Assembly (NCBI RefSeq): GCF_000497125.1
Contig: NC_090601.1
Span: forward strand, 186,001-250,000
DNA: 64,000 nt
Origin: Spironucleus salmonicida
Lineage: Eukaryota
Direction: 5' to 3'
Program-made: the position numbers and the translations under genes
The notes under the pieces: generated by a model
Database searches by the model: none
The model's input: the letters and a program-made list of their open reading frames with translations, nothing else
What the model was told of the DNA's origin: nothing
Part shown: piece by piece, positions 1 through 64,000 of the stretch
Numbering within the stretch: position 1 is the first letter of the stretch
Layout of the letters: every line of letters begins with the position of its first letter

Positions 1-626
1 TTCAGTTATTACACTTCAGTAAATAACGTATTTTCACAATTTAATACCAATTTTCCAGAATTTAATCCAAAGTTATAATTAAAAAGTACCTAATCTACTC
101 CATATAAGTAAATATCAGAGTCTAGAGTAATAATTACATCTGCAAGGTTTGTTCTATTCAAAAATGCAAGTTAAGCATCTGCTTCAAATGGAGATAGAAA
201 ACAGTAAAACTACTCATTTTGAAATTTTGAAATTAGAAATTCAGCAACATCTTTTACCTATTCAAAAGTAAAACTAATTGATTTTTATAATAATTTTGTT
301 TGATGTGAACCAGATGATGATATTGCTTCTTTTAAGGATCTATCCCTATTAATTTTTCTTGCTTCATTTGTAGGACGTTTAGCTGGTAAATAACCTCCAT
401 CAAAAACTAATATTGTATATTTAGAGTATTTTACAAATTGTAGTAAATACTTGTAAGTTTAATTTGCTATCTCAATAACAGATTTATGAATTAAAAGCTA
501 TTAAGAAAAATTTTAAGCAGCTTTATGTAATAAACAATGACCATCTATACCAATAGATTTATTTTAAAGAGATTTTAGTGATGTCTGCTATCCAGTCATG
601 TTTTCATTTAGCCCAGTAATCCCCAT
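1..626 (-). CDS. EXO1: Exonuclease 1 (XPG/FEN1-family 5' nuclease); 3' end lies outside the window
   Basis: Table-6 translation from ATG 626: MGITGLNENM...SIGIDGHCLLHKAA...VFDGGYLPAKRPTNEARK...SPFEADAQLAFLNRTNLADVIITLDSDILL. These match the XPG-N/XPG-I motifs of Exo1 (MGIxGL, VFDG, PYEADAQLA, TEDSD). Confidence 0.9.
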
Positions 627-683
627 TTTTAATATTTTATACATATTATATAGTTTTAAATATAAAATTTTCTTTTCACTCAT
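627..683. promoter_or_regulatory. Putative bidirectional AT-rich promoter (57 bp between divergent ATGs)
   Basis: The Exo1 ATG at 626(-) and the dynein ATG at 684(+) face apart across a nearly pure A/T spacer. Similar spacers occur at 49934-50003 and 54823-54869. Confidence 0.5.
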
Positions 684-3600
684 ATGGATAGCGAGGATGG
701 AAGAATATTATTTTTGAAATAAAGAGTTATTTAAACTCTCAAACCTAGGGAAGAAAAATGGAATAAATTAATAGACTAATTGGATGTATATGAAACATTG
801 TTATAATATTTTGAGTCAACAGAAGTAAATTAAATATTTATTTATTTGGATAAATAGGATAATTTACATCTAGAAAGGGAAGCTCCATCAGAGTTTAAAA
901 AATATGCACTAGCATTTGCAAAATTTTCAGATTAAGAAAAAATTTAAATAAATAATATTAAGATGATATTTTAATAGTATACTTTAGCTTCAAAAGAAAC
1001 AATTGGTAAGTTATAATTATTATATGGACCTTTGTTTTAGTAGTTTACAGATGATTTACCTGAAAGTGTTAGGCTTACCACACATTCTACATTATCAAAG
1101 CTTTATTTATAATTGTCTAGACCAGAATAAGGGGTTGCTCCGGTATTACCAGAATTACCAGATGAAATATATAATAAAATTAGTAATAAGTACAGCAAAG
1201 TTCCTTCATTGTTTTAGACTAATATTGGTCCTGAAAGAACAGTGGAAACATAATAGTGTTTGAGAGAAGCCGAATAATACTTATTAACCTGGAATAAAAT
1301 AATACTCTAAGAAATTAATTACAATTTACTTATTCAATATCCACACGAGGAGTTATTATTTTGGTCCAGTAAGTTATCCAACTTATAAGATTTAGAGATA
1401 TAATTTGAACATATTAAAGTATTATCTCTTAAACGATTCTTAACTAATTAAAAATCACCTTTGTTAGAAGTTATAGGCAAAACATTGGATACTATGAAAA
1501 ATAAAATTACTGAATGTGATAATAATTTATTATTTCTTAAGCCCTTAGAAGAGATTTTTGCTTTACTTGAGGATATATCGCAACTATCCAAAGTTACTAA
1601 CACATTCTTTAAAGCCTGCTCAATAATTACTGAGAATTCGTTATACTATAATAATCAAGAGCGTATAAAGATGTTCTTTAGAAGTTTTATTAACTAATTA
1701 ATTAAAACTATTTAATAATTTTTAGAGTTTGATAATATTTTAAAGGCAGATCCAATAGATTCATTACCTTTGGTTAATAAAGCAATTTTACTGTGCAAAT
1801 AAATTATATAAATTTATGACATTCATTACCTATCCTCTTGGCCATTTGCAAAAGAATTATTTTAAAATTTGAACTAATTTTATAACAGATTGAATGATAT
1901 CAAAACTATGTTATAAATCTGGATAAATCTGATGAAGTTAGAAAAATTAGAAGTTGGAGGATAAAACGGAGAATTAATATTTCATTAAGTTACCTAAATT
2001 TATAATTAATTCATCAATAGACTAATGATTTTATAAGAACCAGATTACGATCCTACTGATATAACTTAAAATAAATTTGACAAGGTATATATGGAATTTT
2101 TAAGATAATTTACAGAATGGGAAAAAAGATTAATTGGAATTTTATAAATGACTCTTTAATAAGATAATAAAATAGAATTTTATTGTGCAGTTATTTAACA
2201 ATTTTATGGTATATTAGAAAAAAGTGTATTAAAAGCAACTATAATAAAATAATTTTCATAATTTTAGAAAAAATTTCTAATTTTTATGCAAGAAAAATTA
2301 GTACTTATTTCTGAAAAATATAAAACTGTTTTATTTTCTGAATAAGTAAGATATAATATATAACTATAGTAAGTTATTCTTGAACAATTTGAGAAGGTAT
2401 AAATGATATATGAATCCATTGATGATGATTAGGTTTAATAAAAATTATAATCCATTGAAAAATAAGTTTAGTAAATTTCTACCAATCAGAATAACAAAAA
2501 TCAAGAATTATTTTAATAATGGCTACAATAAAATGATATATAGTTTTAACTTAGTAATTAATTATATTTAGTTAACATTGAATCAATTAATATTGAAACG
2601 GATTTAATAAAAATTTAAAGACATCAAGAATTAGACGAAAAATATACTCTAACACTTAATTATCATTCTGCTATTAAAGATTTTTTCTAAGACGCACATT
2701 CTTTTTCCCTGCTAGGATTTATTATACCTGAAAATTTAGTTGAAATTATTTATTAACATTCCCGGTTTGTAAATATTTAAAATGAGCTGAATATAAAATT
2801 TGAAGAATTTAATTATATTTAAAAAAATTTATCTTCAATAACCAAACCATTATTTTACTATGAGTTGGAACAAATTATAGATGTGATCTAACTAAATAAA
2901 AATAATCTAAAATGGAATTCAGCGGATTATCTTATTTAAGAATTTATTGATAAATTAGACATTATATCATCACTTAATATGAAAGTATTGTAACTGCGCC
3001 AGTTTTTTAAAACTTAAGACTAAATTGTTAAATAGCTGACTTAGTTATAATTATTTATTAAAATTAAATCATTATTTAATTTAGTGGACATCTAAAAATA
3101 GATCCCAATAAAGTTTAACACTATTAAAGAAAAACATTTTGATAATACAATTGAATAACTGTCATAAATTAAATAATCTGTTACAGATAGTAATTTATAA
3201 AATTGGGATAATTTTTTAATGTTTTAAACCTAAACACTTGCAAACTAACTTATATAATTAATTTTATTTTTATCAAGTAAGTTGATGAGTTAAATAGATG
3301 AATCTGAATAGTTTTCCTATTGTGATCTATTTTAAAAATAAAATCTCTTAAATGAAAATGCTTAACATTCAATTGAAATTTAAGCTATATTAAGACCCCC
3401 AATAGCATTATGTGATCCTAGTATTACTGATATTGATGGGCGAATAACTTTAGAAAAATTATTTTTAAATATATTTGATGAAATTTGCCAATTAGGTAAA
3501 TACTTGCCTAATTTAAGTGAATATGTAGATTAAAAATATTTAAGGTAAAATGAATATAAAAATTATGTTATTTATTGTTAAACTGCTTAAGAAGTGACCA

Positions 3601-6600
3601 GTTAAAAGAATAAGATTAGACATAAAATTTAAAGAAGGTGTAAGCTTGTTTAAGAAGAAATGAACATTCTATAAAAATATTATTATTTATATGAAATAGA
3701 CAAAAAATAATTCCTGTAAAGCTATTTAACATATGGACCTAATATAAATTGGCAAGGTATTCCAGAAGAATCAAAATTATAAGAAACTTAAAAAGTTATT
3801 AGAGAATAGTAGATTTAAGGTGAAGATGAAGTTACCACTATTAAGTCAGAAATAGATGTCTAATACTATAGAGAACCAGATCTGTATGATTTTAACGATA
3901 CTTTAAAAAGGTTTCAACAAATTGGAGAGGAATTATCCGCAGACTTACCTTTATAAAAAAGATTAGGGTGGATTTTACTTAACTTCAGACCCGTAAGAAG
4001 GTAACTGCAATAGAGTTCTGATCTTTTTAAATAGATGTTCCTGTAGCATTTAGTAACCTCTACATAACAACAACTGGAAAATTATGAACGATTTTTCGAT
4101 GAATCTCTTACATTGTTATAAAAAGCTGAATAAATACCAATGGGTTTAGATTTTGAGTAATTGCTAAGAACATATAAGTAAGTTAAATCTGAGGAACGAG
4201 TAATTAATTAAAAGTTTGAACCTCTTAAGAATACATTGTAGTTGCTAAAATCTCTAGAAGCAAATTATCCTGAATAATTAGAAAAGCTAATTGAAACTTA
4301 GCCTAACAAATGGATAAATGTAAAATAAGTTTGTCTTAAACAACAAGAATATATTTATTCAAAATAGTAAGAATAAGGAGGATTGTATTAAGAATAATAT
4401 TATGAATTCGCACAAGAGATAACAATCTATAAAGAGAAATATTTATAAAACCAAGCATTTAGTATTTAAGATAATGATGAAGCTTATTGTTTAATTGATA
4501 ATGTATATTAATATATTGAAAATTTATTACTTAAAGCCTTAATCTATGATGAGAAGTTGAAAATATTTGATTTTTCTACATAAAAGATTCCAGAGATAGA
4601 TATTATTGATCAACTTAAAAATGATCTAAAACTTCTTAAGACAACACGTGATGTTGGCGATATGATTTAAACATGGTTTTCAGAATTTGGAAAATCATTA
4701 TTTAAAACAATAAATACTGAAATATTAGAAGATAATATTAAAGCCTTAACTAAAGAATTCAAGAATATAAATAAGAATGCAAGAAAATTTGAGTATTATA
4801 AATATTTAGATAACCTTTTGAAAAATTTTTCAAAACTTTTACCTATTATAAATAATTTACGATCTCCCGCTGTAGAAGAGAAGCATATAAATTAAATTAA
4901 AGAAATAACAGGTAAAGATATTAATTTGTAAATGTCATTTAACGAGATTGTATAATTAGGTTTAGGCGAATTCGAAGAAGAAATAGTAACAGTTGTTGCA
5001 AAAGCTGAAAAAGAATTAACAATAGTGGAGTATATGCGTAATTTAGGTAGTTTTTGGTAAGTTCAAGAATTCAGTTTTATAAGAGTAGGCGATTAAACTG
5101 GATAAATTATGACAGTAGATGATGTTTTAAAAGATAAAGAATCTCAATTATATTCTATCATGATATCAGAAGATTTAAATGATACATTAGAATCAGATTT
5201 GATGACATTAGGTTAAATGTTAGCGAATAAATTGTTAACAGATTCACATCCAAGATTTAAAGAATGGTAAAATAAATTAGTTATATTAGACTCAGTAATT
5301 CAAACTTGGTTGAATGACTAAAAAGTTTGGTCTTACTTATATCCAATCTTTATGCTATCAGACGATATAAAATAGTAAATGCCAGAGGAAACCATCATTT
5401 TTTAGAAAGCACACAGTAGATATATTACGGAAATAAAATATGCTATCTATCATCCAGTAGCATTATAATTAGCAATTAAAGAAAACTTTTTGGGTTCATT
5501 AGAGGAAATTTAATTAAACCTGCATACGTGTGAGAAAAAATTAAATGACTACCTTGACCAGAAAAGAAAAATTTTTCCAAGATTTTTCTTCATTTCATCT
5601 GTTGATCTATTAGATATCCTCTCAAAAAGTAACTAGCCAATTTTAGTTGAAAAGCACTTGTCAAAACTAACCGATAATACTAAAAATATGTTATGGAACG
5701 GGGATAAAACTATTGGTATGGAATCATCTGAAGGAGAAAAAGTTAATTTCCCAGAAATACACCTAATTGGTCCAGTAGAAATATGGATGGAGTAATTTTT
5801 GGTATCTTCCAGAAACTCCTTAATGCAATTAATTAACTAAGCTTTAATTTTTATTGCAGAAAATAATGATAAATTAGCATTTTTGAATAATTTTCCAGCA
5901 CAAATAACACTTCTAGCACTTTAAATTGTATGGACTCAAGAAACCTTTGCTATTTTGGAGAAAGCTGAACTAGGGGACGATGTAGCTGTAAAAGAATATA
6001 ATAAGAAATAGAACGAGTAGCTGCTGGAATATATTAAACTTATTTAAACAACGTAAGACAAGTAATTTAGACAGAAAATATCAACCATATGCACAATTGA
6101 AGTACATAATAAGGATGTTGTTAGTGATTTAGCAAAATAAAAAGTAGATACACCGAACGCATTTTAGTGGTAATGTTAACTCAAATTTCATTATACAGAT
6201 ACATGTTTTTCAACAATCTGTGATGCAAGGTTCTAATACAGTTATGAGTATCTAGGCAATAATACTAGACTCGTTATCACACCATTAACGGATCGTTGTT
6301 ACATAACCTTGACATAAAGCCTTCATCTTATGCTGGGGGGAGCCCCAGCAGGGCCTGCTGGAACAGGAAAAACGGAAACTACAAAGGATTTAGGTAAGGC
6401 ACTGGGTAGAATGGTATATGTGTTCAACTGTTCACCTGAGATGGACTTTAAGTCATTAGGCTCCATTTTTTACGGGCTGGCAATTTCTGGTTCATGGGGC
6501 TGCTTTGATGAATTTAATAGAATAGAAGTTGAAGTATTATCAGTTGTTGCAATGTAAGTTAAAACAGTACTAGATGCAATTAGGGCTTAAAAAATATTTT

Positions 6601-6947
6601 TCTCATTAGATTAAGATGAAGAAAATCCAACTACACGACTTAATTCTGACGTCGGATATTTTATTACAATGAATCCTGGTTATGCTGGTAGAACTGAGCT
6701 TCCAGATAATTTAAAAGCATTATTCAGAGGTGTAGCTATGGTTGTTCCTGACTTTTGTTAAATTACAGAGATTATGTTAGTATCAAATGGTTTTATTTCT
6801 GCACGAAATCTAGCAAAAAAATTCACTACATTATATAGTTTAAATAGAGAACTACTATCGAAATAAGATCATTATGATTGGGGCTTAAGGGCTATTATAG
6901 CTATTTGTAGGACAGCTGGCATGTTGAGAAGAGAGATGATAAAGTGA
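684..6947 (+). CDS. Axonemal outer-arm dynein heavy chain (beta-like), N-terminal half only: tail + linker + AAA1, ~2087 aa
   Basis: Single frame from [29 protein letters not shown] through [39 protein letters not shown], Walker [44 protein letters not shown] and HYDWGLRAI, then AAG TGA at 6942-6947. Confidence 0.92.
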
Positions 6948-7002
6948 TCCAGGTATTCTTTTTAAAGGAACAAACAATTATATACTTGAATAAATATTTC
7001 AA

Positions 7003-10000
7003 TCACTCACACTATTAATTGCTCTATCTCTAATTAAGCACTTTTATTAAATATTTCTATTAATCTAATTGTTAAAGTAAATCCCTATTTTCCTATCGTA
7101 GTTTAATCATTAAAGATGAATTTGATGTCTAATAATCTTCATCAAAAGATAACTATAATGTACTAAAAGAACTATTTAAATTATTATGTGATCTAATAAG
7201 TAATTTTTATTCTTATAACTAACGACGCAGATCTAAGCATTGTTTGACTAATTATTATGTATTAGTATCCGTAATGCTTTATATAGTATAATCTAAATCT
7301 TTTTATAATTATATTATTTATTGATTTTTAAGATCAAAGTCTTTATTGAAAATTGACTGTTTACTTGTTTCCTTCATACTCAGTTAACTTTTCTCAATAA
7401 TAAAAGAACTAGATTATAAATTATCAATAGTAGCTGATGTTTATTCTAACTAGTTTTTCTACAAAATGATAATATTTTCTTTTTATATGATTACTTTTTA
7501 TAGCTCATCAATTTAATCCTTGGCATATTACAGCTATACACTAATACTTTATCTTTCTATTTATGAATTATTTAACATATCTTCAATTTACTATTCCAAA
7601 ATATTCATTTCTTCTTACTTAGAATTCATAGAGCTCTATTAAAGATCCATATTATGTTATTAAATGAGCTCAGACTATTATTATAATTACTCAATATGCT
7701 ATTGCTAAGAGAATAACCTGAGTTCTAGAATCTTAATACTTTTATGATTAGATTATAACAACTAATCCTAGCCAATTTTTTCATCCTAGCATTTCGTAGT
7801 TAAATCATTGCTTTGACTCAATTATTATTATAGACTAGCTTCTATGATTTAATGTTCTTTGATAATTTCTTCTAGTTTAAATTCTAATTACTATATGACT
7901 ACAATAGCATCTTTTTTTTGTTATTCAATAATACTGACCTAATTTTTCAATCTATCAACTTAAACAATAGTTTACTAATTCAATACCTGTTGTTATAGTA
8001 ATTTTTATTGATCTGACTAACAATTTGACATTTTATTAAAGTGTATTTCATGATCATTTTATAATTGCTAGCATTTATGTTATATTAAACTTAATTCCTC
8101 TGAAATCTAGACCTGTTCAGATATAATATCTACTATAATATTAGTTAAATCTTTTGTTTCATCATAAAAATTAGGTAAATTTAAACATTAATCAATATTC
8201 TTGAGTAATTTAGAAAATTTTAATATTTATTATTCCAAATTTTTGATTTTATTTTCAGCTTAACGTAATGTTTTTTAACTTATATTATGACTTTCTTTTA
8301 ATTAATTAACTTATGAGTTTAATATATTTTCATGATTATTAGCAGAATTCTAATATTAAAGTATTTCTCTATCTTTCAGTAAAATTACTTTTTCTAGTTC
8401 TAACTATTAGTGTTTTAACTCTTTACATTCTATATTTTATTAATCTTGAATATTTTTAGCCAAAATATTACTATTATATACTATTTGCTATTAATCTTGC
8501 TTTAACTGCTAAATTTACCGATCCTTTTCTAATTCTATTTAGAAAACTTAATCTTTGGCTCTAATAAGTTTTTAAGAAACAATCTATAATTCCTCTGTAA
8601 AATTTTATGATTCTCGCTCATACAACAATTATTTTTGCTAGATTTAATTTTAATAATCTTCAGTTTATTATTAATGAATGCGACTTTAATTAGTAAAATT
8701 ATATTCCATCTTATCAATCTCTTCCTATTTTTATACATACTAAGCTTTTAGTTAAGTTAATTTATCAGCTATATTTTACAGTTCTTCTTTTTGATCTGTC
8801 TCTCTACTATAAAGAGTTCTTATCTTTTTTGTTAGCTACTCGACTTCATATTCTAGTTTTTAATTTATTTCCACAATCTTTGTCAATTAATTACTATCTA
8901 GTATGCTTGAATTATCTTAATTTTGAATGGGCTATTTAATAGATTCTGTGCTAGATTTAAGTTAGCATAATAGGTTTTCATTTTATTAATTTACAAATTC
9001 TACTTTTTTTTTAAGTTAATGTGAGTCTTCTTTTGCTTATTATAATTTTAATGTTACTTCTTTAATGAGCTCATCTTACTCTTTTATAAGTTATTACTAA
9101 TTTATTAAGTTTTAAAATGATAGTTCAGTTTAAATAATTCTACTACAAATAAAATGCTCTGTCTCAGAACTTTAATCATATTTTTCTATAACATGGTTAG
9201 CTTTTATAGTTATCAGTAGAAGCTAATCTTGTAAGGACTATTTTTCAGATTATAATAAATTTAAATCCTATTGGATTAATTCATAATTATATTTCAACGT
9301 CTCATACTAAATATGTAATTTACTACTTTATATTTCTTATTCCTCATATTCAAGCATTTTTGTATTTAAATTTAGATTTTGTCTCACTAATTACTCATTC
9401 TGATGTAGTAAATTAGTAACTATTGAAGTTTAGTTTTACAATTGGTTAGATTCTTAGGTTAATTAGTCTTATAATGAAACAATTTATTGCTATTTACAAT
9501 TATTTTAATTATTAAATTCATCAATTTACCCAAATAATAGTAATATATTTTAAATTATATCTTGCTCTTGGCATTAAAGTGTATTCGCTATTTCAGATAA
9601 AATAAACTCGAAATTTGTATTATCACTACATTTAGATATGAGAGTCATGTTGTGTTCTTGATATTCCTATAATTATACTTTTGTATCTCGATTCTCTGAT
9701 TAAGAAAATAAAAATAAATGTTATAGCATTGAAAATGTATTAGTTAATGATAATACTTACTTATCTAGTAAATGAAGTTTCTCTTATAACAAATTTGAAA
9801 TATTATATATATCAGGAGGTTATTCTTATACTAAAGAGGTAAACATACTTGAAAATTGACTTTTTTATCCAAGTATTTCATTAAATGAACATTAAAGTGA
9901 AGTTATCGCATTTTAATTGGTATCTATTATACTAACTCCTCGAGTAATTTGCTGAGATTTAGATCTATTTCGATAGGGAGATTGCTATTAAAGTTTTTAC

Positions 10001-10011
10001 ACAATTGACAT
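7003..10011 (-). CDS. Coiled-coil hypothetical protein (~1002 aa)
   Basis: ATG 10011 (MSIVQKLQQQSPYRNRSKS...). Q/E/K/L-rich frame ending GAG TGA (AGTGA) at 7003. Spot-checked only. Confidence 0.75.
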
Positions 10012-10318
10012 TTTGGCGGAGTGAAAACAATATTCTGTCAAATACCCTATATATTAATAATTTATTTGTAGAACATTGTTGTGAAAAAATATAAATGTAA
10101 TAGTATTTTATATTGCTATGTTTACAGTTTTAAGTCAATGCTAGATATTCTTATAGACACTTGTGTATACTTATTTTATTGCAATAAATAACTCGATATA
10201 CGATAAGATAATTGTTAGTTTAAATATAAGTATTTTTATAGAATATTATATTCAAAGTAGAATATTAGGATTATCATTATTATTATATCTAATCTATGTA
10301 AAAATTGTGAAGAATACA

Positions 10319-13300
10319 ATGGATAATTTAAAGATATCAGAGTTAACACGCACACCTACCTTATAGACTCATTATAAAAAATCCTTACTAAATAGATCTT
10401 CTAGATCAAAGTCAACATTAGATGCTCCTGTAGTATCAGCTGTTACTGCTTAAGCTATTTAACTACTTCATTAGTCGTTCAAAGATTTAGCAAAAAGTTA
10501 AAACCATATGCAATAACATATAGATTTCAAGATATTACGCTTCGATTTTGAGCTATTACCTTTGAAGTTAAAGTATTTGTAAAATAAAATTCAAAAACTT
10601 GAAAATATTGTGTCAAAGCTTTAAATTTAATAATAAAACAAATAATTTACTGTAAAAACTTAGCAATAGATATAATAATCATTAAATGAGTTAAGTGAAT
10701 TCAATGATAGTTTAAGAAAGTAAGTAAATGATCAATAATGTAAATTAAGTAGTAATAATAATATGAAAAATAATATTTAATAAGTACTTTTGAAACATAA
10801 TTTTGATAAATTCCATCAAAAATCAGAAATTTAAAGAGATTAATATGTTGATGAGATCGGTATCCAGTTAGATCGAATTTTAGATCAAAAGTATTTAATC
10901 AAATAACTTAATGATATATTTGATTAAAAATTTATAAATATGGATTAGGTTATTGAATATTCAAGTAAATTAAAAATTTCTGAGATTTCAAGACGGGAAA
11001 GTAACAAATCAAGACGAGAAAGTGGTAGTTTTGCTGAACAAGATAAAGGGTATTACCAATAATTATGTTAAATGACTAAACAAAACGAATCATTAATCAA
11101 TGAAAATGTGCTTAAAAATGATCTATTGAAAGATCTTAAGATTTAACTTTAAGGATAGATTAAACGGCATGAAAACTATTAGAAAAAGATAGAGATAGAA
11201 AAAGAGAAAGAAAATCAATATTTTGTTATTAAAATACAAGATTTAGAGAAAGAGATCTAATAATTAAGAGATAGAGATACTGAATTCTAATAATTATAAG
11301 CTGAGAAAGACAGATTAATATAACAATATGTTGTTGCATTTTCGGAAAATATAAATATTGTTGAAGAAGTAAAGAAGTAAAATGATGATATAGCATCAGC
11401 TATAAATTCTATTCATAATAATAGTGGTAATAAAAATGATAATTTTAGTGTACTAAATGAAATAAAATAGTAATTGGGACAGTTAGACGATTTCAAAATT
11501 ACATATAGTTAATAATAACAAAACTATAATCTATTAAATTAAGTGTCATAAACCTAATAGTATTTAATAGATAGTTTTAAATCATTATAGTAGTAAGAAA
11601 AATATAATGACAAAATACTTCTTTTATAAGAAAAAATAATAAATTATGAACTAACATTACATGATCATCAAAATAATAATTAATAATAGACGTAGGAAAT
11701 AGAGCATCTACGCATGATAAATAAGGAAGCGGGGTCCGAGCTGAAGAACTTCTAGTAGGTGCTGATGTTAAAAGAGTAGTCGCATTGCGCACTTCAGCAG
11801 GAAGTCGATGGACTTTAAGTCTAGCTGGAGGAGACCAAGTTATTCTATGAAGGGAAGCAGGCAACCGACAAGTCTATGCAAATGTCACAGTACGCCTTGC
11901 CGGTATCATTGCAAACTAGTGCCCTCGTCGATTCGCAGGTGAGTGTCTTACGCAACGAAACGGTGGAGCTCTAGCAAAAGGCTTAGGAGCTAGAAGCTCA
12001 TGTTGATAAGTAAACAGAGTAACTTGTAAAAGTTACTTAGGACAAGGATACCAGAGAGAGGTAGATATAAAATCTTGCCTCTGAAAATGCTTAGCTTACT
12101 GGGCAGTTAGAGGATTTGAGATACTCAGTGCTGAATGAGTCTAAAACTATTGAAGGCAATTAGAAAACGATTGGAAATTTAAGGGAGGAACTAGTTCATA
12201 CATAGGCAATGGTTGACAAACTAATTGCCGAAAAGCAATAAAATATCTCAGCATCTACAGAGTAGCGCATGAACGAAACTAAACTTATGGAGCATATCAA
12301 CTCACTAGTTACTGAATAGTAGCAAGGTGTCACGACGATTTAAACATTACAATAGGAAATAGAGCATCTACGCATGATAAATAAGGAAGCGGGGTCCGAG
12401 CTGAAGAACTTCTAGTAGGTGCTGATGTTAAAAGAGTAGTCGCATTGCGCACTTCAGCAGGAAGTCGATGGACTTTAAGTCTAGCTGGAGGAGACCAAGT
12501 TATTCTATGAAGGGAAGCAGGCAACCGACAAGTCTATGCAAATGTCACAGTACGCCTTGCCGGTATCATTGCAAACTAGTGCCCTCGTCGATTCGCAGGT
12601 GAGTGTCTTACGCAACGAAACGGTGGAGCTCTAGCAAAAGGCTTAGGAGCTAGAAGCTCATGTTGATAAGTAAACAGAGTAACTTGTAAAAGTTACTTAG
12701 GACAAGGATACCAGAGAGAGGTAGATATAAAATCTTGCCTCTGAAAATGCTTAGCTTACTGGGCAGTTAGAGGATTTGAGATACTCAGTGCTGAATGAGT
12801 CTAAAACTATTGAAGGCAATTAGAAAACGATTGGAAATTTAAGGGAGGAACTAGTTCATACATAGGCAATGGTTGACAAACTAATTGCCGAAAAGCAATA
12901 AAATATCTCAGCATCTACAGAGTAGCGCATGAACGAAACTAAACTTATGGAGCATATCAACTCACTAGTTACTGAATAGTAGCAAGGTGTCACGACGATT
13001 TAAACATTACAATAGGAAATAGAGCATCTACGCATGATAAATAAGGAAGCGGGGTCCGAGCTGAAGAACTTCTAGTAGGTGCTGATGTTAAAAGAGTAGT
13101 CGCATTGCGCACTTCAGCAGGAAGTCGATGGACTTTAAGTCTAGCTGGAGGAGACCAAGTTATTCTATGAAGGGAAGCAGGCAACCGACAAGTCTATGCA
13201 AATGTCACAGTACGCCTTGCCGGTATCATTGCAAACTAGTGCCCTCGTCGATTCGCAGGTGAGTGTCTTACGCAACGAAACGGTGGAGCTCTAGCAAAAG

Positions 13301-16300
13301 GCTTAGGAGCTAGAAGCTCATGTTGATAAGTAAACAGAGTAACTTGTAAAAGTTACTTAGGACAAGGATACCAGAGAGAGGTAGATATAAAATCTTGCCT
13401 CTGAAAATGCTTAGCTTACTGGGCAGTTAGAGGATTTGAGATACTCAGTGCTGAATGAGTCTAAAACTATTGAAGGCAATTAGAAAACGATTGGAAATTT
13501 AAGGGAGGAACTAGTTCATACATAGGCAATGGTTGACAAACTAATTGCCGAAAAGCAATAAAATATCTCAGCATCTACAGAGTAGCGCATGAACGAAACT
13601 AAACTTATGGAGCATATCAACTCACTAGTTACTGAATAGTAGCAAGGTGTCACGACGATTTAAACATTACAATAGGAAATAGAGCATCTACGCATGATAA
13701 ATAAGGAAGCGGGGTTCGAGCTGAAGAACTTCTAGTAGGTGCTGATGTTAAAAGAGTAGTCGCATTGCGCACTTCAGCAGGAAGTCGATGGACTTTAAGT
13801 CTAGCTGGAGGAGACCAAGTTATTCTATGAAGGGAAGCAGGCAACCGACAAGTCTATGCAAATGTCACAGTACGCCTTGCCGGTATCATTGCAAACTAGT
13901 GCCCTCGTCGATTCGCAGGTGAGTGTCTTACGCAACGAAACGGTGGAGCTCTAGCAAAAGGCTTAGGAGCTAGAAGCTCATGTTGATAAGTAAACAGAGT
14001 AACTTGTAAAAGTTACTTAGGACAAGGATACCAGAGAGAGGTAGATATAAAATCTTGCCTCTGAAAATGCTTAGCTTACTGGGCAGTTAGAGGATTTGAG
14101 ATACTCAGTGCTGAATGAGTCTAAAACTATTGAAGGCAATTAGAAAACGATTGGAAATTTAAGGGAGGAACTAGTTCATACATAGGCAATGGTTGACAAA
14201 CTAATTGCCGAAAAGCAATAAAATATCTCAGCATCTACAGAGTAGCGCATGAACGAAACTAAACTTATGGAGCATATCAACTCACTAGTTACTGAATAGT
14301 AGCAAGGTGTCACGACGATTTAAACATTACAATAGGAAATAGAGCATCTACGCATGATAAATAAGGAAGCGGGGTTCGAGCTGAAGAACTTCTAGTAGGT
14401 GCTGATGTTAAAAGAGTAGTCGCATTGCGCACTTCAGCAGGAAGTCGATGGACTTTAAGTCTAGCTGGAGGAGACCAAGTTATTCTATGAAGGGAAGCAG
14501 GCAACCGACAAGTCTATGCAAATGTCACAGTACGCCTTGCCGGTATCATTGCAAACTAGTGCCCTCGTCGATTCGCAGGTGAGTGTCTTACGCAACGAAA
14601 CGGTGGAGCTCTAGCAAAAGGCTTAGGAGCTAGAAGCTCATGTTGATAAGTAAACAGAGTAACTTGTAAAAGTTACTTAGGACAAGGATACCAGAGAGAG
14701 GTAGATATAAAATCTTGCCTCTGAAAATGCTTAGCTTACTGGGCAGTTAGAGGATTTGAGATACTCAGTGCTGAATGAGTCTAAAACTATTGAAGGCAAT
14801 TAGAAAACGATTGGAAATTTAAGGGAGGAACTAGTTCATACATAGGCAATGGTTGACAAACTAATTGCCGAAAAGCAATAAAATATCTCAGCATCTACAG
14901 AGTAGCGCATGAACGAAACTAAACTTATGGAGCATATCAACTCACTAGTTACTGAATAGTAGCAAGGTGTCACGACGATTTAAACATTACAATAGGAAAT
15001 AGAGCATCTACGCATGATAAATAAGGAAGCGGGGTTCGAGCTGAAGAACTTCTAGTAGGTGCTGATGTTAAAAGAGTAGTCGCATTGCGCACTTCAGCAG
15101 GAAGTCGATGGACTTTAAGTCTAGCTGGAGGAGACCAAGTTATTCTATGAAGGGAAGCAGGCAACCGACAAGTCTATGCAAATGTCACAGTACGCCTTGC
15201 CGGTATCATTGCAAACTAGTGCCCTCGTCGATTCGCAGGTGAGTGTCTTACGCAACGAAACGGTGGAGCTCTAGCAAAAGGCTTAGGAGCTAGAAGCTCA
15301 TGTTGATAAGTAAACAGAGTAACTTGTAAAAGTTACTTAGGACAAGGATACCAGAGAGAGGTAGATATAAAATCTTGCCTCTGAAAATGCTTAGCTTACT
15401 GGGCAGTTAGAGGATTTGAGATACTCAGTGCTGAATGAGTCTAAAACTATTGAAGGCAATTAGAAAACGATTGGAAATTTAAGGGAGGAACTAGTTCATA
15501 CATAGGCAATGGTTGACAAACTAATTGCCGAAAAGCAATAAAATATCTCAGCATCTACAGAGTAGCGCATGAACGAAACTAAACTTATGGAGCATATCAA
15601 CTCACTAGTTACTGAATAGTAGCAAGGTGTCACGACGATTTAAACATTACAATAGGAAATAGAGCATCTACGCATGATAAATAAGGAAGCGGGGTTCGAG
15701 CTGAAGAACTTCTAGTAGGTGCTGATGTTAAAAGAGTAGTCGCATTGCGCACTTCAGCAGGAAGTCGATGGACTTTAAGTCTAGCTGGAGGAGACCAAGT
15801 TATTCTATGAAGGGAAGCAGGCAACCGACAAGTCTATGCAAATGTCACAGTACGCCTTGCCGGTATCATTGCAAACTAGTGCCCTCGTCGATTCGCAGGT
15901 GAGTGTCTTACGCAACGAAACGGTGGAGCTCTAGCAAAAGGCTTAGGAGCTAGAAGATACAGTAGTATAGTTAAATAACTTAATATCAGATATTCAAAGC
16001 TAAAAATAATAGCTTAAATAACAATTGTTGTTATTTGAATCTGAAAATTTGAATCTAACAAAATAATTACTTAGATATCAAAATATAAAAGACACACAAC
16101 TACCGGATCATAGTAATATTACAGCTAGTTCATAGACTATTTTGACTTATGATTTGATTGATGTGATTGATTATCAAAATGATACACTTAAATTTGATCT
16201 CAGATAACAGTAACATTAAAACTAAGAAGTTACTAAAATACAGTTTAATCTGCAAACTTAGGTATAAGATCTTCGAGAATAAAATATTGAACTTAATATG

Positions 16301-17140
16301 TTACTAAAAAGATAGTAGGAAAAGAATTTAAAGTTATTGGATATTAATAAGTTTTTAGAAAAACAATTAGATAGCAACATTAATACAACTTAATAATCGA
16401 ACCTGTAAAATGATCAAAAACAGACTAATATAATTAAATCTTAATAGCATGTTAATGATTTAGAAAAATCTCTTAAAAATTTAAATAAAGATTGTAAAAT
16501 TTTCAAGTAAAAGCTTTCTGAAACATAAATTCAACTTGACAATAAAGATGAATTTTATTAAACCTAACTATAATAATAAGCAGAAGAATTATTACTAGCA
16601 CATAGAGAAAGAGATAATTCTATAAATACTCTTAAATAAGTGTAAAAAGACTTATAAGAAACAAAATAAGATCTAATAACACTAAAATAAAACTTAAACT
16701 CTAATACATTGTAAAACTTGGTGTAAGTATAAGAATAAGAAATTTTGCTACTTAAATAGTAGATGAATAATTAAAATAATTCTATGGTTATGTCTTAAAT
16801 AAGCAAATCTTAAACAATATTATCCGCTTTGGAAGACTCAATTATAGCACCTAAGTCTGTGATAGAAGATATACGTAGTATTAAATTATTAGTATTTGAT
16901 GTATTTTAGTTATCAGAAGATGAAAGAATTAGAGGATAATTAAAATAAGCCTGTGATAGGTTAGCAACAGTTATATTTGCGCTGACATTTAAATAAAATT
17001 GTGATTTTTTAGACTAAAGTGAAGATTTAGCATTTTCCAGGTTGCTTATTGAGAAACAGGAAGAAAGATAAAAGCGAATGAATTAAGGCAGCTTAAGTTA
17101 ACTAGAAGGAAGTTAAGTAAGTCTGAGTGGTTTCATTTGA
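10319..17140 (+). CDS. Large coiled-coil protein (~2273 aa) with ~6.5 internal 220-aa repeats
   Basis: ATG 10319 (MDNLKISELTRTPTLQ...). The frame stays open through the 660-bp array (EHLRMINKEAGSELKNFQQVLMLKEQ...) and ends ...QVSLSGFI TGA, followed immediately by AGTGA. Confidence 0.85.
11693..15956 (+). repeat. Coding tandem repeat, 660-bp unit, ~6.46 near-identical copies
   Basis: Identical lines recur at 11701, 12361, 13021, 13681, 14341, 15001 and 15661. The only difference seen is ggggtCcgag (copies 1-3) versus ggggtTcgag (copies 4-7). Confidence 0.98.
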
Positions 17141-17195
17141 GTGATGAGCGTTAAATTATTTATATATTATATCCTATTAATATCATATATATTTA

Positions 17196-17891
17196 ATGGG
17201 AAAACGTGACTGGTTCAACGCAGCAATAAACAATGATATATCTTTCATTATGACTAATATACATAAATATAGCTAAAAATTAGATACTTCTAGCTGTTCT
17301 CCACACTAGAAAGGAATTTCTGCTCTTTTTCTAGCTATAATAAATGGAAACAGCTAAATAGTCGACTTTCTTTTAGACTACGAAATCAATATTACTTCAA
17401 CTCATATGTTTACAGTCAGTGCTCCGAACTTTTACGACATCATACTCTATCCAGGATCTACTGCTTTGCACGTCGCATTTGCAGCACAAGATTACACACT
17501 TGGAGCTTCACTTTTGGATAGAGTAACTCAGCCAGATTCTCAGGGTGATCCACCTGTCGCTCTGGCTCCAATTTGTCGCCCATGTCCTTCATTGGAGTAA
17601 CTTTTTGACAATGTGAACTTTATTAATTAACTCAAAAAATGTCCTACTTTTTTGCACAACTGTGCGCTATTTGGGAGGTTTATTTTAATAAGAAAAATAG
17701 TTGAGAAAATAGTTTCTGGTGATCATGAGTTAGCATTATTCGTTAAAAACCAAATGGAACACAAAGTTGATGGAATGAACGTCTATGATCTAGCAATTTG
17801 CTAAATAGATGAAGGAAAAACAGGTTGCAGTAAAGCCGATAAGGTTACTTTGATTGATGCACTCAAGGAGTTAGAAGATGTGTTACAATGA
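17196..17891 (+). CDS. Ankyrin-repeat protein (diplomonad protein 21.1-like N-terminus), 231 aa
   Basis: MGKRDWFNAAINNDISFI...KGISALFLAIINGNSQIVDFLLDYE...GSTALHVAFAAQ...FLHNCALFG...GMNVYDLA; ankyrin consensus GxTaLhlA. Confidence 0.8.
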
Positions 17892-17998
17892 ACGAAATTA
17901 TTTGGAAGGATAGTATATAAAATGGTCTCAAGTGAGAGGGAAGTTGTGACTATATATTATTTAAATGATATATAATAGCATATATTACAAAATACATA

Positions 17999-18346
17999 AT
18001 GAATTCATCTAAAAATAAGTCTATTTAATATTAACCATTTATATCATTACGCGAGAGAACTTACTCTAGAGATGCTATATGTTAAAACTCTGATAATTTG
18101 TATAAACTTATAATAGGCGGAAAAGTTGATTTAGTTTTGGAAAATTAACCTATTAATATATAATTATAGCATTACAAATCCACTATAGCATTACTATAAG
18201 AGGAATATGTAGATAATTTACAGCATAAGGATAATAGTATTTTAAATCATTTTTATGAAAAATCTCTTTCATTAGCAATAGATGCTAAAGTTGAAATTGA
18301 AAAAAGAGATCTTAAAATTAAAAAATATATGAAATTATACTAGTGA
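17999..18346 (+). CDS. Hypothetical protein, 115 aa
   Basis: Open table-6 frame from ATG 17999, ending TAG TGA (AGTGA). Confidence 0.6.
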
Positions 18347-18357
18347 TTGTATATTAT

Positions 18358-18546
18358 TCAGTCGTTTTGCTTGTTTTAGTCACTTTTCATCCTGGTTTAA
18401 AAATTAATAGCTTTTGATAATTATTTTGATAGAAAATTAGGGCTTAAGGTATCACAACGAGCAGTATTCTCTAGTGATTATTGATTATTCATAGAATATA
18501 TGTTGTCAGTAACTTATATTGGTGTTTCGTTAATAGTACAACCCAT
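18358..18546 (-). CDS. Small hypothetical protein (62 aa) with MGC N-terminus, possibly dually acylated
   Basis: MGCTINETPIQVTDNIYS... ending at TGA 18358, with AGTGA ~20 nt before the stop. Short, so weakly supported. Confidence 0.4.
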
Positions 18547-18678
18547 TAGTTTTGCAAATTTTCTTTTATTAATAAAAATAATATCGCTTAATAACCATTA
18601 TCATTTTTAAATTTGGAAATTAATTTATATTATTAACTTATATTTTATAATAATAGTATTGGTTTATAAAATTAAATA

Positions 18679-19323
18679 ATGAGAAATTCTTTCAGATCTT
18701 AATCCACATTATCAATTAATTAATTAAGTACCATACCGCCCAAAAAGTTTAGAAATACAACATAAGTTAACTCTAATTAGAGATCATAGTCATGTAAATA
18801 AAAAACCTAACATTATAATAATCAATTATCTTTATAACTTCAGCGAGAAAATAGCTTTGATTTATCTCGATCTACATTGAAAATTACAGTAAAAAATTAT
18901 GAATCAGAGTCATTACGATAATAATATATAATCAAAAACTTGTTTATACCAAAGCCTGTAACAATAAATACAAAAGATATACCAAAATTTAAGAAAGAAA
19001 AATAATCATACTATGATTCTCGTTAAGAATAATTTGAAGTCATCAAATAACTGAACAACTATGATGATCTTTTAATTAAGTAGTTACATCCATCTTAGCA
19101 CTCATAAATAAAAACTTGTAAATTTTTATCATCTTGGAGAGCAAATGATAATCAGATCTCATCAGCACGTTTTGACGCATAGTTAATGTAATTTTCTGGA
19201 TTTTCTTATTCGCCAATTACGAGAAATACTAGAATAGACAAAAAACCTCTTTATGGAGTTCCAACTTAAAAACAATCTGGATCTACAATTAATAAGTCAT
19301 TCTTTCAAACCATGAATAAATGA
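18679..19323 (+). CDS. Hypothetical protein, 214 aa
   Basis: Open frame from MRNSFRSQSTLSINQLSTIPPKKFR... to TGA 19321-19323. Confidence 0.6.
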
Positions 19324-19347
19324 AATATAATACTGCATATTATATTT

Positions 19348-20634
19348 TCACTCTTATATTAGTTTCTACTCTTCTAGTGGTATACCTTATTCAACTTTTA
19401 TTTATTCAGAACACTACAATTTTTACTTTTCATATTACCTTATTGTATCGACTACAACTTTACCTAAATTTATTAACTTAAATCCATCTTCATGGCTAAT
19501 TGCGAATTTAAATTCAAATCGTTAAACTTCTATCCCACCACCTTTTAGTATCGCAATCGCTACCATTTTCTCAATACTCTTAGAATTCCATCCAAATGCT
19601 CCAAAAAATGCACAATGTTTCCCATTTATTAGAGTAAGAGAAGATAAATATCGCAATACTGACATTATTTTCGGGGTAGCACATCCATTTATTGTTGGAG
19701 ATCCAACAATCATTCCTTTTGCCTCCAAAAGCTCTGCAGCAATTTTAGTTAGGCCAACCACTCTGACATCGCATATAATATATTTCATACCACAATTAAT
19801 TATTTAAGATGCGATAAGTTTGGCAGCATGTTCAGTTTAATTATAAATAGTATCAAATAATATTACAATTTTATTCTAATTATAAACATTAGTTGTAAAT
19901 TAAATAAAATACTAAACAGCATGATTAAGCTATTCCCCTCTCCAACACACTCCATGAGCAGTTAATATATATTTTGGTTCAAATTCTAAAATAAATGGTA
20001 CTAGTTTTTCACAAATTAATCTACAAGGGGACACAATATTAGCAATATATTCCTTGAAAAGTTTCATCAGGTGATCAAAATGGTGTATTTCATCTGCATA
20101 TCTCTCAGTACATGCAATATGTTATCCAAACGCATCATTTGAGAATAATATATGATTCTCTTTATCAATTGTCCACATTGATTCAGGCCAATGAACTTTA
20201 GTAAACTTAAACATTAATTCTCTATTTCCTGTATTAATTATTGATTCTTCATCAATAATTTCAAACTCATAATCATTAAGCGTTGGAAATTATGAAACTA
20301 ATAAATCTTTACATAATTTATTACAAATTAATTTTGCGTGTGGGATTCGTTACATTAGAATTGGAAGTCCTGATGTATGATCTCCTTCTGCATGATTAAT
20401 TATGATTTGCTATATTTATTATATATCTATAATAGAACCTATTCTATCAATATGTTCTTCAATAAGTGTATGTTTTACAGAATCGACTAAAGTAATGATA
20501 TCATCCTAAAGTAGATATGAATTATAGGTTGTTCCTTCCTCTGTTTCATGCCCATGAAACTGTCTTATTGTCCAATCAATAGCACCGACCCATTATATTT
20601 AGGGTAGAACTTCATTAGATGACATATGCATCAT
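19348..20634 (-). CDS. Flavodiiron protein (A-type flavoprotein, FprA-like), paralog 1, 428 aa
   Basis: WVGAIDWTIRQFHG, GTTYNSYL, diiron ligand motifs NHAEGDH, HWPES, SNDAFGQH and TAHG, flavodoxin motifs GSPTING and FGAFGW; ends GAG TGA. Confidence 0.92.
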
Positions 20635-21034
20635 TTATTTTAAATATTATAATATTATATAATATAGAGTTAATATAATTAACATATATGTAAGTAAAGT
20701 TTTATGTTAATGACATAAGCCTAAAATATAATTTAGATTTAGATTATCTTATGCTGCAATAAATATAAGTTATTTGCTTAATATGAAATATCTAAATGAA
20801 AAAAGTAACATAGCTTATTTTGTAGTTTAGCCTAATAAAACAATTTAAAATTAAAACAAACACATTAGAACCATGTTATACTTGATGAACTTCTACTTAT
20901 ATAAATATTTCCTCATTTATACTATATGTTTTAATTATTTTATACTATACCATAAAATAGTACCTAAAACAGTTGTATCTCCGTCATTATTGCCATTTTT
21001 TCCATTAATCACTTTTACAAATATACAAATAACC

Positions 21035-22321
21035 TCACTCACTCTCATGTTACATCACACTAGATTCACTAATTTCGCCATTTTCGTCCTCCTATTTCTC
21101 TTCTTATATCAAAATTTTAGATTTTATCGCTTCTGCAATTTCGCAACCTAAGGCAAAGAGACTCTCTCTGCTTTTGTCACCCAGCAAGTACTTAAATTCA
21201 ACCTTACCAATAACGTTGCAATTAGCGCTTTCCAGATACGTTTCCATCATATTAAGGCTCTTTTACGCCCATCCGAACGCACCAAAAACGCACCCTGGTT
21301 TGTTGCCAATCAGTTGCAGCCCCCTTAGGTAGCGCAAAGCAGCCTCAGTTTTAACGCTCAGCCTGCTGTTAATCGTCGGACTCCCAAAAGCGATACCGCC
21401 TGCATCGTACGCGTGATATGCAACTTTTGTCAAATCGACAACGCGCAAATCGCAGATTTGTGACCGAACTCCGCAAGAGTACGCGCCTTCTGAAAGCGTT
21501 TTTGCTGCATTTTCAGTGGCGCCGTAAACTGAGTCGAAAACAATCAAAAGTTTCTGTTTCAAGTTCAGTCGATGTGCGTAAAGCGAGTATTCACGAAGGG
21601 GATAACCTAAAAAATCACCCCGCCAGGAGCAACCATGCGCAGTCAAAATGTACTCAATTTTAAGAGTTGCTGCGGCCTTTAGCGCAGTTCGGATCGGGGC
21701 ACGAAATGGACCCAGAATGTTTGCTGTATACTCTTTGAGTAAGTACATTAAGTGCTCTATGTCCTGGACCTGGTCTGCCCAACGGTCTGTTGAGGCGATA
21801 TGCTGCCCAAATCCATCGTTTGAGAAAAGAATATTGTTGGTCGCATCTAGAGTGAACATTGAATCTGGCCAATGCAGGTTTGGAACTAGCAAGAATCCAA
21901 GTGTTCTAGAGCCTGTACTAATGGTTTTTGAATTATCCACTAACTACCAGCTACAGGATTTTAACGACGGGTAGAGTATACAGAGGTGTTCTTTACAAAC
22001 CTTATTTGTTATTATAGTGGCATTGGGAAATTTTGGCATCACTAGAGGAAGTGCACTGGTATGATCTCCTTCAGCATGATTCACAATAATCTATTTAATC
22101 TAATCGAGGGGAATTACCGCACTAACTCTTTCTAAAAACTCTTCCCAAAAAGGTTCTTTCACACAATCAATAAGCGTAGGAATAGTATCCTTAATTAAAT
22201 AAGCATTATATGACGACCCTTCATCAGTATGATATCCATGAAATATTCTAATTGTCCAATCAATTGCACCTACCCAAAATACATTTGGCAACATCTCTGT
22301 GCTAGTAACAAAGTTAGTCAT
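21035..22321 (-). CDS. Flavodiiron protein (A-type flavoprotein, FprA-like), paralog 2, 428 aa
   Basis: WVGAIDWTIRIFHGY, GSSYNAYL, NHAEGDH, LHWPDSMFT, SNDGFGQH, TAHG, FDSVYGATE, GSPTIN and FGAFGW; ends AGT GAG TGA. Confidence 0.95.
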
Positions 22322-22423
22322 TATATGATTATTGTTATTATGCTATATAATATATACAATAACTTTAATTTTATATTATCAATTTTATATTCTTTATACT
22401 ATTCTATATCTTTGTTAAAAATA

Positions 22424-23434
22424 ATGTTTGGTTTTGATTTTGATGTTTTAACAGTGGAAGATTAATTAAATATTACAGGAGGATCGTGTATTGGAGCTAT
22501 TATATCAATATTATATTGCATAATAATATTTAAATATACTACAATAGTTCATTAGTAAGAAGAAATTGTAATTGAACGATGTGGCTAGTATAAAAAAGTT
22601 CTTTAGCCTGGTTGCCATTGTCTTCTTCCATTTTTTGATGCTAAGGTAGAATTTATTGCTGTTGACTATCACTTCAACATCAGCAACCATCACGTGCAGC
22701 AGTCGGTGACCGAGCGCAAGGGCCAAGATAAGTTCATTATTGACAAGCGCCTCCAGGTTCTGGATATGCCATTGCAGCCAGTTATTACCCGTGATAACGT
22801 CCAGCTTGAGGTGCACCCTATGGCGCTATACAAAGTAACGGACTCCATGCTCGCGGTTTACGAGGTACAAAATCTGTACTCCTCGATCTAAATTTTAATA
22901 TCAACTACACTTTCAGACATAATTGGAAGAATTACATTGGATGACACCCTCTGCTCTAGACAGGAGGTAAGACGCTAGGTATTCAACCAGATCCATTCTA
23001 CCATCTAAAACTGGGGAGCCCTATTGATCGAAGTTGACATCCTCGAAATAGATCCCCCTGAAAACATTGTTACAGCGATGGAAGCTCAGTTACTGGCAGA
23101 GCGTGAGAGAAGAGCTAAATTAGTAGAAGCTGACGCTGACCGCTAAATAAAGAAAATCATGGCTGACTCGCTTAGCCAGGAAAAGATACAGCTAGTAACA
23201 GGTGAAAGTCAGAGCATGGTCATGATAGCAGAAGCGGAAGCAGAAGGGCAAAAGGCCATAGGTATGGCGCAGGCTGAAGTAATTGGCATGCTGAGCGGAA
23301 AGGTGAAAGGATTTGATGTTGGTGATTTCCAGCTAAAAAACTACTGGCTCGATGCTATCGAAGCAGTGGCGATCAATAGTAGGAACGTGCAGTTGGTGAA
23401 GGGCGTAAGTATTCTATAGAAGCTTTCTGAGTGA
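22424..23434 (+). CDS. SPFH/band-7 (stomatin/QmcA-like) membrane protein, 336 aa, intact copy
   Basis: N-terminal hydrophobic segment, then IVHQQEEIVIERCGQYKKVLQPG, DMPLQPVITRDNV, IGRITLDDTLCSR, WGALLIEVDILEIDPP, AMEAQLLAERERRA and AEAEA repeats; ends GAG TGA. Confidence 0.9.
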
Positions 23435-25670
23435 CAATTTCTGTTAGTACTTCCGTTGCTTCGATTATAATGCCTTTATAATATTATATTTATCGAAATG
23501 AATTTCCTGTTTCCACTTCTTCATAATGATTACTACTGTCCGTGTTTCTCAATCCTGATGACATATACAAAATTGTATGATTTTCAAATATTTATATTCT
23601 ATGTATCACTTCTTCAGCACTGGCTTTGGGGCTCCGATCCCAGTTATTCTGAGACCATTCACTCCCAATGGCATGGCACGTTGCTGCAGTACTGGCTTTG
23701 CACTGCTGATACGTTTTATTTATGGGTTTCCCATATCAATCGTGTTAATCTCAGACTGTCTTTCGCACTCCTCAGCCTCTCGGGCGGCGATTATTTTATC
23801 TCGGTCTCTCTGCTCTATTTTGGTATCGTCTATACATACCAGATCTATATTCGATTCCAATATATCGAATACGTAGCTCTTTGATAGCTTAGAATATTTG
23901 AGGCAGAACGGGTTGTTTGCACAGCGGATCACCTACAGGTTTCCAGCCTTGGATACAAAGTTCTCAATCTAAGAAATGTTAGATATTTTGCATGATTCAC
24001 AATTTAAGCTACGAAGGGTGGAACGAACTGCTAGCGCAATCTCCAGATCTCTGGCGGCGTACGATATATCCAGCGCCACAAGGCATGGGAGTTTGGATAG
24101 GGTATCTTTCGATACATTCAGGAATTGGTTCTGGGAGAGGTCGAGTAATACTATCGAAGGAATAAATCCGAATTATGCAGGTACTAGAGACTTCAGCATA
24201 GACCTTTGGAGGTGAAGGTGCTTGATCGGTGCATGGAAGTCGTTGTTTCGGATGACCTTAACTGGATTTCCATTCAATATTAATGTTTCTAGAGCTGTAT
24301 GGTTTAATTATATGTTAAACGGATCAATGATGTCGTTTTCTGAGAGATCCACATACTTCACTTTCGGAAAATCCCTAAGATCGCTGAGAGAAGATAGCTA
24401 GTTGCCAGTGAGAATTAAAGTATGGACCTCCGATACTATGTGTTATATACCCGGGTCTACGCCTATGCTTGTCAATCCCAACCCAGATAAATCCAGAACA
24501 TAGTTCTAGATACTCCGTATTCTCAGGATTTGGGGGTTAATCCGACTAGTTAACTCTTAAATTTTTAGCTATCGCATCGGTTCTGTAATGATCATGTCGT
24601 TGATGAGGCCTAAGTCTGGAAGAAAATATAAGAAATCCTCAACCTTTTCGTTGTCTATTAGTAAGTGTGTTATCTTATTGAAATTCAGTAGTGACTCAGA
24701 ATTAAAACTAGCCTGCATAAGATTGACTATTTATATATGCGGTGGTAGATTAGTAATCGCACCAGAGTGAAGTTCCTTCAGATTATGCATGGTATTAGGA
24801 TTCAGTGCACATTCACAGTTCTGTATATCCAACGCAATCATTTTCTAGAGATTGATATTTTTAAGCTATCCTTGCGTTACATCTGAAAAAGGGATGCGGA
24901 GCTAAGTTATGCCGGTAAACTTGGCCAGGAACTACACCTAAAACTTATATACTTCTGGCGCGTGTATTCCAAATAGGTTTTCCTAGTTAAGAATTTATAA
25001 TGGTGGAGTAAGGACCCCCTGGTATTCCAAATTGACAGCATCGGCATGTTGGTCCAGAAACGGCTACAGAAAAGCATTAGATTGATGCAATTAGTCATGG
25101 CAACAATTGTATTACATCACACCAATAGATGTAATTCCTCTGTTTTCTATGAGACTTGTAATGGTACTAACATGGATACCATTTATCATCTTAATGTTCT
25201 TGAAATATCTTAGAATTTAGGTAAACACGTTATACTCCTGGTTTGGAAACAGGTTGCCATTATAATTTAAAACTTCCAAGCTATTTTTAGTCTGTTGAGA
25301 AATCCCTGAAAATATAGCCATAAACGAAAACTGGTTGAAAGATAAATCCAATACTCGCAGAGTAGGGCAATTTACTTTTATCTTCACAAGTTTATTCTTA
25401 GATAAATTAAGCTCCAGTAAAGCACTAGATTCAAACGAAAATGTTTGCATATCATTATATGATAGGTCGATGCAGTGTATTTCATGCAACTAGCTAAGTA
25501 TTTCCCCAATATTGTCTGGATAAGTAGGACACATATTGTGAAGATCTAAAGCGTGCTATACTGAGTATACAAGTCTATCGGCCACAGATTCTTCGAAATT
25601 TGTCGTGGAAAGAACTGGAGATCGTACATAGGTCTCCATACCGCCTTGCTCGCCAAATTGATGCAATATA
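22666..25670. repeat. Left arm of a ~3.0-kb inverted duplication (partner 34681-37685)
   Basis: Position p pairs with 60351-p throughout (e.g. 22694/37657, 25489/34862). Mismatches seen only at 25015/35336 and 25661/34690. Confidence 0.97.
23606..25670 (-). pseudogene. 5'-truncated copy of the LRR gene 33413-36745; frame intact, could start at internal ATG 25639 or upstream ATG 25771
   Basis: Reverse complement of 34681-36745, lacking the first ~423 codons of the full gene. Confidence 0.75.
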
Positions 25671-25745
25671 AATTTATAGATCTTTATTTGGTCTGTTAAA
25701 CAAATATAATAATAGTTTATAACCAATTTATATAAAAATAAAATC

Positions 25746-27986
25746 TCAATCTTTGGATTAAGCATCTTCATTATCGAGCTTGTTACTATCTAGTAGTGCT
25801 ATTTCGTCTTCTGGAATACTAACTTTATTATTCTTAAATAATCTTGGACCCAGGAGGAATATTGCTAATAAAACAATTACTGCGATGACAACACAAGACA
25901 ATAGAATTATACCAATTATCATGCCTATACCAGTATCAATTTCCTCTTACAGTTATCTAGACAATCTAGGATCAACTCTTTCCTAACAAATAAAACTAAC
26001 ACCAGATTTAACTCTATACCATCCTAATTCGCAACCATATGGAACACAGTTATTATCCACAAATCTAGAAGTAATATGGGTATCAACATCAGTATCACAA
26101 ATATAACCAAATGTATTTATTTCTGCACTGATATCAATAGCTTTTTACACAAATATTGCTAATCCATCAGGACCTTACCAATTTCCATATATAGGATGTA
26201 TATCATACAATACTTTATCCACTTGAATAGAACGATATTCAAGTGGAATACCAGATTCTTCTAACGAATCAAAGCTAAATATACTTTAATGAGCAAAACG
26301 CTAAAATCCATCATGTGGAATATATAAAGATTTTAAAAAATTAAAATCATCTTCTGAAATACTAGGTGACTTGAGGTTTTTAATACTATCTTCAAAGGTA
26401 TTAGAATCCATAACAACTCCACCCGCAAATGAAGATACATCAAATCGATCTGAAGAACGTTTATATCCACCAACACCAACAGACTTAACATTTTTAAGTT
26501 AAACTAAATGTTTAGCAAAACATGAACATGTAGAGCCACAAAGCGCATCAGTAATAAGAATAATATTCTCAGGCGAATAGTTAATACCTTTAAATGCATA
26601 AATTTTATCTAAAATATCTTTGAAAGAAGGTTCTGCATCATCATCAGAAGCATAATTAATCGTGAAGTTATTTTTGGTTGGTGTTTCATACCATGTTAAA
26701 TTTTTAACATATTCTGGTTAAAATTAAAAATATGTATAAACTTCTCCAGTAATCCAATCAACACGATTGCTATCTTCAAATTCTGTTTCAGCTTACATAA
26801 GCAATTACTAAATTCTTGATTTTCTAATAGAATATCTTCCATAAATGGGATATTACTCAGGGAACATCATAAATGCAGTAAGATGTCCTAAACTAACCCA
26901 ACCACCACCATTACCTACTAATGATAGTATTAATTTTCCTTATTAAGTCTATTTAATAGTCTGCATTACATTAAATAAATCTTTTAGTGCTTAAACATTG
27001 TCAGGAGGACTAAAAGATTCAATAGATAATACTAAATCAGATTGGTAAGAATATAAAGTGAAAAACTCTGGAGACTACTAAATGATTGAAAATTAATCAT
27101 TTTATGACTAAGGGTGAGGTTATTTATAATCTAATTTCTTTAAAATATGCTCATACGTTTTATCGGAAATAATATGATTTGATGATAATTTTTTAACCAG
27201 TGACATTTCATATAAATTTTGAGCATCATTACTATCATTGATGACTTTATCTGTTGTTATAACATAGTAAATACTATAACTTGTACCATCTAATAGTTAA
27301 ACTGTCATCTTTTCATCAACAGTTTCAGGTAAGTTATAAACTTTTAAGTTTTGATAATACATATCATTCCCTATGAAAGAATTAAAGCAGCCATGATCGC
27401 TTTTACTAGAATAACAATATTTTCTTGCTTATTACATTAGATATTCTTCAACTTCTATTCCATTAATTTTGAATATTCTTTTACCCAACATTTACTCAAA
27501 ATTTTAGGTAAAGTCTAATTTTTTGTAACCATCATGAATACTCTAATCTTTAAATGGGAGTTTCTCAGTATACCAATAGCCATCATCTTTTTAGGTAATA
27601 ACCAAAGGAAGGCGTTTCTTGAAATTAGAAAAGAAAGAACTTTTTACATATAAGGTATGAGGATCTTTTAATTATAAAAATAAGGCACTTAATGCGGCAA
27701 AATAATCATAAGCAGAAGCATTTTAAGCCGCTTGATATTTGCTGCGAATAATAGCTAGTTTAGCATCAATATCTACTGCTAAATGTTAATATTCATATGG
27801 AGGATTTTTAGCAATATCTTAAAAACCGTGTAATTAGATCAATTCTTCCACTGTTTTTTAATTTTGTTCAAATATATCTTTGGTAAGTAAAGGATATTTT
27901 ATACATTCAGCAGCAGATTTAATAGGATATACCGCATTTATATCAGGCATACGACAAAGATCAATAGCGTATACTAAAATGATCAT
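25746..27986 (-). CDS. Membrane-anchored peptidase S41 (tail-specific/CPAF-like), 746 aa
   Basis: Short hydrophobic N-terminus MIILVYAID; LKDPHTLY; ILSLVGNGGGWV (DLRGNGGG-like); ITDALCGSTCSCF (catalytic-Ser region); SVGVGG; C-terminal TM IGMIIGIILLSCVVIAVIVLLAIFLL with a short tail. Confidence 0.8.
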
Positions 27987-28093
27987 TTTAAAAATAAATC
28001 ACTTAATCTGATTAATATTTATGGAATATATTAATATTACTTGTTTTAGTGATTTATTTTATGAATATGTTCTATAATACATTACAATGATTT

Positions 28094-28840
28094 TCATTCT
28101 ACGTTCATTAGTAAACTGCCATTTTAACATAAAAATGTTATATTATTTAAATCAGTTAGTGCTTAAAAGCAATCCATCATATTGGAAAGATTAGGCTTGA
28201 AATTATTTTTTAACCTAAGGGAGAAATGACCTATAATAATATTTTAAACATTAAGCCTGTCAACTAATTATCTTACAATTGTGTCATTTGAATGTTTAAA
28301 TTATTTTGCTTTTTCCAAATTAGTAAAAGTGCATTCACATATTAAATAATCTATAGGTACTGATTCAAGTATTTCCAAATTTGAATAATCTCCATCTGAT
28401 AGTATATAAATTAACTTATTTTTAGACGTTTCAATCCTAATACCATAACATTCAACCACATGAAATAGTTCTATAGTACTTATTTTGTAGTCTATATTCT
28501 ATAATATTGTATCAATCTGAATAATATTAATATTTACCTCTAAGTTCATTAATGAAAAAAAATTTGTAATAAATTATTAACTACCAGAAGGGGCATAGAT
28601 GATAGGAATTTGAAAATTATTATTAATATGATTAAGTATAATTTATGGTAACCCTGATATATGATCCATATGAATATGAGAGATGAAAATTGTATCTATT
28701 GATATATTGTTTAAACTGATAGCGGCACCCTCAGATGCATCAAATAGTAAGTTACTATTATTAAATTCTAAAAAATAAGATTATGTGTTTTAATCAGCTG
28801 ATACAAATCCTCCAGCTATACCTAAACATGTAAACCTCAT
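28094..28840 (-). CDS. Short RNase Z-like metallo-beta-lactamase hydrolase, 248 aa
   Basis: MRFTCLGIAGG, LFDASEG, FISHIHMDHISGL (HxHxDH), IYAPSG, FHVVECYG, LSD, CECTF, HSN and GHFSLR. Confidence 0.85.
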
Positions 28841-28956
28841 TTTAAGCAAAATTTATTATAGTATAAATATACCTCTTTATTATTTCATTGTTTGAAAAAA
28901 TAAAATTAACTGTATGCTAAAATATCATTTTAAAATTATAAAGTAGATTTCTAAAC

Positions 28957-30516
28957 TCAGAATATAAATCTTAGTACACTTAATATTGATACTAATTCAT
29001 TGTCTCTATAAGAATCTAGTATATATTTATTAAAAATATTATTATGATCTAGATTTAAAGTTAAAAATCTATTTTATAAAAGAAATTAGATTTGATTCCT
29101 TTTTTCATCTTAGTTATTATTATAAAAGCAAAAATCATCTTAATATGCTTCCGAAACGGTAATTGGAAATGTATGTTCAATGCAATCAATACCAATACAT
29201 TAATAAAATTTAATGTATTTTATAGATGGAAATATTAAACCAATTGATGTTACTTTATTAATAAATATAACTTTATTAAAAATACATCCATTCAAACAAT
29301 CTTTCTCCATAAAATTATAATTCTTATATAATTCTCCATTCAACTATTAATATTCATTTACTTAAATAAGGCCTCCTTAAACTGTGCATTAACATAATAT
29401 TAGTTTATCTATATCACCTTAAAGCTTAATACTTTAAGATTAATAAATTTTTAATTAATAACAGTTAATTACTTATATTTATACATCGGTTGATTCACTT
29501 ATTTCTATATATTAACAATCATTAAATGTTGCACTGATTAATTAATTAGAATTTAACTTTACTTCTACTACATTACTAAATGATACTTTACGTAATAAAT
29601 TGTTCTATAAATTTAATTACTCTAAGTACGTGAAAGTTTAATTTGGTAAAAACTCTAAAAGACGACTATTTTCTAAATTTAGTGTCTATAATTTTTCTAA
29701 AATTGGAAAATTATTGATATCTAAGTTTTACTCTGATTCGATAATTTCGTCATTTCTAGTCCATGGTATTGAAACCATATAACGATACGGATGCTCATAT
29801 TCTAAAACTGAATTATTAGTTCCATTCCCACTGAGCGAAAAATATCTTAAATTCTACATATTTTTCATGAAACTAAAAGAAAAAATATAATTTTAACTTA
29901 GATCTAAATACTCTAAATCTAACTACTATAAGAATTAACATTATGTCAGATTACAATTAATGAGTTTTACTATTTTCAGATTTTTATTAATAATGTCAAA
30001 CTGATGTGATGCAATTGGACAATTTATTATAATAACTTTCTGTAGTAAGGGATAAGTTGGGAATGTATCAAAGTTAGAGTCAATAGCATAAAAGCTAATC
30101 AAATTTGGAAATTATAAATTTTGCAACTCTGAAGTACTACAATCGGATATACTTAAATATAGTATAGAATTTGTATATATTGGCTATAATAAAGTCACAT
30201 TTTTCAAAGTAAGCTAGCTGTTTAATATTTTTTCTAAAAATAAAGAATTCTAAAGGATAATATTATTTAATACAATCGGACGATTGAATTTTATCAAATA
30301 ATCTTCTATATATTCATAGCCCTCATTTTAAAATAGAAAGTTATAGATTAAATCATAATCTACAAAATTAAGTTATTCATTAAATAAAAAAACTGGTATG
30401 TTTTTCTTAAATAATTTGACAATATTAGCTATTAAAACATTATTAGCTAAATATCCATTGGCATCCTTTAAATTTTACACCTAAATAATTTAGGTTATTT
30501 CAATATAATTTTACAT
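28957..30516 (-). CDS. Leucine-rich repeat protein, ~519 aa
   Basis: Open frame from ATG 30516 with LxxLxLxxN repeats such as LEYLDLSQNYIFSFSFMKNMQNLRYFSLSGN. Confidence 0.7.
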
Positions 30517-30558
30517 TTCAATAATATTATATATAATATAAATAATTGATAAATACTC

Positions 30559-33240
30559 TCATAAAATTCTCTATAGTTTTTTACCCTTTTTACTTTTACC
30601 TTTCTTTCCCTTGCCTTGTTTAGGAACTGTAAAGTCAAACATTTATACATTATATTCTGTTATCTTATTAATTGAAGTAGCTCCATTAGCTACTTTCTCC
30701 ATTCGCTTTATACTTGGGGCTAGTTAATCAAAATCAAATTATATAGACATTTTTATAGGAACTTATCCCATTAGAGCTTTATTAATTGAATCTTTATATT
30801 TAATTTTTAATGTTTCTATTAACTTATTAGCTAGTATCTATTAGTTTTTAATGAAATCAATTTTAGAATCTTCCTATTCAATAGCCGTTTTAAGATTGTC
30901 CAGTTCTAGTTAATGTAACTAAATTTGTTCCAAATTTTTATTATTTTATTCTACAAGTGCTTTTTCTGTTTCATCAAATTTAGTTTAAGTTTATAAAATA
31001 GACTATTTGTTATCCTCTTATTATTAAGTGTATTTCTATTCTAACGATACACATTTTAAATCTGCTTCCTTTATTAAATCATTGACTTATTCTGTCTACT
31101 AAATTTATTAATTACTTTTAAGCTATAAACTCTGATTTTATCTATAATTTTAATCATTACAATCATCTTTTTATGTCAAAATAGATGCAATATGATTTTA
31201 TACAATTGAGATCGACTTCATTAGAAAGTCTAACTCCTCTCTACATATTGGCAAACGTTCAGACTAACTTTTCATGTCTATAATACGTTACTTAAGTCTT
31301 TTTGGTGCATTCATAGTAATTTTAGATTTATTTTCAGATAATTTTTACTATAATAATTATATTGAAAAATGTGCAACCTAATTGCCTCTTAAATTAGTTT
31401 AAAGCATTCCATAGCTTTTAATGAGAAATGTACATCCTTTTTAACCTCCAACTTCACCCACAAAATTTTCTTCAAAGTTTAGTGAAATCATATTAGAGCA
31501 AACTGAAATAGAAAATGCTAATGCCACAAAACCAGCATCAGAAATTGAACACTTTGAAAAATCTAAATGTGTAATAATTGAGTTAACTTCATCCATTTTA
31601 TCAAGTTTAGGTATGAAATTTGGTTATGTTTAAAATTTTCGTAGACATATCTAATTAAAAATTAACGTTTCAGCAATTAATATTGCACCATTGTTTTGCA
31701 ATTTATTTCCACTCAAGTTTAAATAATGAATTTAACAACACGATTTTAATAACTATGAGACATATGATATTCCATTAACGGATATATTATTGTATCCTAA
31801 AGAAAGATGAGTAATACCAGAATAAATAAGACCTGATGCTGAGGACTATGATATAAAATTATCATCATGTGACTCTGTTAATGTTGAACCTAAAAATTCA
31901 GCCATTACCGTATTCGTAGGAAATGTCTATGTTTACTGAGGATCCGAAATTATTGCTGTTTCAAGATCGACTTAGGGTGTTTCATCTCCAAATGAAGTCT
32001 CAGCATCATCTTCTTAGACATTTTCTTACAAAAATTATTAAAAATTAAGCGTATCTTCTAGTTTATTAGTTTATTAAGAATGGCTAAAATTTCTTTTTGG
32101 TATTTTTTTTAGAATTGTGGATGATAATACACGCCCTTTATGATTGATGACAAATATTTTCTTATCACCCTATTCTTCTTATTATTTATTAACAATTTTT
32201 TCAAAAAAATCTGTCATTAAATCACAAAGTGATTCTGTAGCATTGACAGAATTATTAAGATCAAATTATGACTTTAACTAATCCCTATTATTTATTATAG
32301 GATGAGAGAGAGTTGCAGCTATTATAGCAACTCCATCATCATCTAGTGCACAATTATTTAAGCTTAATTTTTTTAAACTTTAATTTTATGATAATCCATA
32401 AGATAATGCTTTAGCACCTTCAACACCTAAAGGATTATCATCTAATGATAATTCGACCAAACCACATTATAAGTTTGATAAAATGTTACTTAATATTGGA
32501 ATAGAAAGAAACGTGATTCCATTACCATTTAAGGTCAATTTTTAAAGACCAATATTTTATGTTAACCCTCGAAAAATTGAAGTTGCACCTGTATTTTATA
32601 GGAGATTATACGAGATATCTAATGCAGTTAGTGTTTAATTTTGAGATAGCATAATTCCAAGTTGAGACGGACCTTCGTTAGATACACCTATACCGGCTAA
32701 GTTGTGAGACAATCCTAAATATTTTAAAGTTTAATTATGAGCTAAATTTTTGGCTATAAAAGAAATAGACTCAGATGTGAGCTAATTTATTAAAGCTGTA
32801 TTAATATTCTTTCTAACTTTTTAGAAAATATACCCAGAAGGATACCCTAATTCAACCGCTTCTAATCCTGACCCTTCTTTTAATATTTCTCCAAGTGCCA
32901 TAGCACCTTCATTAGTAATACCACAACATCCAACATTAATACGTTTCATTGTATAATGTCGCTCGGCATACTTTAATAATGCCATAAACCCTACATCTTT
33001 AATAGCATTTTCAAATAAATCCAATGTAGCTAGTTCTACTCCTTCCAATCTTTTTGATAACTATAATGTTGAGGTTGGTCCTAATCTTGCTCTTCGCAAC
33101 TATAGCTAATCTGTTGGAGATTTACGAGATATTTCTAATAAATATTCAACACCTTCTCTTGTAGGTTGTTCATCTGCATCTTTAGCGATAGCTAAATAAA
33201 TATCTTTAATGAAATCTGTTTATAGCCAGGGTTGAGTCAT
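30559..33240 (-). CDS. RNI-like leucine-rich repeat protein with C-terminal coiled coil, ~893 aa
   Basis: MTQPWLQTDF... with repeats LATLDLFENAIKDVG, INVGCCGITNEGAMALGEIL and LSLDDNPLGVEGAKALS; lysine-rich tail GKSKKGKKLQRIL*. Confidence 0.85.
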
Positions 33241-33412
33241 TTAAAGAAAAAATAATGCATCGTTTTTGATATATTATTATAGAATTGAAAATTTAATTAT
33301 ATTTTAACAAAAATAACCGCACTATAAATAATATTATTTTAAATACATATTATTAATATAGTTTATTATTATAAATAGTACTATTTATTATATAACAATA
33401 ATAAATTAAAAA

Positions 33413-36400
33413 ATGACTATAAATATAAATAATTTCTTCTCTGAGGTTTCATCTGACATTCTGCGGTTAAAAGCCTAAGATACAAAGTCAGATTATTTTT
33501 TATAGACAGAGGTACCTTTAGAGGTAAATACTGAAATTTTTAGAGCAGTTAGATGCAGACTTAATGTTTAACCAACCCCTAGCAAATATTCATATTTTGA
33601 TGGAAATTAAATAAGTGAAGGTTAATGCGGGAATGCAGAGCTATTAAGTCTATCCATGAACCCTTTAATTTTAATGAAACCTTCATAAACCATAAAAGCG
33701 CTATGCCTATCATTTACTAAAATCACAAGGTTAGATTTATCAGATTATGAGAATTTATAAACTTTTTCTGTAAAGGGCTGCTCATATTTGTAATCTATCA
33801 ATTGGTCTAGTTTTACTGGATTTGCTGATATACAATAAACTAGAATTTCTTTATTACCATCAACATAAAATATACGTTATGATAAAATTGACGACCGTTT
33901 ACAATATTCTATATTAAATCATAATAAATCTACATTAGAGTAAAATTTTGAGCTTATTCAAAAATATAATGTTTCATTATTAGTAAATATTTAATCTAAA
34001 CTAAAACTATTTTTATTATAAAACAAATTACTTAGTGATATTTATGACGTATAAAATGATATTTCTGATATTAATCTTATATAAAATTAAAGAAAATCTA
34101 ATCAATAATATATTTCTGCCACTGAGTTACAAGTAAACTAAGATTTATTTTTAAATAAAACCAATCTTCTTACCAACTTAAATGTATGCTTATAGTAAAT
34201 ATAAAAGTTTTATTAAGACATTTAATTTGAGTATTTTGTTAAAAATTTACCAATATTATCATATTTTAAAACTTTAAATATCAATGTATAGTAGTTAGAT
34301 AGATATACATACTCTATTGAAAATAATAATTTAACAGATATATCGATTAAATTATGTTTCGAGGATGTAGAAATTGCTAACGGAAAAATGATGTATGATC
34401 CTACAGAATTCCAAAATTACATAATAAATAATTCCAAAACCATATATGTTAAAATATAGAATCAAAACATATTAAAATTTATTGCGGAAGGATATTAGTA
34501 TAATTTCTCTACGTCTGTAACATAGTATGTTTTATCAGACAACTAAATGTAATTTTAAAGTTATGTTTAATGTAAATAAATAGCTATATAAAAATCTTAA
34601 GAGTATATATTAGTTCCAGAAATAATAAAAGTAGACGATTAACTTTTAAATTATGATAGTATATTACTTAGGTAATAGTCTATATTGCAGCAATTTGGCG
34701 AGCAAGGCGGTATGGAGACCTATGTACGATCTCCAGTTCTTTCCACGACAAATTTCGAAGAATCTGTGGCCGATAGACTTGTATACTCAGTATAGCACGC
34801 TTTAGATCTTCACAATATGTGTCCTACTTATCCAGACAATATTGGGGAAATACTTAGCTAGTTGCATGAAATACACTGCATCGACCTATCATATAATGAT
34901 ATGCAAACATTTTCGTTTGAATCTAGTGCTTTACTGGAGCTTAATTTATCTAAGAATAAACTTGTGAAGATAAAAGTAAATTGCCCTACTCTGCGAGTAT
35001 TGGATTTATCTTTCAACCAGTTTTCGTTTATGGCTATATTTTCAGGGATTTCTCAACAGACTAAAAATAGCTTGGAAGTTTTAAATTATAATGGCAACCT
35101 GTTTCCAAACCAGGAGTATAACGTGTTTACCTAAATTCTAAGATATTTCAAGAACATTAAGATGATAAATGGTATCCATGTTAGTACCATTACAAGTCTC
35201 ATAGAAAACAGAGGAATTACATCTATTGGTGTGATGTAATACAATTGTTGCCATGACTAATTGCATCAATCTAATGCTTTTCTGTAGCCGTTTCTGGACC
35301 AACATGCCGATGCTGTCAATTTGGAATACCAGGGGTTCCTTACTCCACCATTATAAATTCTTAACTAGGAAAACCTATTTGGAATACACGCGCCAGAAGT
35401 ATATAAGTTTTAGGTGTAGTTCCTGGCCAAGTTTACCGGCATAACTTAGCTCCGCATCCCTTTTTCAGATGTAACGCAAGGATAGCTTAAAAATATCAAT
35501 CTCTAGAAAATGATTGCGTTGGATATACAGAACTGTGAATGTGCACTGAATCCTAATACCATGCATAATCTGAAGGAACTTCACTCTGGTGCGATTACTA
35601 ATCTACCACCGCATATATAAATAGTCAATCTTATGCAGGCTAGTTTTAATTCTGAGTCACTACTGAATTTCAATAAGATAACACACTTACTAATAGACAA
35701 CGAAAAGGTTGAGGATTTCTTATATTTTCTTCCAGACTTAGGCCTCATCAACGACATGATCATTACAGAACCGATGCGATAGCTAAAAATTTAAGAGTTA
35801 ACTAGTCGGATTAACCCCCAAATCCTGAGAATACGGAGTATCTAGAACTATGTTCTGGATTTATCTGGGTTGGGATTGACAAGCATAGGCGTAGACCCGG
35901 GTATATAACACATAGTATCGGAGGTCCATACTTTAATTCTCACTGGCAACTAGCTATCTTCTCTCAGCGATCTTAGGGATTTTCCGAAAGTGAAGTATGT
36001 GGATCTCTCAGAAAACGACATCATTGATCCGTTTAACATATAATTAAACCATACAGCTCTAGAAACATTAATATTGAATGGAAATCCAGTTAAGGTCATC
36101 CGAAACAACGACTTCCATGCACCGATCAAGCACCTTCACCTCCAAAGGTCTATGCTGAAGTCTCTAGTACCTGCATAATTCGGATTTATTCCTTCGATAG
36201 TATTACTCGACCTCTCCCAGAACCAATTCCTGAATGTATCGAAAGATACCCTATCCAAACTCCCATGCCTTGTGGCGCTGGATATATCGTACGCCGCCAG
36301 AGATCTGGAGATTGCGCTAGCAGTTCGTTCCACCCTTCGTAGCTTAAATTGTGAATCATGCAAAATATCTAACATTTCTTAGATTGAGAACTTTGTATCC

Positions 36401-36745
36401 AAGGCTGGAAACCTGTAGGTGATCCGCTGTGCAAACAACCCGTTCTGCCTCAAATATTCTAAGCTATCAAAGAGCTACGTATTCGATATATTGGAATCGA
36501 ATATAGATCTGGTATGTATAGACGATACCAAAATAGAGCAGAGAGACCGAGATAAAATAATCGCCGCCCGAGAGGCTGAGGAGTGCGAAAGACAGTCTGA
36601 GATTAACACGATTGATATGGGAAACCCATAAATAAAACGTATCAGCAGTGCAAAGCCAGTACTGCAGCAACGTGCCATGCCATTGGGAGTGAATGGTCTC
36701 AGAATAACTGGGATCGGAGCCCCAAAGCCAGTGCTGAAGAAGTGA
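33413..36745 (+). CDS. Leucine-rich repeat protein, ~1110 aa, full-length copy
   Basis: ATG 33413, with the frame continuous into the duplicated arm (ILQQFGEQGGMETY...IHCIDLSYNDM...LELNLSKNKL...LRVLDLSFNQF...TLILTGNQLSSL); ends AAG TGA. Confidence 0.85.
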
Positions 36746-37685
36746 TACATAGAATATAAATATTTGAAAATCATACAATTTTGTATATGTCATCAGGATT
36801 GAGAAACACGGACAGTAGTAATCATTATGAAGAAGTGGAAACAGGAAATTCATTTCGATAAATATAATATTATAAAGGCATTATAATCGAAGCAACGGAA
36901 GTACTAACAGAAATTGTCACTCAGAAAGCTTCTATAGAATACTTACGCCCTTCACCAACTGCACGTTCCTACTATTGATCGCCACTGCTTCGATAGCATC
37001 GAGCCAGTAGTTTTTTAGCTGGAAATCACCAACATCAAATCCTTTCACCTTTCCGCTCAGCATGCCAATTACTTCAGCCTGCGCCATACCTATGGCCTTT
37101 TGCCCTTCTGCTTCCGCTTCTGCTATCATGACCATGCTCTGACTTTCACCTGTTACTAGCTGTATCTTTTCCTGGCTAAGCGAGTCAGCCATGATTTTCT
37201 TTATTTAGCGGTCAGCGTCAGCTTCTACTAATTTAGCTCTTCTCTCACGCTCTGCCAGTAACTGAGCTTCCATCGCTGTAACAATGTTTTCAGGGGGATC
37301 TATTTCGAGGATGTCAACTTCGATCAATAGGGCTCCCCAGTTTTAGATGGTAGAATGGATCTGGTTGAATACCTAGCGTCTTACCTCCTGTCTAGAGCAG
37401 AGGGTGTCATCCAATGTAATTCTTCCAATTATGTCTGAAAGTGTAGTTGATATTAAAATTTAGATCGAGGAGTACAGATTTTGTACCTCGTAAACCGCGA
37501 GCATGGAGTCCGTTACTTTGTATAGCGCCATAGGGTGCACCTCAAGCTGGACGTTATCACGGGTAATAACTGGCTGCAATGGCATATCCAGAACCTGGAG
37601 GCGCTTGTCAATAATGAACTTATCTTGGCCCTTGCGCTCGGTCACCGACTGCTGCACGTGATGGTTGCTGATGTTGAAGTGATAG
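34681..37685. repeat. Right arm of the ~3.0-kb inverted duplication (partner 22666-25670)
   Basis: Reverse complement of the left arm; the ORF track shows a mirror-image set of identical peptides. Confidence 0.97.
36917..37685 (-). pseudogene. 5'-truncated copy of the SPFH gene lacking the membrane anchor; first in-frame ATG at 37585
   Basis: Matches 22666-23434. Upstream of 37685 the frame is unrelated and reaches TGA at 37901-37903 with no ATG. Confidence 0.75.
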
Positions 37686-37991
37686 ACTGTTAATGAGATT
37701 AAATATATTTTAACTAAAATATTCTAAGTAAGTAAAGGAATATTAATACCGCAAAGATTTCTTTAAGTTTTAGATACAACACAATAATATATGATTTTAG
37801 TTTAGTACAGAGTTAAAATATAGCCAAGTAGACAATAAAAATGAATTAACACTTATAAATATTTATAAGGATTTAATAATATGTCAAACTATACTTTAAC
37901 TCAGAGAAAAAATATCTTAAATCAGTGTTGATATTCGATTAAACTAAATTTTATATATTATTATATAAATATAATATATTATGTAAGTAAA

Positions 37992-39140
37992 ATGTCCTTA
38001 ACATTTTAGCTTAAGTCTACATTAGAGTAAGAATCAGTTCCTGTTGATATTTATTACAGTAGAGGATATTTTAGTTAATAAAAATAATATACTATGCATT
38101 CTATTTTAGTTGATAAAAATATTCCTTCAAAGAAGGTATATTTGCCTATTACTGGAAAAGTTCACTTACAATAATTTGAAAATTTTAAAATTAAGTTTCC
38201 TAGATAATTTTCTTGCACAAAATAATAGATAAGTTTCTAAAAAGATATGGATTTAGCACAGTAAAAAGATGCTGTCAGATGTAATTATTTAAAACGAGGT
38301 AAAAAACTTGTTGTTATATTACCTGATTTTTATCATTTTGATGGAGGGTATATCAAGCATTTATAGAATCATTTACCTTCATTTATCGACGATAATTCAG
38401 TCTTAATCATTAATTATTTAGATTCTTTATTAAATGCTGATGAATATATTGATGAATTTTTCACAGTTCTAACTGATTAGATTTAGCAACTTATAGATAA
38501 ATTTTAGCGCCCTGTATTTATAATTTGTTAAGGATATTCATCTTGTTTAGCAAGAAATTTAGCAGATATATTTGGCGTGCCATATTTATAAATCAATCCT
38601 TATGGATATTTTAATACGTTAGAGTAAAAACAGACAAATAACATCGAATAGTCTTTAGATGACTCATTTGATTATGTTGATGATAGTAATCTATCTAAAA
38701 TAGCATAAATGGCTAATTTTCATCTAAGTTAGAATTGGAAATGCTATAAATAAACTAATCCTTCACACATTACTTATGATATTGATATTTCATCAATGTT
38801 AGTTTTATAATAAGAATAATATATAGATATAATATAGGATTATACTATTTTTTCAAATCCAAAATTAATTATTCCTCCTTCTGATAAAAGAACATTTAGA
38901 AGTATTGACATAGCTTTAACTAGACTAATCGAAAACAGGTGCAACAATAGTAATGGTATAACAATTTATAGTTTTCATAGTCCTTTTTTCTGCTCAGATA
39001 ATATTAAACGCAATAAAAATTGCTTCTATATCGGCTTTACAGGACATGATGTATTAATTGATAGTATCTAGACACTGTCCGATATCATGCAGGTTTAACA
39101 AAATTCCATCTCAAATTTAGATTTTTAAAATGAAATATGA
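37992..39140 (+). CDS. Hypothetical protein, 382 aa, possible divergent alpha/beta-hydrolase fold
   Basis: Open frame. LVVILPDF...PVFIICQGYSSCLA...GFTGHDVL loosely resembles a nucleophile elbow and a catalytic-His region; the fold is speculative. Confidence 0.6.
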
Positions 39141-39156
39141 GGATCGTTTATAGAAA

Positions 39157-39624
39157 ATGGCACAAATTTTAAGTGAGATATTTTCATATTCTACACAATA
39201 ATTTATTAATAATCCTATTATAGTAAGAGAAATTATACTTAAAAGTTAGTAAACGAGAGACTAAATAATCAACTCATTGCATATTTCAGAAGGTAGTTTA
39301 AAAACTTTTATTAATAATTAAATGGTTAAAAATACTTTTAAATTAACAGAGAAAGCATATATTGAATTGAAGCTATAATTTTTGGAGAAATAAAGTCCTT
39401 GCTTATAAAAAAAAATATTATCGGCTTAGTTATCTGAGCTTCAATACAAAGGCTTTTCATATCCTCCATCATTTGTGAATATTTTAGTCTAATCATTTAA
39501 TAGTAATGATAAGTTATATGATATTATTGTCGGTAAATCTTCGAAAGAAAATTCAGATAGTAAGAATGGTGACTTTACTGAGTAATCAAATTATTAAATT
39601 CTTGTATTGTCTGAAATTGACTGA
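39157..39624 (+). CDS. Hypothetical protein, 155 aa
   Basis: Open frame from MAQILSEIFSYSTQQ... to GAC TGA. Confidence 0.55.
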
Positions 39625-39640
39625 GTTTTATAAAATCACA

Positions 39641-42577
39641 TCAATTTTCAGCATTAGGAAAAATCATATAGCTATCTTATTTTTTATTTAGCTTCTTCTT
39701 TTTAAAATAAACAATCCAAACGGCAATTCCTACTAGAATTGCACATATAACAATAATACTTAATAAAATCTACCATAAATTATTATCATTGCATTTACCA
39801 TTCTTAGCTTTTACGTTCCCTTCACAAATAAAGCATTTTTAAATATTATCTTAATCACAAAATATACAGTTTTCCAAGGTCGCACATAACCCACATTTAT
39901 TTTATTCAAAGACTTCGATTTTATCAAAATCTTAGCAATTGATTACACATTCCAAACCATTTAAATAATAACCATATTCACACTCATTACATGTAAAAGC
40001 TTTTTTACAAAATTAACAGTTAGAAGAGCATCCACATTTACCATATACTGGAAGTTCTCCATTTTTGCATATTCTACATTAATCAATTTTGGAGCATTTT
40101 GAACATAATTAGTCACAAGGTTAACACGTATTTTAGATATCAATTCCATATCCAGTAATACAATTTACACATTAAGACATTAAACATTATTAACAGCCTA
40201 CTATATGAATCGCAGCACAATATACTTGTTGGTAACATTTTCCATCAATTAAATCAAATCCTTAGAAGCACTATACACAAATTCCCTAAAAACAAACCCC
40301 ACAATAATTAATTGCCGAGCAAGAACACAAAGAGCCTTAAGTATCAATTTCACTACCATCAACACACTCATCACATATATATGGTGTTATGATACTACAT
40401 TTATTACAAAATTAAATATTTTAACACGATATTTAGGGCTTACATTCGTTTTAACTGCTTATTTGGCCAGGCTAGCACTATATGCACTTTGCACCATCGA
40501 ACACTGAAAATTCGTCACATTCAGCACAAAATTCATCATTATTATCTTAACATTTCACGCATCCTAGTAGGAGTCCACATGTGGCGCATTTTAGCCCGTT
40601 TTAAGTTGGTTTAAATGGATCAAAACAGATGTTGCATATTGACGAACTAGGGCAAGAATAGCAATTTTATATCTTACATGATGGGATAACAGTAGAGCAA
40701 ATTGTACCATTTTCTGCCGGCAAGAATGATGATAAACATTATATACATTTTATTTTGGATTCACAAATTTCACAATTAGGAATTTTACAAATTAGCGGAG
40801 GAACACATACATTGTTAATAATAATCAAATTCGAAGAACATGCAGTACAAATATCTTCATTACAAGTTATACAATTGAACACAATATTTTTTCCGCATTA
40901 AAGTCCTGATCTGCATGTGTAAGAAAACTAGTCAAAAAAGAAATTTTAATCGCAATTTTAACAAGATTTTGAATTATTACAGAACTGATTTGGTAAGCAT
41001 GAATCGCATTTTAGAACGCAAACACTGTTAAGCAGTATAAATCCATCTTTACAAAGTATCTGCGGACATATTTTTCCATCAACACTATCCTAACAATCAA
41101 CTTGACACAGTTACTAACAGGATTCAGGCACACACAATTTTTCATATCTTATATAATTTTCAGCACATAAACACTCTGTCCCGGTACATATTTCGTTAGT
41201 TAAGCAAGTTAAACAAATATCTTAATAACAATTAAAATCCTTAAACTAAAATCCTTAGTTGCAAGTTAAACATCCTTACCCATTACATGTTTTGCATCCA
41301 TTTTATAAGCAACTAATACATTACTTATTTGATAAAACTGTATTTTAAATACACTATTTACATTCATTCTTATTACATACTATACAACTGATAGGGCATT
41401 TAACACATATATTTTAATTCTCATCTGGATAAGTTGCAAGTGGACATTATGAGCAAACCTTTTCATACTAACAGATTTCATTTTACTTGCAATTTAAACA
41501 CTTTTTAACACAAAAACCATCTTTTGATTGATATAATGGCGCTATACAGTTTAAACATTTCGTTCCTTTGAATTTGTTGAACATACAACCTGAAATGCAT
41601 GATTTTTCACATTCAATTGCTTAACAAGTATTAAAAATCAATTCAAACCCTGGTTTACAGATACAAATATTTCCACCTATACATAGTTAGAATTATGAAC
41701 AATTGAAAAGGGAACAATTATTCAGTATACAATGTCCATTTTACATAAAATATTCCTTATTGCAAGATAAACATTTTTCCGATGTACACCTTTCACATCC
41801 AAAAAAACCCATCTACGTGCAATTAATACACCTATTATCTACTAAATTCGTCAAATCAGCACATTTTATACACTTATTTGGTTCAATACAAGCGTCGCAA
41901 AATGGAATCTAACATTGAATACAAACACCATTTGATACACTGAAAAAAGATAAGCACTTAGTGCATTAAGTACTGTTACATTCTACGCAGTTTAAACTAC
42001 ACCTTTGGCAGGAATTTTAAGACAAGATATAGCTTTCATGGCATAGGTGACATCTAAAATTAACACATTTTGCACAATTTAGAACATTATCACATCCAAT
42101 TTCGCACCTATTATTATATAAAATATAATTGTCTTTACATACGGCACATATATTTTATGAGCTGCACATTTAGCAATTCTGCGGGCACGAACTACATTTA
42201 TTGTTTATCAGTAGAAAACCAGATTGACATTGAGTACAAAATGATAAACTAATACAACTTTAGCACGGAGAACGACACTTCTGACAAATATTTCCAACCT
42301 TGAAATAACCTAAATCGCAATTCACACAACCTTGAGTCAAGCAGAATCCTGAACAGTTTTTACATAATTTTTAACAAATATTATTCATATTGATAAAAGA
42401 ATCTGCACAAGATGCGTCAATGCAAGTAGCCTATCCATTAATAGTATGACATTAACCAATGCAAGATTCCATTTGGGAGCAAGTTTGTGACTAGCATTCT
42501 GGAGGATGGAATCCTGGAAAGCAGTGGCAAGAGCCATCTAAGGCTCTGAATGAATTAATTGGGCATGCAAATGACAT
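39641..42577 (-). CDS. Cysteine-rich (CXXC) membrane protein, ~978 aa
   Basis: MSFACPINSFRALDGSCHCFPGFHPPEC... with dozens of CxxC/furin-like repeats, C-terminal TM ILLSIIVICAILVGIAVWIVYF and a basic tail KKKKLNKK. Confidence 0.9.
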
Positions 42578-42775
42578 TTTTTTAATCTAGATCAATTTTG
42601 AAGTTGCTTAATATAAGAAGTATATTTTTTAATTCTAAAATATTATTATTTAAATATTAAAATAATAATATTAAGAATATTAGGTAGGATAACGTGAATG
42701 TGAAACTCAATATACTGTAATTACACATTTAGATGATAATTCCGATAAATTGTGTATAAATAAATATATTCTCGA

Positions 42776-43315
42776 TCACTTTACCATTCTTTCAATATAT
42801 TCGATTGTTTACTAGTCTAATTGCCCAGGGAAATCTAATTCTTCCATATCCATATTGAATACTGGGCTAAAACTTCTATCATAGTTATCTTATTAAACTT
42901 TTTACTTATCTGTTTTTGGAGGTGTTATATAATTCGGTTCTCTTAAAAGTGTTGGATTATTTCTTTTAATTCTTTAAATTTTATTTTTAAGCTAAGAATG
43001 TGTAAAATTAGAAAATTTCTTGTTAATTTTTTTCCAATCACCTTTACATTAGTTATATTTACTGATAAGTTATGTTTCTTCTTTTTCAGACCAGTTGTGA
43101 TTTTTGTTTGGATACTTCACGCATCTTTATCTAATAGTATTATTTAACTGAGTTTGCAATTAGGAGAGCGTAAGATGAGGAAATACTTGTTAAATCTCAT
43201 CCCAGTTAATTGTTTAGCCTAGAATCTTATACTTCCCGGCATGATGAAGTAAAATGTCTTTCTCTTCTTATTTCCATTAGTATTTTTGTTTAACTGATCT
43301 GTTCGTAATATTCAT
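42776..43315 (-). CDS. Myb-like DNA-binding protein with two repeats, 179 aa
   Basis: YQWKQEEKDILL...INWDEIQQVFPHLTLSQLQTQ and HNWSEKEETQLISKYNQCKGDWKKINKKFSNFTHSQLKNK; ends AAG TGA. Confidence 0.88.
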
Positions 43316-43440
43316 AAATATATGAGGCCCACGTAAATGTCTAGACTATATTTATAAACAAATATATAGTAATTAGAATTATTTGGAACCAACCAGAATT
43401 ATTATAATATTATATATAATAAATAAAATTATAGTTTAGA

Positions 43441-44010
43441 ATGAATTTATAGCCAATTTTAGTTAACATCATATTATTGTTATATTATCTTTACCAATAA
43501 AATAATTAGTCAGAAAAAGAAATCATTAAAAATTCAAAGTAAATAGTCTTTATAATTAGGGCTATGTTACTAGTATTTTTTTTATTTTATTCAAATACTT
43601 GGTTTGCAAAAGTCAGCTAAATTATTTCATTTGGTATTTATTCAATATCTATAAAATCATGTAATGTTACTAGTGTTACCAGATAATAATTGTTATATAG
43701 TTTAAGTGGAACAATTATGTTAAAGGTTTTAGTTTCAATAATATGGAAATATAAATATAGGAATAAATTATCATCAATTGTTTTATTAGATTGTATTTAG
43801 TATCTTATATGCTACTTTTTTAGCTAATTATAATGTAAATAATAGAATGCTATCCTAAATAAATCAGAATAAACTAATCAGTCTAAATATACATTATAAG
43901 ACTTCAATATATATTATTTATATGATTATAAAGGCGATATTTTCATTAATTTCTATATTGTTAATATTTATTGTAATATTATTTTTTTAGGAATAGCAAT
44001 TCTTATTTGA
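43441..44010 (+). CDS. Hypothetical multi-pass membrane protein, 189 aa
   Basis: Fully checked open frame with several hydrophobic stretches. Confidence 0.55.
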
Positions 44011-44053
44011 ATGAGTTTATTATTATATGTATAATAAATGGCATAATAAAATT

Positions 44054-44491
44054 ATGGAAAACTTATCATTTAAACCAGTGTATAAAAAACACAATCACTC
44101 GCCGCCAAAATATCTATAAACTAAATAATATCTTAAGCCGTTAACCTAAAATTCTGTTATGTGCCCTATAGGCGTTTAATAGCGATTTATTTATGATGTA
44201 TAAAAATCATCGACAAATCCAGGTCCTGGGTCTTATAAAATAGATGTTATAAGGCAATAACCATGTTTTTCATACCAAAAGGCTATTAAATAGTTTGCAC
44301 CACCATATCGAGAGGAAAATGATTATTCATTACGGGCCGCCTAAGTAAAATCATAACTAGGTAAAAGAACTGTTGCTCCTTTATTGTATAGTAAACCGAG
44401 AGGTTTAGAACTAAAGAAATCAAAATATTCTTTTTAAATATTAAAAGTAAGCAATTTTGTTGAAGATTCTTAGGATAATTTGGTACAATGA
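44054..44491 (+). CDS. Hypothetical protein with a PGPG-Y (SHIPPO/ODF3-like) motif, 145 aa
   Basis: Contains STNPGPGSYKI, matching the PGPGxY microtubule-associated repeat motif. Confidence 0.6.
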
Positions 44492-44548
44492 TTAGAAGCT
44501 AGAAGTATCGTATGAGCATATTGTTTTACATATTTATAATATTAATGT

Positions 44549-45118
44549 TCAGACATTTTATAGTTCTTTTTATAAACTAAATAATCTAACAGCGTCTAAC
44601 AAGATATTTTCGTCAGTTTATTCTGTTAGTATATCCTGTCCCACGGTAAGATCAGTAAACTCTCCTTTTTAACCTGAAACTGATATGTTAGGATATTATG
44701 ATTCTTCATCAAATATATTAATATTTAATCCTGGATTATTTAACAACCTTACAATCAATTAAGCAAAAAAATCTGGATAAGCGTGACTTTTGTATGTGTT
44801 CTTATTCAAATAATTAATAACAAAATATTATTAGTCCTTAGTACTTTTTCCGCGCACCCGCCAAAATTACTTTCGAATTTGGTCAAATAAGCACTTTGGT
44901 AACTTAAATAGTTCGCGTACCATTTATTTACTAGCAAAGTTTCTAACTACATCTGGGCTTGTTCCTAAATTTTATGCTATAACAATTCGAAGCTTCTAAT
45001 TTTTTAAAAGCAAAAGCCTTAAAATAAACGTATTTTCAGCTATCTACCTTTCTGATTTTTCGTAAAATTCAGAAGCCACTTAGATTGATACTTGTAGTTT
45101 TTAATTGTAGGTTATCAT
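44549..45118 (-). CDS. Hypothetical protein, 189 aa
   Basis: Open frame MITYNQKLQVSIQVASEFY...FDQIRKQFWRVRGKS... to GTC TGA. Confidence 0.6.
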
Positions 45119-45205
45119 TTTATAATAAATACTGAGATGGTAAACTACAAATTAGCATAACTAAGATAAAATTTATAGAAGTTGATCGCTAAAATGAAAA
45201 TTTCA

Positions 45206-48200
45206 TCACTAGCAAACTGCCCACGTCCAATTTTCAGGTATTGCACCTAATTAATTCACTCCACCGGACCATATTTCTACTCCATTTTCATTGTAGGTTC
45301 TTAGCATTTTCTTTGATGCAATCTCATGCAAAACATTATTTTATGCTTAACGCATTACGTCCAAAAAGTTATCATCTGATCCAATTGCCTTCCTTTATAG
45401 CATTTAGCGTGATGATATTAAATTTATAGAATATAAAACCTCGCAAATATTTCTAAAATTGAACTAATAAATATCGTGATATATTTAAACAAAGCATGAC
45501 CTTGATGATTTCTGAGCTATTTATCCATTTCGCCTCGCCTCGTAAAGCAAATCTGCCTCTTTTTTCAATAGCTAACGTACAAAAAGATCAGAAATGAACC
45601 CTCCCTATGTCAAAATCGCTACAAAATCCTCTTGACATTAAGCTAAATTCACAGCATTTGTTAGAGAAATGTGATACCGCTAAAATGTATAGCTTTCAAA
45701 CTTAGCTAACGGCTCGTAAACAAATGAAATAAAGTTTTACTGGCATTCTGCACATAGATTTTTGAAGCAAAATCTAACTTGATTGTTAGCATTAAAAAAA
45801 AAGATTTCTGCACATTTTTATTGGCAGACATCATTCAAATTTACGTCTTTGCTGCAGGATTCGAGTTGCACAAAAAGTTGCAACTAAGGGTCATTTTTAA
45901 ACTGGTATGAATTGAATTTCATCAAAGATTATGCAAGTATATCGTATGCAAATGATGCAAAGCACAGAATTTGACGCTCTAAAAGGCGGTGATGAATGGT
46001 AATTAAAAGCGATTAAATGGAATCGAATTTGCTTTTAAAATTTAATTTTTTGAGTCCGAAAGTAGTCACAAAGTGCAAGAAATGATCCATTTCAGGGGCT
46101 TGCGAAACATGATCAAAAAAGCTAATTACTAATTAAGAATTTAATAAATAGTTTTAAATTCGCTTAATGTTGAATAAATTTTCAGTGTAAAACGTTTTGT
46201 TCAAAAATGGGGTCATTTCAGCCACAAATACGAATTTTTCAATATGAATTAGCGACGGATTGATGTTTTTAACATCTTAAATTAATAAAGCTGAACATAA
46301 TTAAGTGTAAAGTTTATTCAGTTCTAGATTTATAAAATCACAATATCCTTAGTTCTAGATTTTTTAATTACCAATAACACCAACAGAGTCGAAATCTATA
46401 AATAAAATTTATAATATTGTTTGCATTTCAAGTTTATTAACCTTTGGCATAAAACTATCCCTAATATAGCTGCCAGCTGGAGGTTATGTTCGAACCGCCT
46501 CAATACCACAATCAGAAACTCCAACCTACCTAATACTACCTAGATAAATTTACTATAAATTTTCATATTAATCCTAATAAATATCGTTAAATTTAACAAA
46601 CGGAAAGATCATAAGATTTAATAATTTACCTATATTACTTATTTATTTTGAAACAGTTTATCTGGATCCACCAAAAGTGGTTGAAAAGAAACAAATTTCA
46701 TCAAATTATGCGAATTCATCGTAAGATATTAAATTTGAGACATCCAAAAAATGAAGTTATTGCCGTTATGAAGGTAGAATAATATTTGTTAATTTTAATT
46801 CAAAATAATCAGGAATTATTGCTTAATTAGGAATAATTCTAGTCGATTTATGTTTAGAAAATAATGCATCAAATTAAAACTTAAAGAATGGAAAAGATGA
46901 GGTAATTCGTTATTTTACATAATTAAGTTATAATAAAGAGGGTAATAAAAAATTATGATATTTATAAACAAACTTGTATTTTTAATTAACGAGAGATTCA
47001 TTTGTAACTAATTTTATATTTGTTTAGAGCGATGAATAACCTTAAACATTTTAGATATTTAAACTATTTAACTTAAGTATGTCAACATTCCAAGGAAAAA
47101 TATTATCTTGGTGCAATTATGAATTTATTTCTTATGTTACCAATGATAATTGTAGTTACAATTTAAGATGTTTATTTATTTTAATTGGTCTTTTATTATA
47201 TGCCTAAAATGACGGTTTTTTAGATGATTAATTTGATTTCTTAAAATATACTGCAAATTATCGATACATGGTAATAAGCATACTTGTAGGTACAATATCT
47301 GTATGATGCGTCTGTTTTAGAAGAAGCATAGTTAAATATGAAGTTTAACCGACACTAACAGAGCCCTAAATTGGTATATTCTATTCAAAATATTTTTTTG
47401 TTGATGTTAAATTAATTAAATTTTATAGACTATTTTATGTTGTAAGTGCTTTAACAAAAATAATAAATGATAACAATATAGATATGCATTGGTATATTCC
47501 TTTAATATATTACATTCTATCAAAGATATCGCATAAAAGTAGGAGTAATATTTATTAAAACAATTTTTTAGTAGGTTTGGTACCCTCAACAAAATAAATT
47601 ATAATGATAATTAAAATAAATGTATTTATTGTATTAAATGTGTAAATTAAGCTTAAAACATACTTTTATAGATAGTATTAAATAGATGCTAAAAATACAT
47701 GTAACGAAAACTAAATATATTATACTAATTTGCTAGGCTTAGGATATTTAATAGAAATACTACAAAAAATAATAAAACTAAGACAAATAAAAATAATAAA
47801 TTAATGTACAAACTAACTAAATACTAAGTATATATATTTTATAGATTAATCTTTGGATAGTAATGAAGGTAATTATTGTGAATGAAATTAGTTTAGTTTC
47901 CAATTTTGTATTTCATAAAATTGAAATTATAAGAATTGAGTATTTCGCTCGCTTTACTCTGATCTTAAATTTTCATAATGAATATTAAGTGATTTTTATT
48001 TGATAGCATTTTTAGATTTTAAAGAATTTTATGAAATTGGCAATAATTAGTTATTTAAAACTTCAAATAACTAAGAATTAAATAATTCATATTCATCCGG
48101 AGATTAAAATATATTATTAAAAGTGATTTTTGTTGTAACTTCTAATCCTTCAAATCTTTTATTTAAAATTTAAAATGACTTTAATGGCTTGAAATTTTCC

Positions 48201-49933
48201 TTCATGTAACCGGATAGAACTTCAACTCCATTCTGAAATGATAATGTTTATAATTCTATATCTTACTAATTATGAATAATAAGAATATTAGAAAAGCTAA
48301 GATTGTGCGATTATAATTTTTAAAGATAAATTTAAGATGTAGTGGGTAAAATAATTCGTATGCCATTTCCATATTAATCCGATATAGTAAAAAATAACTT
48401 ATTTCTGAATCTAATAAGGGATCTTATTCCAGCAATATTCGTTTCATCATAATTGTTACTTGTAGGTCCTACTAAATTACATTAACCAGATAAGTAATAT
48501 TCATCAGACTTTACATAATAACATATCGAATCATCATTCTATTCGTTAAGAAGTATAGCAGCATCATCTTATTAAAGATAATTATAATTAATATCACACT
48601 GATCTGAACTAAATTAATACTAAGTATTCAATTTTAATGAAAGTAATTTTTTTCTTTTATAGTCAGCTAATTATACCAGTGTCATATTATATTGATAAGC
48701 AAATTAAATTTATTCATTAAATCTATAATACTATTATACTTCTGGCAGGAAGTTTTATTCGATTTTATCATAAAAATGATAATTTAGAACCTTAAATTAT
48801 TAGTAATCGTTTGAATGTTAATACTCAAAACTATATCTTTATGTTGTTAATAACTTAACCAATTATGTTGAAATAGAGCAAATTGATGGCAATGCTAATA
48901 AAGTAATTGTTAATGGAAGTCGAAAATTTCTAGATTTACAAAGAGCTAAAAAGAATATAAATGATCTATAAATAACAGAAAATACATTATATAATAATAT
49001 CTCTATACCCTATAAACTAATAAAACACAAACCAAGAATTAATTTAAACGGAATTAAGAATGATTACTCAAATGAGTTAATAAGCATGTCAAAATGCTAC
49101 TATGAGTCACAGAATTCTATAAATTAACAAGTACAATTATTATGTTATTATTTAATCTTTAAAATTTTCTTAGATTTTTTATTTTACTATTTTACCAGAA
49201 CCTCTTATTTAGTAACGAATAATGAAGAAGTATCTGTTGAGTCATGATTTATAAGTTATAAATCTTCAATAATAAATTCATGTTCAGATTAATTCATATT
49301 AATACTATTAATAGTGAAGTTATAAAATTATATATCTTGTTGTAAAAACTCCACTTACTGAGTATAAATAGGAATTGTATCTAAAGAAATGTTAAAGGCT
49401 TATGATTCCGTACTAAACATTTAATTCTTAAAATTAATATTGTTTTCTCTAACTAATTTTTACGATTATTATTTTTTGAATCTATCTTTCTTTCGTACCT
49501 AAGATTATTCTATTTCTATAGACTATGATGCTTCAACAATATTATTATGCTAGTTAAAAGCACTTATTTCATTATACCAATCCACATTGGATGTTAACTC
49601 TGGTTCAAAATTTAGTTCTATAGATGGTTTAAAATGTTATTACATAACATCGAAAAAATCACCTATGTGATTTTTTTCTTGAAATTATAGGCCATGTTAA
49701 GAAACAGGCAACAATTACTGATAATTATCTGATGGTTCTTACAGTTCTACTGAATATGGTAAATCTAGGATATTATTAACACATGATTATTCAAAAGTAT
49801 CCCATGAATCTTTCCTGCTATGACATGCATCTGAATTAGATTCATCAGTATCAGCTGTAAATTCCATATGTATGCGTTCTCTCTTTTCTAAGATAGAAGG
49901 TACATTTTAAAGAAGAGTCTTCTTTCCTTGCAT
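45206..49933 (-). CDS. Large multi-pass membrane protein of unknown function, ~1575 aa
   Basis: Frame read across nearly its full length with no TGA found, from MQGKKTLLQNVPS... Hydrophobic clusters near 48850-49050 and 47450-47830; ends ...PENWTWAVCQ TGA (TAGTGA). Confidence 0.75.
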
Positions 49934-50003
49934 TTTAATTTAGTTATTGATAATTACTTATATATTAAATATAATTTTCATTTCAATCAATCTAATCACT
50001 AAA

Positions 50004-50321
50004 ATGCGTTCCAACGATGCAATTTAATAACTCCTTTTAGCTGAAGAAGATGGTAAAAAATTAATAGAGCAAGCTCGTTAGAAAGCATAGTTATTAATTA
50101 AAGAAGCTAAAGAAAACGCCTAAGCTGAGGTATCTGAGTTCGTTAAAGAGTAAGAAAGATAATTATAAGATTTGAAGAATGCAAACTAAGAAGCATTAGC
50201 ATCTACCGAAAAAGAGCTTGCTGCTAAAGTGGAGAAGGAACTCGAAAGTATTAGATCTTATGCCGAAGCTAATATGAATGAGGCTGTTAACATGATTGTT
50301 GATTATGTTTTTGATGTCTGA
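50004..50321 (+). CDS. V-type ATPase subunit G, 105 aa
   Basis: MRSNDAIQQLLLAEEDGKKLIEQARQKAQLLIKEAKENAQAEV matches the subunit-G N-terminal consensus IQQLLxAE...AR...AK.EA. Confidence 0.85.
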
Positions 50322-50494
50322 GTTTCCTTTTATCTTAATAATCTCTTTTTATATACTAAAAGTTTTACAAGTAGTCGAAATAATAAATTAAATTTTACAA
50401 ATGTAATAGTTAATATATATTATCATGGATATAAAAATTTAAATTTTCAATCTAAATAATTATAATATAAATTATACTATAAGGTCTCTACTAA

Positions 50495-52993
50495 ATGAAT
50501 AAACTTCTACAATAAAGTAAGCCTTCAAAAGATTTATTTATAGAGCTCTGTTAGTAGGATTAAAACTCATAGGAAATATTTTAAATATTAATAGCATTCC
50601 CTGATTAATTTATATGTGAATAAAATTTTTAAAAGTTTATTGTTAAAAATAAATTACAAAAAGAATACTGCAATTTTTAAAAAATTAACAAAATTGAAGA
50701 AGGTATTATTGATCCTATTCTAGGAAGAATAATAAAATTTAATGAATAGCGATTTAGTAACGATTCTCAATTATAATTGTCTAGTATAATTAAAGATTAA
50801 GCATATTAAGATATTGATAATAGTTATAATTTGGATCCATCATAAATGAATTATGGTACATTTGTGGATTATTTGTCTAAAAATCCATTACAATTATAAA
50901 CTTATAAGTAAAGATTTATTAACGAAATAGATTTCGCAGTAAATTTACCAAAAGTTTACAAGCAACTTACATCAATTGAATAAAATAATAATTACTCCTA
51001 ATATTTAAATTTTCTTAGTTTAGAATAATTACAGTAAGAGGAAGATTCTGAAGAATAGCAATATTTATTGGTTTTCCATAAATGTTATGACAAATTAAAT
51101 TAATTTGGCTAATAGCTATATCAAGATTTTTAATTGTATTAAAAATTTATCAAAGGAGATAGATTAGATGATAGTATTGCTTTTTCGTTATCTAATAGCT
51201 AAATGTAGATTTATTTAAGAAAATTAAATTGTACTAATTTACCGTTGTTTTATCTATATCTTTCTGCATATAATAACGTTAAGAGCATAGATATAGATGA
51301 CAGCGCTGTATAACATTTAAAAGATAAGTTAAATAAACCATCCACATAATATTCAGATAATCCAAGTTTTAAAATTATATTGTAAGACGATTTTAATTTT
51401 TCTGTTGAAACAATTACTAATAATTAAGTGTAGTTAAAATTATAAGTTTATTTTATAAATACATAATCAATAATAGAAGACAACATAGTATTAGACCAAC
51501 TGTAACTAAATAATCCAAATTTTGAACTTTCAATAAGTAATGATTTTGTATAGTAAATCCACTCATTTACACTATCTCCATAATATCAATCTGATTTTAT
51601 ATTTGTGCTATAATTAGATGTATAAAGAGTTTCGTTTTATTATTAATTCAAAAGATCAATTATTTAAAGGCAACTGTCTAGGGATATGAGTATGATTTAG
51701 ATAAAATCCTAAAATATCAATATACAATAAGGTGATATATACTAAAAATTTAATGAAGACCTTGTAATAGAACTATATGCAGAAAAATTAGAGCTTTTAA
51801 ATATTTATGATTTCAATCTAGTTAAGATAAATAATTTGGAAACATTTTATTAAAAAGTCAAAAAACTTGAAGCTAAACCAGATTTTTTTATCAATTTAGT
51901 TTTCAACCCAGAATTGCTATTATCGTGCTAGACTATAGATATTGAATGCTTGTTAATGTCTAAATTAGATATTCTGAATATTCATAATTTAAGTACATCT
52001 ATTATAAATATCAAAGGAAAATATAAAACATATACTTTTATTCATCCAGAATCAAATAAATTTTAGATTGAAATTGAAAAAATAAGTCCTACAATATAAG
52101 TTGAAGTGGATTTTATATTTAATGGAAAATAAGAAAAAGTTAGATCTGAGATTAGCATTTAACAGTCTTAAAATTATTTATATAAATTGATAAGAGTAAG
52201 TTAGAACAAATTTGTTTTACTTAATCTTATTAACCATCCTTGTGCTAATGAAATCATTGATATTATTATTGAAAATAATGATGGTAAATTTACAGAGAAA
52301 ATAATAACAGATCATACTGGTTCGTTTGAAGTTAAAGATTTCTTTGAGTTTATAATAAAAATAAATAGCTAAAAATTTATTTTTAGAAATAGAGTATCTA
52401 CTTATGAGTACGAATTTTATAGCTAGATAAAGAATTTTGATCTTGATATTTATGAGGAAAAATTTAATACTGTTAATGAAATAACAGACTTCAAAAAAAA
52501 TTATTTTGTATTATTTTAAGGTTAATTTTATCCTATTAAATTATTCAAGTTAATTAATGGGTTTAAAATTTATTAGAGTTCATTTGTATATGATTCTAAC
52601 ATCATTTACAGTTAAACAATAGGGCTCTCTGGAATATACTACTCCTAAATTTTAGCGAATACTTATTAATTACTTAACAAATAAGTTTCTACCTAATTTA
52701 TTAGTAAAAATAATTGGGTAATAAAGTAGTTATTAGAAATTAATAACAAGCAATGTAACTATGAAGATCTTATCTAATTGAATAAGCACGTAGATGTGTA
52801 GTTGTATGATAGATAAATATCAGAATAGTGTAATGATGCTGGAGATAATGAAGATGAAATAAAATAAAATTACTTTGTTAATCACTTTAATATTTTCAAT
52901 AATATTAAAACACATTTTAGGTATGGTGATCGTAAATATTTACATAAATATACAATTTATGACAATGGATAATTAATCCTTGATACTCAGTGA
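50495..52993 (+). CDS. Hypothetical protein, ~832 aa
   Basis: Open frame from MNKLLQQSKPSKDLFIELC..., ending CAG TGA. Spot-checked only. Confidence 0.65.
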
Positions 52994-54822
52994 TCATCTT
53001 TTTATAAATTTTTAAGCATTATCATTTTTCCAGGCCCATAGAGCCAAATTGAGTTGGCGTTACGAATAATTTTAACTCCTGCCAGAGCAAGAAAGAAACA
53101 GATATTATTTACACATCCAGCTAAACTTATACTTATATTATCTGTCTCATACATTTTGTTGAGAAATATATCATCTCTTTTGAAACCTAAAAGTTCTTAT
53201 ATTAATTTTGTATGAGTAATAACATTTAATGTTTTTGTCTCTTAAAACAAAGTCCAATTGGATATCATAAAATTTAAAATATAAAAGCGATCATCTGGAT
53301 GAAAATCGCTTGAAAAACTTTCTGGCAATCCTTAAAAAGATGAATATATATGTTTGCTGAAAATAATCTTGACAAATTCGTCAACTTTTTATTATAAAAG
53401 AATATCTGAATTTGGATTCAATTTTATAATATATTCTATACCAGAATAAATTTAATTCAAATCTGGAAAAATATTATATTTAACCTTTTCTTATATTTTC
53501 CATCGCTCATAGAATACCTATTTAATTGTTTTTGTATTAAGTTAATCTATTTATAATATTAAATCTTATATTATATTATTTTTATGTTCTATTTGTTCTT
53601 TAAGATCGATAGAATTATTTTTACGCCATTATTCCAGTATATTTACTTATTAGTTTAATTAAACTATTTCGTATTGTAATTTTTGTATAGTAAAATTCAT
53701 AACTTTGTTTTATTCATGGGTATCTTATAAACTTTTAAATGACTCTAATTTTTTATATAAATCTTGAATCTCAGTCGTAAAAATAACGTTCTGTTTAATC
53801 GAAAATTCATTATTAACTTTAAGTTTTTTGTAATTTTATTACTCAAGATCTAGATCATAAAGCAATATTTATATTTTTTTAGTATTTTGAATATTTTACT
53901 ATTATAGTGCATCTTTAATGGAGTTAGCGATCCCTAATTACTCTTTATTTTCTGTTAGTTCCAATAAAATTTACTATACGTCCACAAAGTAATCTTTGGA
54001 TGGTAAAATACTAGATAATTAAGATTATAATTATAAATATTCAACTTTAAGTTTTCTAAGTTGCTCTAACTCCTCATTCATTATTTTAAAAGTATTTTCA
54101 TATTTAATTCTTTGATTACCCATTTATTACATTAGTTTTGTCTACATCTTAGAGTTCTCTTGATCTAGTGAATAAATTTCTTATTTTAATATGCTAACTT
54201 GTTAGACATAATTATCTTCAGCCACATATATTTGTGTAGATTTTGATTCGTTAGATATCTAAGCCTAATGATATTAAGAAAAGTCTGAACAAATAATACC
54301 ATCAGATTGAATAAATTAATCTTTTGTTTATAACTGATATTTATGTATTTATAGCTAACTCGATGAATGCAAAAATGTATGATTATCTTTTTCATTTATT
54401 TCAGTTATTAAATCAACAATTTCTAAATGAGAAACTTATTGAGAATCTGAAAATGACTACGTGTTTTCCTAATATTTTTCCAATTTAAAGGTAGATAATG
54501 TTGATTTTGAAGGCTTTCTACTTATTTATATAGAATTAGTGTCATAACTTTGTTGGTCAGTAATTTAAGTTGATATTTATGATTTTGATAAAATAAATGA
54601 TTGATATTATAATTATTCTAATGCTTTTTGAAGTTATTCTTGTAGAATTTTAATTAAAACATCCTTTTCTTTAAGCTCCTCACAGTGAAAATTAAAGCAC
54701 TTAGAACAGAATTTACTAAGATTGCACTGAGATATTTTAAGATACTATTGATGATACTATCCTATCTCTGCAACAGATAATATATTCTCCTTAATTTAAC
54801 ATTTCTGATTTTTTTTCTTCAT
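52987..54822 (-). CDS. Coiled-coil hypothetical protein, ~611 aa
   Basis: MKKKNQKCQIKE...CSKCFNFHCEELKEKD..., ending KDDH TGA; overlaps the convergent gene by 7 bp. Confidence 0.65.
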
Positions 54823-54869
54823 TCTTTATGTTTTAAATTTATACCGTATAATAATACATTTAGTGTAAA

Positions 54870-56459
54870 ATGGAATCACTTTATTAAGAAAAGGAAGTCA
54901 TGTAATTTCAAGAATATCTGGCACTCTGGAAAGCTATTTTTAAAAAGCAAGACCCATACTCAATTGTTAACTAATTTGATCGCTCCTAAAAGCATCTTTA
55001 GCTGCGAAACAAACTTGGTAGCCGAGTCATAATTCTTGAGGCTCCAGTTGGTTCTGGTATGACAACATTTTTAACAAAGACATTAACCCGATTTTAGTTT
55101 GTATTTGAATCCTTCGATGGATCAGTCCAACCAAATATGTTTGATTAAGCTCTAACGTCTTTTATCGACTTTAGGCAAGGAATTATAAGGAAAAAACGTC
55201 CTCATGTATTAATTGTAGAAAACCCTGAGTTATTGCAGTTAAATAAGCTTGCCTTTACTTAGAGAATGAAAGATAAACGGCATTTTTTCATTATAGTATT
55301 GACTAGCAATGCATTCTCGTCATCATTGCGGTAACTCAGGTAGAATTCAATTTTATTACGCTTTTAGGTTAGCTAAGGAGAAGTTAAAAAAATATTATAA
55401 ACTTATGCTCCAGGTGGCATTATTTCAACTTAGTTATTACAAAAATAATTCGCTGAAAATCTATCTATTTTAAATAAATTTACCATTTAGGATATTTGTA
55501 GTGCTTTACTAACAAGAAAGCAGGAATTTCTACTCTAAAAAAGGGATATTCCTTAGTTCTAAGCATATGAAGTCCTAAAAAAACAACATATATTCACTGA
55601 TTATGGTACAGCAATTTCATTCATTTAACTTGGGCTCAAACTTGGTATTACTAATGAAATGGCATTAAAATCACTAGAAAAGGCATCGCATACGATTTTT
55701 GAGCTTCCTTTTTTGAGTACTTTTTAAAGTAAAGCAGTTAAGGCTAACAAATTAAACTACTAGATTTTTGAATAGTTTGAAAATTAGTTTTGCTTAATAG
55801 GGGAAATTTAAGGTATAATACCTTTATCAATAATTCAAAATTTATCTAACTGCTAAAGTCAGTACGATGGGATTACTGCTATATACTCAGTACATTCTTA
55901 GTTATAATAAACAAGCTTTGTGAAACCATCAACTTGTTAAAAAATATATTTTAAGTGCTAGTTTCCCATTTTTACAGGTTTTGAAATTAGATCAGTGCGG
56001 AAGCTTAATCTTCAAAGCCTATTATCACGAGTTTTGTATAGTTTCTCAGCGTCATCAATTTTCTTATCTTTATTTGATTTACAAATTGAATTTTTTAAGC
56101 TGCTAACTCAATTTTCATTACAAAACTATGTTGGAACTCTTTCAGATTTAGATAAAAATTCAATTGCTACCTCGTCAACGTCACTTGCAGAACTAGGTTT
56201 CCTACGAGATAAAAATGGGTTTCTTGTACTGTCGGATGAACTTGAATTAAGTATATCAGAAAATGCGAAAAGGGCGTTAATTGCAGCTGTAGATGGATTA
56301 TTTAGTGGCAATAAGTTATCTGAAGAGATTTTCTAATTAGTCATGACTAGATTTTCAGAGAAATAGGAAATGGAAATTTGTGAATAAGAATATACTTTTA
56401 ATCAAGGAGTTACTCTTGCAGTTCGCATTCTGGCAAAGTTTTAAGATTTCTTTTAGTGA
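54870..56459 (+). CDS. CTF18: Ctf18-like alternative clamp-loader large subunit, 529 aa, divergent
   Basis: IILEAPVGSGMTT (Walker A-like), KRPHVLIVENPE (Walker B position), IIVLTSNAFSSSLRQLR, and C-terminal YTFNQGVTLAVR resembling the Ctf18 C-terminal F.FNEG.SNAVR motif. Confidence 0.7.
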
Positions 56460-56496
56460 AAAATTAATTTAATATATATTATTTTATTTATTAAAA

Positions 56497-57363
56497 ATGA
56501 AGCAAGTTCTAGTGAATTTATAAAATAATGCATCATCAGATTAGTATTTAAATGAACTACGAAAATTAGCTGTATAAAATCCTATTTAAGATGAATATAG
56601 ATCATTAGCATGGAAATTGCTTCTACGTGTTAAAAAGATTGATGTTTCAAGATATATTACTAATATTGAAAAGTAGAAATCATCTAGGTATGAAAAAATA
56701 ATAAAAGATACCAAAAGAACATTAGCTACTGATAATTTTCAGAGGGTTGTGAAGGAAGATTAATTAATAAGAGTTTTAAATGCATTATAACATGATGGAA
56801 TTGATTATGTTTAAGGTATAAATGTATTAGTCGCCCCTTTACTATATAATATGTCAGAGCCGGAAGCATTCAGCTCGTCTTTAGAACTTTTAAAGTAGAC
56901 ATAAACTTACTATTCACCAAACCTAATTGGTGTTCATGCCGCATGTGCTCTTGTAGATAAAGTTCTTGAAAAAGAAGACGAATAGCTTAGAAATTATTTA
57001 TAAAATAAGAAAATAACACCGCTACTAATTGCCTTTTCAAGATTAATGTCGTTTTACGCTTCATAACCGCCATTAGAAGCTGTTCTACGTCTTTGGGATT
57101 TTTACATGGCTGCAGGTTTTTAAATGAATGTCGTTACAGTTGTCGCAGAATTAAAAATTAACAGAGACCTTATTTTAAATTCAGATTCTCCTACTGATGT
57201 TTTATAAAATATGTAGCTTTCAGATGTTGAAATTTTAATTTAAGAGAGTGTAAGGATTTATTAAGGACTTGATTATAAATTAAAATAACTGATAGGTATG
57301 CATTGTTTTGATTTTGAATGTTGTAAAAAATTAGTAAATAAAATGTTTGGCGGTTATTTGTGA
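56497..57363 (+). CDS. BUB2: Bub2/Cdc16-like TBC-domain GAP, 288 aa
   Basis: LRKLAV...RSLAWKLLL, KIIKDTKRTLATD, LIRVLNAL, YVQGINVLVAPLLY, GVHAACALVDKVL and PPLEAVLRLWDF. Confidence 0.85.
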
Positions 57364-57372
57364 TAAAATTGA

Positions 57373-57774
57373 TCACTGTAATACTTATAGTTCATTATCA
57401 GGCATCTTACCTCTCAATAATTCTTTTTATATAAGAGTTATACATTATATAATAAGATTTTCCTCATTGTCTTTACTTTATATGAATTAGATAGAATCTA
57501 TCAAAATATTATTATATTCTGCATTTTCTGCGACATACTTAGCTATTTATATAAGTTATTCGTTCTTTTTGGTTCTTATTAGTTCTAGCACTTTAAATGC
57601 TAACTGAGTATTGTCATGTATTAAAACTTTGGGATACTTTAATAACAGCTTAATAACTTCTTCATAATTTTTAGCTAATATTAAATTAGTAATCGAATTT
57701 CGAAAGACAAAATCAATGTTTAGAAACTACTTTTGAGGGTTTTCTGTTTTTGTGATAGCTAGGAATTAATCCAT
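57373..57774 (-). CDS. Hypothetical protein, 133 aa
   Basis: Open frame from MDQFLAITKTENPQKQ..., ending CAG TGA. Confidence 0.6.
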
Positions 57775-57820
57775 TTCTAATAAAGTCTATACGGTATATA
57801 ATAAGTAGAATATTTATTAC

Positions 57821-59851
57821 TCAGAAACCCTCCATTAAAATTTTTTCAGACTCTTTCCATTTCTAGCTAATAAAATATAGGATATCATGAATTGAAGCTT
57901 CGTTCATGGCTATTAAACCAAAATTAAGTCCACAACTGACTATTTATTTATACAGCTTTAACTCAATAACCTATCCGTTCTATAGCTATCCATCAAACTA
58001 GGCTTTAAAATATCCTTTTTCCCCCATAGGTGCCATAATTTTACCATTTAGCATACCGCATGTTAAACTAGCAGATTAAAAATATTTAACATCTAACGTA
58101 TTAAAAAACATATATCTTATTAGACACCTTCTTTTATGTATTCTATAAGGCCATCCAGTTAATGTAATTCTTTCAAAAATGTTAAACTTTGCACTAAAAC
58201 ATCTAATTTTTCCAGAACCAACATAATTATCTTTGAATATTAATACAGGTGGAGCTTGCGTATGAATTGCACATAGAGATGAAGGGAATGAAATAGATAA
58301 TTCTGTTGTAGGAATTGTCTTATACAACCTTAGTAATTTACCTCTGAATGGTGAAACCTATTGATAAGGGGTTGGTAAAGTGAAAATTCTTCTAAACCCT
58401 ACTTATATAGTAAATTATTATGTCATTTCAATAATTTCTTTAGTGTAAAATGAGGTAATGTTAGCATGAGCAAGAGATATTTTTTATTCATGTTAAAGAG
58501 TGAAAATAATTGTCCTATTAACGAAATTCAATGATGTAAAATTTATTTATTGGTAAATTGGTAAATTATTTACCAATGTTTAATATTATTAATCATTTTA
58601 AAAGAAATTTGATAAAACTTAACGCTAATTTTATGAATAGTCAATAATCTCTTATGCATTAACTCGAATTATAACTTATTTTATAGTAGAAAAATAACAT
58701 TCATCATCCCCTGGTAATGATCTTGTCTCTTTTAATATCTATCTTTCTAACTAACCAGGTTACTGAATATGGTATAGTTGCTTAATGTCTAAAGTAGATT
58801 AGGACTAAAATGGAAAGGTTGATGTTCTAATACTTTTCATTGGTGCAAAACCTTCTAAAGTTGATCTAAGCTCCCGTCTGGGGTGTATTTCTACATCATC
58901 AGGTCTTTCTAATTTTTCTTCTAAAGTATCTCTAGTTTATGCCAATTTAAATTCGTAATCTTTTTCAATAGGTCCATCCGTGCATTCAATAATATCTGTT
59001 TATGAATAATCATCGCTTTCTTATAATTCATCATCATTTTAATATACCTAATTCATATCTTCAGGTTAAGCTTCATTGTCAATTATATTCGTCTAATGTC
59101 TAGCAGACAACATTTATATATATGGTGCAATCTCTATATCATCAATTTTAATAACTTAGAAATCACCTAGTGTTGTAACGTAACTAGCTCCTGTCCCTTT
59201 ACCTTACATGATAACTTTCAGAGAAAAATCTGTTTCATTAAGCTACTGAGCCTCAAGTATTCTCCCAACACCCCTAGGCTTCATCCAAGGCCCTCTAAAA
59301 TCTCCTTTTATTGTTTGGATATGTTTTGAAAGTGTTTCAATATCAAATAAAGATCCGTATATTACATTTTCAATAATCTTAGACTTTTAAATGACTGGAA
59401 CTTGTTATTATAATTATAGCTAAATAACATCTTCTTAATTGATTTTCCAATAGAGAACAGGATTTTAAAATTTCATTTAAAAATATTAATGTTTTAAAGG
59501 ATTGGGAATATCAATTATATCTGAAGTTATAATTATCAATATATTCAACGGAAAAATTTCATCTAGAGCAAATTTACCATGAAGATTAATCGGAACAATA
59601 ATAATTGGTCTAGAAGATAGTTTTATAATTTATTATAAATGGGCAATGAGCTAATCTGTTTGATACTCTATTTGATAACAACCAATTCCTACTAATAAAG
59701 GTGCGTTTTCTAATTGTTTATTTAATACATTCTATTGTTTTTATTGCTGTTTAACAATCTATTATTTTTATTATCTATTAATAGTATGCTACTTCATATT
59801 TTTAGTTTGTCTAATCTCTACAAAACCATATTTTTATTTCTGAAGATTCAT
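57821..59851 (-). CDS. TSR1: Pre-rRNA processing protein Tsr1 (40S biogenesis), ~676 aa
   Basis: TTLGDFQV, RPDDVEIHP, and C-terminal RITLTGWPYRIHKRRCLIRYMFFNTLDVKYF...GKIMAPMGEKGYFKAQFDG...LKLYK, matching the Tsr1 C-domain. Confidence 0.9.
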
Positions 59852-60576
59852 TCGGGAATGGATTATGAAGTGAAAATATATATAATAGTATATAATATTA
59901 CATAAACATTATTCTTGAAAATAATTGTTAATACTTAACATTTAGAAAAACGCTCATTGTATGATTCCACTTAACACATAACTGAATTCTGACATTATAG
60001 TAGAATAAACCTTGAAAAGTTGATATTAATTATAGATTTCTTTTAAGCAGTGATAAGAAATCAAATATTATATTGATTAATTAAAATATTGATGTTATTT
60101 TATCAAAATATTTAGATATATATAAAGCATATTATAATACCAATTTATGAAATAATTAAATTTTACATATTAAACTAAACTTCAGAAAAAGAAATTCATT
60201 CTGATGAAGTTGAATATATATTAAACATAAGAATACACAATAAAATAAAATGGAATTTCGTATTAGTAATTATAATAATACTGAAGCGGATAATGAATCC
60301 AAACATAAAATGCCCATTAATTGGTTATACTGATAGTCTTCTTACTATATAAACTTAATAAATATAAATAATATTTGTTAGTTATTTATTTTTATAAAAT
60401 AATAGGGTTCCTCTAAGATCCCAAATTATTAAATTAATAAAAACATTGAAAGAATGTAACAAATTAAAATATTCTGTATAAATATATAATAAGTATTTAT
60501 AAGTAGAATATGTATTTGAATATCTTCATAAATAATATGTGATAAATTATATAATAAAATTTTCTTTCCTTAAATC

Positions 60577-63500
60577 ATGCTATTAATTTTATCTGACTTA
60601 ATACTTTCTGGAACGACCTATAATTATACTATACCAGCTGGTGAGACAATTTAAATCTAGATAAAACATAGCAATACTAAGTATTTATTACAAGGAGTCC
60701 TTGAAACACCAGACTCAATCTAAATTACTGGGTACTTCTGTGGTAGCTCTCTAGATTTCAATACTTGTAAATAATCATCAAGTTCATAGTTTTTACGGAA
60801 TAATGCTAGAACAACACTAAATGGAGATGTAGGAGACTATGAAGTCCACATTAAAAATTTTGATAAAAAGACGGTTACAATATATTTTACGTATGATGAC
60901 TCTATATTTTTATTACCCAATTTTAATTATGATTCTTTGGATGATTAAACTTAATAGACCTTATTCAGAGTGCCAGTTTGCTCAGACACAGTAAAAATGT
61001 AAATTCTTACCGATGCTGACGAAAATAGTGTGTTTTATTCTTTTACATCTGGTGATCCAACTTAAAAGTTACCACTCAAAGACATCCAACCTCAATATCC
61101 AGGGTATTTGTATATTAAGGTTAATTAAACTAGTTTCTAGTTTTCAGTAGAATAATTCAGACGTTAACTAACTTAATTAGATTAAGGATATACAGATGTT
61201 ATATCAGCATTCTATGGATGTTAGCGCGTATTTTAGTTTGAAAGTGGTGTTAAAGGAACTAAACTAATTGGTACTGCGTCAGAAATTGATGATTTAAGCG
61301 ACTAACAAGTACAGCTATATTTTTTGAGCACATTTGATGGAAATAAATTCCCTAATGATAAATTCTATGATGCAAAAAGTTAGAATGGTATTCTTAGAGC
61401 TAAGTTTACTGTAGAAGACCCATTAGTTTCCATTATCTCATTACAAATGCCCTAAAGAATGCAATTTATTCCTCATAAAATTATTAGTAGCTAGGAAAAA
61501 CATTATTATCATTATTAACTTTTTTTAACATCAATTAATGATGCCTTGTTGCCTTGTTAAAGCTTGAATTTTAGCTTAAATTAGTAAAATTTAGTTGTTG
61601 CGATACCTTTTAAATTTTCTGATCAAGCATACGCAGTAACCGGAAGAGCAGAGTCAAATTATATAGTAAGAATGTCTGTGTTGAATGAGAATAACACAAA
61701 AGATACAACATTATCTTTTGGCCATGCCACTGTTTAAGATCAAAGTTTTAAAACATTATAATTATCTACCCCTGTTTTAAGTTATGAAAGCACTGCATTA
61801 CGCTCAGTTGATGCAGCATATTCTGGCGATTTATTCTTTGCTACTATAAATTGTAAGACTTAATGCAAGGGCTATGTAAAGGCAGAGCATTCATATTTGT
61901 TATAAGATAGAATACCTATAGTATTTAATCATTTAGAAACAGAGGGAGATCCAGAATTTTATTATGCCAATTATTACGCAGTTAAGGGAGTAGACTTTAT
62001 TGTCCAATAATATACAGAGTAAATTATCATCTATGCATCATTTACTGACTAATTGCCTAATCTTCAGACTAAAGATGTATAAAAATTTACTTGCTCGATT
62101 ATTTAAGATAAGTGTATAATAAATATTCTAAATGCATCTAACACACCTATTTTCTTTACAGTTTAGGCTAAAAATTCAATTATTTTAGTCGCTGCTCCAA
62201 TTGGTGAAAATATCAAGTAAATCTTCGATAGTTAAACATTTAATGATTCTATTTTATTTGGCGATGAGGCAGTTACTGGTAAAGAGTATGTTTATAAGCC
62301 TAACAGTTTATCATAAGAGGGAGAAATATTACCATAATAAGAACTATTATTCTCCTTAGAACTTAAGAATTATGATATTTTGGAATCACAAACTAACTTA
62401 AATTTAGTTGCCTATATCTCTAATTCCCCATGCCCAAATAGCTCTAACTACATTATAAAATTATCAGCTTTAGATGGATCGATAGAAAAATTAGACGACG
62501 AATCATTTATAATTGTTACACAAAATATCGCTCCATTATCATACCATAGGGTATTTTTTGTTACTGTTATTTGTGAAGGTATAGATTGTTCTGATTAAGC
62601 ATCCTCTATGAAAATTCTTAGATATAGTATTACAACATATCCATTATTTATGATACCCCCGTTAGAAAAGAATGGAGGCGAGGCAAGTATATTTCCTGTA
62701 AAGAATGGAATTACGACTTCCTATTTTACTATATCTCCAAATGGTTATTCTAATATTTAATTTATACCTTCTAATGAAAAATTATGTGCTAAATTAATTT
62801 ATAATTTGCACATTTGTTATGGAATATTGTAATCTAATTATGTGATTACCTAACAAGATAACTGTTTTGTCAAAAAAATAAGCTCCACAGAAACATATGA
62901 ATAACTGTTTGACCTTTTTAACTCTAGGCATTAAGCGGGACGAATTTTCATATAGTTATCGTTAGATCTTTCCGAGTTCACTGGTTCACTCAAAGTTATA
63001 CCTTATTGTTTCGCTAGAACTAATCTATATGAATTTTAACGTATTTTACCATCCAAAACATTATTAGTTACAAATATGACTAGACTATTTGGGAATATAC
63101 CATCATTAAGTAAAACATGTTCTAGTAATAACTCTCCTGGTGATCGCTTAGTTATATAGTCAAAAGGTTGTGATTTCTAAATTTGTATCACAGATGATAT
63201 TGCAAATTTATAATATGCTGAAAAATAGTGTTTGAATGATTTTAAATAAATACATTCTAATGATACATTTACAATTGATTATTAAAATTGGTAAAATATA
63301 TAGGCTGTGGGTAAACTTTAGGCACACACGAATATTATTGCCACTGTAGTGACTAGTTGCTAAGTAGAAATTACAATTAGAGGTCAAGCTGTTATTGATC
63401 CAAATGCTATAGGTAATATAAATTTCTTTACGTATGATCATTATTATGGAAATTAATATTTACATTCATATGCTATTAATACAAAATCTTTATCTAAAAT

Positions 63501-64000
63501 AAATTTAACATTACATTCAGGTCCATTTTGCAGTGATATATACTGTAGAAAGGATAAATTGCCTGACGAAATGTAGACAAACACTATTATTACTGCCATT
63601 TCCACTAAAAATATGCTTCCTTCATTAGATAATTCAGAGATCACCGTATATGATAAAGGTGTTTAGATGATTTAACTTTAAAATTTGTCAGGAGATTGGG
63701 TTTATATAACAGTAATATATAGATTTGGATTTTTGTTGTCTTAAAAGAACTTTAGAAGTTCAATGCCATATATAGTCAATTTATTACAAAACTATAATAT
63801 TTAAAATTTTATTGGATTTTAAGAAACTAAGTCTATTATTCATGACGGTTCAAGCAAATTCTATCCTATTGATCATTATTAGAGTAAGGTTTCCTATATA
63901 CCATCTTAATTAGTTATTTATCCATGTAAAGGTAGACCTGCAGTACTTATTGATCCATATGCACCTTAGTCATCTCCTCTAGTGAAAGATTATTAATAAT
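60577..64000 (+). CDS. Large secreted/surface protein with beta-rich repeated domains; runs off the window (>1140 aa)
   Basis: Short hydrophobic start MLLILSDLILSG, open frame to the window end (spot-checked), paired cysteines and recurring GDP/GDL and PN-xx-YD-like segments. Confidence 0.7.

Follow-up and report, generated by a model that had tools for sequence, protein, structure and literature searches.

The closest described system is the DHC4 chain of Spironucleus salmonicida itself, for which section 13 and the Fig. S8 legend of Kollmar (2016; PMC5100056) describe two N-terminal halves, SsaDHC4_1a and SsaDHC4_1b, that are 33% identical, together with a C-terminal half, SsaDHC4_2. The core gene set of two N-halves and one C-half is already known for this species from that account, in which three trans-spliced Giardia parts correspond to a single Spironucleus exon and duplication of the N-terminal gene is said to enable two outer-arm complexes. 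In Giardia intestinalis, the pieces GilDHC4_1 to _4 were reported by Kamikawa (2011) and Roy (2012), and the halves are reported to be translated independently (Roy, 2012; both as cited by Kollmar, 2016). The same source places the breaks of split Basidiomycota dyneins in AAA4 in Ustilago, in AAA1 in Wallemia and before the motor in Agaricomycetes (PMC5100056).

The window considered here is a 64,000-nucleotide stretch of the S. salmonicida genome (G000:C6:186001-250000), and positions are counted within it unless a contig is named. Read with genetic code table 6, the forward-strand frame at 684-6947 spans 2087 open codons and gives the C-terminus expected from the initial annotation, which had proposed a dynein frame of about this length. 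Pfam and PDB matches identify the 2087-aa product as the N-terminal half of an outer-arm dynein beta heavy chain (DHC4), encoded by one of two paralogous N-half genes. Its nearest solved structures are DNAH17, DNAH9, and the OAD beta chains, and in the tree it falls within a clade with DNAH9/11/17 supported at 99. As in the outer-arm beta class, it carries a long tail with a DHC_N1 region (aa 199-747, 1278..2924, forward strand; PF08385, E 4.7e-51) and a DHC_N2 region running into the linker (aa 1309-1720, 4608..5843, forward strand; PF08393, E 1.7e-84), followed by the AAA1 large subdomain and the first three lid helices (aa 1852-2084, 6237..6935, forward strand; PF12774, E 3.7e-108). Alignment with relatives shows that the AAA1 nucleotide motifs are intact, namely GPAGTGKT at 6351..6374, which we take to be Walker A, and CFDEFNRI at 6501..6524, presumably the Walker B region, both on the forward strand. 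Pfam matches on a repeat ORF at 10118-17140 contained no passing stretch and were set aside.

The frame had been said to end just after AAA1, which proves incorrect; since the PF12774 (AAA_6) profile is covered only for positions 1-229 of 327, the break is placed inside the small (lid) subdomain of AAA1. The terminal lid helix (6876..6944, forward strand) combines a sensor-II-type GLR with a signature of the split form (..RTAG.LRR.MI). The stop codon lies, as proposed, within AGTGA (6943..6947, forward strand), putatively a polyadenylation signal overlapping the stop, as AGTGA is described by Xu et al. (2014; PMC3916229). The use of this motif by neighboring genes was likewise borne out, as it is terminal in 8/18 window ORFs of at least 500 aa, some of which are probably spurious antisense frames, versus 90/2287 background TGA trinucleotides. 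The unrelated convergent gene noted 55 nt further on is a glutamine-rich ORF of 1002 aa on the reverse strand (7003..10011) with no Pfam match, and because of it there is no room for a continuation of the dynein gene. Stalk and microtubule-binding domain (MTBD) are indeed absent from the window, none of the genome's 15 PF12777 stalk matches falling inside it.

A partner ORF starting near the AAA1/AAA2 junction had been predicted, and the strongest of these 15 matches lies in one on another contig (G000:C4:216045-223553; 2502 aa including the initial Met), which has its own upstream gene and no AAA1 large domain ahead of it. Its Pfam content comprises AAA_6 233-327, AAA2-6, the stalk, and the C-terminal domain, so that the AAA_6 cover of the two proteins (1-229 and 233-327) is complementary. 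Because AAA2-6, stalk, and MTBD sit on this separate gene, the window protein is a half-chain and not a whole heavy chain. An in-frame ATG also exists upstream in the C-half ORF, but the MSFNLEE start agrees with the Giardia start; from that Met of its own the protein runs through a short new head, which is conserved, into the last two lid helices. The N-half aligns up to residue 2037 of DNAH17 and 2059 of DNAH9 and the C-half from 2042 and 2065, respectively, leaving some 4-5 loop residues of an intact chain covered by neither. The helix order was taken from an AlphaFold prediction for an intact homolog (33 sequences; mean pLDDT 71), in which the break falls on a loop of 5 residues separating helix 112-130 from helix 136-146, the third and fourth of the five AAA1 lid helices. 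Among 20 matches to the C-half in its own genome, one stands at 97% and the remaining 19 are partial or reach at most 43% over the full query. An AAA1 search of the same genome returned 16 matches, and no full-length OAD-beta copy was found among the 10 of 13 other loci placed on the tree, all of which lie outside the OAD-beta clade and have no stop before the end of the retrieved locus; L011, L012, and L014, which match AAA1 at only 37-40%, were left out. The complementary C-half and the lack of a full-length OAD-beta paralog among the placed loci support the gene fission that had been suggested.

The break recurs in relatives. The first search yielded 120 proteins with the HYDWG motif; compared by their length after its start, eight ended 25-38 aa after it, the next shortest reaching 88 and 96 aa. 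These eight comprise both Spironucleus copies and proteins of Hexamita inflata, Giardia muris, G. intestinalis, Dysnectes brevis, and Kipferlia bialata, together with P0009; proteins ending 88-258 aa past the motif outside Skoliomonas were discounted, on the basis of protein records only, as models that are probably truncated. C-halves with a matching start and a similar new head were retrieved from G. intestinalis, G. muris, Hexamita, Kipferlia (as a 263-aa partial model), and one further record, and repeated searches did not find one in Dysnectes. Comparison with Giardia, recommended in the initial annotation, gives the same break in both N-half ends and C-half starts, and the sharing across diplomonads then offered as a possibility extends to Hexamita and Giardia and, beyond the diplomonads, to Dysnectes and Kipferlia. 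The chain is intact across the junction in Aduncisulcus paluster, Gefionella, and three Skoliomonas isolates. The terminal helix bears an RT signature in 23/23 short-ending proteins, which represent eight clusters and are mostly Giardia variants, versus 2/418 that continue. With the RT signature columns removed, split and intact forms still separate at 85/88, a moderate, unstarred value on a tree that includes Dysnectes and Kipferlia, and Aduncisulcus branches next. Because the same break and shared substitutions occur in Hexamita, Giardia, Dysnectes, and Kipferlia and the Aduncisulcus chain is intact, these sequences imply, with moderate support, one fission predating diplomonads as the simplest reading; this single event would fall between the branching of Aduncisulcus and that of Kipferlia. 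The split is real, and its extension to free-living relatives indicates that it is probably older than the trans-spliced introns of Giardia and apparently did not arise through reduction of a parasite genome.

Two further features were observed in these relatives. In the N-halves of Dysnectes and Kipferlia, the AAA1 Walker A lysine is followed directly by a Hint-domain insert some 400-410 aa long. The N-parts of the three Skoliomonas isolates (names from the isolate descriptions in PMC11603281) end 210-211 aa past the motif, inside AAA2, and share a non-dynein basic tail; the C-part, retrieved for one of the three (TZLM1-RC), is 2373 aa long and, after roughly 92 novel residues at its start, picks up the chain again at the Walker B strand of AAA2, the two TZLM1-RC halves aligning to Aduncisulcus up to 648 and from 656. 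The Skoliomonas protein records suggest a second, independent fission of the same chain, inside AAA2.

The second N-half of S. salmonicida is the second-best match (66%) of the AAA1 search, at C6:1326467-1333357, 1.1 Mb from the window gene, and is identical to the NCBI protein P0004 of this species. It ends at the same site as the window copy, continues into a short basic tail, and then reaches AGTGA. The two proteins share 788 identities (34% across the alignment length), and these are unevenly distributed: AAA1 of the window copy is 85% identical to that of the paralog, with 26-27% in the tail. Against Hexamita and Giardia, AAA1 of the window copy is 78-86% identical, and its tail reaches 22-27%, versus 35-44% for the tail of P0004. 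The window copy also has the longer branch (0.73 versus 0.21) and the lower GC3 (0.20 versus 0.28), making it the AT-richer of the two, and it is about 200 aa shorter, lacking the short basic C-terminal tail present in the other N-halves. This pattern fits a diverged isoform that probably remains constrained.

The same asymmetry of branch length, tail identity, protein length, basic tail, and GC3 is also what would be seen if the fission were real but the window copy were a decaying or non-motor duplicate, with P0004 alone pairing with the C-half. Such a history is improbable, however, given that the 6.2 kb frame is still open, that AAA1 remains highly identical to that of relatives and preserves every motif as well as the terminal helix, and that AGTGA is retained. 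The 3′ end is moreover covered, up to 6937-6958, by contigs from four probable RNA runs of one study, a weak point in that their RNA status is guessed; contig depth cannot rank expression, and uncovered parts are uninformative. Selection on the motor interface combined with a diverging tail matches the data better than decay.

Joining of the two RNAs into one full-length mRNA by trans-splicing has a precedent in the same chain, the three C-terminal parts of which are trans-spliced in Giardia (PMC5100056), but it is considerably less probable still. Both halves carry extra junction residues that are conserved across genera (the basic tail and an MSxxLEEI-type head), and the features of a Giardia-type split-intron gene are missing here: the approximately 340 nt around the C-half start contain no branch-point-like motif, and no joint to another locus appears in the contigs of the four runs, a weak argument because RNA status is guessed. 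Contigs in three of the four runs (RNA status again guessed) instead read through the stop, and two loose contig ends look to us like sequencing adapter. Roy (2017; PMC5224939) did not find trans-splicing in S. salmonicida. A misjoined assembly or an error of sequencing near 6947 could draw on the observation that none of the contigs spans the 55-nt spacer with 31 letters on each side of it, yet its probability is negligible. It is already refuted by conservation of the end site, which seven other protein clusters share, including the paralog 1.1 Mb away; the contigs agree with the window at every letter as far as 6952-6958, and the C-half is a separate gene with an upstream neighbor of its own.

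Taken as a whole, the best explanation, to which we assign a probability of roughly 85%, is that the window gene encodes an alternative N-half of an outer-arm beta chain that probably underwent a single fission and is assembled in trans, yielding two isoforms. The sequence contains the tail, the linker, the AAA1 large subdomain with its nucleotide motifs, and three of the five lid helices before it stops. The two mRNAs would be translated separately, the AAA1 lid bundle would be completed in trans by the two proteins, which are predicted to bind one another, and the ring would close through its normal non-covalent contacts. The dynein AAA1 ATPase site uses an arginine finger from AAA2, and because of this origin of the finger, the main ATPase site, composed of the AAA1 motifs and the AAA2 finger, would span two polypeptides. 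The single, shared C-half may pair with either of the two N-halves, which would allow two isoforms of the outer arm that differ mainly in the tail.

A more inclusive reading, which we hold only tentatively and at somewhat less than even odds, sets one ancient fission in the common ancestor of Kipferlia, Dysnectes, and diplomonads, after which interface residues may have co-evolved and tail, linker, and AAA1 may have become an exchangeable module. In Spironucleus, a single motor body would then be fitted with either of two strongly divergent tails, and the window copy would be a rapidly evolving isoform that serves particular flagella, axoneme zones, or stages; Skoliomonas would have split the chain independently inside AAA2, where newly acquired helical appendages may re-couple the halves. 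If this more inclusive reading is true, OAD beta would be a repeated fission target in metamonads. The more immediately useful part is the exact cut site: a lineage of swimming cells appears to use an outer-arm motor with a lid-loop cut in its main ATPase domain, and this loop may offer a naturally tolerated breakpoint for the design of dynein motors in two pieces. The pair of N-halves also allows outer arms specific to one isoform to be tested directly.

The extension to Kipferlia, Dysnectes, and Hexamita, the Skoliomonas split, and the inserts found no mention in the literature searched, subscription papers and Kollmar's sequence database being outside its scope; the sources included PMC5874029 (in which the word “dynein” is absent), PMC10711314, PMC12338079, PMC7985675, PMC10710043 (text and supplements), and the main text of the Carpediemonas preprint. 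Relative to SsaDHC4_1a/1b and SsaDHC4_2 as described by Kollmar (2016), the genes reported here are the same, with two N-halves (33% there, 34% here), a single-exon C-half at a distant locus, and structurally no difference; on that description the window gene could be either 1a or 1b. The section and figure legend on SsaDHC4 do not give the residue-level break, the rate asymmetry, or a depth beyond Giardia and Spironucleus. In GilDHC4_1 to _4 of G. intestinalis, the N-half ends and the C-half starts at the same points (P0228, P0252), but the C-half there is built from three trans-spliced pieces, whereas in Spironucleus it is one ORF and it is the N-half that has been duplicated. The Basidiomycota dyneins are likewise made as two polypeptides, with N-halves duplicated in some species, and differ in belonging to the cytoplasmic class, in their break points, and in having independent origins (PMC5100056).

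Judged from sequence, the break at the AAA1 lid that divides the outer-arm dynein beta chain in Spironucleus, Hexamita, Giardia, Dysnectes, and Kipferlia is also common to a fornicate-like lineage carrying P0009, an ENA protein of 2173 aa that is placed near Kipferlia in the tree and represents an N-half of the split type without a Hom_end_hint-type insert. The same chain appears to have undergone an independent fission inside AAA2 in Skoliomonas (isolates GEM-RC1, TZLM3-RCL, and TZLM1-RC; proteins P0010, P0011, P0012, and P0323), for which no mention was found in the literature searched. In the protein records, this break lies directly upstream of Walker B, the three N-parts have in common a new basic, coiled-coil-like tail, and the N-terminus of the TZLM1-RC C-part bears approximately 92 new residues.

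Within the window, the ORF at 10118-17140 (+) contains a GC-richer tandem array (11693-15952) of seven copies spaced at 660 nt, identical (100%) over a 300-nt reference and encoding a 220-aa repeat unit, which may reflect either recent expansion or an assembly effect. A 3005-nt inverted duplication (22666-25670 and 34681-37685), whose 100% complementary arms lie 9 kb apart, duplicates the 3' portion of an LRR gene together with the terminal stretch of a Band 7 gene. The ORF at 19348-21048 (-) matches the ODP-family beta-lactamase fold and presumably resembles a flavodiiron (A-type flavoprotein) enzyme. Elsewhere on this contig (C6), two loci, L003 (120999-122234) and L004 (154044-155279), spaced 33 kb apart, each carry a nearly identical copy of a different dynein heavy chain.

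The N-halves of Dysnectes (P0007, aa 1833-2245) and Kipferlia (P0020, aa 1942-2344) carry intein-like inserts matching Pfam Hom_end_hint, each beginning with Cys, ending in His-Asn, and followed by Thr, at an identical site immediately C-terminal to the AAA1 Walker A lysine. Neither genus is named in the text or supplements of PMC10710043, in which dynein inteins are on record from Anaeramoeba.

What the first reader, a model, noticed from the sequence alone, without database searches (positions are those of the whole stretch)
11693..37685. GC content steps up sharply at the edges of the multicopy tracts, inside single ORFs
Seen (hand counts of G+C on 60-nt lines): coiled-coil gene 9/60 at 11581 and 11/60 at 15961 versus 27/60 inside the array at 11761; SPFH gene 9/60 at 22501 (unique) versus 30/60 at 22741 (arm); LRR gene 11/60 at 34561 versus 26/60 at 34741. 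A fresh duplication would not change composition, so copies that are both near-identical and GC-shifted imply old duplicates kept alike by ongoing conversion with a GC bias. GC-biased gene conversion is an established mechanism; applying it here is inference. If right, GC-rich islands serve as a map of ectopic recombination in this genome.
Basis: partly seen in the sequence, partly recalled or inferred. Interest (0 to 1): 0.7.

Follow-up and report, generated by a model that had tools for sequence, protein, structure and literature searches.

The report
GC-rich duplicated tracts inside protist genes
In an AT-rich diplomonad protist, the parts of three genes that exist as near-identical copies are much richer in G and C right up to the edge of the copy. 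This most likely comes from a known process, copies correcting each other with a bias towards G and C, though the bias itself was not shown here.

Summary
All 7 hand counts are exact. A 660-nt tandem array (11693-15956) and a 3005-nt inverted duplication (22666-25670 / 34681-37685) are 40-42% GC against 24-29% around them. Inside three genes GC3 steps from 0.14-0.19 to 0.43-0.53 at the repeat edge. G-ending codons rise as much as C-ending ones, unlike the published highly expressed set. Contig depths fit real repeats. About 1 Mb of the same contig shows the same association (45% vs 30%). Best reading: GC-biased ectopic gene conversion between long-lived copies (0.62). Limits: polarised substitutions did not demonstrate the bias, and copy age was not dated. 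'GC islands map ectopic recombination' is too strong: the GC-rich flavoprotein gene inside the span, and 5 of 5 other islands tested, have no near-identical copy. The duplicate-GC association is published for Spironucleus salmonicida (PMC9509377), the mechanism is known from primate palindromes, and this scan noted it before on other DNA of this genome. Added here: each arm carries one intact and one truncated gene, and the array holds two GC strata. New member of a known kind; interest 0.38.

The parts
10319..17140 (+). Coiled-coil-type, Gln/Glu-rich gene (code 6) that contains the tandem array; unique parts GC3 0.18-0.19
   Evidence: no credible Pfam domain; 'coiled-coil' is judged from composition, not tested; an upstream Met at 10118 is possible
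11693..15956 (+). In-frame tandem array, 660-nt (220-aa) unit: part A (about 300 nt, 7 copies, GC3 0.64) and part B (about 360 nt, 6 copies, GC3 0.37); one C/T site splits copies 1-3 from 4-7
   Evidence: contig depth 72-92 vs 9-13 beside it
22666..25670 (+). Inverted-repeat arm A, 40% GC: 3' part of the intact SPFH gene and a 5'-truncated LRR copy
   Evidence: contig depth 24-30 vs 11-13
34681..37685 (-). Inverted-repeat arm B: 3' part of the intact LRR gene and a 5'-truncated SPFH copy
   Evidence: junction at 34680 seen in contigs of 3 of 4 runs
22424..23434 (+). Intact SPFH/Band 7 gene; first 81 codons unique (GC3 0.14), rest in arm A (GC3 0.53)
   Evidence: PF01145 from residue 41; homolog P0002 aligns from residue 13 across the edge, 48% identical
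33413..36745 (+). Intact LRR gene; first 423 codons unique (GC3 0.19), rest in arm B (GC3 0.43, rising from 0.37 to 0.48 towards the 3' end)
   Evidence: PF13855
23606..25670 (-). 5'-truncated copy of the LRR gene (upstream DNA not homologous)
36917..37685 (-). 5'-truncated copy of the SPFH gene (upstream DNA not homologous, AT-rich)
   Evidence: database protein P0001 is the 222-aa form from the internal Met
25671..34680 (.). Single-copy spacer of 9010 nt, 25% GC: four whole genes (GC3 0.17 each) and the LRR 5' part
21035..22321 (-). Counter-example: flavodiiron-type (ODP beta-lactamase + flavodoxin) gene, 42% GC, GC3 0.40, no near-identical copy; its tandem paralog at 19348-20631 has GC3 0.18

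Best explanation
The array and the two arms are long-lived duplicates that keep recombining with each other. Each new mutation in one copy makes a mismatch during homologous repair. Repair copies one version over the other and favours G/C, so AT-ward mutations are mostly erased and GC-ward ones spread to all copies. Conversion needs homology, so the effect stops at the edge of the copy, even in mid-gene. Shown: near-identity, base-level edge coincidence, symmetric G and C gain, contig-wide association. Inferred: age, ongoing conversion and the bias itself. Likely history (inferred): the 3-kb block was duplicated in inverted orientation together with, or followed by, inversion of the 9-kb spacer. 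That left SPFH intact only in arm A and LRR intact only in arm B, so neither arm can be lost whole. In the array, part A was probably a two-copy repeat first, and unequal exchange later multiplied A+B.
For: Edge coincidence in the window. A free step fit lands within 5 codons of the repeat edge at 11 of 16 gene-internal edges with a GC3 step of at least 0.15 (22 edges examined). In 606 kb of C6: duplicated 0.467 vs other 0.284 GC; 63 of 68 edges higher inside, 49 of 68 above the 95th percentile of a null (both arms of a pair are counted, so edges are not independent). A further 390 kb gives 0.441 vs 0.335. Four-fold third bases go from A .42 C .07 G .09 T .43 to A .29 C .20 G .22 T .29, whereas the highly expressed set computed from Table 2 of PMC1805757 has G .02. 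Non-ORF DNA is 0.419 vs 0.236 (crude ORF calls). In an old pair of 14.6-kb genes, homogenised bins are GC3-rich and diverged bins stay near 0.2 (rho 0.82). Array strata: A 64/100, B 44/120, unique 156/850 (A vs B p 8e-5, B vs unique p 1e-5). Duplicates with no step exist (5 of 68 edges), as expected of young copies. Two MutS genes are present. PMC8516963 (passages) reports no NHEJ or alternative end joining in parasitic diplomonads, so break repair is by homology. The most isolated new mutations in arms run 7 GC-to-AT vs 2 AT-to-GC, which fits an unchanged AT-biased mutation rate (p 0.18).
Against: Polarisation did not show the bias. Singletons in 3-5-copy families are balanced (302/261, 189/167, 53/59 GC-to-AT / AT-to-GC). 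Changes shared by sister arms are 93-99 GC-to-AT vs 67-72 AT-to-GC; at third positions they are 28 vs 26, in non-coding columns 31 vs 16 (p 0.04 towards AT). Recent vs pair-shared is not significant (p 0.28-0.87). Four identity thresholds were tried after seeing the data. Single-copy GC islands are common: 52 of 830 locally unique windows reach 40% GC, and 6 of 6 checked genome-wide have no near-identical copy. No outgroup DNA dates the copies. The flanks are not homologous, so age rests on the GC shift itself, which is partly circular.
Confidence: 0.62

Rival explanations
1. Repeats have a different mutation spectrum (for example from repair synthesis or chromatin state). Conversion only homogenises the copies and is unbiased.
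For: Regional mutational bias was the reading offered in PMC1805757 (section 15 and passages). Singleton changes in multicopy families imply an equilibrium GC of 0.41-0.49, close to the present value. Single-copy islands have the same G and C gain.
Against: As the filter for recent, isolated mutations is tightened, implied GC falls from 0.45 to 0.35, 0.32 and 0.20, towards background (n down to 9, not significant). A chromatin domain would not be expected to stop within a few codons of the homology edge.
Confidence: 0.16
2. GC islands come first (for example at allelic recombination or break hot spots). GC-rich DNA is then preferentially duplicated, or its duplicates last longer.
For: Single-copy islands exist, including one 345 nt from arm A (28 of 188 locally unique genes have a GC3 peak of at least 0.5). 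GC varies inside arms. At one edge the rise begins about 50 codons outside the arm. PMC8981503 (passages) proposes this as a co-factor for primate palindromes.
Against: It does not explain why both ends of a copy fall within a few codons of the GC step at most edges, or why GC3 follows identity within one old duplicate. It can act together with the best explanation.
Confidence: 0.13
3. Selection on codon usage or expression makes these gene parts GC-rich.
For: Highly expressed genes in this genus centre on GC3 about 0.4 (PMC1805757, passages). GC1 also rises in the repeats.
Against: The step is inside single reading frames. G-ending four-fold codons, nearly absent from the highly expressed set (0.02), rise to 0.22. 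Non-coding DNA in repeats is raised too.
Confidence: 0.04
4. Assembly artefact, or foreign GC-rich DNA inserted into genes.
For: The copies are almost perfectly identical, and one of the two arm mismatches is absent from contigs.
Against: Short-read contigs break at the same edges, with about 2x and about 7x depth (the DNA runs may be the source sample, and depth is only a rough guide). The SPFH domain and a homolog run across the edge. The GC-rich parts still use TAA/TAG as sense codons in frame.
Confidence: 0.02

Closest known systems
[quoted passage not shown]
   Same: Arms over 99% identical, richer in GC than flanks; the same paper cites rDNA, histone families and segmental duplications as other cases.
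   Different: Here the arms are 1-16 kb, the gap is about 15 GC points (primates 4-5), edges cut through genes, and tandem arrays show it too. There the bias was shown by outgroup polarisation; here it was not.
GC-rich duplicated regions of Spironucleus salmonicida (PMC9509377, parts 1-2 of 3 read; PMC1805757, sections 12 and 15 and passages; PMC2874811, passages)
   Same: Published: duplicated regions 44.7% GC vs 30.7%; sharp GC shifts and high-GC3 genes left unexplained in 2007; sister-species orthologs of the highest-GC3 genes have lower GC3.
   Different: In the text I read, these papers do not report base-level coincidence with repeat edges inside genes and do not name biased conversion as the cause; gene conversion is mentioned only for expansion of surface-protein families.
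Inversions with inverted partial-gene duplications at breakpoints in Drosophila (PMC1885836, passages)
   Same: Inverted duplicates of ancestrally unique, partial genes flank an intervening segment.
   Different: Those duplicates decay (about 88% identity, up to 1.9 kb) and are ascribed to staggered breaks with end joining. Here the arms stay 99.9% identical, and end joining is reported absent in the group.

Membership tests
GC-biased non-allelic gene conversion tracts | Near-identical non-allelic copies | tested here: met
   Arms 3003/3005 identical; array copies differ at one site; depth fits real repeats
GC-biased non-allelic gene conversion tracts | GC raised in copies over flanks, ending at the homology edge | tested here: met
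GC-biased non-allelic gene conversion tracts | Effect on synonymous and non-coding sites, not matching translational preference | tested here: met
   against Table 2 of PMC1805757; the non-coding stretch inside this arm is only 171 nt (0.27 vs 0.11-0.24 in 10 others)
GC-biased non-allelic gene conversion tracts | Derived bases fixed across copies are GC-richer than ancestral bases | tested here: inconclusive
   Within-genome polarisation only; no significant excess, and the non-coding class leans to AT
GC-biased non-allelic gene conversion tracts | Copies older than their identity implies (dated with orthologs) | not testable with these tools
   No relatives held for G000; indirect support from another gene pair; weak in-register flank likeness right of the array, 5 of 750 placements score as high at the best of 3 lengths
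GC-biased non-allelic gene conversion tracts | Mismatch-repair machinery present | tested here: met
   Two PF00488 matches over the cut-off; MutL and the direction of repair not tested
Inversion with duplicated breakpoint | Inverted partial-gene duplicates with non-homologous flanks | tested here: met
   Flank scores 56 and 44 vs null mean 49, 95th percentile 65; the two new junction flanks are non-coding, 75 and 306 nt from neighbouring genes
Inversion with duplicated breakpoint | Ancestral gene order seen in an outgroup | not testable with these tools
   No related genome held
Inversion with duplicated breakpoint | End-joining machinery (Ku) for the staggered-break route | tested here: inconclusive
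   No PF02735 match (absence is not proven); reported absent in metamonads (PMC8516963, passages)

The most novel reading that the evidence does not exclude
In a lineage that repairs breaks only by homology, template-switch inversions leave inverted duplicates that are locked in place because each arm carries one intact gene. These act as strong GC pumps over a large share of the chromosome (387 of 996 kb sampled were duplicated), rewriting synonymous sites and moving Gln codons from the reassigned TAA/TAG back to CAA/CAG. The single-copy GC islands would be orphaned arms or allelic conversion hot spots. This would explain the GC mosaic left unexplained since 2007 and give a within-gene clock for recombination history.
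Probability: 0.25. Interest if true: 0.62.

Novelty: new member of a known kind. Interest (0 to 1): 0.38.

Why it matters
If true, it supplies a mechanism for the sharp GC and GC3 mosaic of this fish parasite's genome, which PMC1805757 could not explain by mutation or selection. It also gives an unusually clean test bed: the same reading frame holds converted and unconverted codons side by side. In practice, high GC3 here should not be read as lateral transfer or high expression, and truncated arm copies can be annotated as genes from an internal Met. The mechanism itself is established elsewhere, and the association is already in print.

Tried and rejected
(1) Polarising substitutions inside the genome. 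A subtelomeric repeat family was uninformative (4 and 9 informative singletons). Multicopy families gave balanced or non-significant counts at four thresholds. (2) The idea that single-copy islands are ramps and repeat edges are steps: inconclusive. A step fitted best in 14 of 16 repeat edges but also in 10 of 12 island sides; support was stronger at repeat edges (p 0.002) but is confounded by step size. (3) Orphan-arm test: 7 of 28 island genes have another local protein match, all 24-40% identical, so no decayed partner was seen; islands are not significantly closer to duplicates (p 0.10) or richer in spacers (p 0.20). (4) Split-gene arrangement: seen after the fact in 6 of 6 inverted pairs with two gene-crossed edges (12 pairs examined). 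One pair is ambiguous (called a further crossing ORF) and three crossings are under 180 nt. A test on a further 390 kb had no simple pair with two crossed edges in the rows I saw (output cut, and 58), so it is not replicated. (5) Flank homology for the array: left flank none, right flank weak; gapped alignments no better than shuffles. (6) Expression: no RNA holder listed on record. Guessed-RNA contigs of one study start at 22619 and leave the AT-rich SPFH 5' part uncovered, as they do other AT-rich stretches; not used as evidence, and depths cannot rank genes. Both orientations of the spacer could not be tested with contigs. (7) Pfam hits on the array protein are artefacts of repetition (0 stretches pass). 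(8) A two-copy, single-event model needs a bias of 0.78-0.91 to hold four-fold GC at 0.42-0.67. With more copies per cell or repeated rounds a weaker bias suffices, so I infer no unusual bias strength. (9) Paper searches for an explicit link between biased conversion and this genome listed none; only listings were seen for papers not named above, the library lacks most subscription journals, and no supplements were read. Own-scan look-ups near the window and by words returned nothing.

Full report
Setting. The window is G000:C6:186001-250000. Long intron-free frames open under code 6 (TAA/TAG = Gln). I read the organism as a diplomonad, most likely Spironucleus salmonicida. That label rests on the code, the genome's make-up and earlier scan notes, not on a named sequence match.

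Observation. The seven hand counts are exact, though the lines chosen are more extreme than typical (medians 24 vs 15 of 60). The tracts are a 660-nt in-frame tandem array at 11693-15956 and 3005-nt inverted arms at 22666-25670 and 34681-37685. They are 40-42% GC against 24-29%. Free change-point fits at the four edges that cut intact genes fall 4 to 60 nt from the repeat edge, and the fitted interval includes the edge each time. GC3 rises from 0.14-0.19 to 0.43-0.53. CAA/CAG replaces TAA/TAG significantly in SPFH and LRR but not in the array. Contigs from two DNA runs break at the same edges with about 7-fold and 2-fold depth; these runs may be the source sample, and depth is a rough guide only.

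Anatomy. The arms hold the convergent 3' parts of an SPFH gene and an LRR gene. SPFH is whole only at arm A: the Pfam domain and homolog P0002 both run across the edge. LRR is whole only at arm B. The other copy of each starts abruptly in unrelated DNA. The two new junction flanks are non-coding. This is the layout of an inverted duplication coupled to inversion of the 9-kb spacer; the order of events is inference. Of 13 repeat pairs tested, 12 had unrelated flanks at both ends, so partial duplications are the common type in this stretch. In the array the 7-copy part A has GC3 0.64, the 6-copy part B 0.37 and the unique parts 0.18. I read this as A having been multicopy longer.

Wider test. 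In 606 kb of C6 (first 43 kb and one AT microsatellite left out), DNA with a local copy of at least 95% identity is 0.467 GC vs 0.284. Of 82 segment edges, 14 were dropped for touching another repeat; 63 of the remaining 68 are higher inside. A further 390 kb gave 0.441 vs 0.335. With my own rough gene calls, fully duplicated genes have median GC3 0.59 (76 of 80 at least 0.35) and locally unique genes 0.23 (24 of 188). A step fitted freely to GC3 lands within 5 codons of the repeat edge at 11 of 16 edges with a clear step, of 22 examined. In an old pair of 14.6-kb genes, GC3 follows identity between the copies (rho 0.82, 46 bins that are not independent).

Selection and mutation. Highly expressed genes in the published table avoid G at four-fold sites (0.02); the repeats go from 0.09 to 0.22 with C rising in parallel. 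Non-ORF DNA is raised too. Translational selection is therefore unlikely. The direct test of bias failed to decide. Isolated new differences in arms are 7 GC-to-AT vs 2 AT-to-GC (implied GC 0.20, p 0.18). Changes shared by sister arms are 28 vs 26 at third positions (implied 0.52, present 0.54), 93 vs 67 overall and 31 vs 16 in non-coding columns. The third-position pattern is what biased conversion near equilibrium predicts; the non-coding one is not; no contrast between the classes is significant; and thresholds were chosen after the fact. Pair-shared changes also include those older than the pair.

Against the 'map' claim. The flavoprotein gene at 21035-22321 is 42% GC with the same G and C gain, yet its only DNA matches elsewhere are short and 69-78% identical and its contig depth is single-copy. 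Five of five other islands tested have no second match (the search skips common words, so this is not proof of rarity). Many duplicated windows are under 40% GC (98 of 318; 172 of 399). GC therefore marks past or allelic processes as well as current duplicates.

Mechanism. Best: GC-biased non-allelic conversion between long-lived copies (0.62). Rivals: altered mutation in repeats (0.16), GC-first duplication (0.13, compatible with the best reading), selection (0.04), artefact (0.02). Two MutS genes are present, no Ku match was found, and PMC8516963 (passages) reports homologous recombination as the likely sole break-repair route in parasitic diplomonads. This makes frequent conversion plausible but does not show bias.

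Comparison with what is known. It works like arm-to-arm biased conversion in primate palindromes (PMC8981503, passages). It meets the compositional features but not yet the polarisation test, so membership is probable rather than proven. The association of duplication with high GC is printed for S. salmonicida (PMC9509377). The sharp shifts were described and left open in 2007 (PMC1805757), and lower GC3 in sister-species orthologs was reported in 2010 (PMC2874811, passages). Passages of PMC3916229 added nothing on cause. My searches listed no paper that links repeat edges to biased conversion in this genome; supplements were not read. This scan has recorded the same pattern at other places in this genome (47 notes fit the look-up, 8 shown); these are unchecked notes, not independent support.

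Verdict. A real and sharp feature, a new instance of a known kind. The additions are the split-gene layout (post hoc, not replicated), the two strata in the array, the codon test against selection, and the single-copy counter-examples. Interest 0.38.

Noticed in passing
window 684-6947 +: Dynein heavy chain gene that stops right after the first AAA domain (2087 aa; DHC_N1, DHC_N2, AAA_6 positions 1-229 of 327); the rest of the motor is not in this frame. May be a split or truncated dynein.
   Followed up: no
window 19348-22321 -: Tandem pair of flavodiiron-type genes, about 40% identical, one AT-rich (GC3 0.18) and one GC-rich (0.40, rising from 0.25 at the 5' end); a paralog on C1 is AT-rich (0.15-0.25).
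   Followed up: partly
window 39641-42577 -: Cysteine-rich (CxxC) protein of 978 aa with a C-terminal transmembrane-like stretch and a basic tail, resembling the published cysteine-rich membrane proteins; GC3 0.23, no Pfam hit.
   Followed up: no
window 11736 and the same place in each unit: One C/T site (Ser/Phe) splits the array into copies 1-3 and 4-7, a block pattern expected from unequal exchange.
   Followed up: partly
window 25015: One of the two arm mismatches is not seen in contigs of four runs; possibly an assembly error or a minor allele.
   Followed up: partly
G000:C6:1-43000 (L004-L008): Contig end: about 3.1 kb of short tandem repeat at 50% GC, then a mosaic array of roughly 345-nt and 172-nt units at 87-95% identity and 37-47% GC, with long reverse-strand frames.
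   Followed up: partly
G000:C6:43000-650000: Inverted repeats of 1.2-16.5 kb with mostly over 99% identical arms are dense (about 15 pairs); arm GC ranges from 0.34 to 0.69 and several arms have internal GC steps.
   Followed up: partly
G000:C6:634584-636023, 480390-483955, 301127-302851, 463940-466825, 581800-583300: GC-rich stretches (local GC3 up to 0.8-0.9 in the four profiled) with no second DNA match in the genome; the peak at about 481430 sits where two convergent genes end.
   Followed up: partly
G000:C6:539813-540447 and 1031421-1032065: Two pure A/T microsatellites of about 600 nt, 96-98% alike.
   Followed up: no
G000:C6:990563-1002295: An 11.7-kb tandem repeat at 67% GC inside one 12.5-kb reading frame, with GC dropping to 0.20-0.34 at its edges: a second array of the kind described here.
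   Followed up: no

Follow-up and report, generated by a model that had tools for sequence, protein, structure and literature searches.

Large inverted repeats are familiar from plastid genomes, where they are homogenised by copy correction, where both spacer orientations coexist via homologous recombination, and where a truncated gene copy arises if the repeat edge happens to cut a gene. The site-specific invertible switches (Hin/Gin, Fim, the shufflons, and the FLP system of the yeast 2-micron) employ short sites and a dedicated recombinase, and exchange a promoter or a coding end. The palindromes of the Y and X chromosomes of mammals have arms of >99–99.9% identity that are GC-richer than their flanks, and undergo GC-biased conversion and rare inversions of the spacer (Hallast et al. 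2013, PMC3723533; Jackson et al. 2021, PMC8981503), while inversions bordered by duplications, in inverted orientation, of the breakpoint sequence have been documented as well (Ranz et al. 2007, PMC1885836). Closer to the organism at hand, regions duplicated over 2 kb or more, with an identity of 95% or higher, have been reported to make up 19.2% of the Spironucleus salmonicida genome, with a GC content of 44.7% versus 30.7% elsewhere (PMC9509377), and Giardia muris possesses identical VSP pairs in head-to-head or tail-to-tail arrangement (PMC7641422). In the latter two reports, gene conversion is invoked only for families of cysteine-rich surface proteins, and, to judge by titles and opening lines of abstracts, none of the papers listed as mentioning both biased gene conversion and Giardia treats the process in diplomonads.

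The locus described here lies within a 64-kb window (the whole stretch of DNA analysed, 64,000 nucleotides, to which all of the positions refer), and is, in our judgement, probably a real and probably long-standing inverted segmental duplication in a hexamitine diplomonad chromosome, of the type that inversions leave at their breakpoints, its arms kept alike by arm-to-arm gene conversion that is itself probably GC-biased, rather than a regulated switch. It shares inverted arms, a unique spacer, an identity of more than 99.9% and GC-rich arms with the sex-chromosome palindromes (PMC3723533, PMC8981503), yet its arms are 3 kb long, as opposed to 9 kb to over 1 Mb as given there, and contain gene fragments instead of whole amplified genes; moreover, this is a diplomonad without demonstrated meiosis, for which conversion is deduced from composition only. 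Unlike the plastid repeats, which reside in multi-copy organelle genomes, the locus is nuclear and known from one assembled orientation. It resembles the S. salmonicida duplicates (PMC9509377) in being a near-identical diplomonad repeat of at least 2 kb with a GC content much above that of the rest of the genome, and the G. muris VSP pairs (PMC7641422) in having inverted identical genes with other genes between them. What these two reports give are genome-wide averages or surface-antigen families, with no cause named for the GC excess, whereas the present locus has its duplicate edges within two unrelated genes, which allows the GC step to be assigned to the edges themselves. The elements of the repeat are as follows (no strand applies to the arms and the spacer):

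22666–25670: left arm, with the 3' part of an SPFH gene (+) and the 3' part of an LRR gene (−); GC-rich HMM segment 22606–25654
25015: first arm mismatch, C versus A at partner position 35336; codes for V in the truncated LRR copy and for F in the complete gene
25661: second arm mismatch, A versus C at partner position 34690, 10 nt from the inner arm edge; codes for H in the truncated LRR copy and for Q in the complete gene
25671–34680: unique AT-rich spacer, 9010 nt, GC 0.20–0.33 (250-nt steps); would be inverted by an arm-to-arm crossover
34681–37685: right arm, reverse complement of the left arm except for 2 substitutions; GC-rich HMM segment 34687–37689

A preliminary description of this DNA had spoken of two almost identical 3.0-kb arms, in which position p pairs with 60351 − p and two mismatches are seen, and the ungapped comparison bears this out: the pairing rule p + p' = 60351 holds throughout 3005 nt per arm, with 2 mismatches and no indels (3003/3005 identical, 99.93%). 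The pair, its arms 9010 nt apart, is single, no other inverted repeat reaching 60 nt (seed 16) in the 64-kb window, and inverted arms more than 99% identical with a unique spacer between them are the arrangement of a palindrome. Its edges are sharp: only 10 of 39 positions match past the outer arm ends and 12 of 39 past the inner ones, which is what chance would give. No residual homology that would point to an older, larger repeat was found in the 700-nt flanks (local alignment against shuffles, z = 0.04 for the outer and −0.31 for the inner sides), and microhomology or short repeats at the four junctions were at chance level (10 nine-mers observed versus 13.7 expected). The motif CTGTT occurs, in near-direct orientation, just beyond both outer arm ends, one base out of register.

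Near-identical repeats are, admittedly, classic misassembly sites, and a single genomic 3-kb copy could have acquired an inverted second one if reads were chimeric or the assembly graph was traversed wrongly. We nevertheless deem such an artefact quite improbable, as the repeat, unlike a hairpin-read artefact, sits inside the sequence, flanked by more than 22 kb either way and enclosing 9 kb of unique DNA; the copies differ by 2 substitutions, with no indels; and the duplicated stretch coincides with a compositional island of the kind typical of the repeats in this window (see below). Merging of two simple-inversion haplotypes could not have produced the junction 25670|25671 either, since neither haplotype would contain it, and the source contig is 1.67 Mb long, a size that hints at assembly from long reads, by which 3 kb could be spanned.

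All of the genes were read with genetic code 6 (TAA/TAG = glutamine), under which 84 ORFs of at least 100 aa overlap positions 16000–44000; the standard code, giving almost no ORFs (4 of at least 100 aa overlapping positions 18000–42000), was rejected. Four genes are cut or completed by the arms:

22229–23434, + strand: complete SPFH/Band 7 gene; first ATG at 22229, arm edge in codon 146 of the long ORF
23606–25771, − strand: truncated LRR copy; residues from ~38 onward equal residues 423–1110 of the full gene
33413–36745, + strand: complete LRR gene of 1110 aa, crossed by the arm edge at residue 423; LRR_8 and LRR_4 matches
36917–37685, − strand: truncated SPFH copy, without the membrane anchor and the first ~34–48 Band_7 profile positions

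The true start of the complete SPFH gene is likely the ATG at 22421, because 22229–22321 overlaps the start of the FDP2 gene. Its product matches Band_7 (E 2e-28) with residues 106–304 against profile positions 2–175, whereas the match of the right-hand copy, whose first in-frame ATG (37585) would give 222 aa, begins only at profile position 34–49, and no SPFH-like sequence was found upstream of the arm at that copy. The complete LRR protein is colinear over residues 58–1072, straight over the arm edge, with the 1092-aa homologue P0252 (E 1e-37 pairwise), which was found by a full HMMER scan, a word-index search having given just the window's own 642-aa form and one weak match. Upstream of the arm, the truncated LRR copy has 34 unrelated codons, which overlap the end of the next gene. 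Thus, translations, profile matches and the P0252 alignment together confirm what had been proposed from a first look at the locus, namely, a full SPFH gene and a “headless” LRR gene on the left, and a full LRR gene and a “headless” SPFH gene on the right: both headless copies are cut exactly at the arm edges, and both full genes continue in frame over the edges with homology on either side (Band_7 positions 2–175 and P0252, respectively). The convergent SPFH and LRR stop codons are 171 nt apart.

The junctions that complete the SPFH gene (left flank to arm) and the LRR gene (LRR 5' end to arm) must be the ancestral ones, and the two headless junctions must be new. The ancestral order would then have been a convergent SPFH–LRR pair and, after it, the present spacer turned the other way round, and a 3-kb piece with the 3' ends of both genes would have been duplicated, in inverted orientation, at the far side of the 9-kb block. 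This might have taken place in one step, by an inversion of which one break was staggered and the other flush, or through an inverted copy and, subsequently, one arm-to-arm crossover; by either route, the event would have created two new junctions, i.e., the two headless copies, while leaving both genes intact. An inversion by staggered breaks, which the preliminary description had offered as its alternative, fits the anatomy well, as a unique breakpoint sequence is present as an inverted duplication at either end of the inverted block, the new junctions cut genes and the old ones are intact. Inversions of this type, as described in PMC1885836, similarly have non-repetitive genic sequence duplicated and inverted at both ends of the inverted segment, and truncated copies at the new junctions next to intact original genes; the duplication here is longer, however (3.0 kb versus a maximum of ~1.9 kb in that Drosophila set), and its copies are almost identical and GC-enriched, whereas those described there are decaying.

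The most informative feature of the locus had escaped the preliminary description: the arms constitute a sharply bounded GC-rich island, which speaks for a real duplication, and for one that probably has a greater age than the 0.07% divergence would imply. Two unrelated genes, each half inside and half outside of the repeat, provide a clean natural experiment: with the expression level, gene family and protein function unchanged and the copy number differing, synonymous GC triples right where the repeat has its edge. Fourfold-site GC is 0.44 inside the arm versus 0.143 outside for SPFH (Fisher p = 9e-4) and 0.405 versus 0.145 for LRR (Fisher p = 3e-7), with values of 0.11–0.21 for 15 other single-copy genes or gene parts. 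The change point of GC3 falls after codon 145 in SPFH (arm edge 145.67) and after codon 419 in LRR (arm edge 422.67), thus 1 and 4 codons away, the support interval including the edge in both cases, and change points based on all bases lie at 25655, 34687 and 37690 versus arm edges at 25671, 34681 and 37686 (the left inner one being a modest signal, with a log-likelihood gain of 13.1). The GC content of the arms is raised over that of both the flanks and the spacer, with the step located at the arm edges. Within the arms it is graded from 0.32–0.35 toward the inner edge to 0.44–0.46 toward the outer one, and this gradient and the modest left inner signal tell against the explanation by arm-to-arm conversion.

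Glutamine codons follow suit, as the TAR:CAR ratio shifts from 5:0 outside to 5:17 inside the arm for SPFH (p = 0.003) and from 38:7 to 24:22 for LRR (p = 0.001), and so does the amino-acid content, the GARP fraction of the LRR protein rising from 0.074 to 0.149 in the part encoded by the arm, while that of the homologue is flat (0.094 and 0.096). Judging by this one protein homologue, the direction of change in the arms would seem to have been from AT to GC. Codon selection was rejected as a cause of the rise, since individual transcripts contain the step and the fourfold sites of the arms are enriched in G and in C to an equal degree (~0.2 each versus 0.08–0.09).

An internal control is available outside of the locus, in the form of a tandem array that had to be defined by a lag-660 script, its unit exceeding the longest period of Tandem Repeats Finder (500):

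11686–15965, + strand: 660-nt tandem array of ~6.5 units with one internal mismatch, inside a gene for a 2340-aa coiled-coil protein

The edges of its GC island (11689–15965) nearly coincide with those of the array, and fourfold GC is 0.46 inside versus 0.17 in the flanks of the same gene (p 8e-14). Three of the four GC-rich HMM segments longer than 1 kb in the window are repeats (the two arms and the array). The fourth, at 21033–22305, is FDP2, a gene that is unrepeated in the window and forms a one-member cluster in the protein database, which means that repetition is not the sole route to a high GC content, and that the island of the arms could in principle predate the duplication. A young one-off event (a staggered-break inversion or an inverted insertion) could then have copied a pre-existing GC tract with no lasting conversion, its recency alone accounting for the 0.07% divergence, and the cause of the high GC being the same as in FDP2, e.g., a hotspot of recombination or breakage by which the positions of the breaks were set as well. 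Just 2 differences per 3005 nt, the FDP2 island and the agreement of the anatomy with the staggered-break model all speak for such a scenario, but it demands that four arm edges coincide with prior island edges within ~5–15 nt in two different genes, and leaves aside both the same edge-matched GC rise in the tandem array and the GC-rich duplicates reported genome-wide for S. salmonicida (PMC9509377); we hold it to be rather unlikely.

Under the explanation by lasting conversion, the arms, once formed, would behave as those of a palindrome: recurrent conversion, deduced from their composition, would hold them at 99.93% identity and would also keep the reading frames of the truncated copies open. 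Such conversion would favour G/C, or at least shield the arms from the drift of the genome to A/T, which would account for GC being raised only in the arms, be it at synonymous sites, in glutamine codons or in amino-acid content. If recombination is assumed for the organism, the same intermediates could occasionally be resolved as crossovers, and the spacer would flip.

Four genes occupy the spacer:

25746–27986, − strand: 746-aa protein with a C-terminal membrane segment; S41/CPAF-like peptidase likeness sub-threshold
28094–28888, − strand: metallo-beta-lactamase-fold protein (RNase Z-like fold family), Lactamase_B_2 E 7.8e-10
28957–30516, − strand: 519-aa protein with a weak LRR-like signal (LRR_4 E 0.12)
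30559–33693, − strand: RNI-type LRR protein with a coiled-coil tail (LRR_6 E 2.1e-23); true start probably downstream of 33693

The block had previously been described as containing an S41 protease, an RNase Z-like gene and two LRR genes, of which the RNase Z-like gene (by its metallo-beta-lactamase fold and Lactamase_B_2 match) and one LRR gene (LRR_6) stand, whereas the LRR assignment of the 519-aa protein is weak. The S41 identity of the 746-aa protein was not confirmed, Peptidase_S41 remaining under threshold (E 0.041; 13.9 bits versus a cut-off of 24), with PDZ_CPAF_rel at E 0.084 and no relative at E < 0.99 in the PDB. The earlier remark that no recombinase or transposase is visible is upheld by a family scan of 26 different window proteins, none of which belongs to either kind; the sole nominal recombinase match, Phage_int_SAM_2, occurs in the tandem-repeat coiled-coil protein and is repeat-inflated, with no individually significant stretch. 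Neither tRNA genes nor Rfam families mark the breakpoints as landmarks in the window.

One might still see in the arms the terminal inverted repeats of a composite mobile element, or a laterally acquired GC-rich fragment, given that their GC content differs from that of the surroundings and that CTGTT stands near-directly beyond both outer ends. This is scarcely credible: the arms are halves of host genes whose frames run on into AT-rich flanks, homology spanning the edge, and not element sequence; they use TAA/TAG as glutamine 29 times, which makes them native to a code-6 lineage; the scan turned up no transposase; and the CTGTT copies, being out of register in a setting of junction words at chance level (10 nine-mers versus 13.7), do not amount to a target-site duplication.

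The proposal that the 9-kb spacer would be inverted, with every gene left unbroken, by recombination between the arms was structurally right, as the analysis of the junctions indicates, but the “flip-flop switch” made of it was overstated. A functional switch would require frequent inversion to alter expression, e.g., by having the full SPFH gene converge with either the full or the truncated LRR gene; 3-kb arms that are 99.93% identical lend themselves well to homologous recombination, and, given the short distance between the stop codons, a flip would indeed change the convergent partner met by each transcript. All the same, the two isomers do not differ in any of the four junction sequences, so that a flip alters only which inner junction shares an arm with which outer one; no promoter or coding end is exchanged, and one intact SPFH gene and one intact LRR gene are present either way. 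Since the isomers would share their junctions as well as their intact genes, a flip would be nearly neutral, and, as no recombinase was seen in or next to the invertible block among the 26 proteins, and no tRNA or Rfam element in the window, this is not a switch in the regulatory sense. The likeness to Hin/Gin, Fim, the shufflons and FLP ends with a DNA block bounded by inverted repeats, since short recombination sites (the arms being 3 kb long), a recombinase and a promoter or coding-end swap are all absent here. Inversions are rare even in the best-studied analogue (3 versus 146 conversions, as given in PMC3723533), and we regard a functional switch as very improbable.

Taken beyond this locus, the preferred explanation by arm-to-arm conversion allows a wider and more tentative conjecture, which we put at somewhat less than an even chance: in hexamitine diplomonads, near-identical multi-copy stretches, whether inverted, tandem or dispersed, may undergo conversion so frequent and so GC-biased that their edges are written into the composition with a precision of a few codons, even midway through a gene, this locus being an ancient nuclear palindrome that has been flipped repeatedly. 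If true, intragenic GC steps would make it possible to date and map homologous recombination from sequence alone, in a lineage of unresolved sexuality, and it would be explained why about a fifth of the S. salmonicida genome is GC-rich duplicate. The locus itself points to recombination between copies as the cause of that reported, so far unexplained, GC-rich duplicated fraction, and may serve as indirect evidence of active homologous recombination in a group in which sex has never been observed. On the more mundane side of annotation, the two truncated gene copies stand as ordinary proteins in the protein database.

The window holds one large inverted repeat, with 9010 nt between its two arms of 3005 nt each, and the genes that run into these arms are arranged as follows:

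22229-23434, plus strand: complete SPFH gene, its 3' part in the left arm
22666-25670: left arm
23606-25771, minus strand: truncated LRR copy
25671-34680: AT-rich spacer
33413-36745, plus strand: complete LRR gene (1110 aa), its 3' part in the right arm
34681-37685: right arm
36917-37585, minus strand: truncated SPFH copy

No further inverted repeats of at least 60 nt were found in the 64-kb window, and in an ungapped comparison the arms differ by exactly two substitutions, at 25015/35336 and at 25661/34690, with no indels, which bears out the coordinates, pairing rule and mismatch count of the preliminary description in full. Both differences are amino-acid-changing in the LRR frame (V/F, and H/Q beside the arm edge). 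Similarity is lost abruptly at all four arm ends, and no residual homology was seen in the 700-nt flanks past the arms, where alignment stays at the shuffled level (z = 0.04 and -0.31).

Under the standard code just four ORFs that overlap positions 18000-42000 reach 100 aa; once TAA and TAG are taken to encode glutamine, long ORFs are densely packed across the window, whose genes include those for a dynein heavy chain, two flavodiiron proteins, a cysteine-rich membrane protein and Tsr1. The best named relatives of the flavodiiron protein searched come from Hexamita inflata and Spironucleus salmonicida, at 46-50% identity, and these features together assign the window to a hexamitine diplomonad. 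The left arm completes the SPFH gene, in which Band_7 profile positions 2-175 are matched across the arm edge (codon 146 of the ORF from 22229, the true start of which is likely the ATG at 22421), whereas in the right-arm copy the match starts only at profile position 34-49, and the open frame upstream of it encodes no SPFH-like sequence. The right arm, in turn, completes the LRR gene, with the arm edge at residue 423. Since a 1092-aa homologue (P0252, obtained from among 1.84 billion representative proteins scanned) is colinear with residues 58-1072 straight through this edge, and since open frames of at least 423 codons are rare in the window (22 of 2287 TGA-to-TGA frames), the AT-rich 5' part of the LRR gene is real coding sequence and the left LRR copy is truly truncated. 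Two clusters of the protein database, each with two members, represent the window's own forms of LRR (642 aa) and SPFH (222 aa), respectively, which suggests that annotation has treated the truncated copies as ordinary proteins.

Four genes occupy the spacer, encoding:

a 746-aa protein with an S41/CPAF-like resemblance (E 0.041 and 0.084)
an MBL-fold protein
a 519-aa protein, weakly LRR-like
an RNI-type LRR protein

The S41 protease proposed earlier for the first of these is not upheld, as the resemblance is below threshold and a PDB search returned no useful relative, and of the two LRR genes that had been placed in the spacer the RNI-type one stands, the other being weakly LRR-like. When read from their first ATG, the RNI-type LRR gene (minus strand, up to 33693) and the complete LRR gene (plus strand, starting at 33413) share 281 nt at their 5' ends (33413-33693), so that the true start of one of the two probably lies further in.

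The arms are also compositional islands. GC at fourfold-degenerate sites is 0.44 in the arm part of SPFH versus 0.143 out of the arm (Fisher p = 9e-4) and 0.405 versus 0.145 in the LRR gene (Fisher p = 3e-7); in a further 15 genes or parts of genes, all single-copy, it lies at 0.11-0.21. By maximum likelihood, third-position GC changes after codon 145 in SPFH (arm edge 145.67) and after codon 419 in the LRR gene (arm edge 422.67), and all-base composition at 25655, 34687 and 37690, versus arm edges at 25671, 34681 and 37686; the outer-left change point for all bases falls at 21809, in a test confounded by the adjacent GC-rich FDP2 gene, the nearer of the two flavodiiron protein genes. G and C are up equally at fourfold sites in the arms, glutamine codons shift there from TAR to CAR (p = 0.003 and 0.001), and the GARP amino acids of the LRR protein double in its arm part (0.074 to 0.149) whereas the homologue shows hardly any difference (0.094 and 0.096); coming from a single homologue, this is modest evidence. 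The 171-nt intergenic piece within the arm (GC 0.275) is not distinctive when taken alone, because ten other intergenic pieces span 0.15-0.28.

A two-state HMM over the window returned eight GC-rich segments, of which the four longer than 1 kb are:

22606-25654: left arm
34687-37689: right arm
11689-15965: 660-nt tandem array (11686-15965) within a coiled-coil gene
21033-22305: FDP2 coding sequence

In the coiled-coil ORF (2340 aa, 10118-17140, plus strand) a 660-nt unit is present in about 6.5 tandem copies, with one internal mismatch, and here too the edges of the GC island match those of the array (fourfold GC 0.46 versus 0.17 in the same gene's flanks, p = 8e-14). FDP2 (21035-22321, minus strand) is GC-rich over its coding sequence only (fourfold GC 0.38), with the same symmetric rise of G and C as the arms, yet it has no repeat copy within the window and its protein database cluster has one member; FDP1, a tandem paralogue (19348-21048) sharing 43% identity with it, is AT-rich. 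FDP2 is thus an exception, without explanation, to the rule that GC-rich means repeated.

We favour, as reasonably probable, the reading that the inverted segmental duplication is real and that recurrent gene conversion keeps its arms alike. This process would have either raised GC within the arms only or shielded their GC from AT drift, and would also account for the open frames retained in both truncated copies. If so, the duplication would be far older than its 0.07% divergence suggests. That the arms are instead a young duplication of a GC tract already present beforehand we hold to be rather unlikely, although the GC-rich yet unrepeated FDP2 keeps alive the idea of an island predating the duplication. 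As regards precedents for arms maintained by conversion, the palindromes of the human Y and the primate X have arms that are more than 99-99.9% identical and GC-richer than their flanks, with GC-biased conversion between the arms, inversions being rare relative to conversion (3 against 146 events) (PMC3723533, PMC8981503). In the chromosome-scale S. salmonicida genome, 19.2% of the sequence falls in duplicated regions (at least 2 kb, at least 95% identity), with a mean GC of 44.7% versus 30.7% elsewhere, the sections of that report drawn on here offering no cause (PMC9509377), and Giardia muris has seven identical VSP gene pairs, head-to-head or tail-to-tail (PMC7641422). No treatment of GC-biased conversion in diplomonads was found in the literature, as represented largely by titles and abstract openings.

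As to origin, whole genes are formed at two junctions, L|arm (L being the sequence outside the left arm) and LRR-5'|arm, and these must be the ancestral ones. The ancestral order was therefore L - arm - reversed spacer - R (the sequence outside the right arm), in which both genes, SPFH and LRR, were complete and convergent. The junctions that are new, 25670|25671 and 37685|37686, could have arisen by one inversion in which one break was staggered and the other flush, as modelled by Ranz et al. (PMC1885836), or by inverted copying of the segment and then one crossover between the arms; both routes yield exactly these junctions, and the sequence does not separate the two. In 12 of 17 duplication-bearing inversions the duplication came from one breakpoint region only (PMC1885836). 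An assembly artefact appears quite improbable, as merging haplotypes that differ by a simple inversion cannot yield 25670|25671, a junction missing from both. Short words shared at the four junctions are at most at chance level (10 nine-mers versus 13.7 expected, no microhomology), and no tRNA genes or Rfam elements were found in the window. On the plus strand, GCTGTTGA stands right before the left arm (22658-22665, within SPFH coding sequence) and ACTGTTAA right after the right arm (37686-37693), a near-direct CTGTT pair, one base out of register, that was judged a chance match.

Resolution of arm-to-arm exchange as a crossover would flip the spacer and, as had been proposed, break no gene; because all four junctions are identical in either orientation, flipping alters no gene and no promoter-gene pairing, only which convergent partner occupies which arm. 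Nor was any recombinase or transposase family found among the 26 different window proteins scanned, in agreement with the preliminary description; a Phage_int_SAM_2 match (E 7e-11) in the tandem-repeat coiled-coil protein was set aside as repeat-inflated, with no individually significant stretch (best 39 residues). For both reasons the locus is not a switch of the site-specific type, and the flip-flop reading put forward earlier goes too far; a functional flip-flop switch is highly improbable, and a mobile or foreign element is less credible still.

Elsewhere in the window, the dynein heavy chain ORF (684-6947, plus strand; DHC_N1, DHC_N2, AAA_6) ends within the first AAA module (profile position 229/327) and is followed by a gene on the opposite strand, so the dynein gene appears to be split. 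In Giardia, dynein genes that are split and trans-spliced are known. About 2 kb right of the right arm, 39641-42577 (minus strand) encodes a 978-aa cysteine-rich protein that has no Pfam match and resembles diplomonad cysteine-rich membrane proteins, with many CxxC spacings, a C-terminal membrane segment and a short basic tail.
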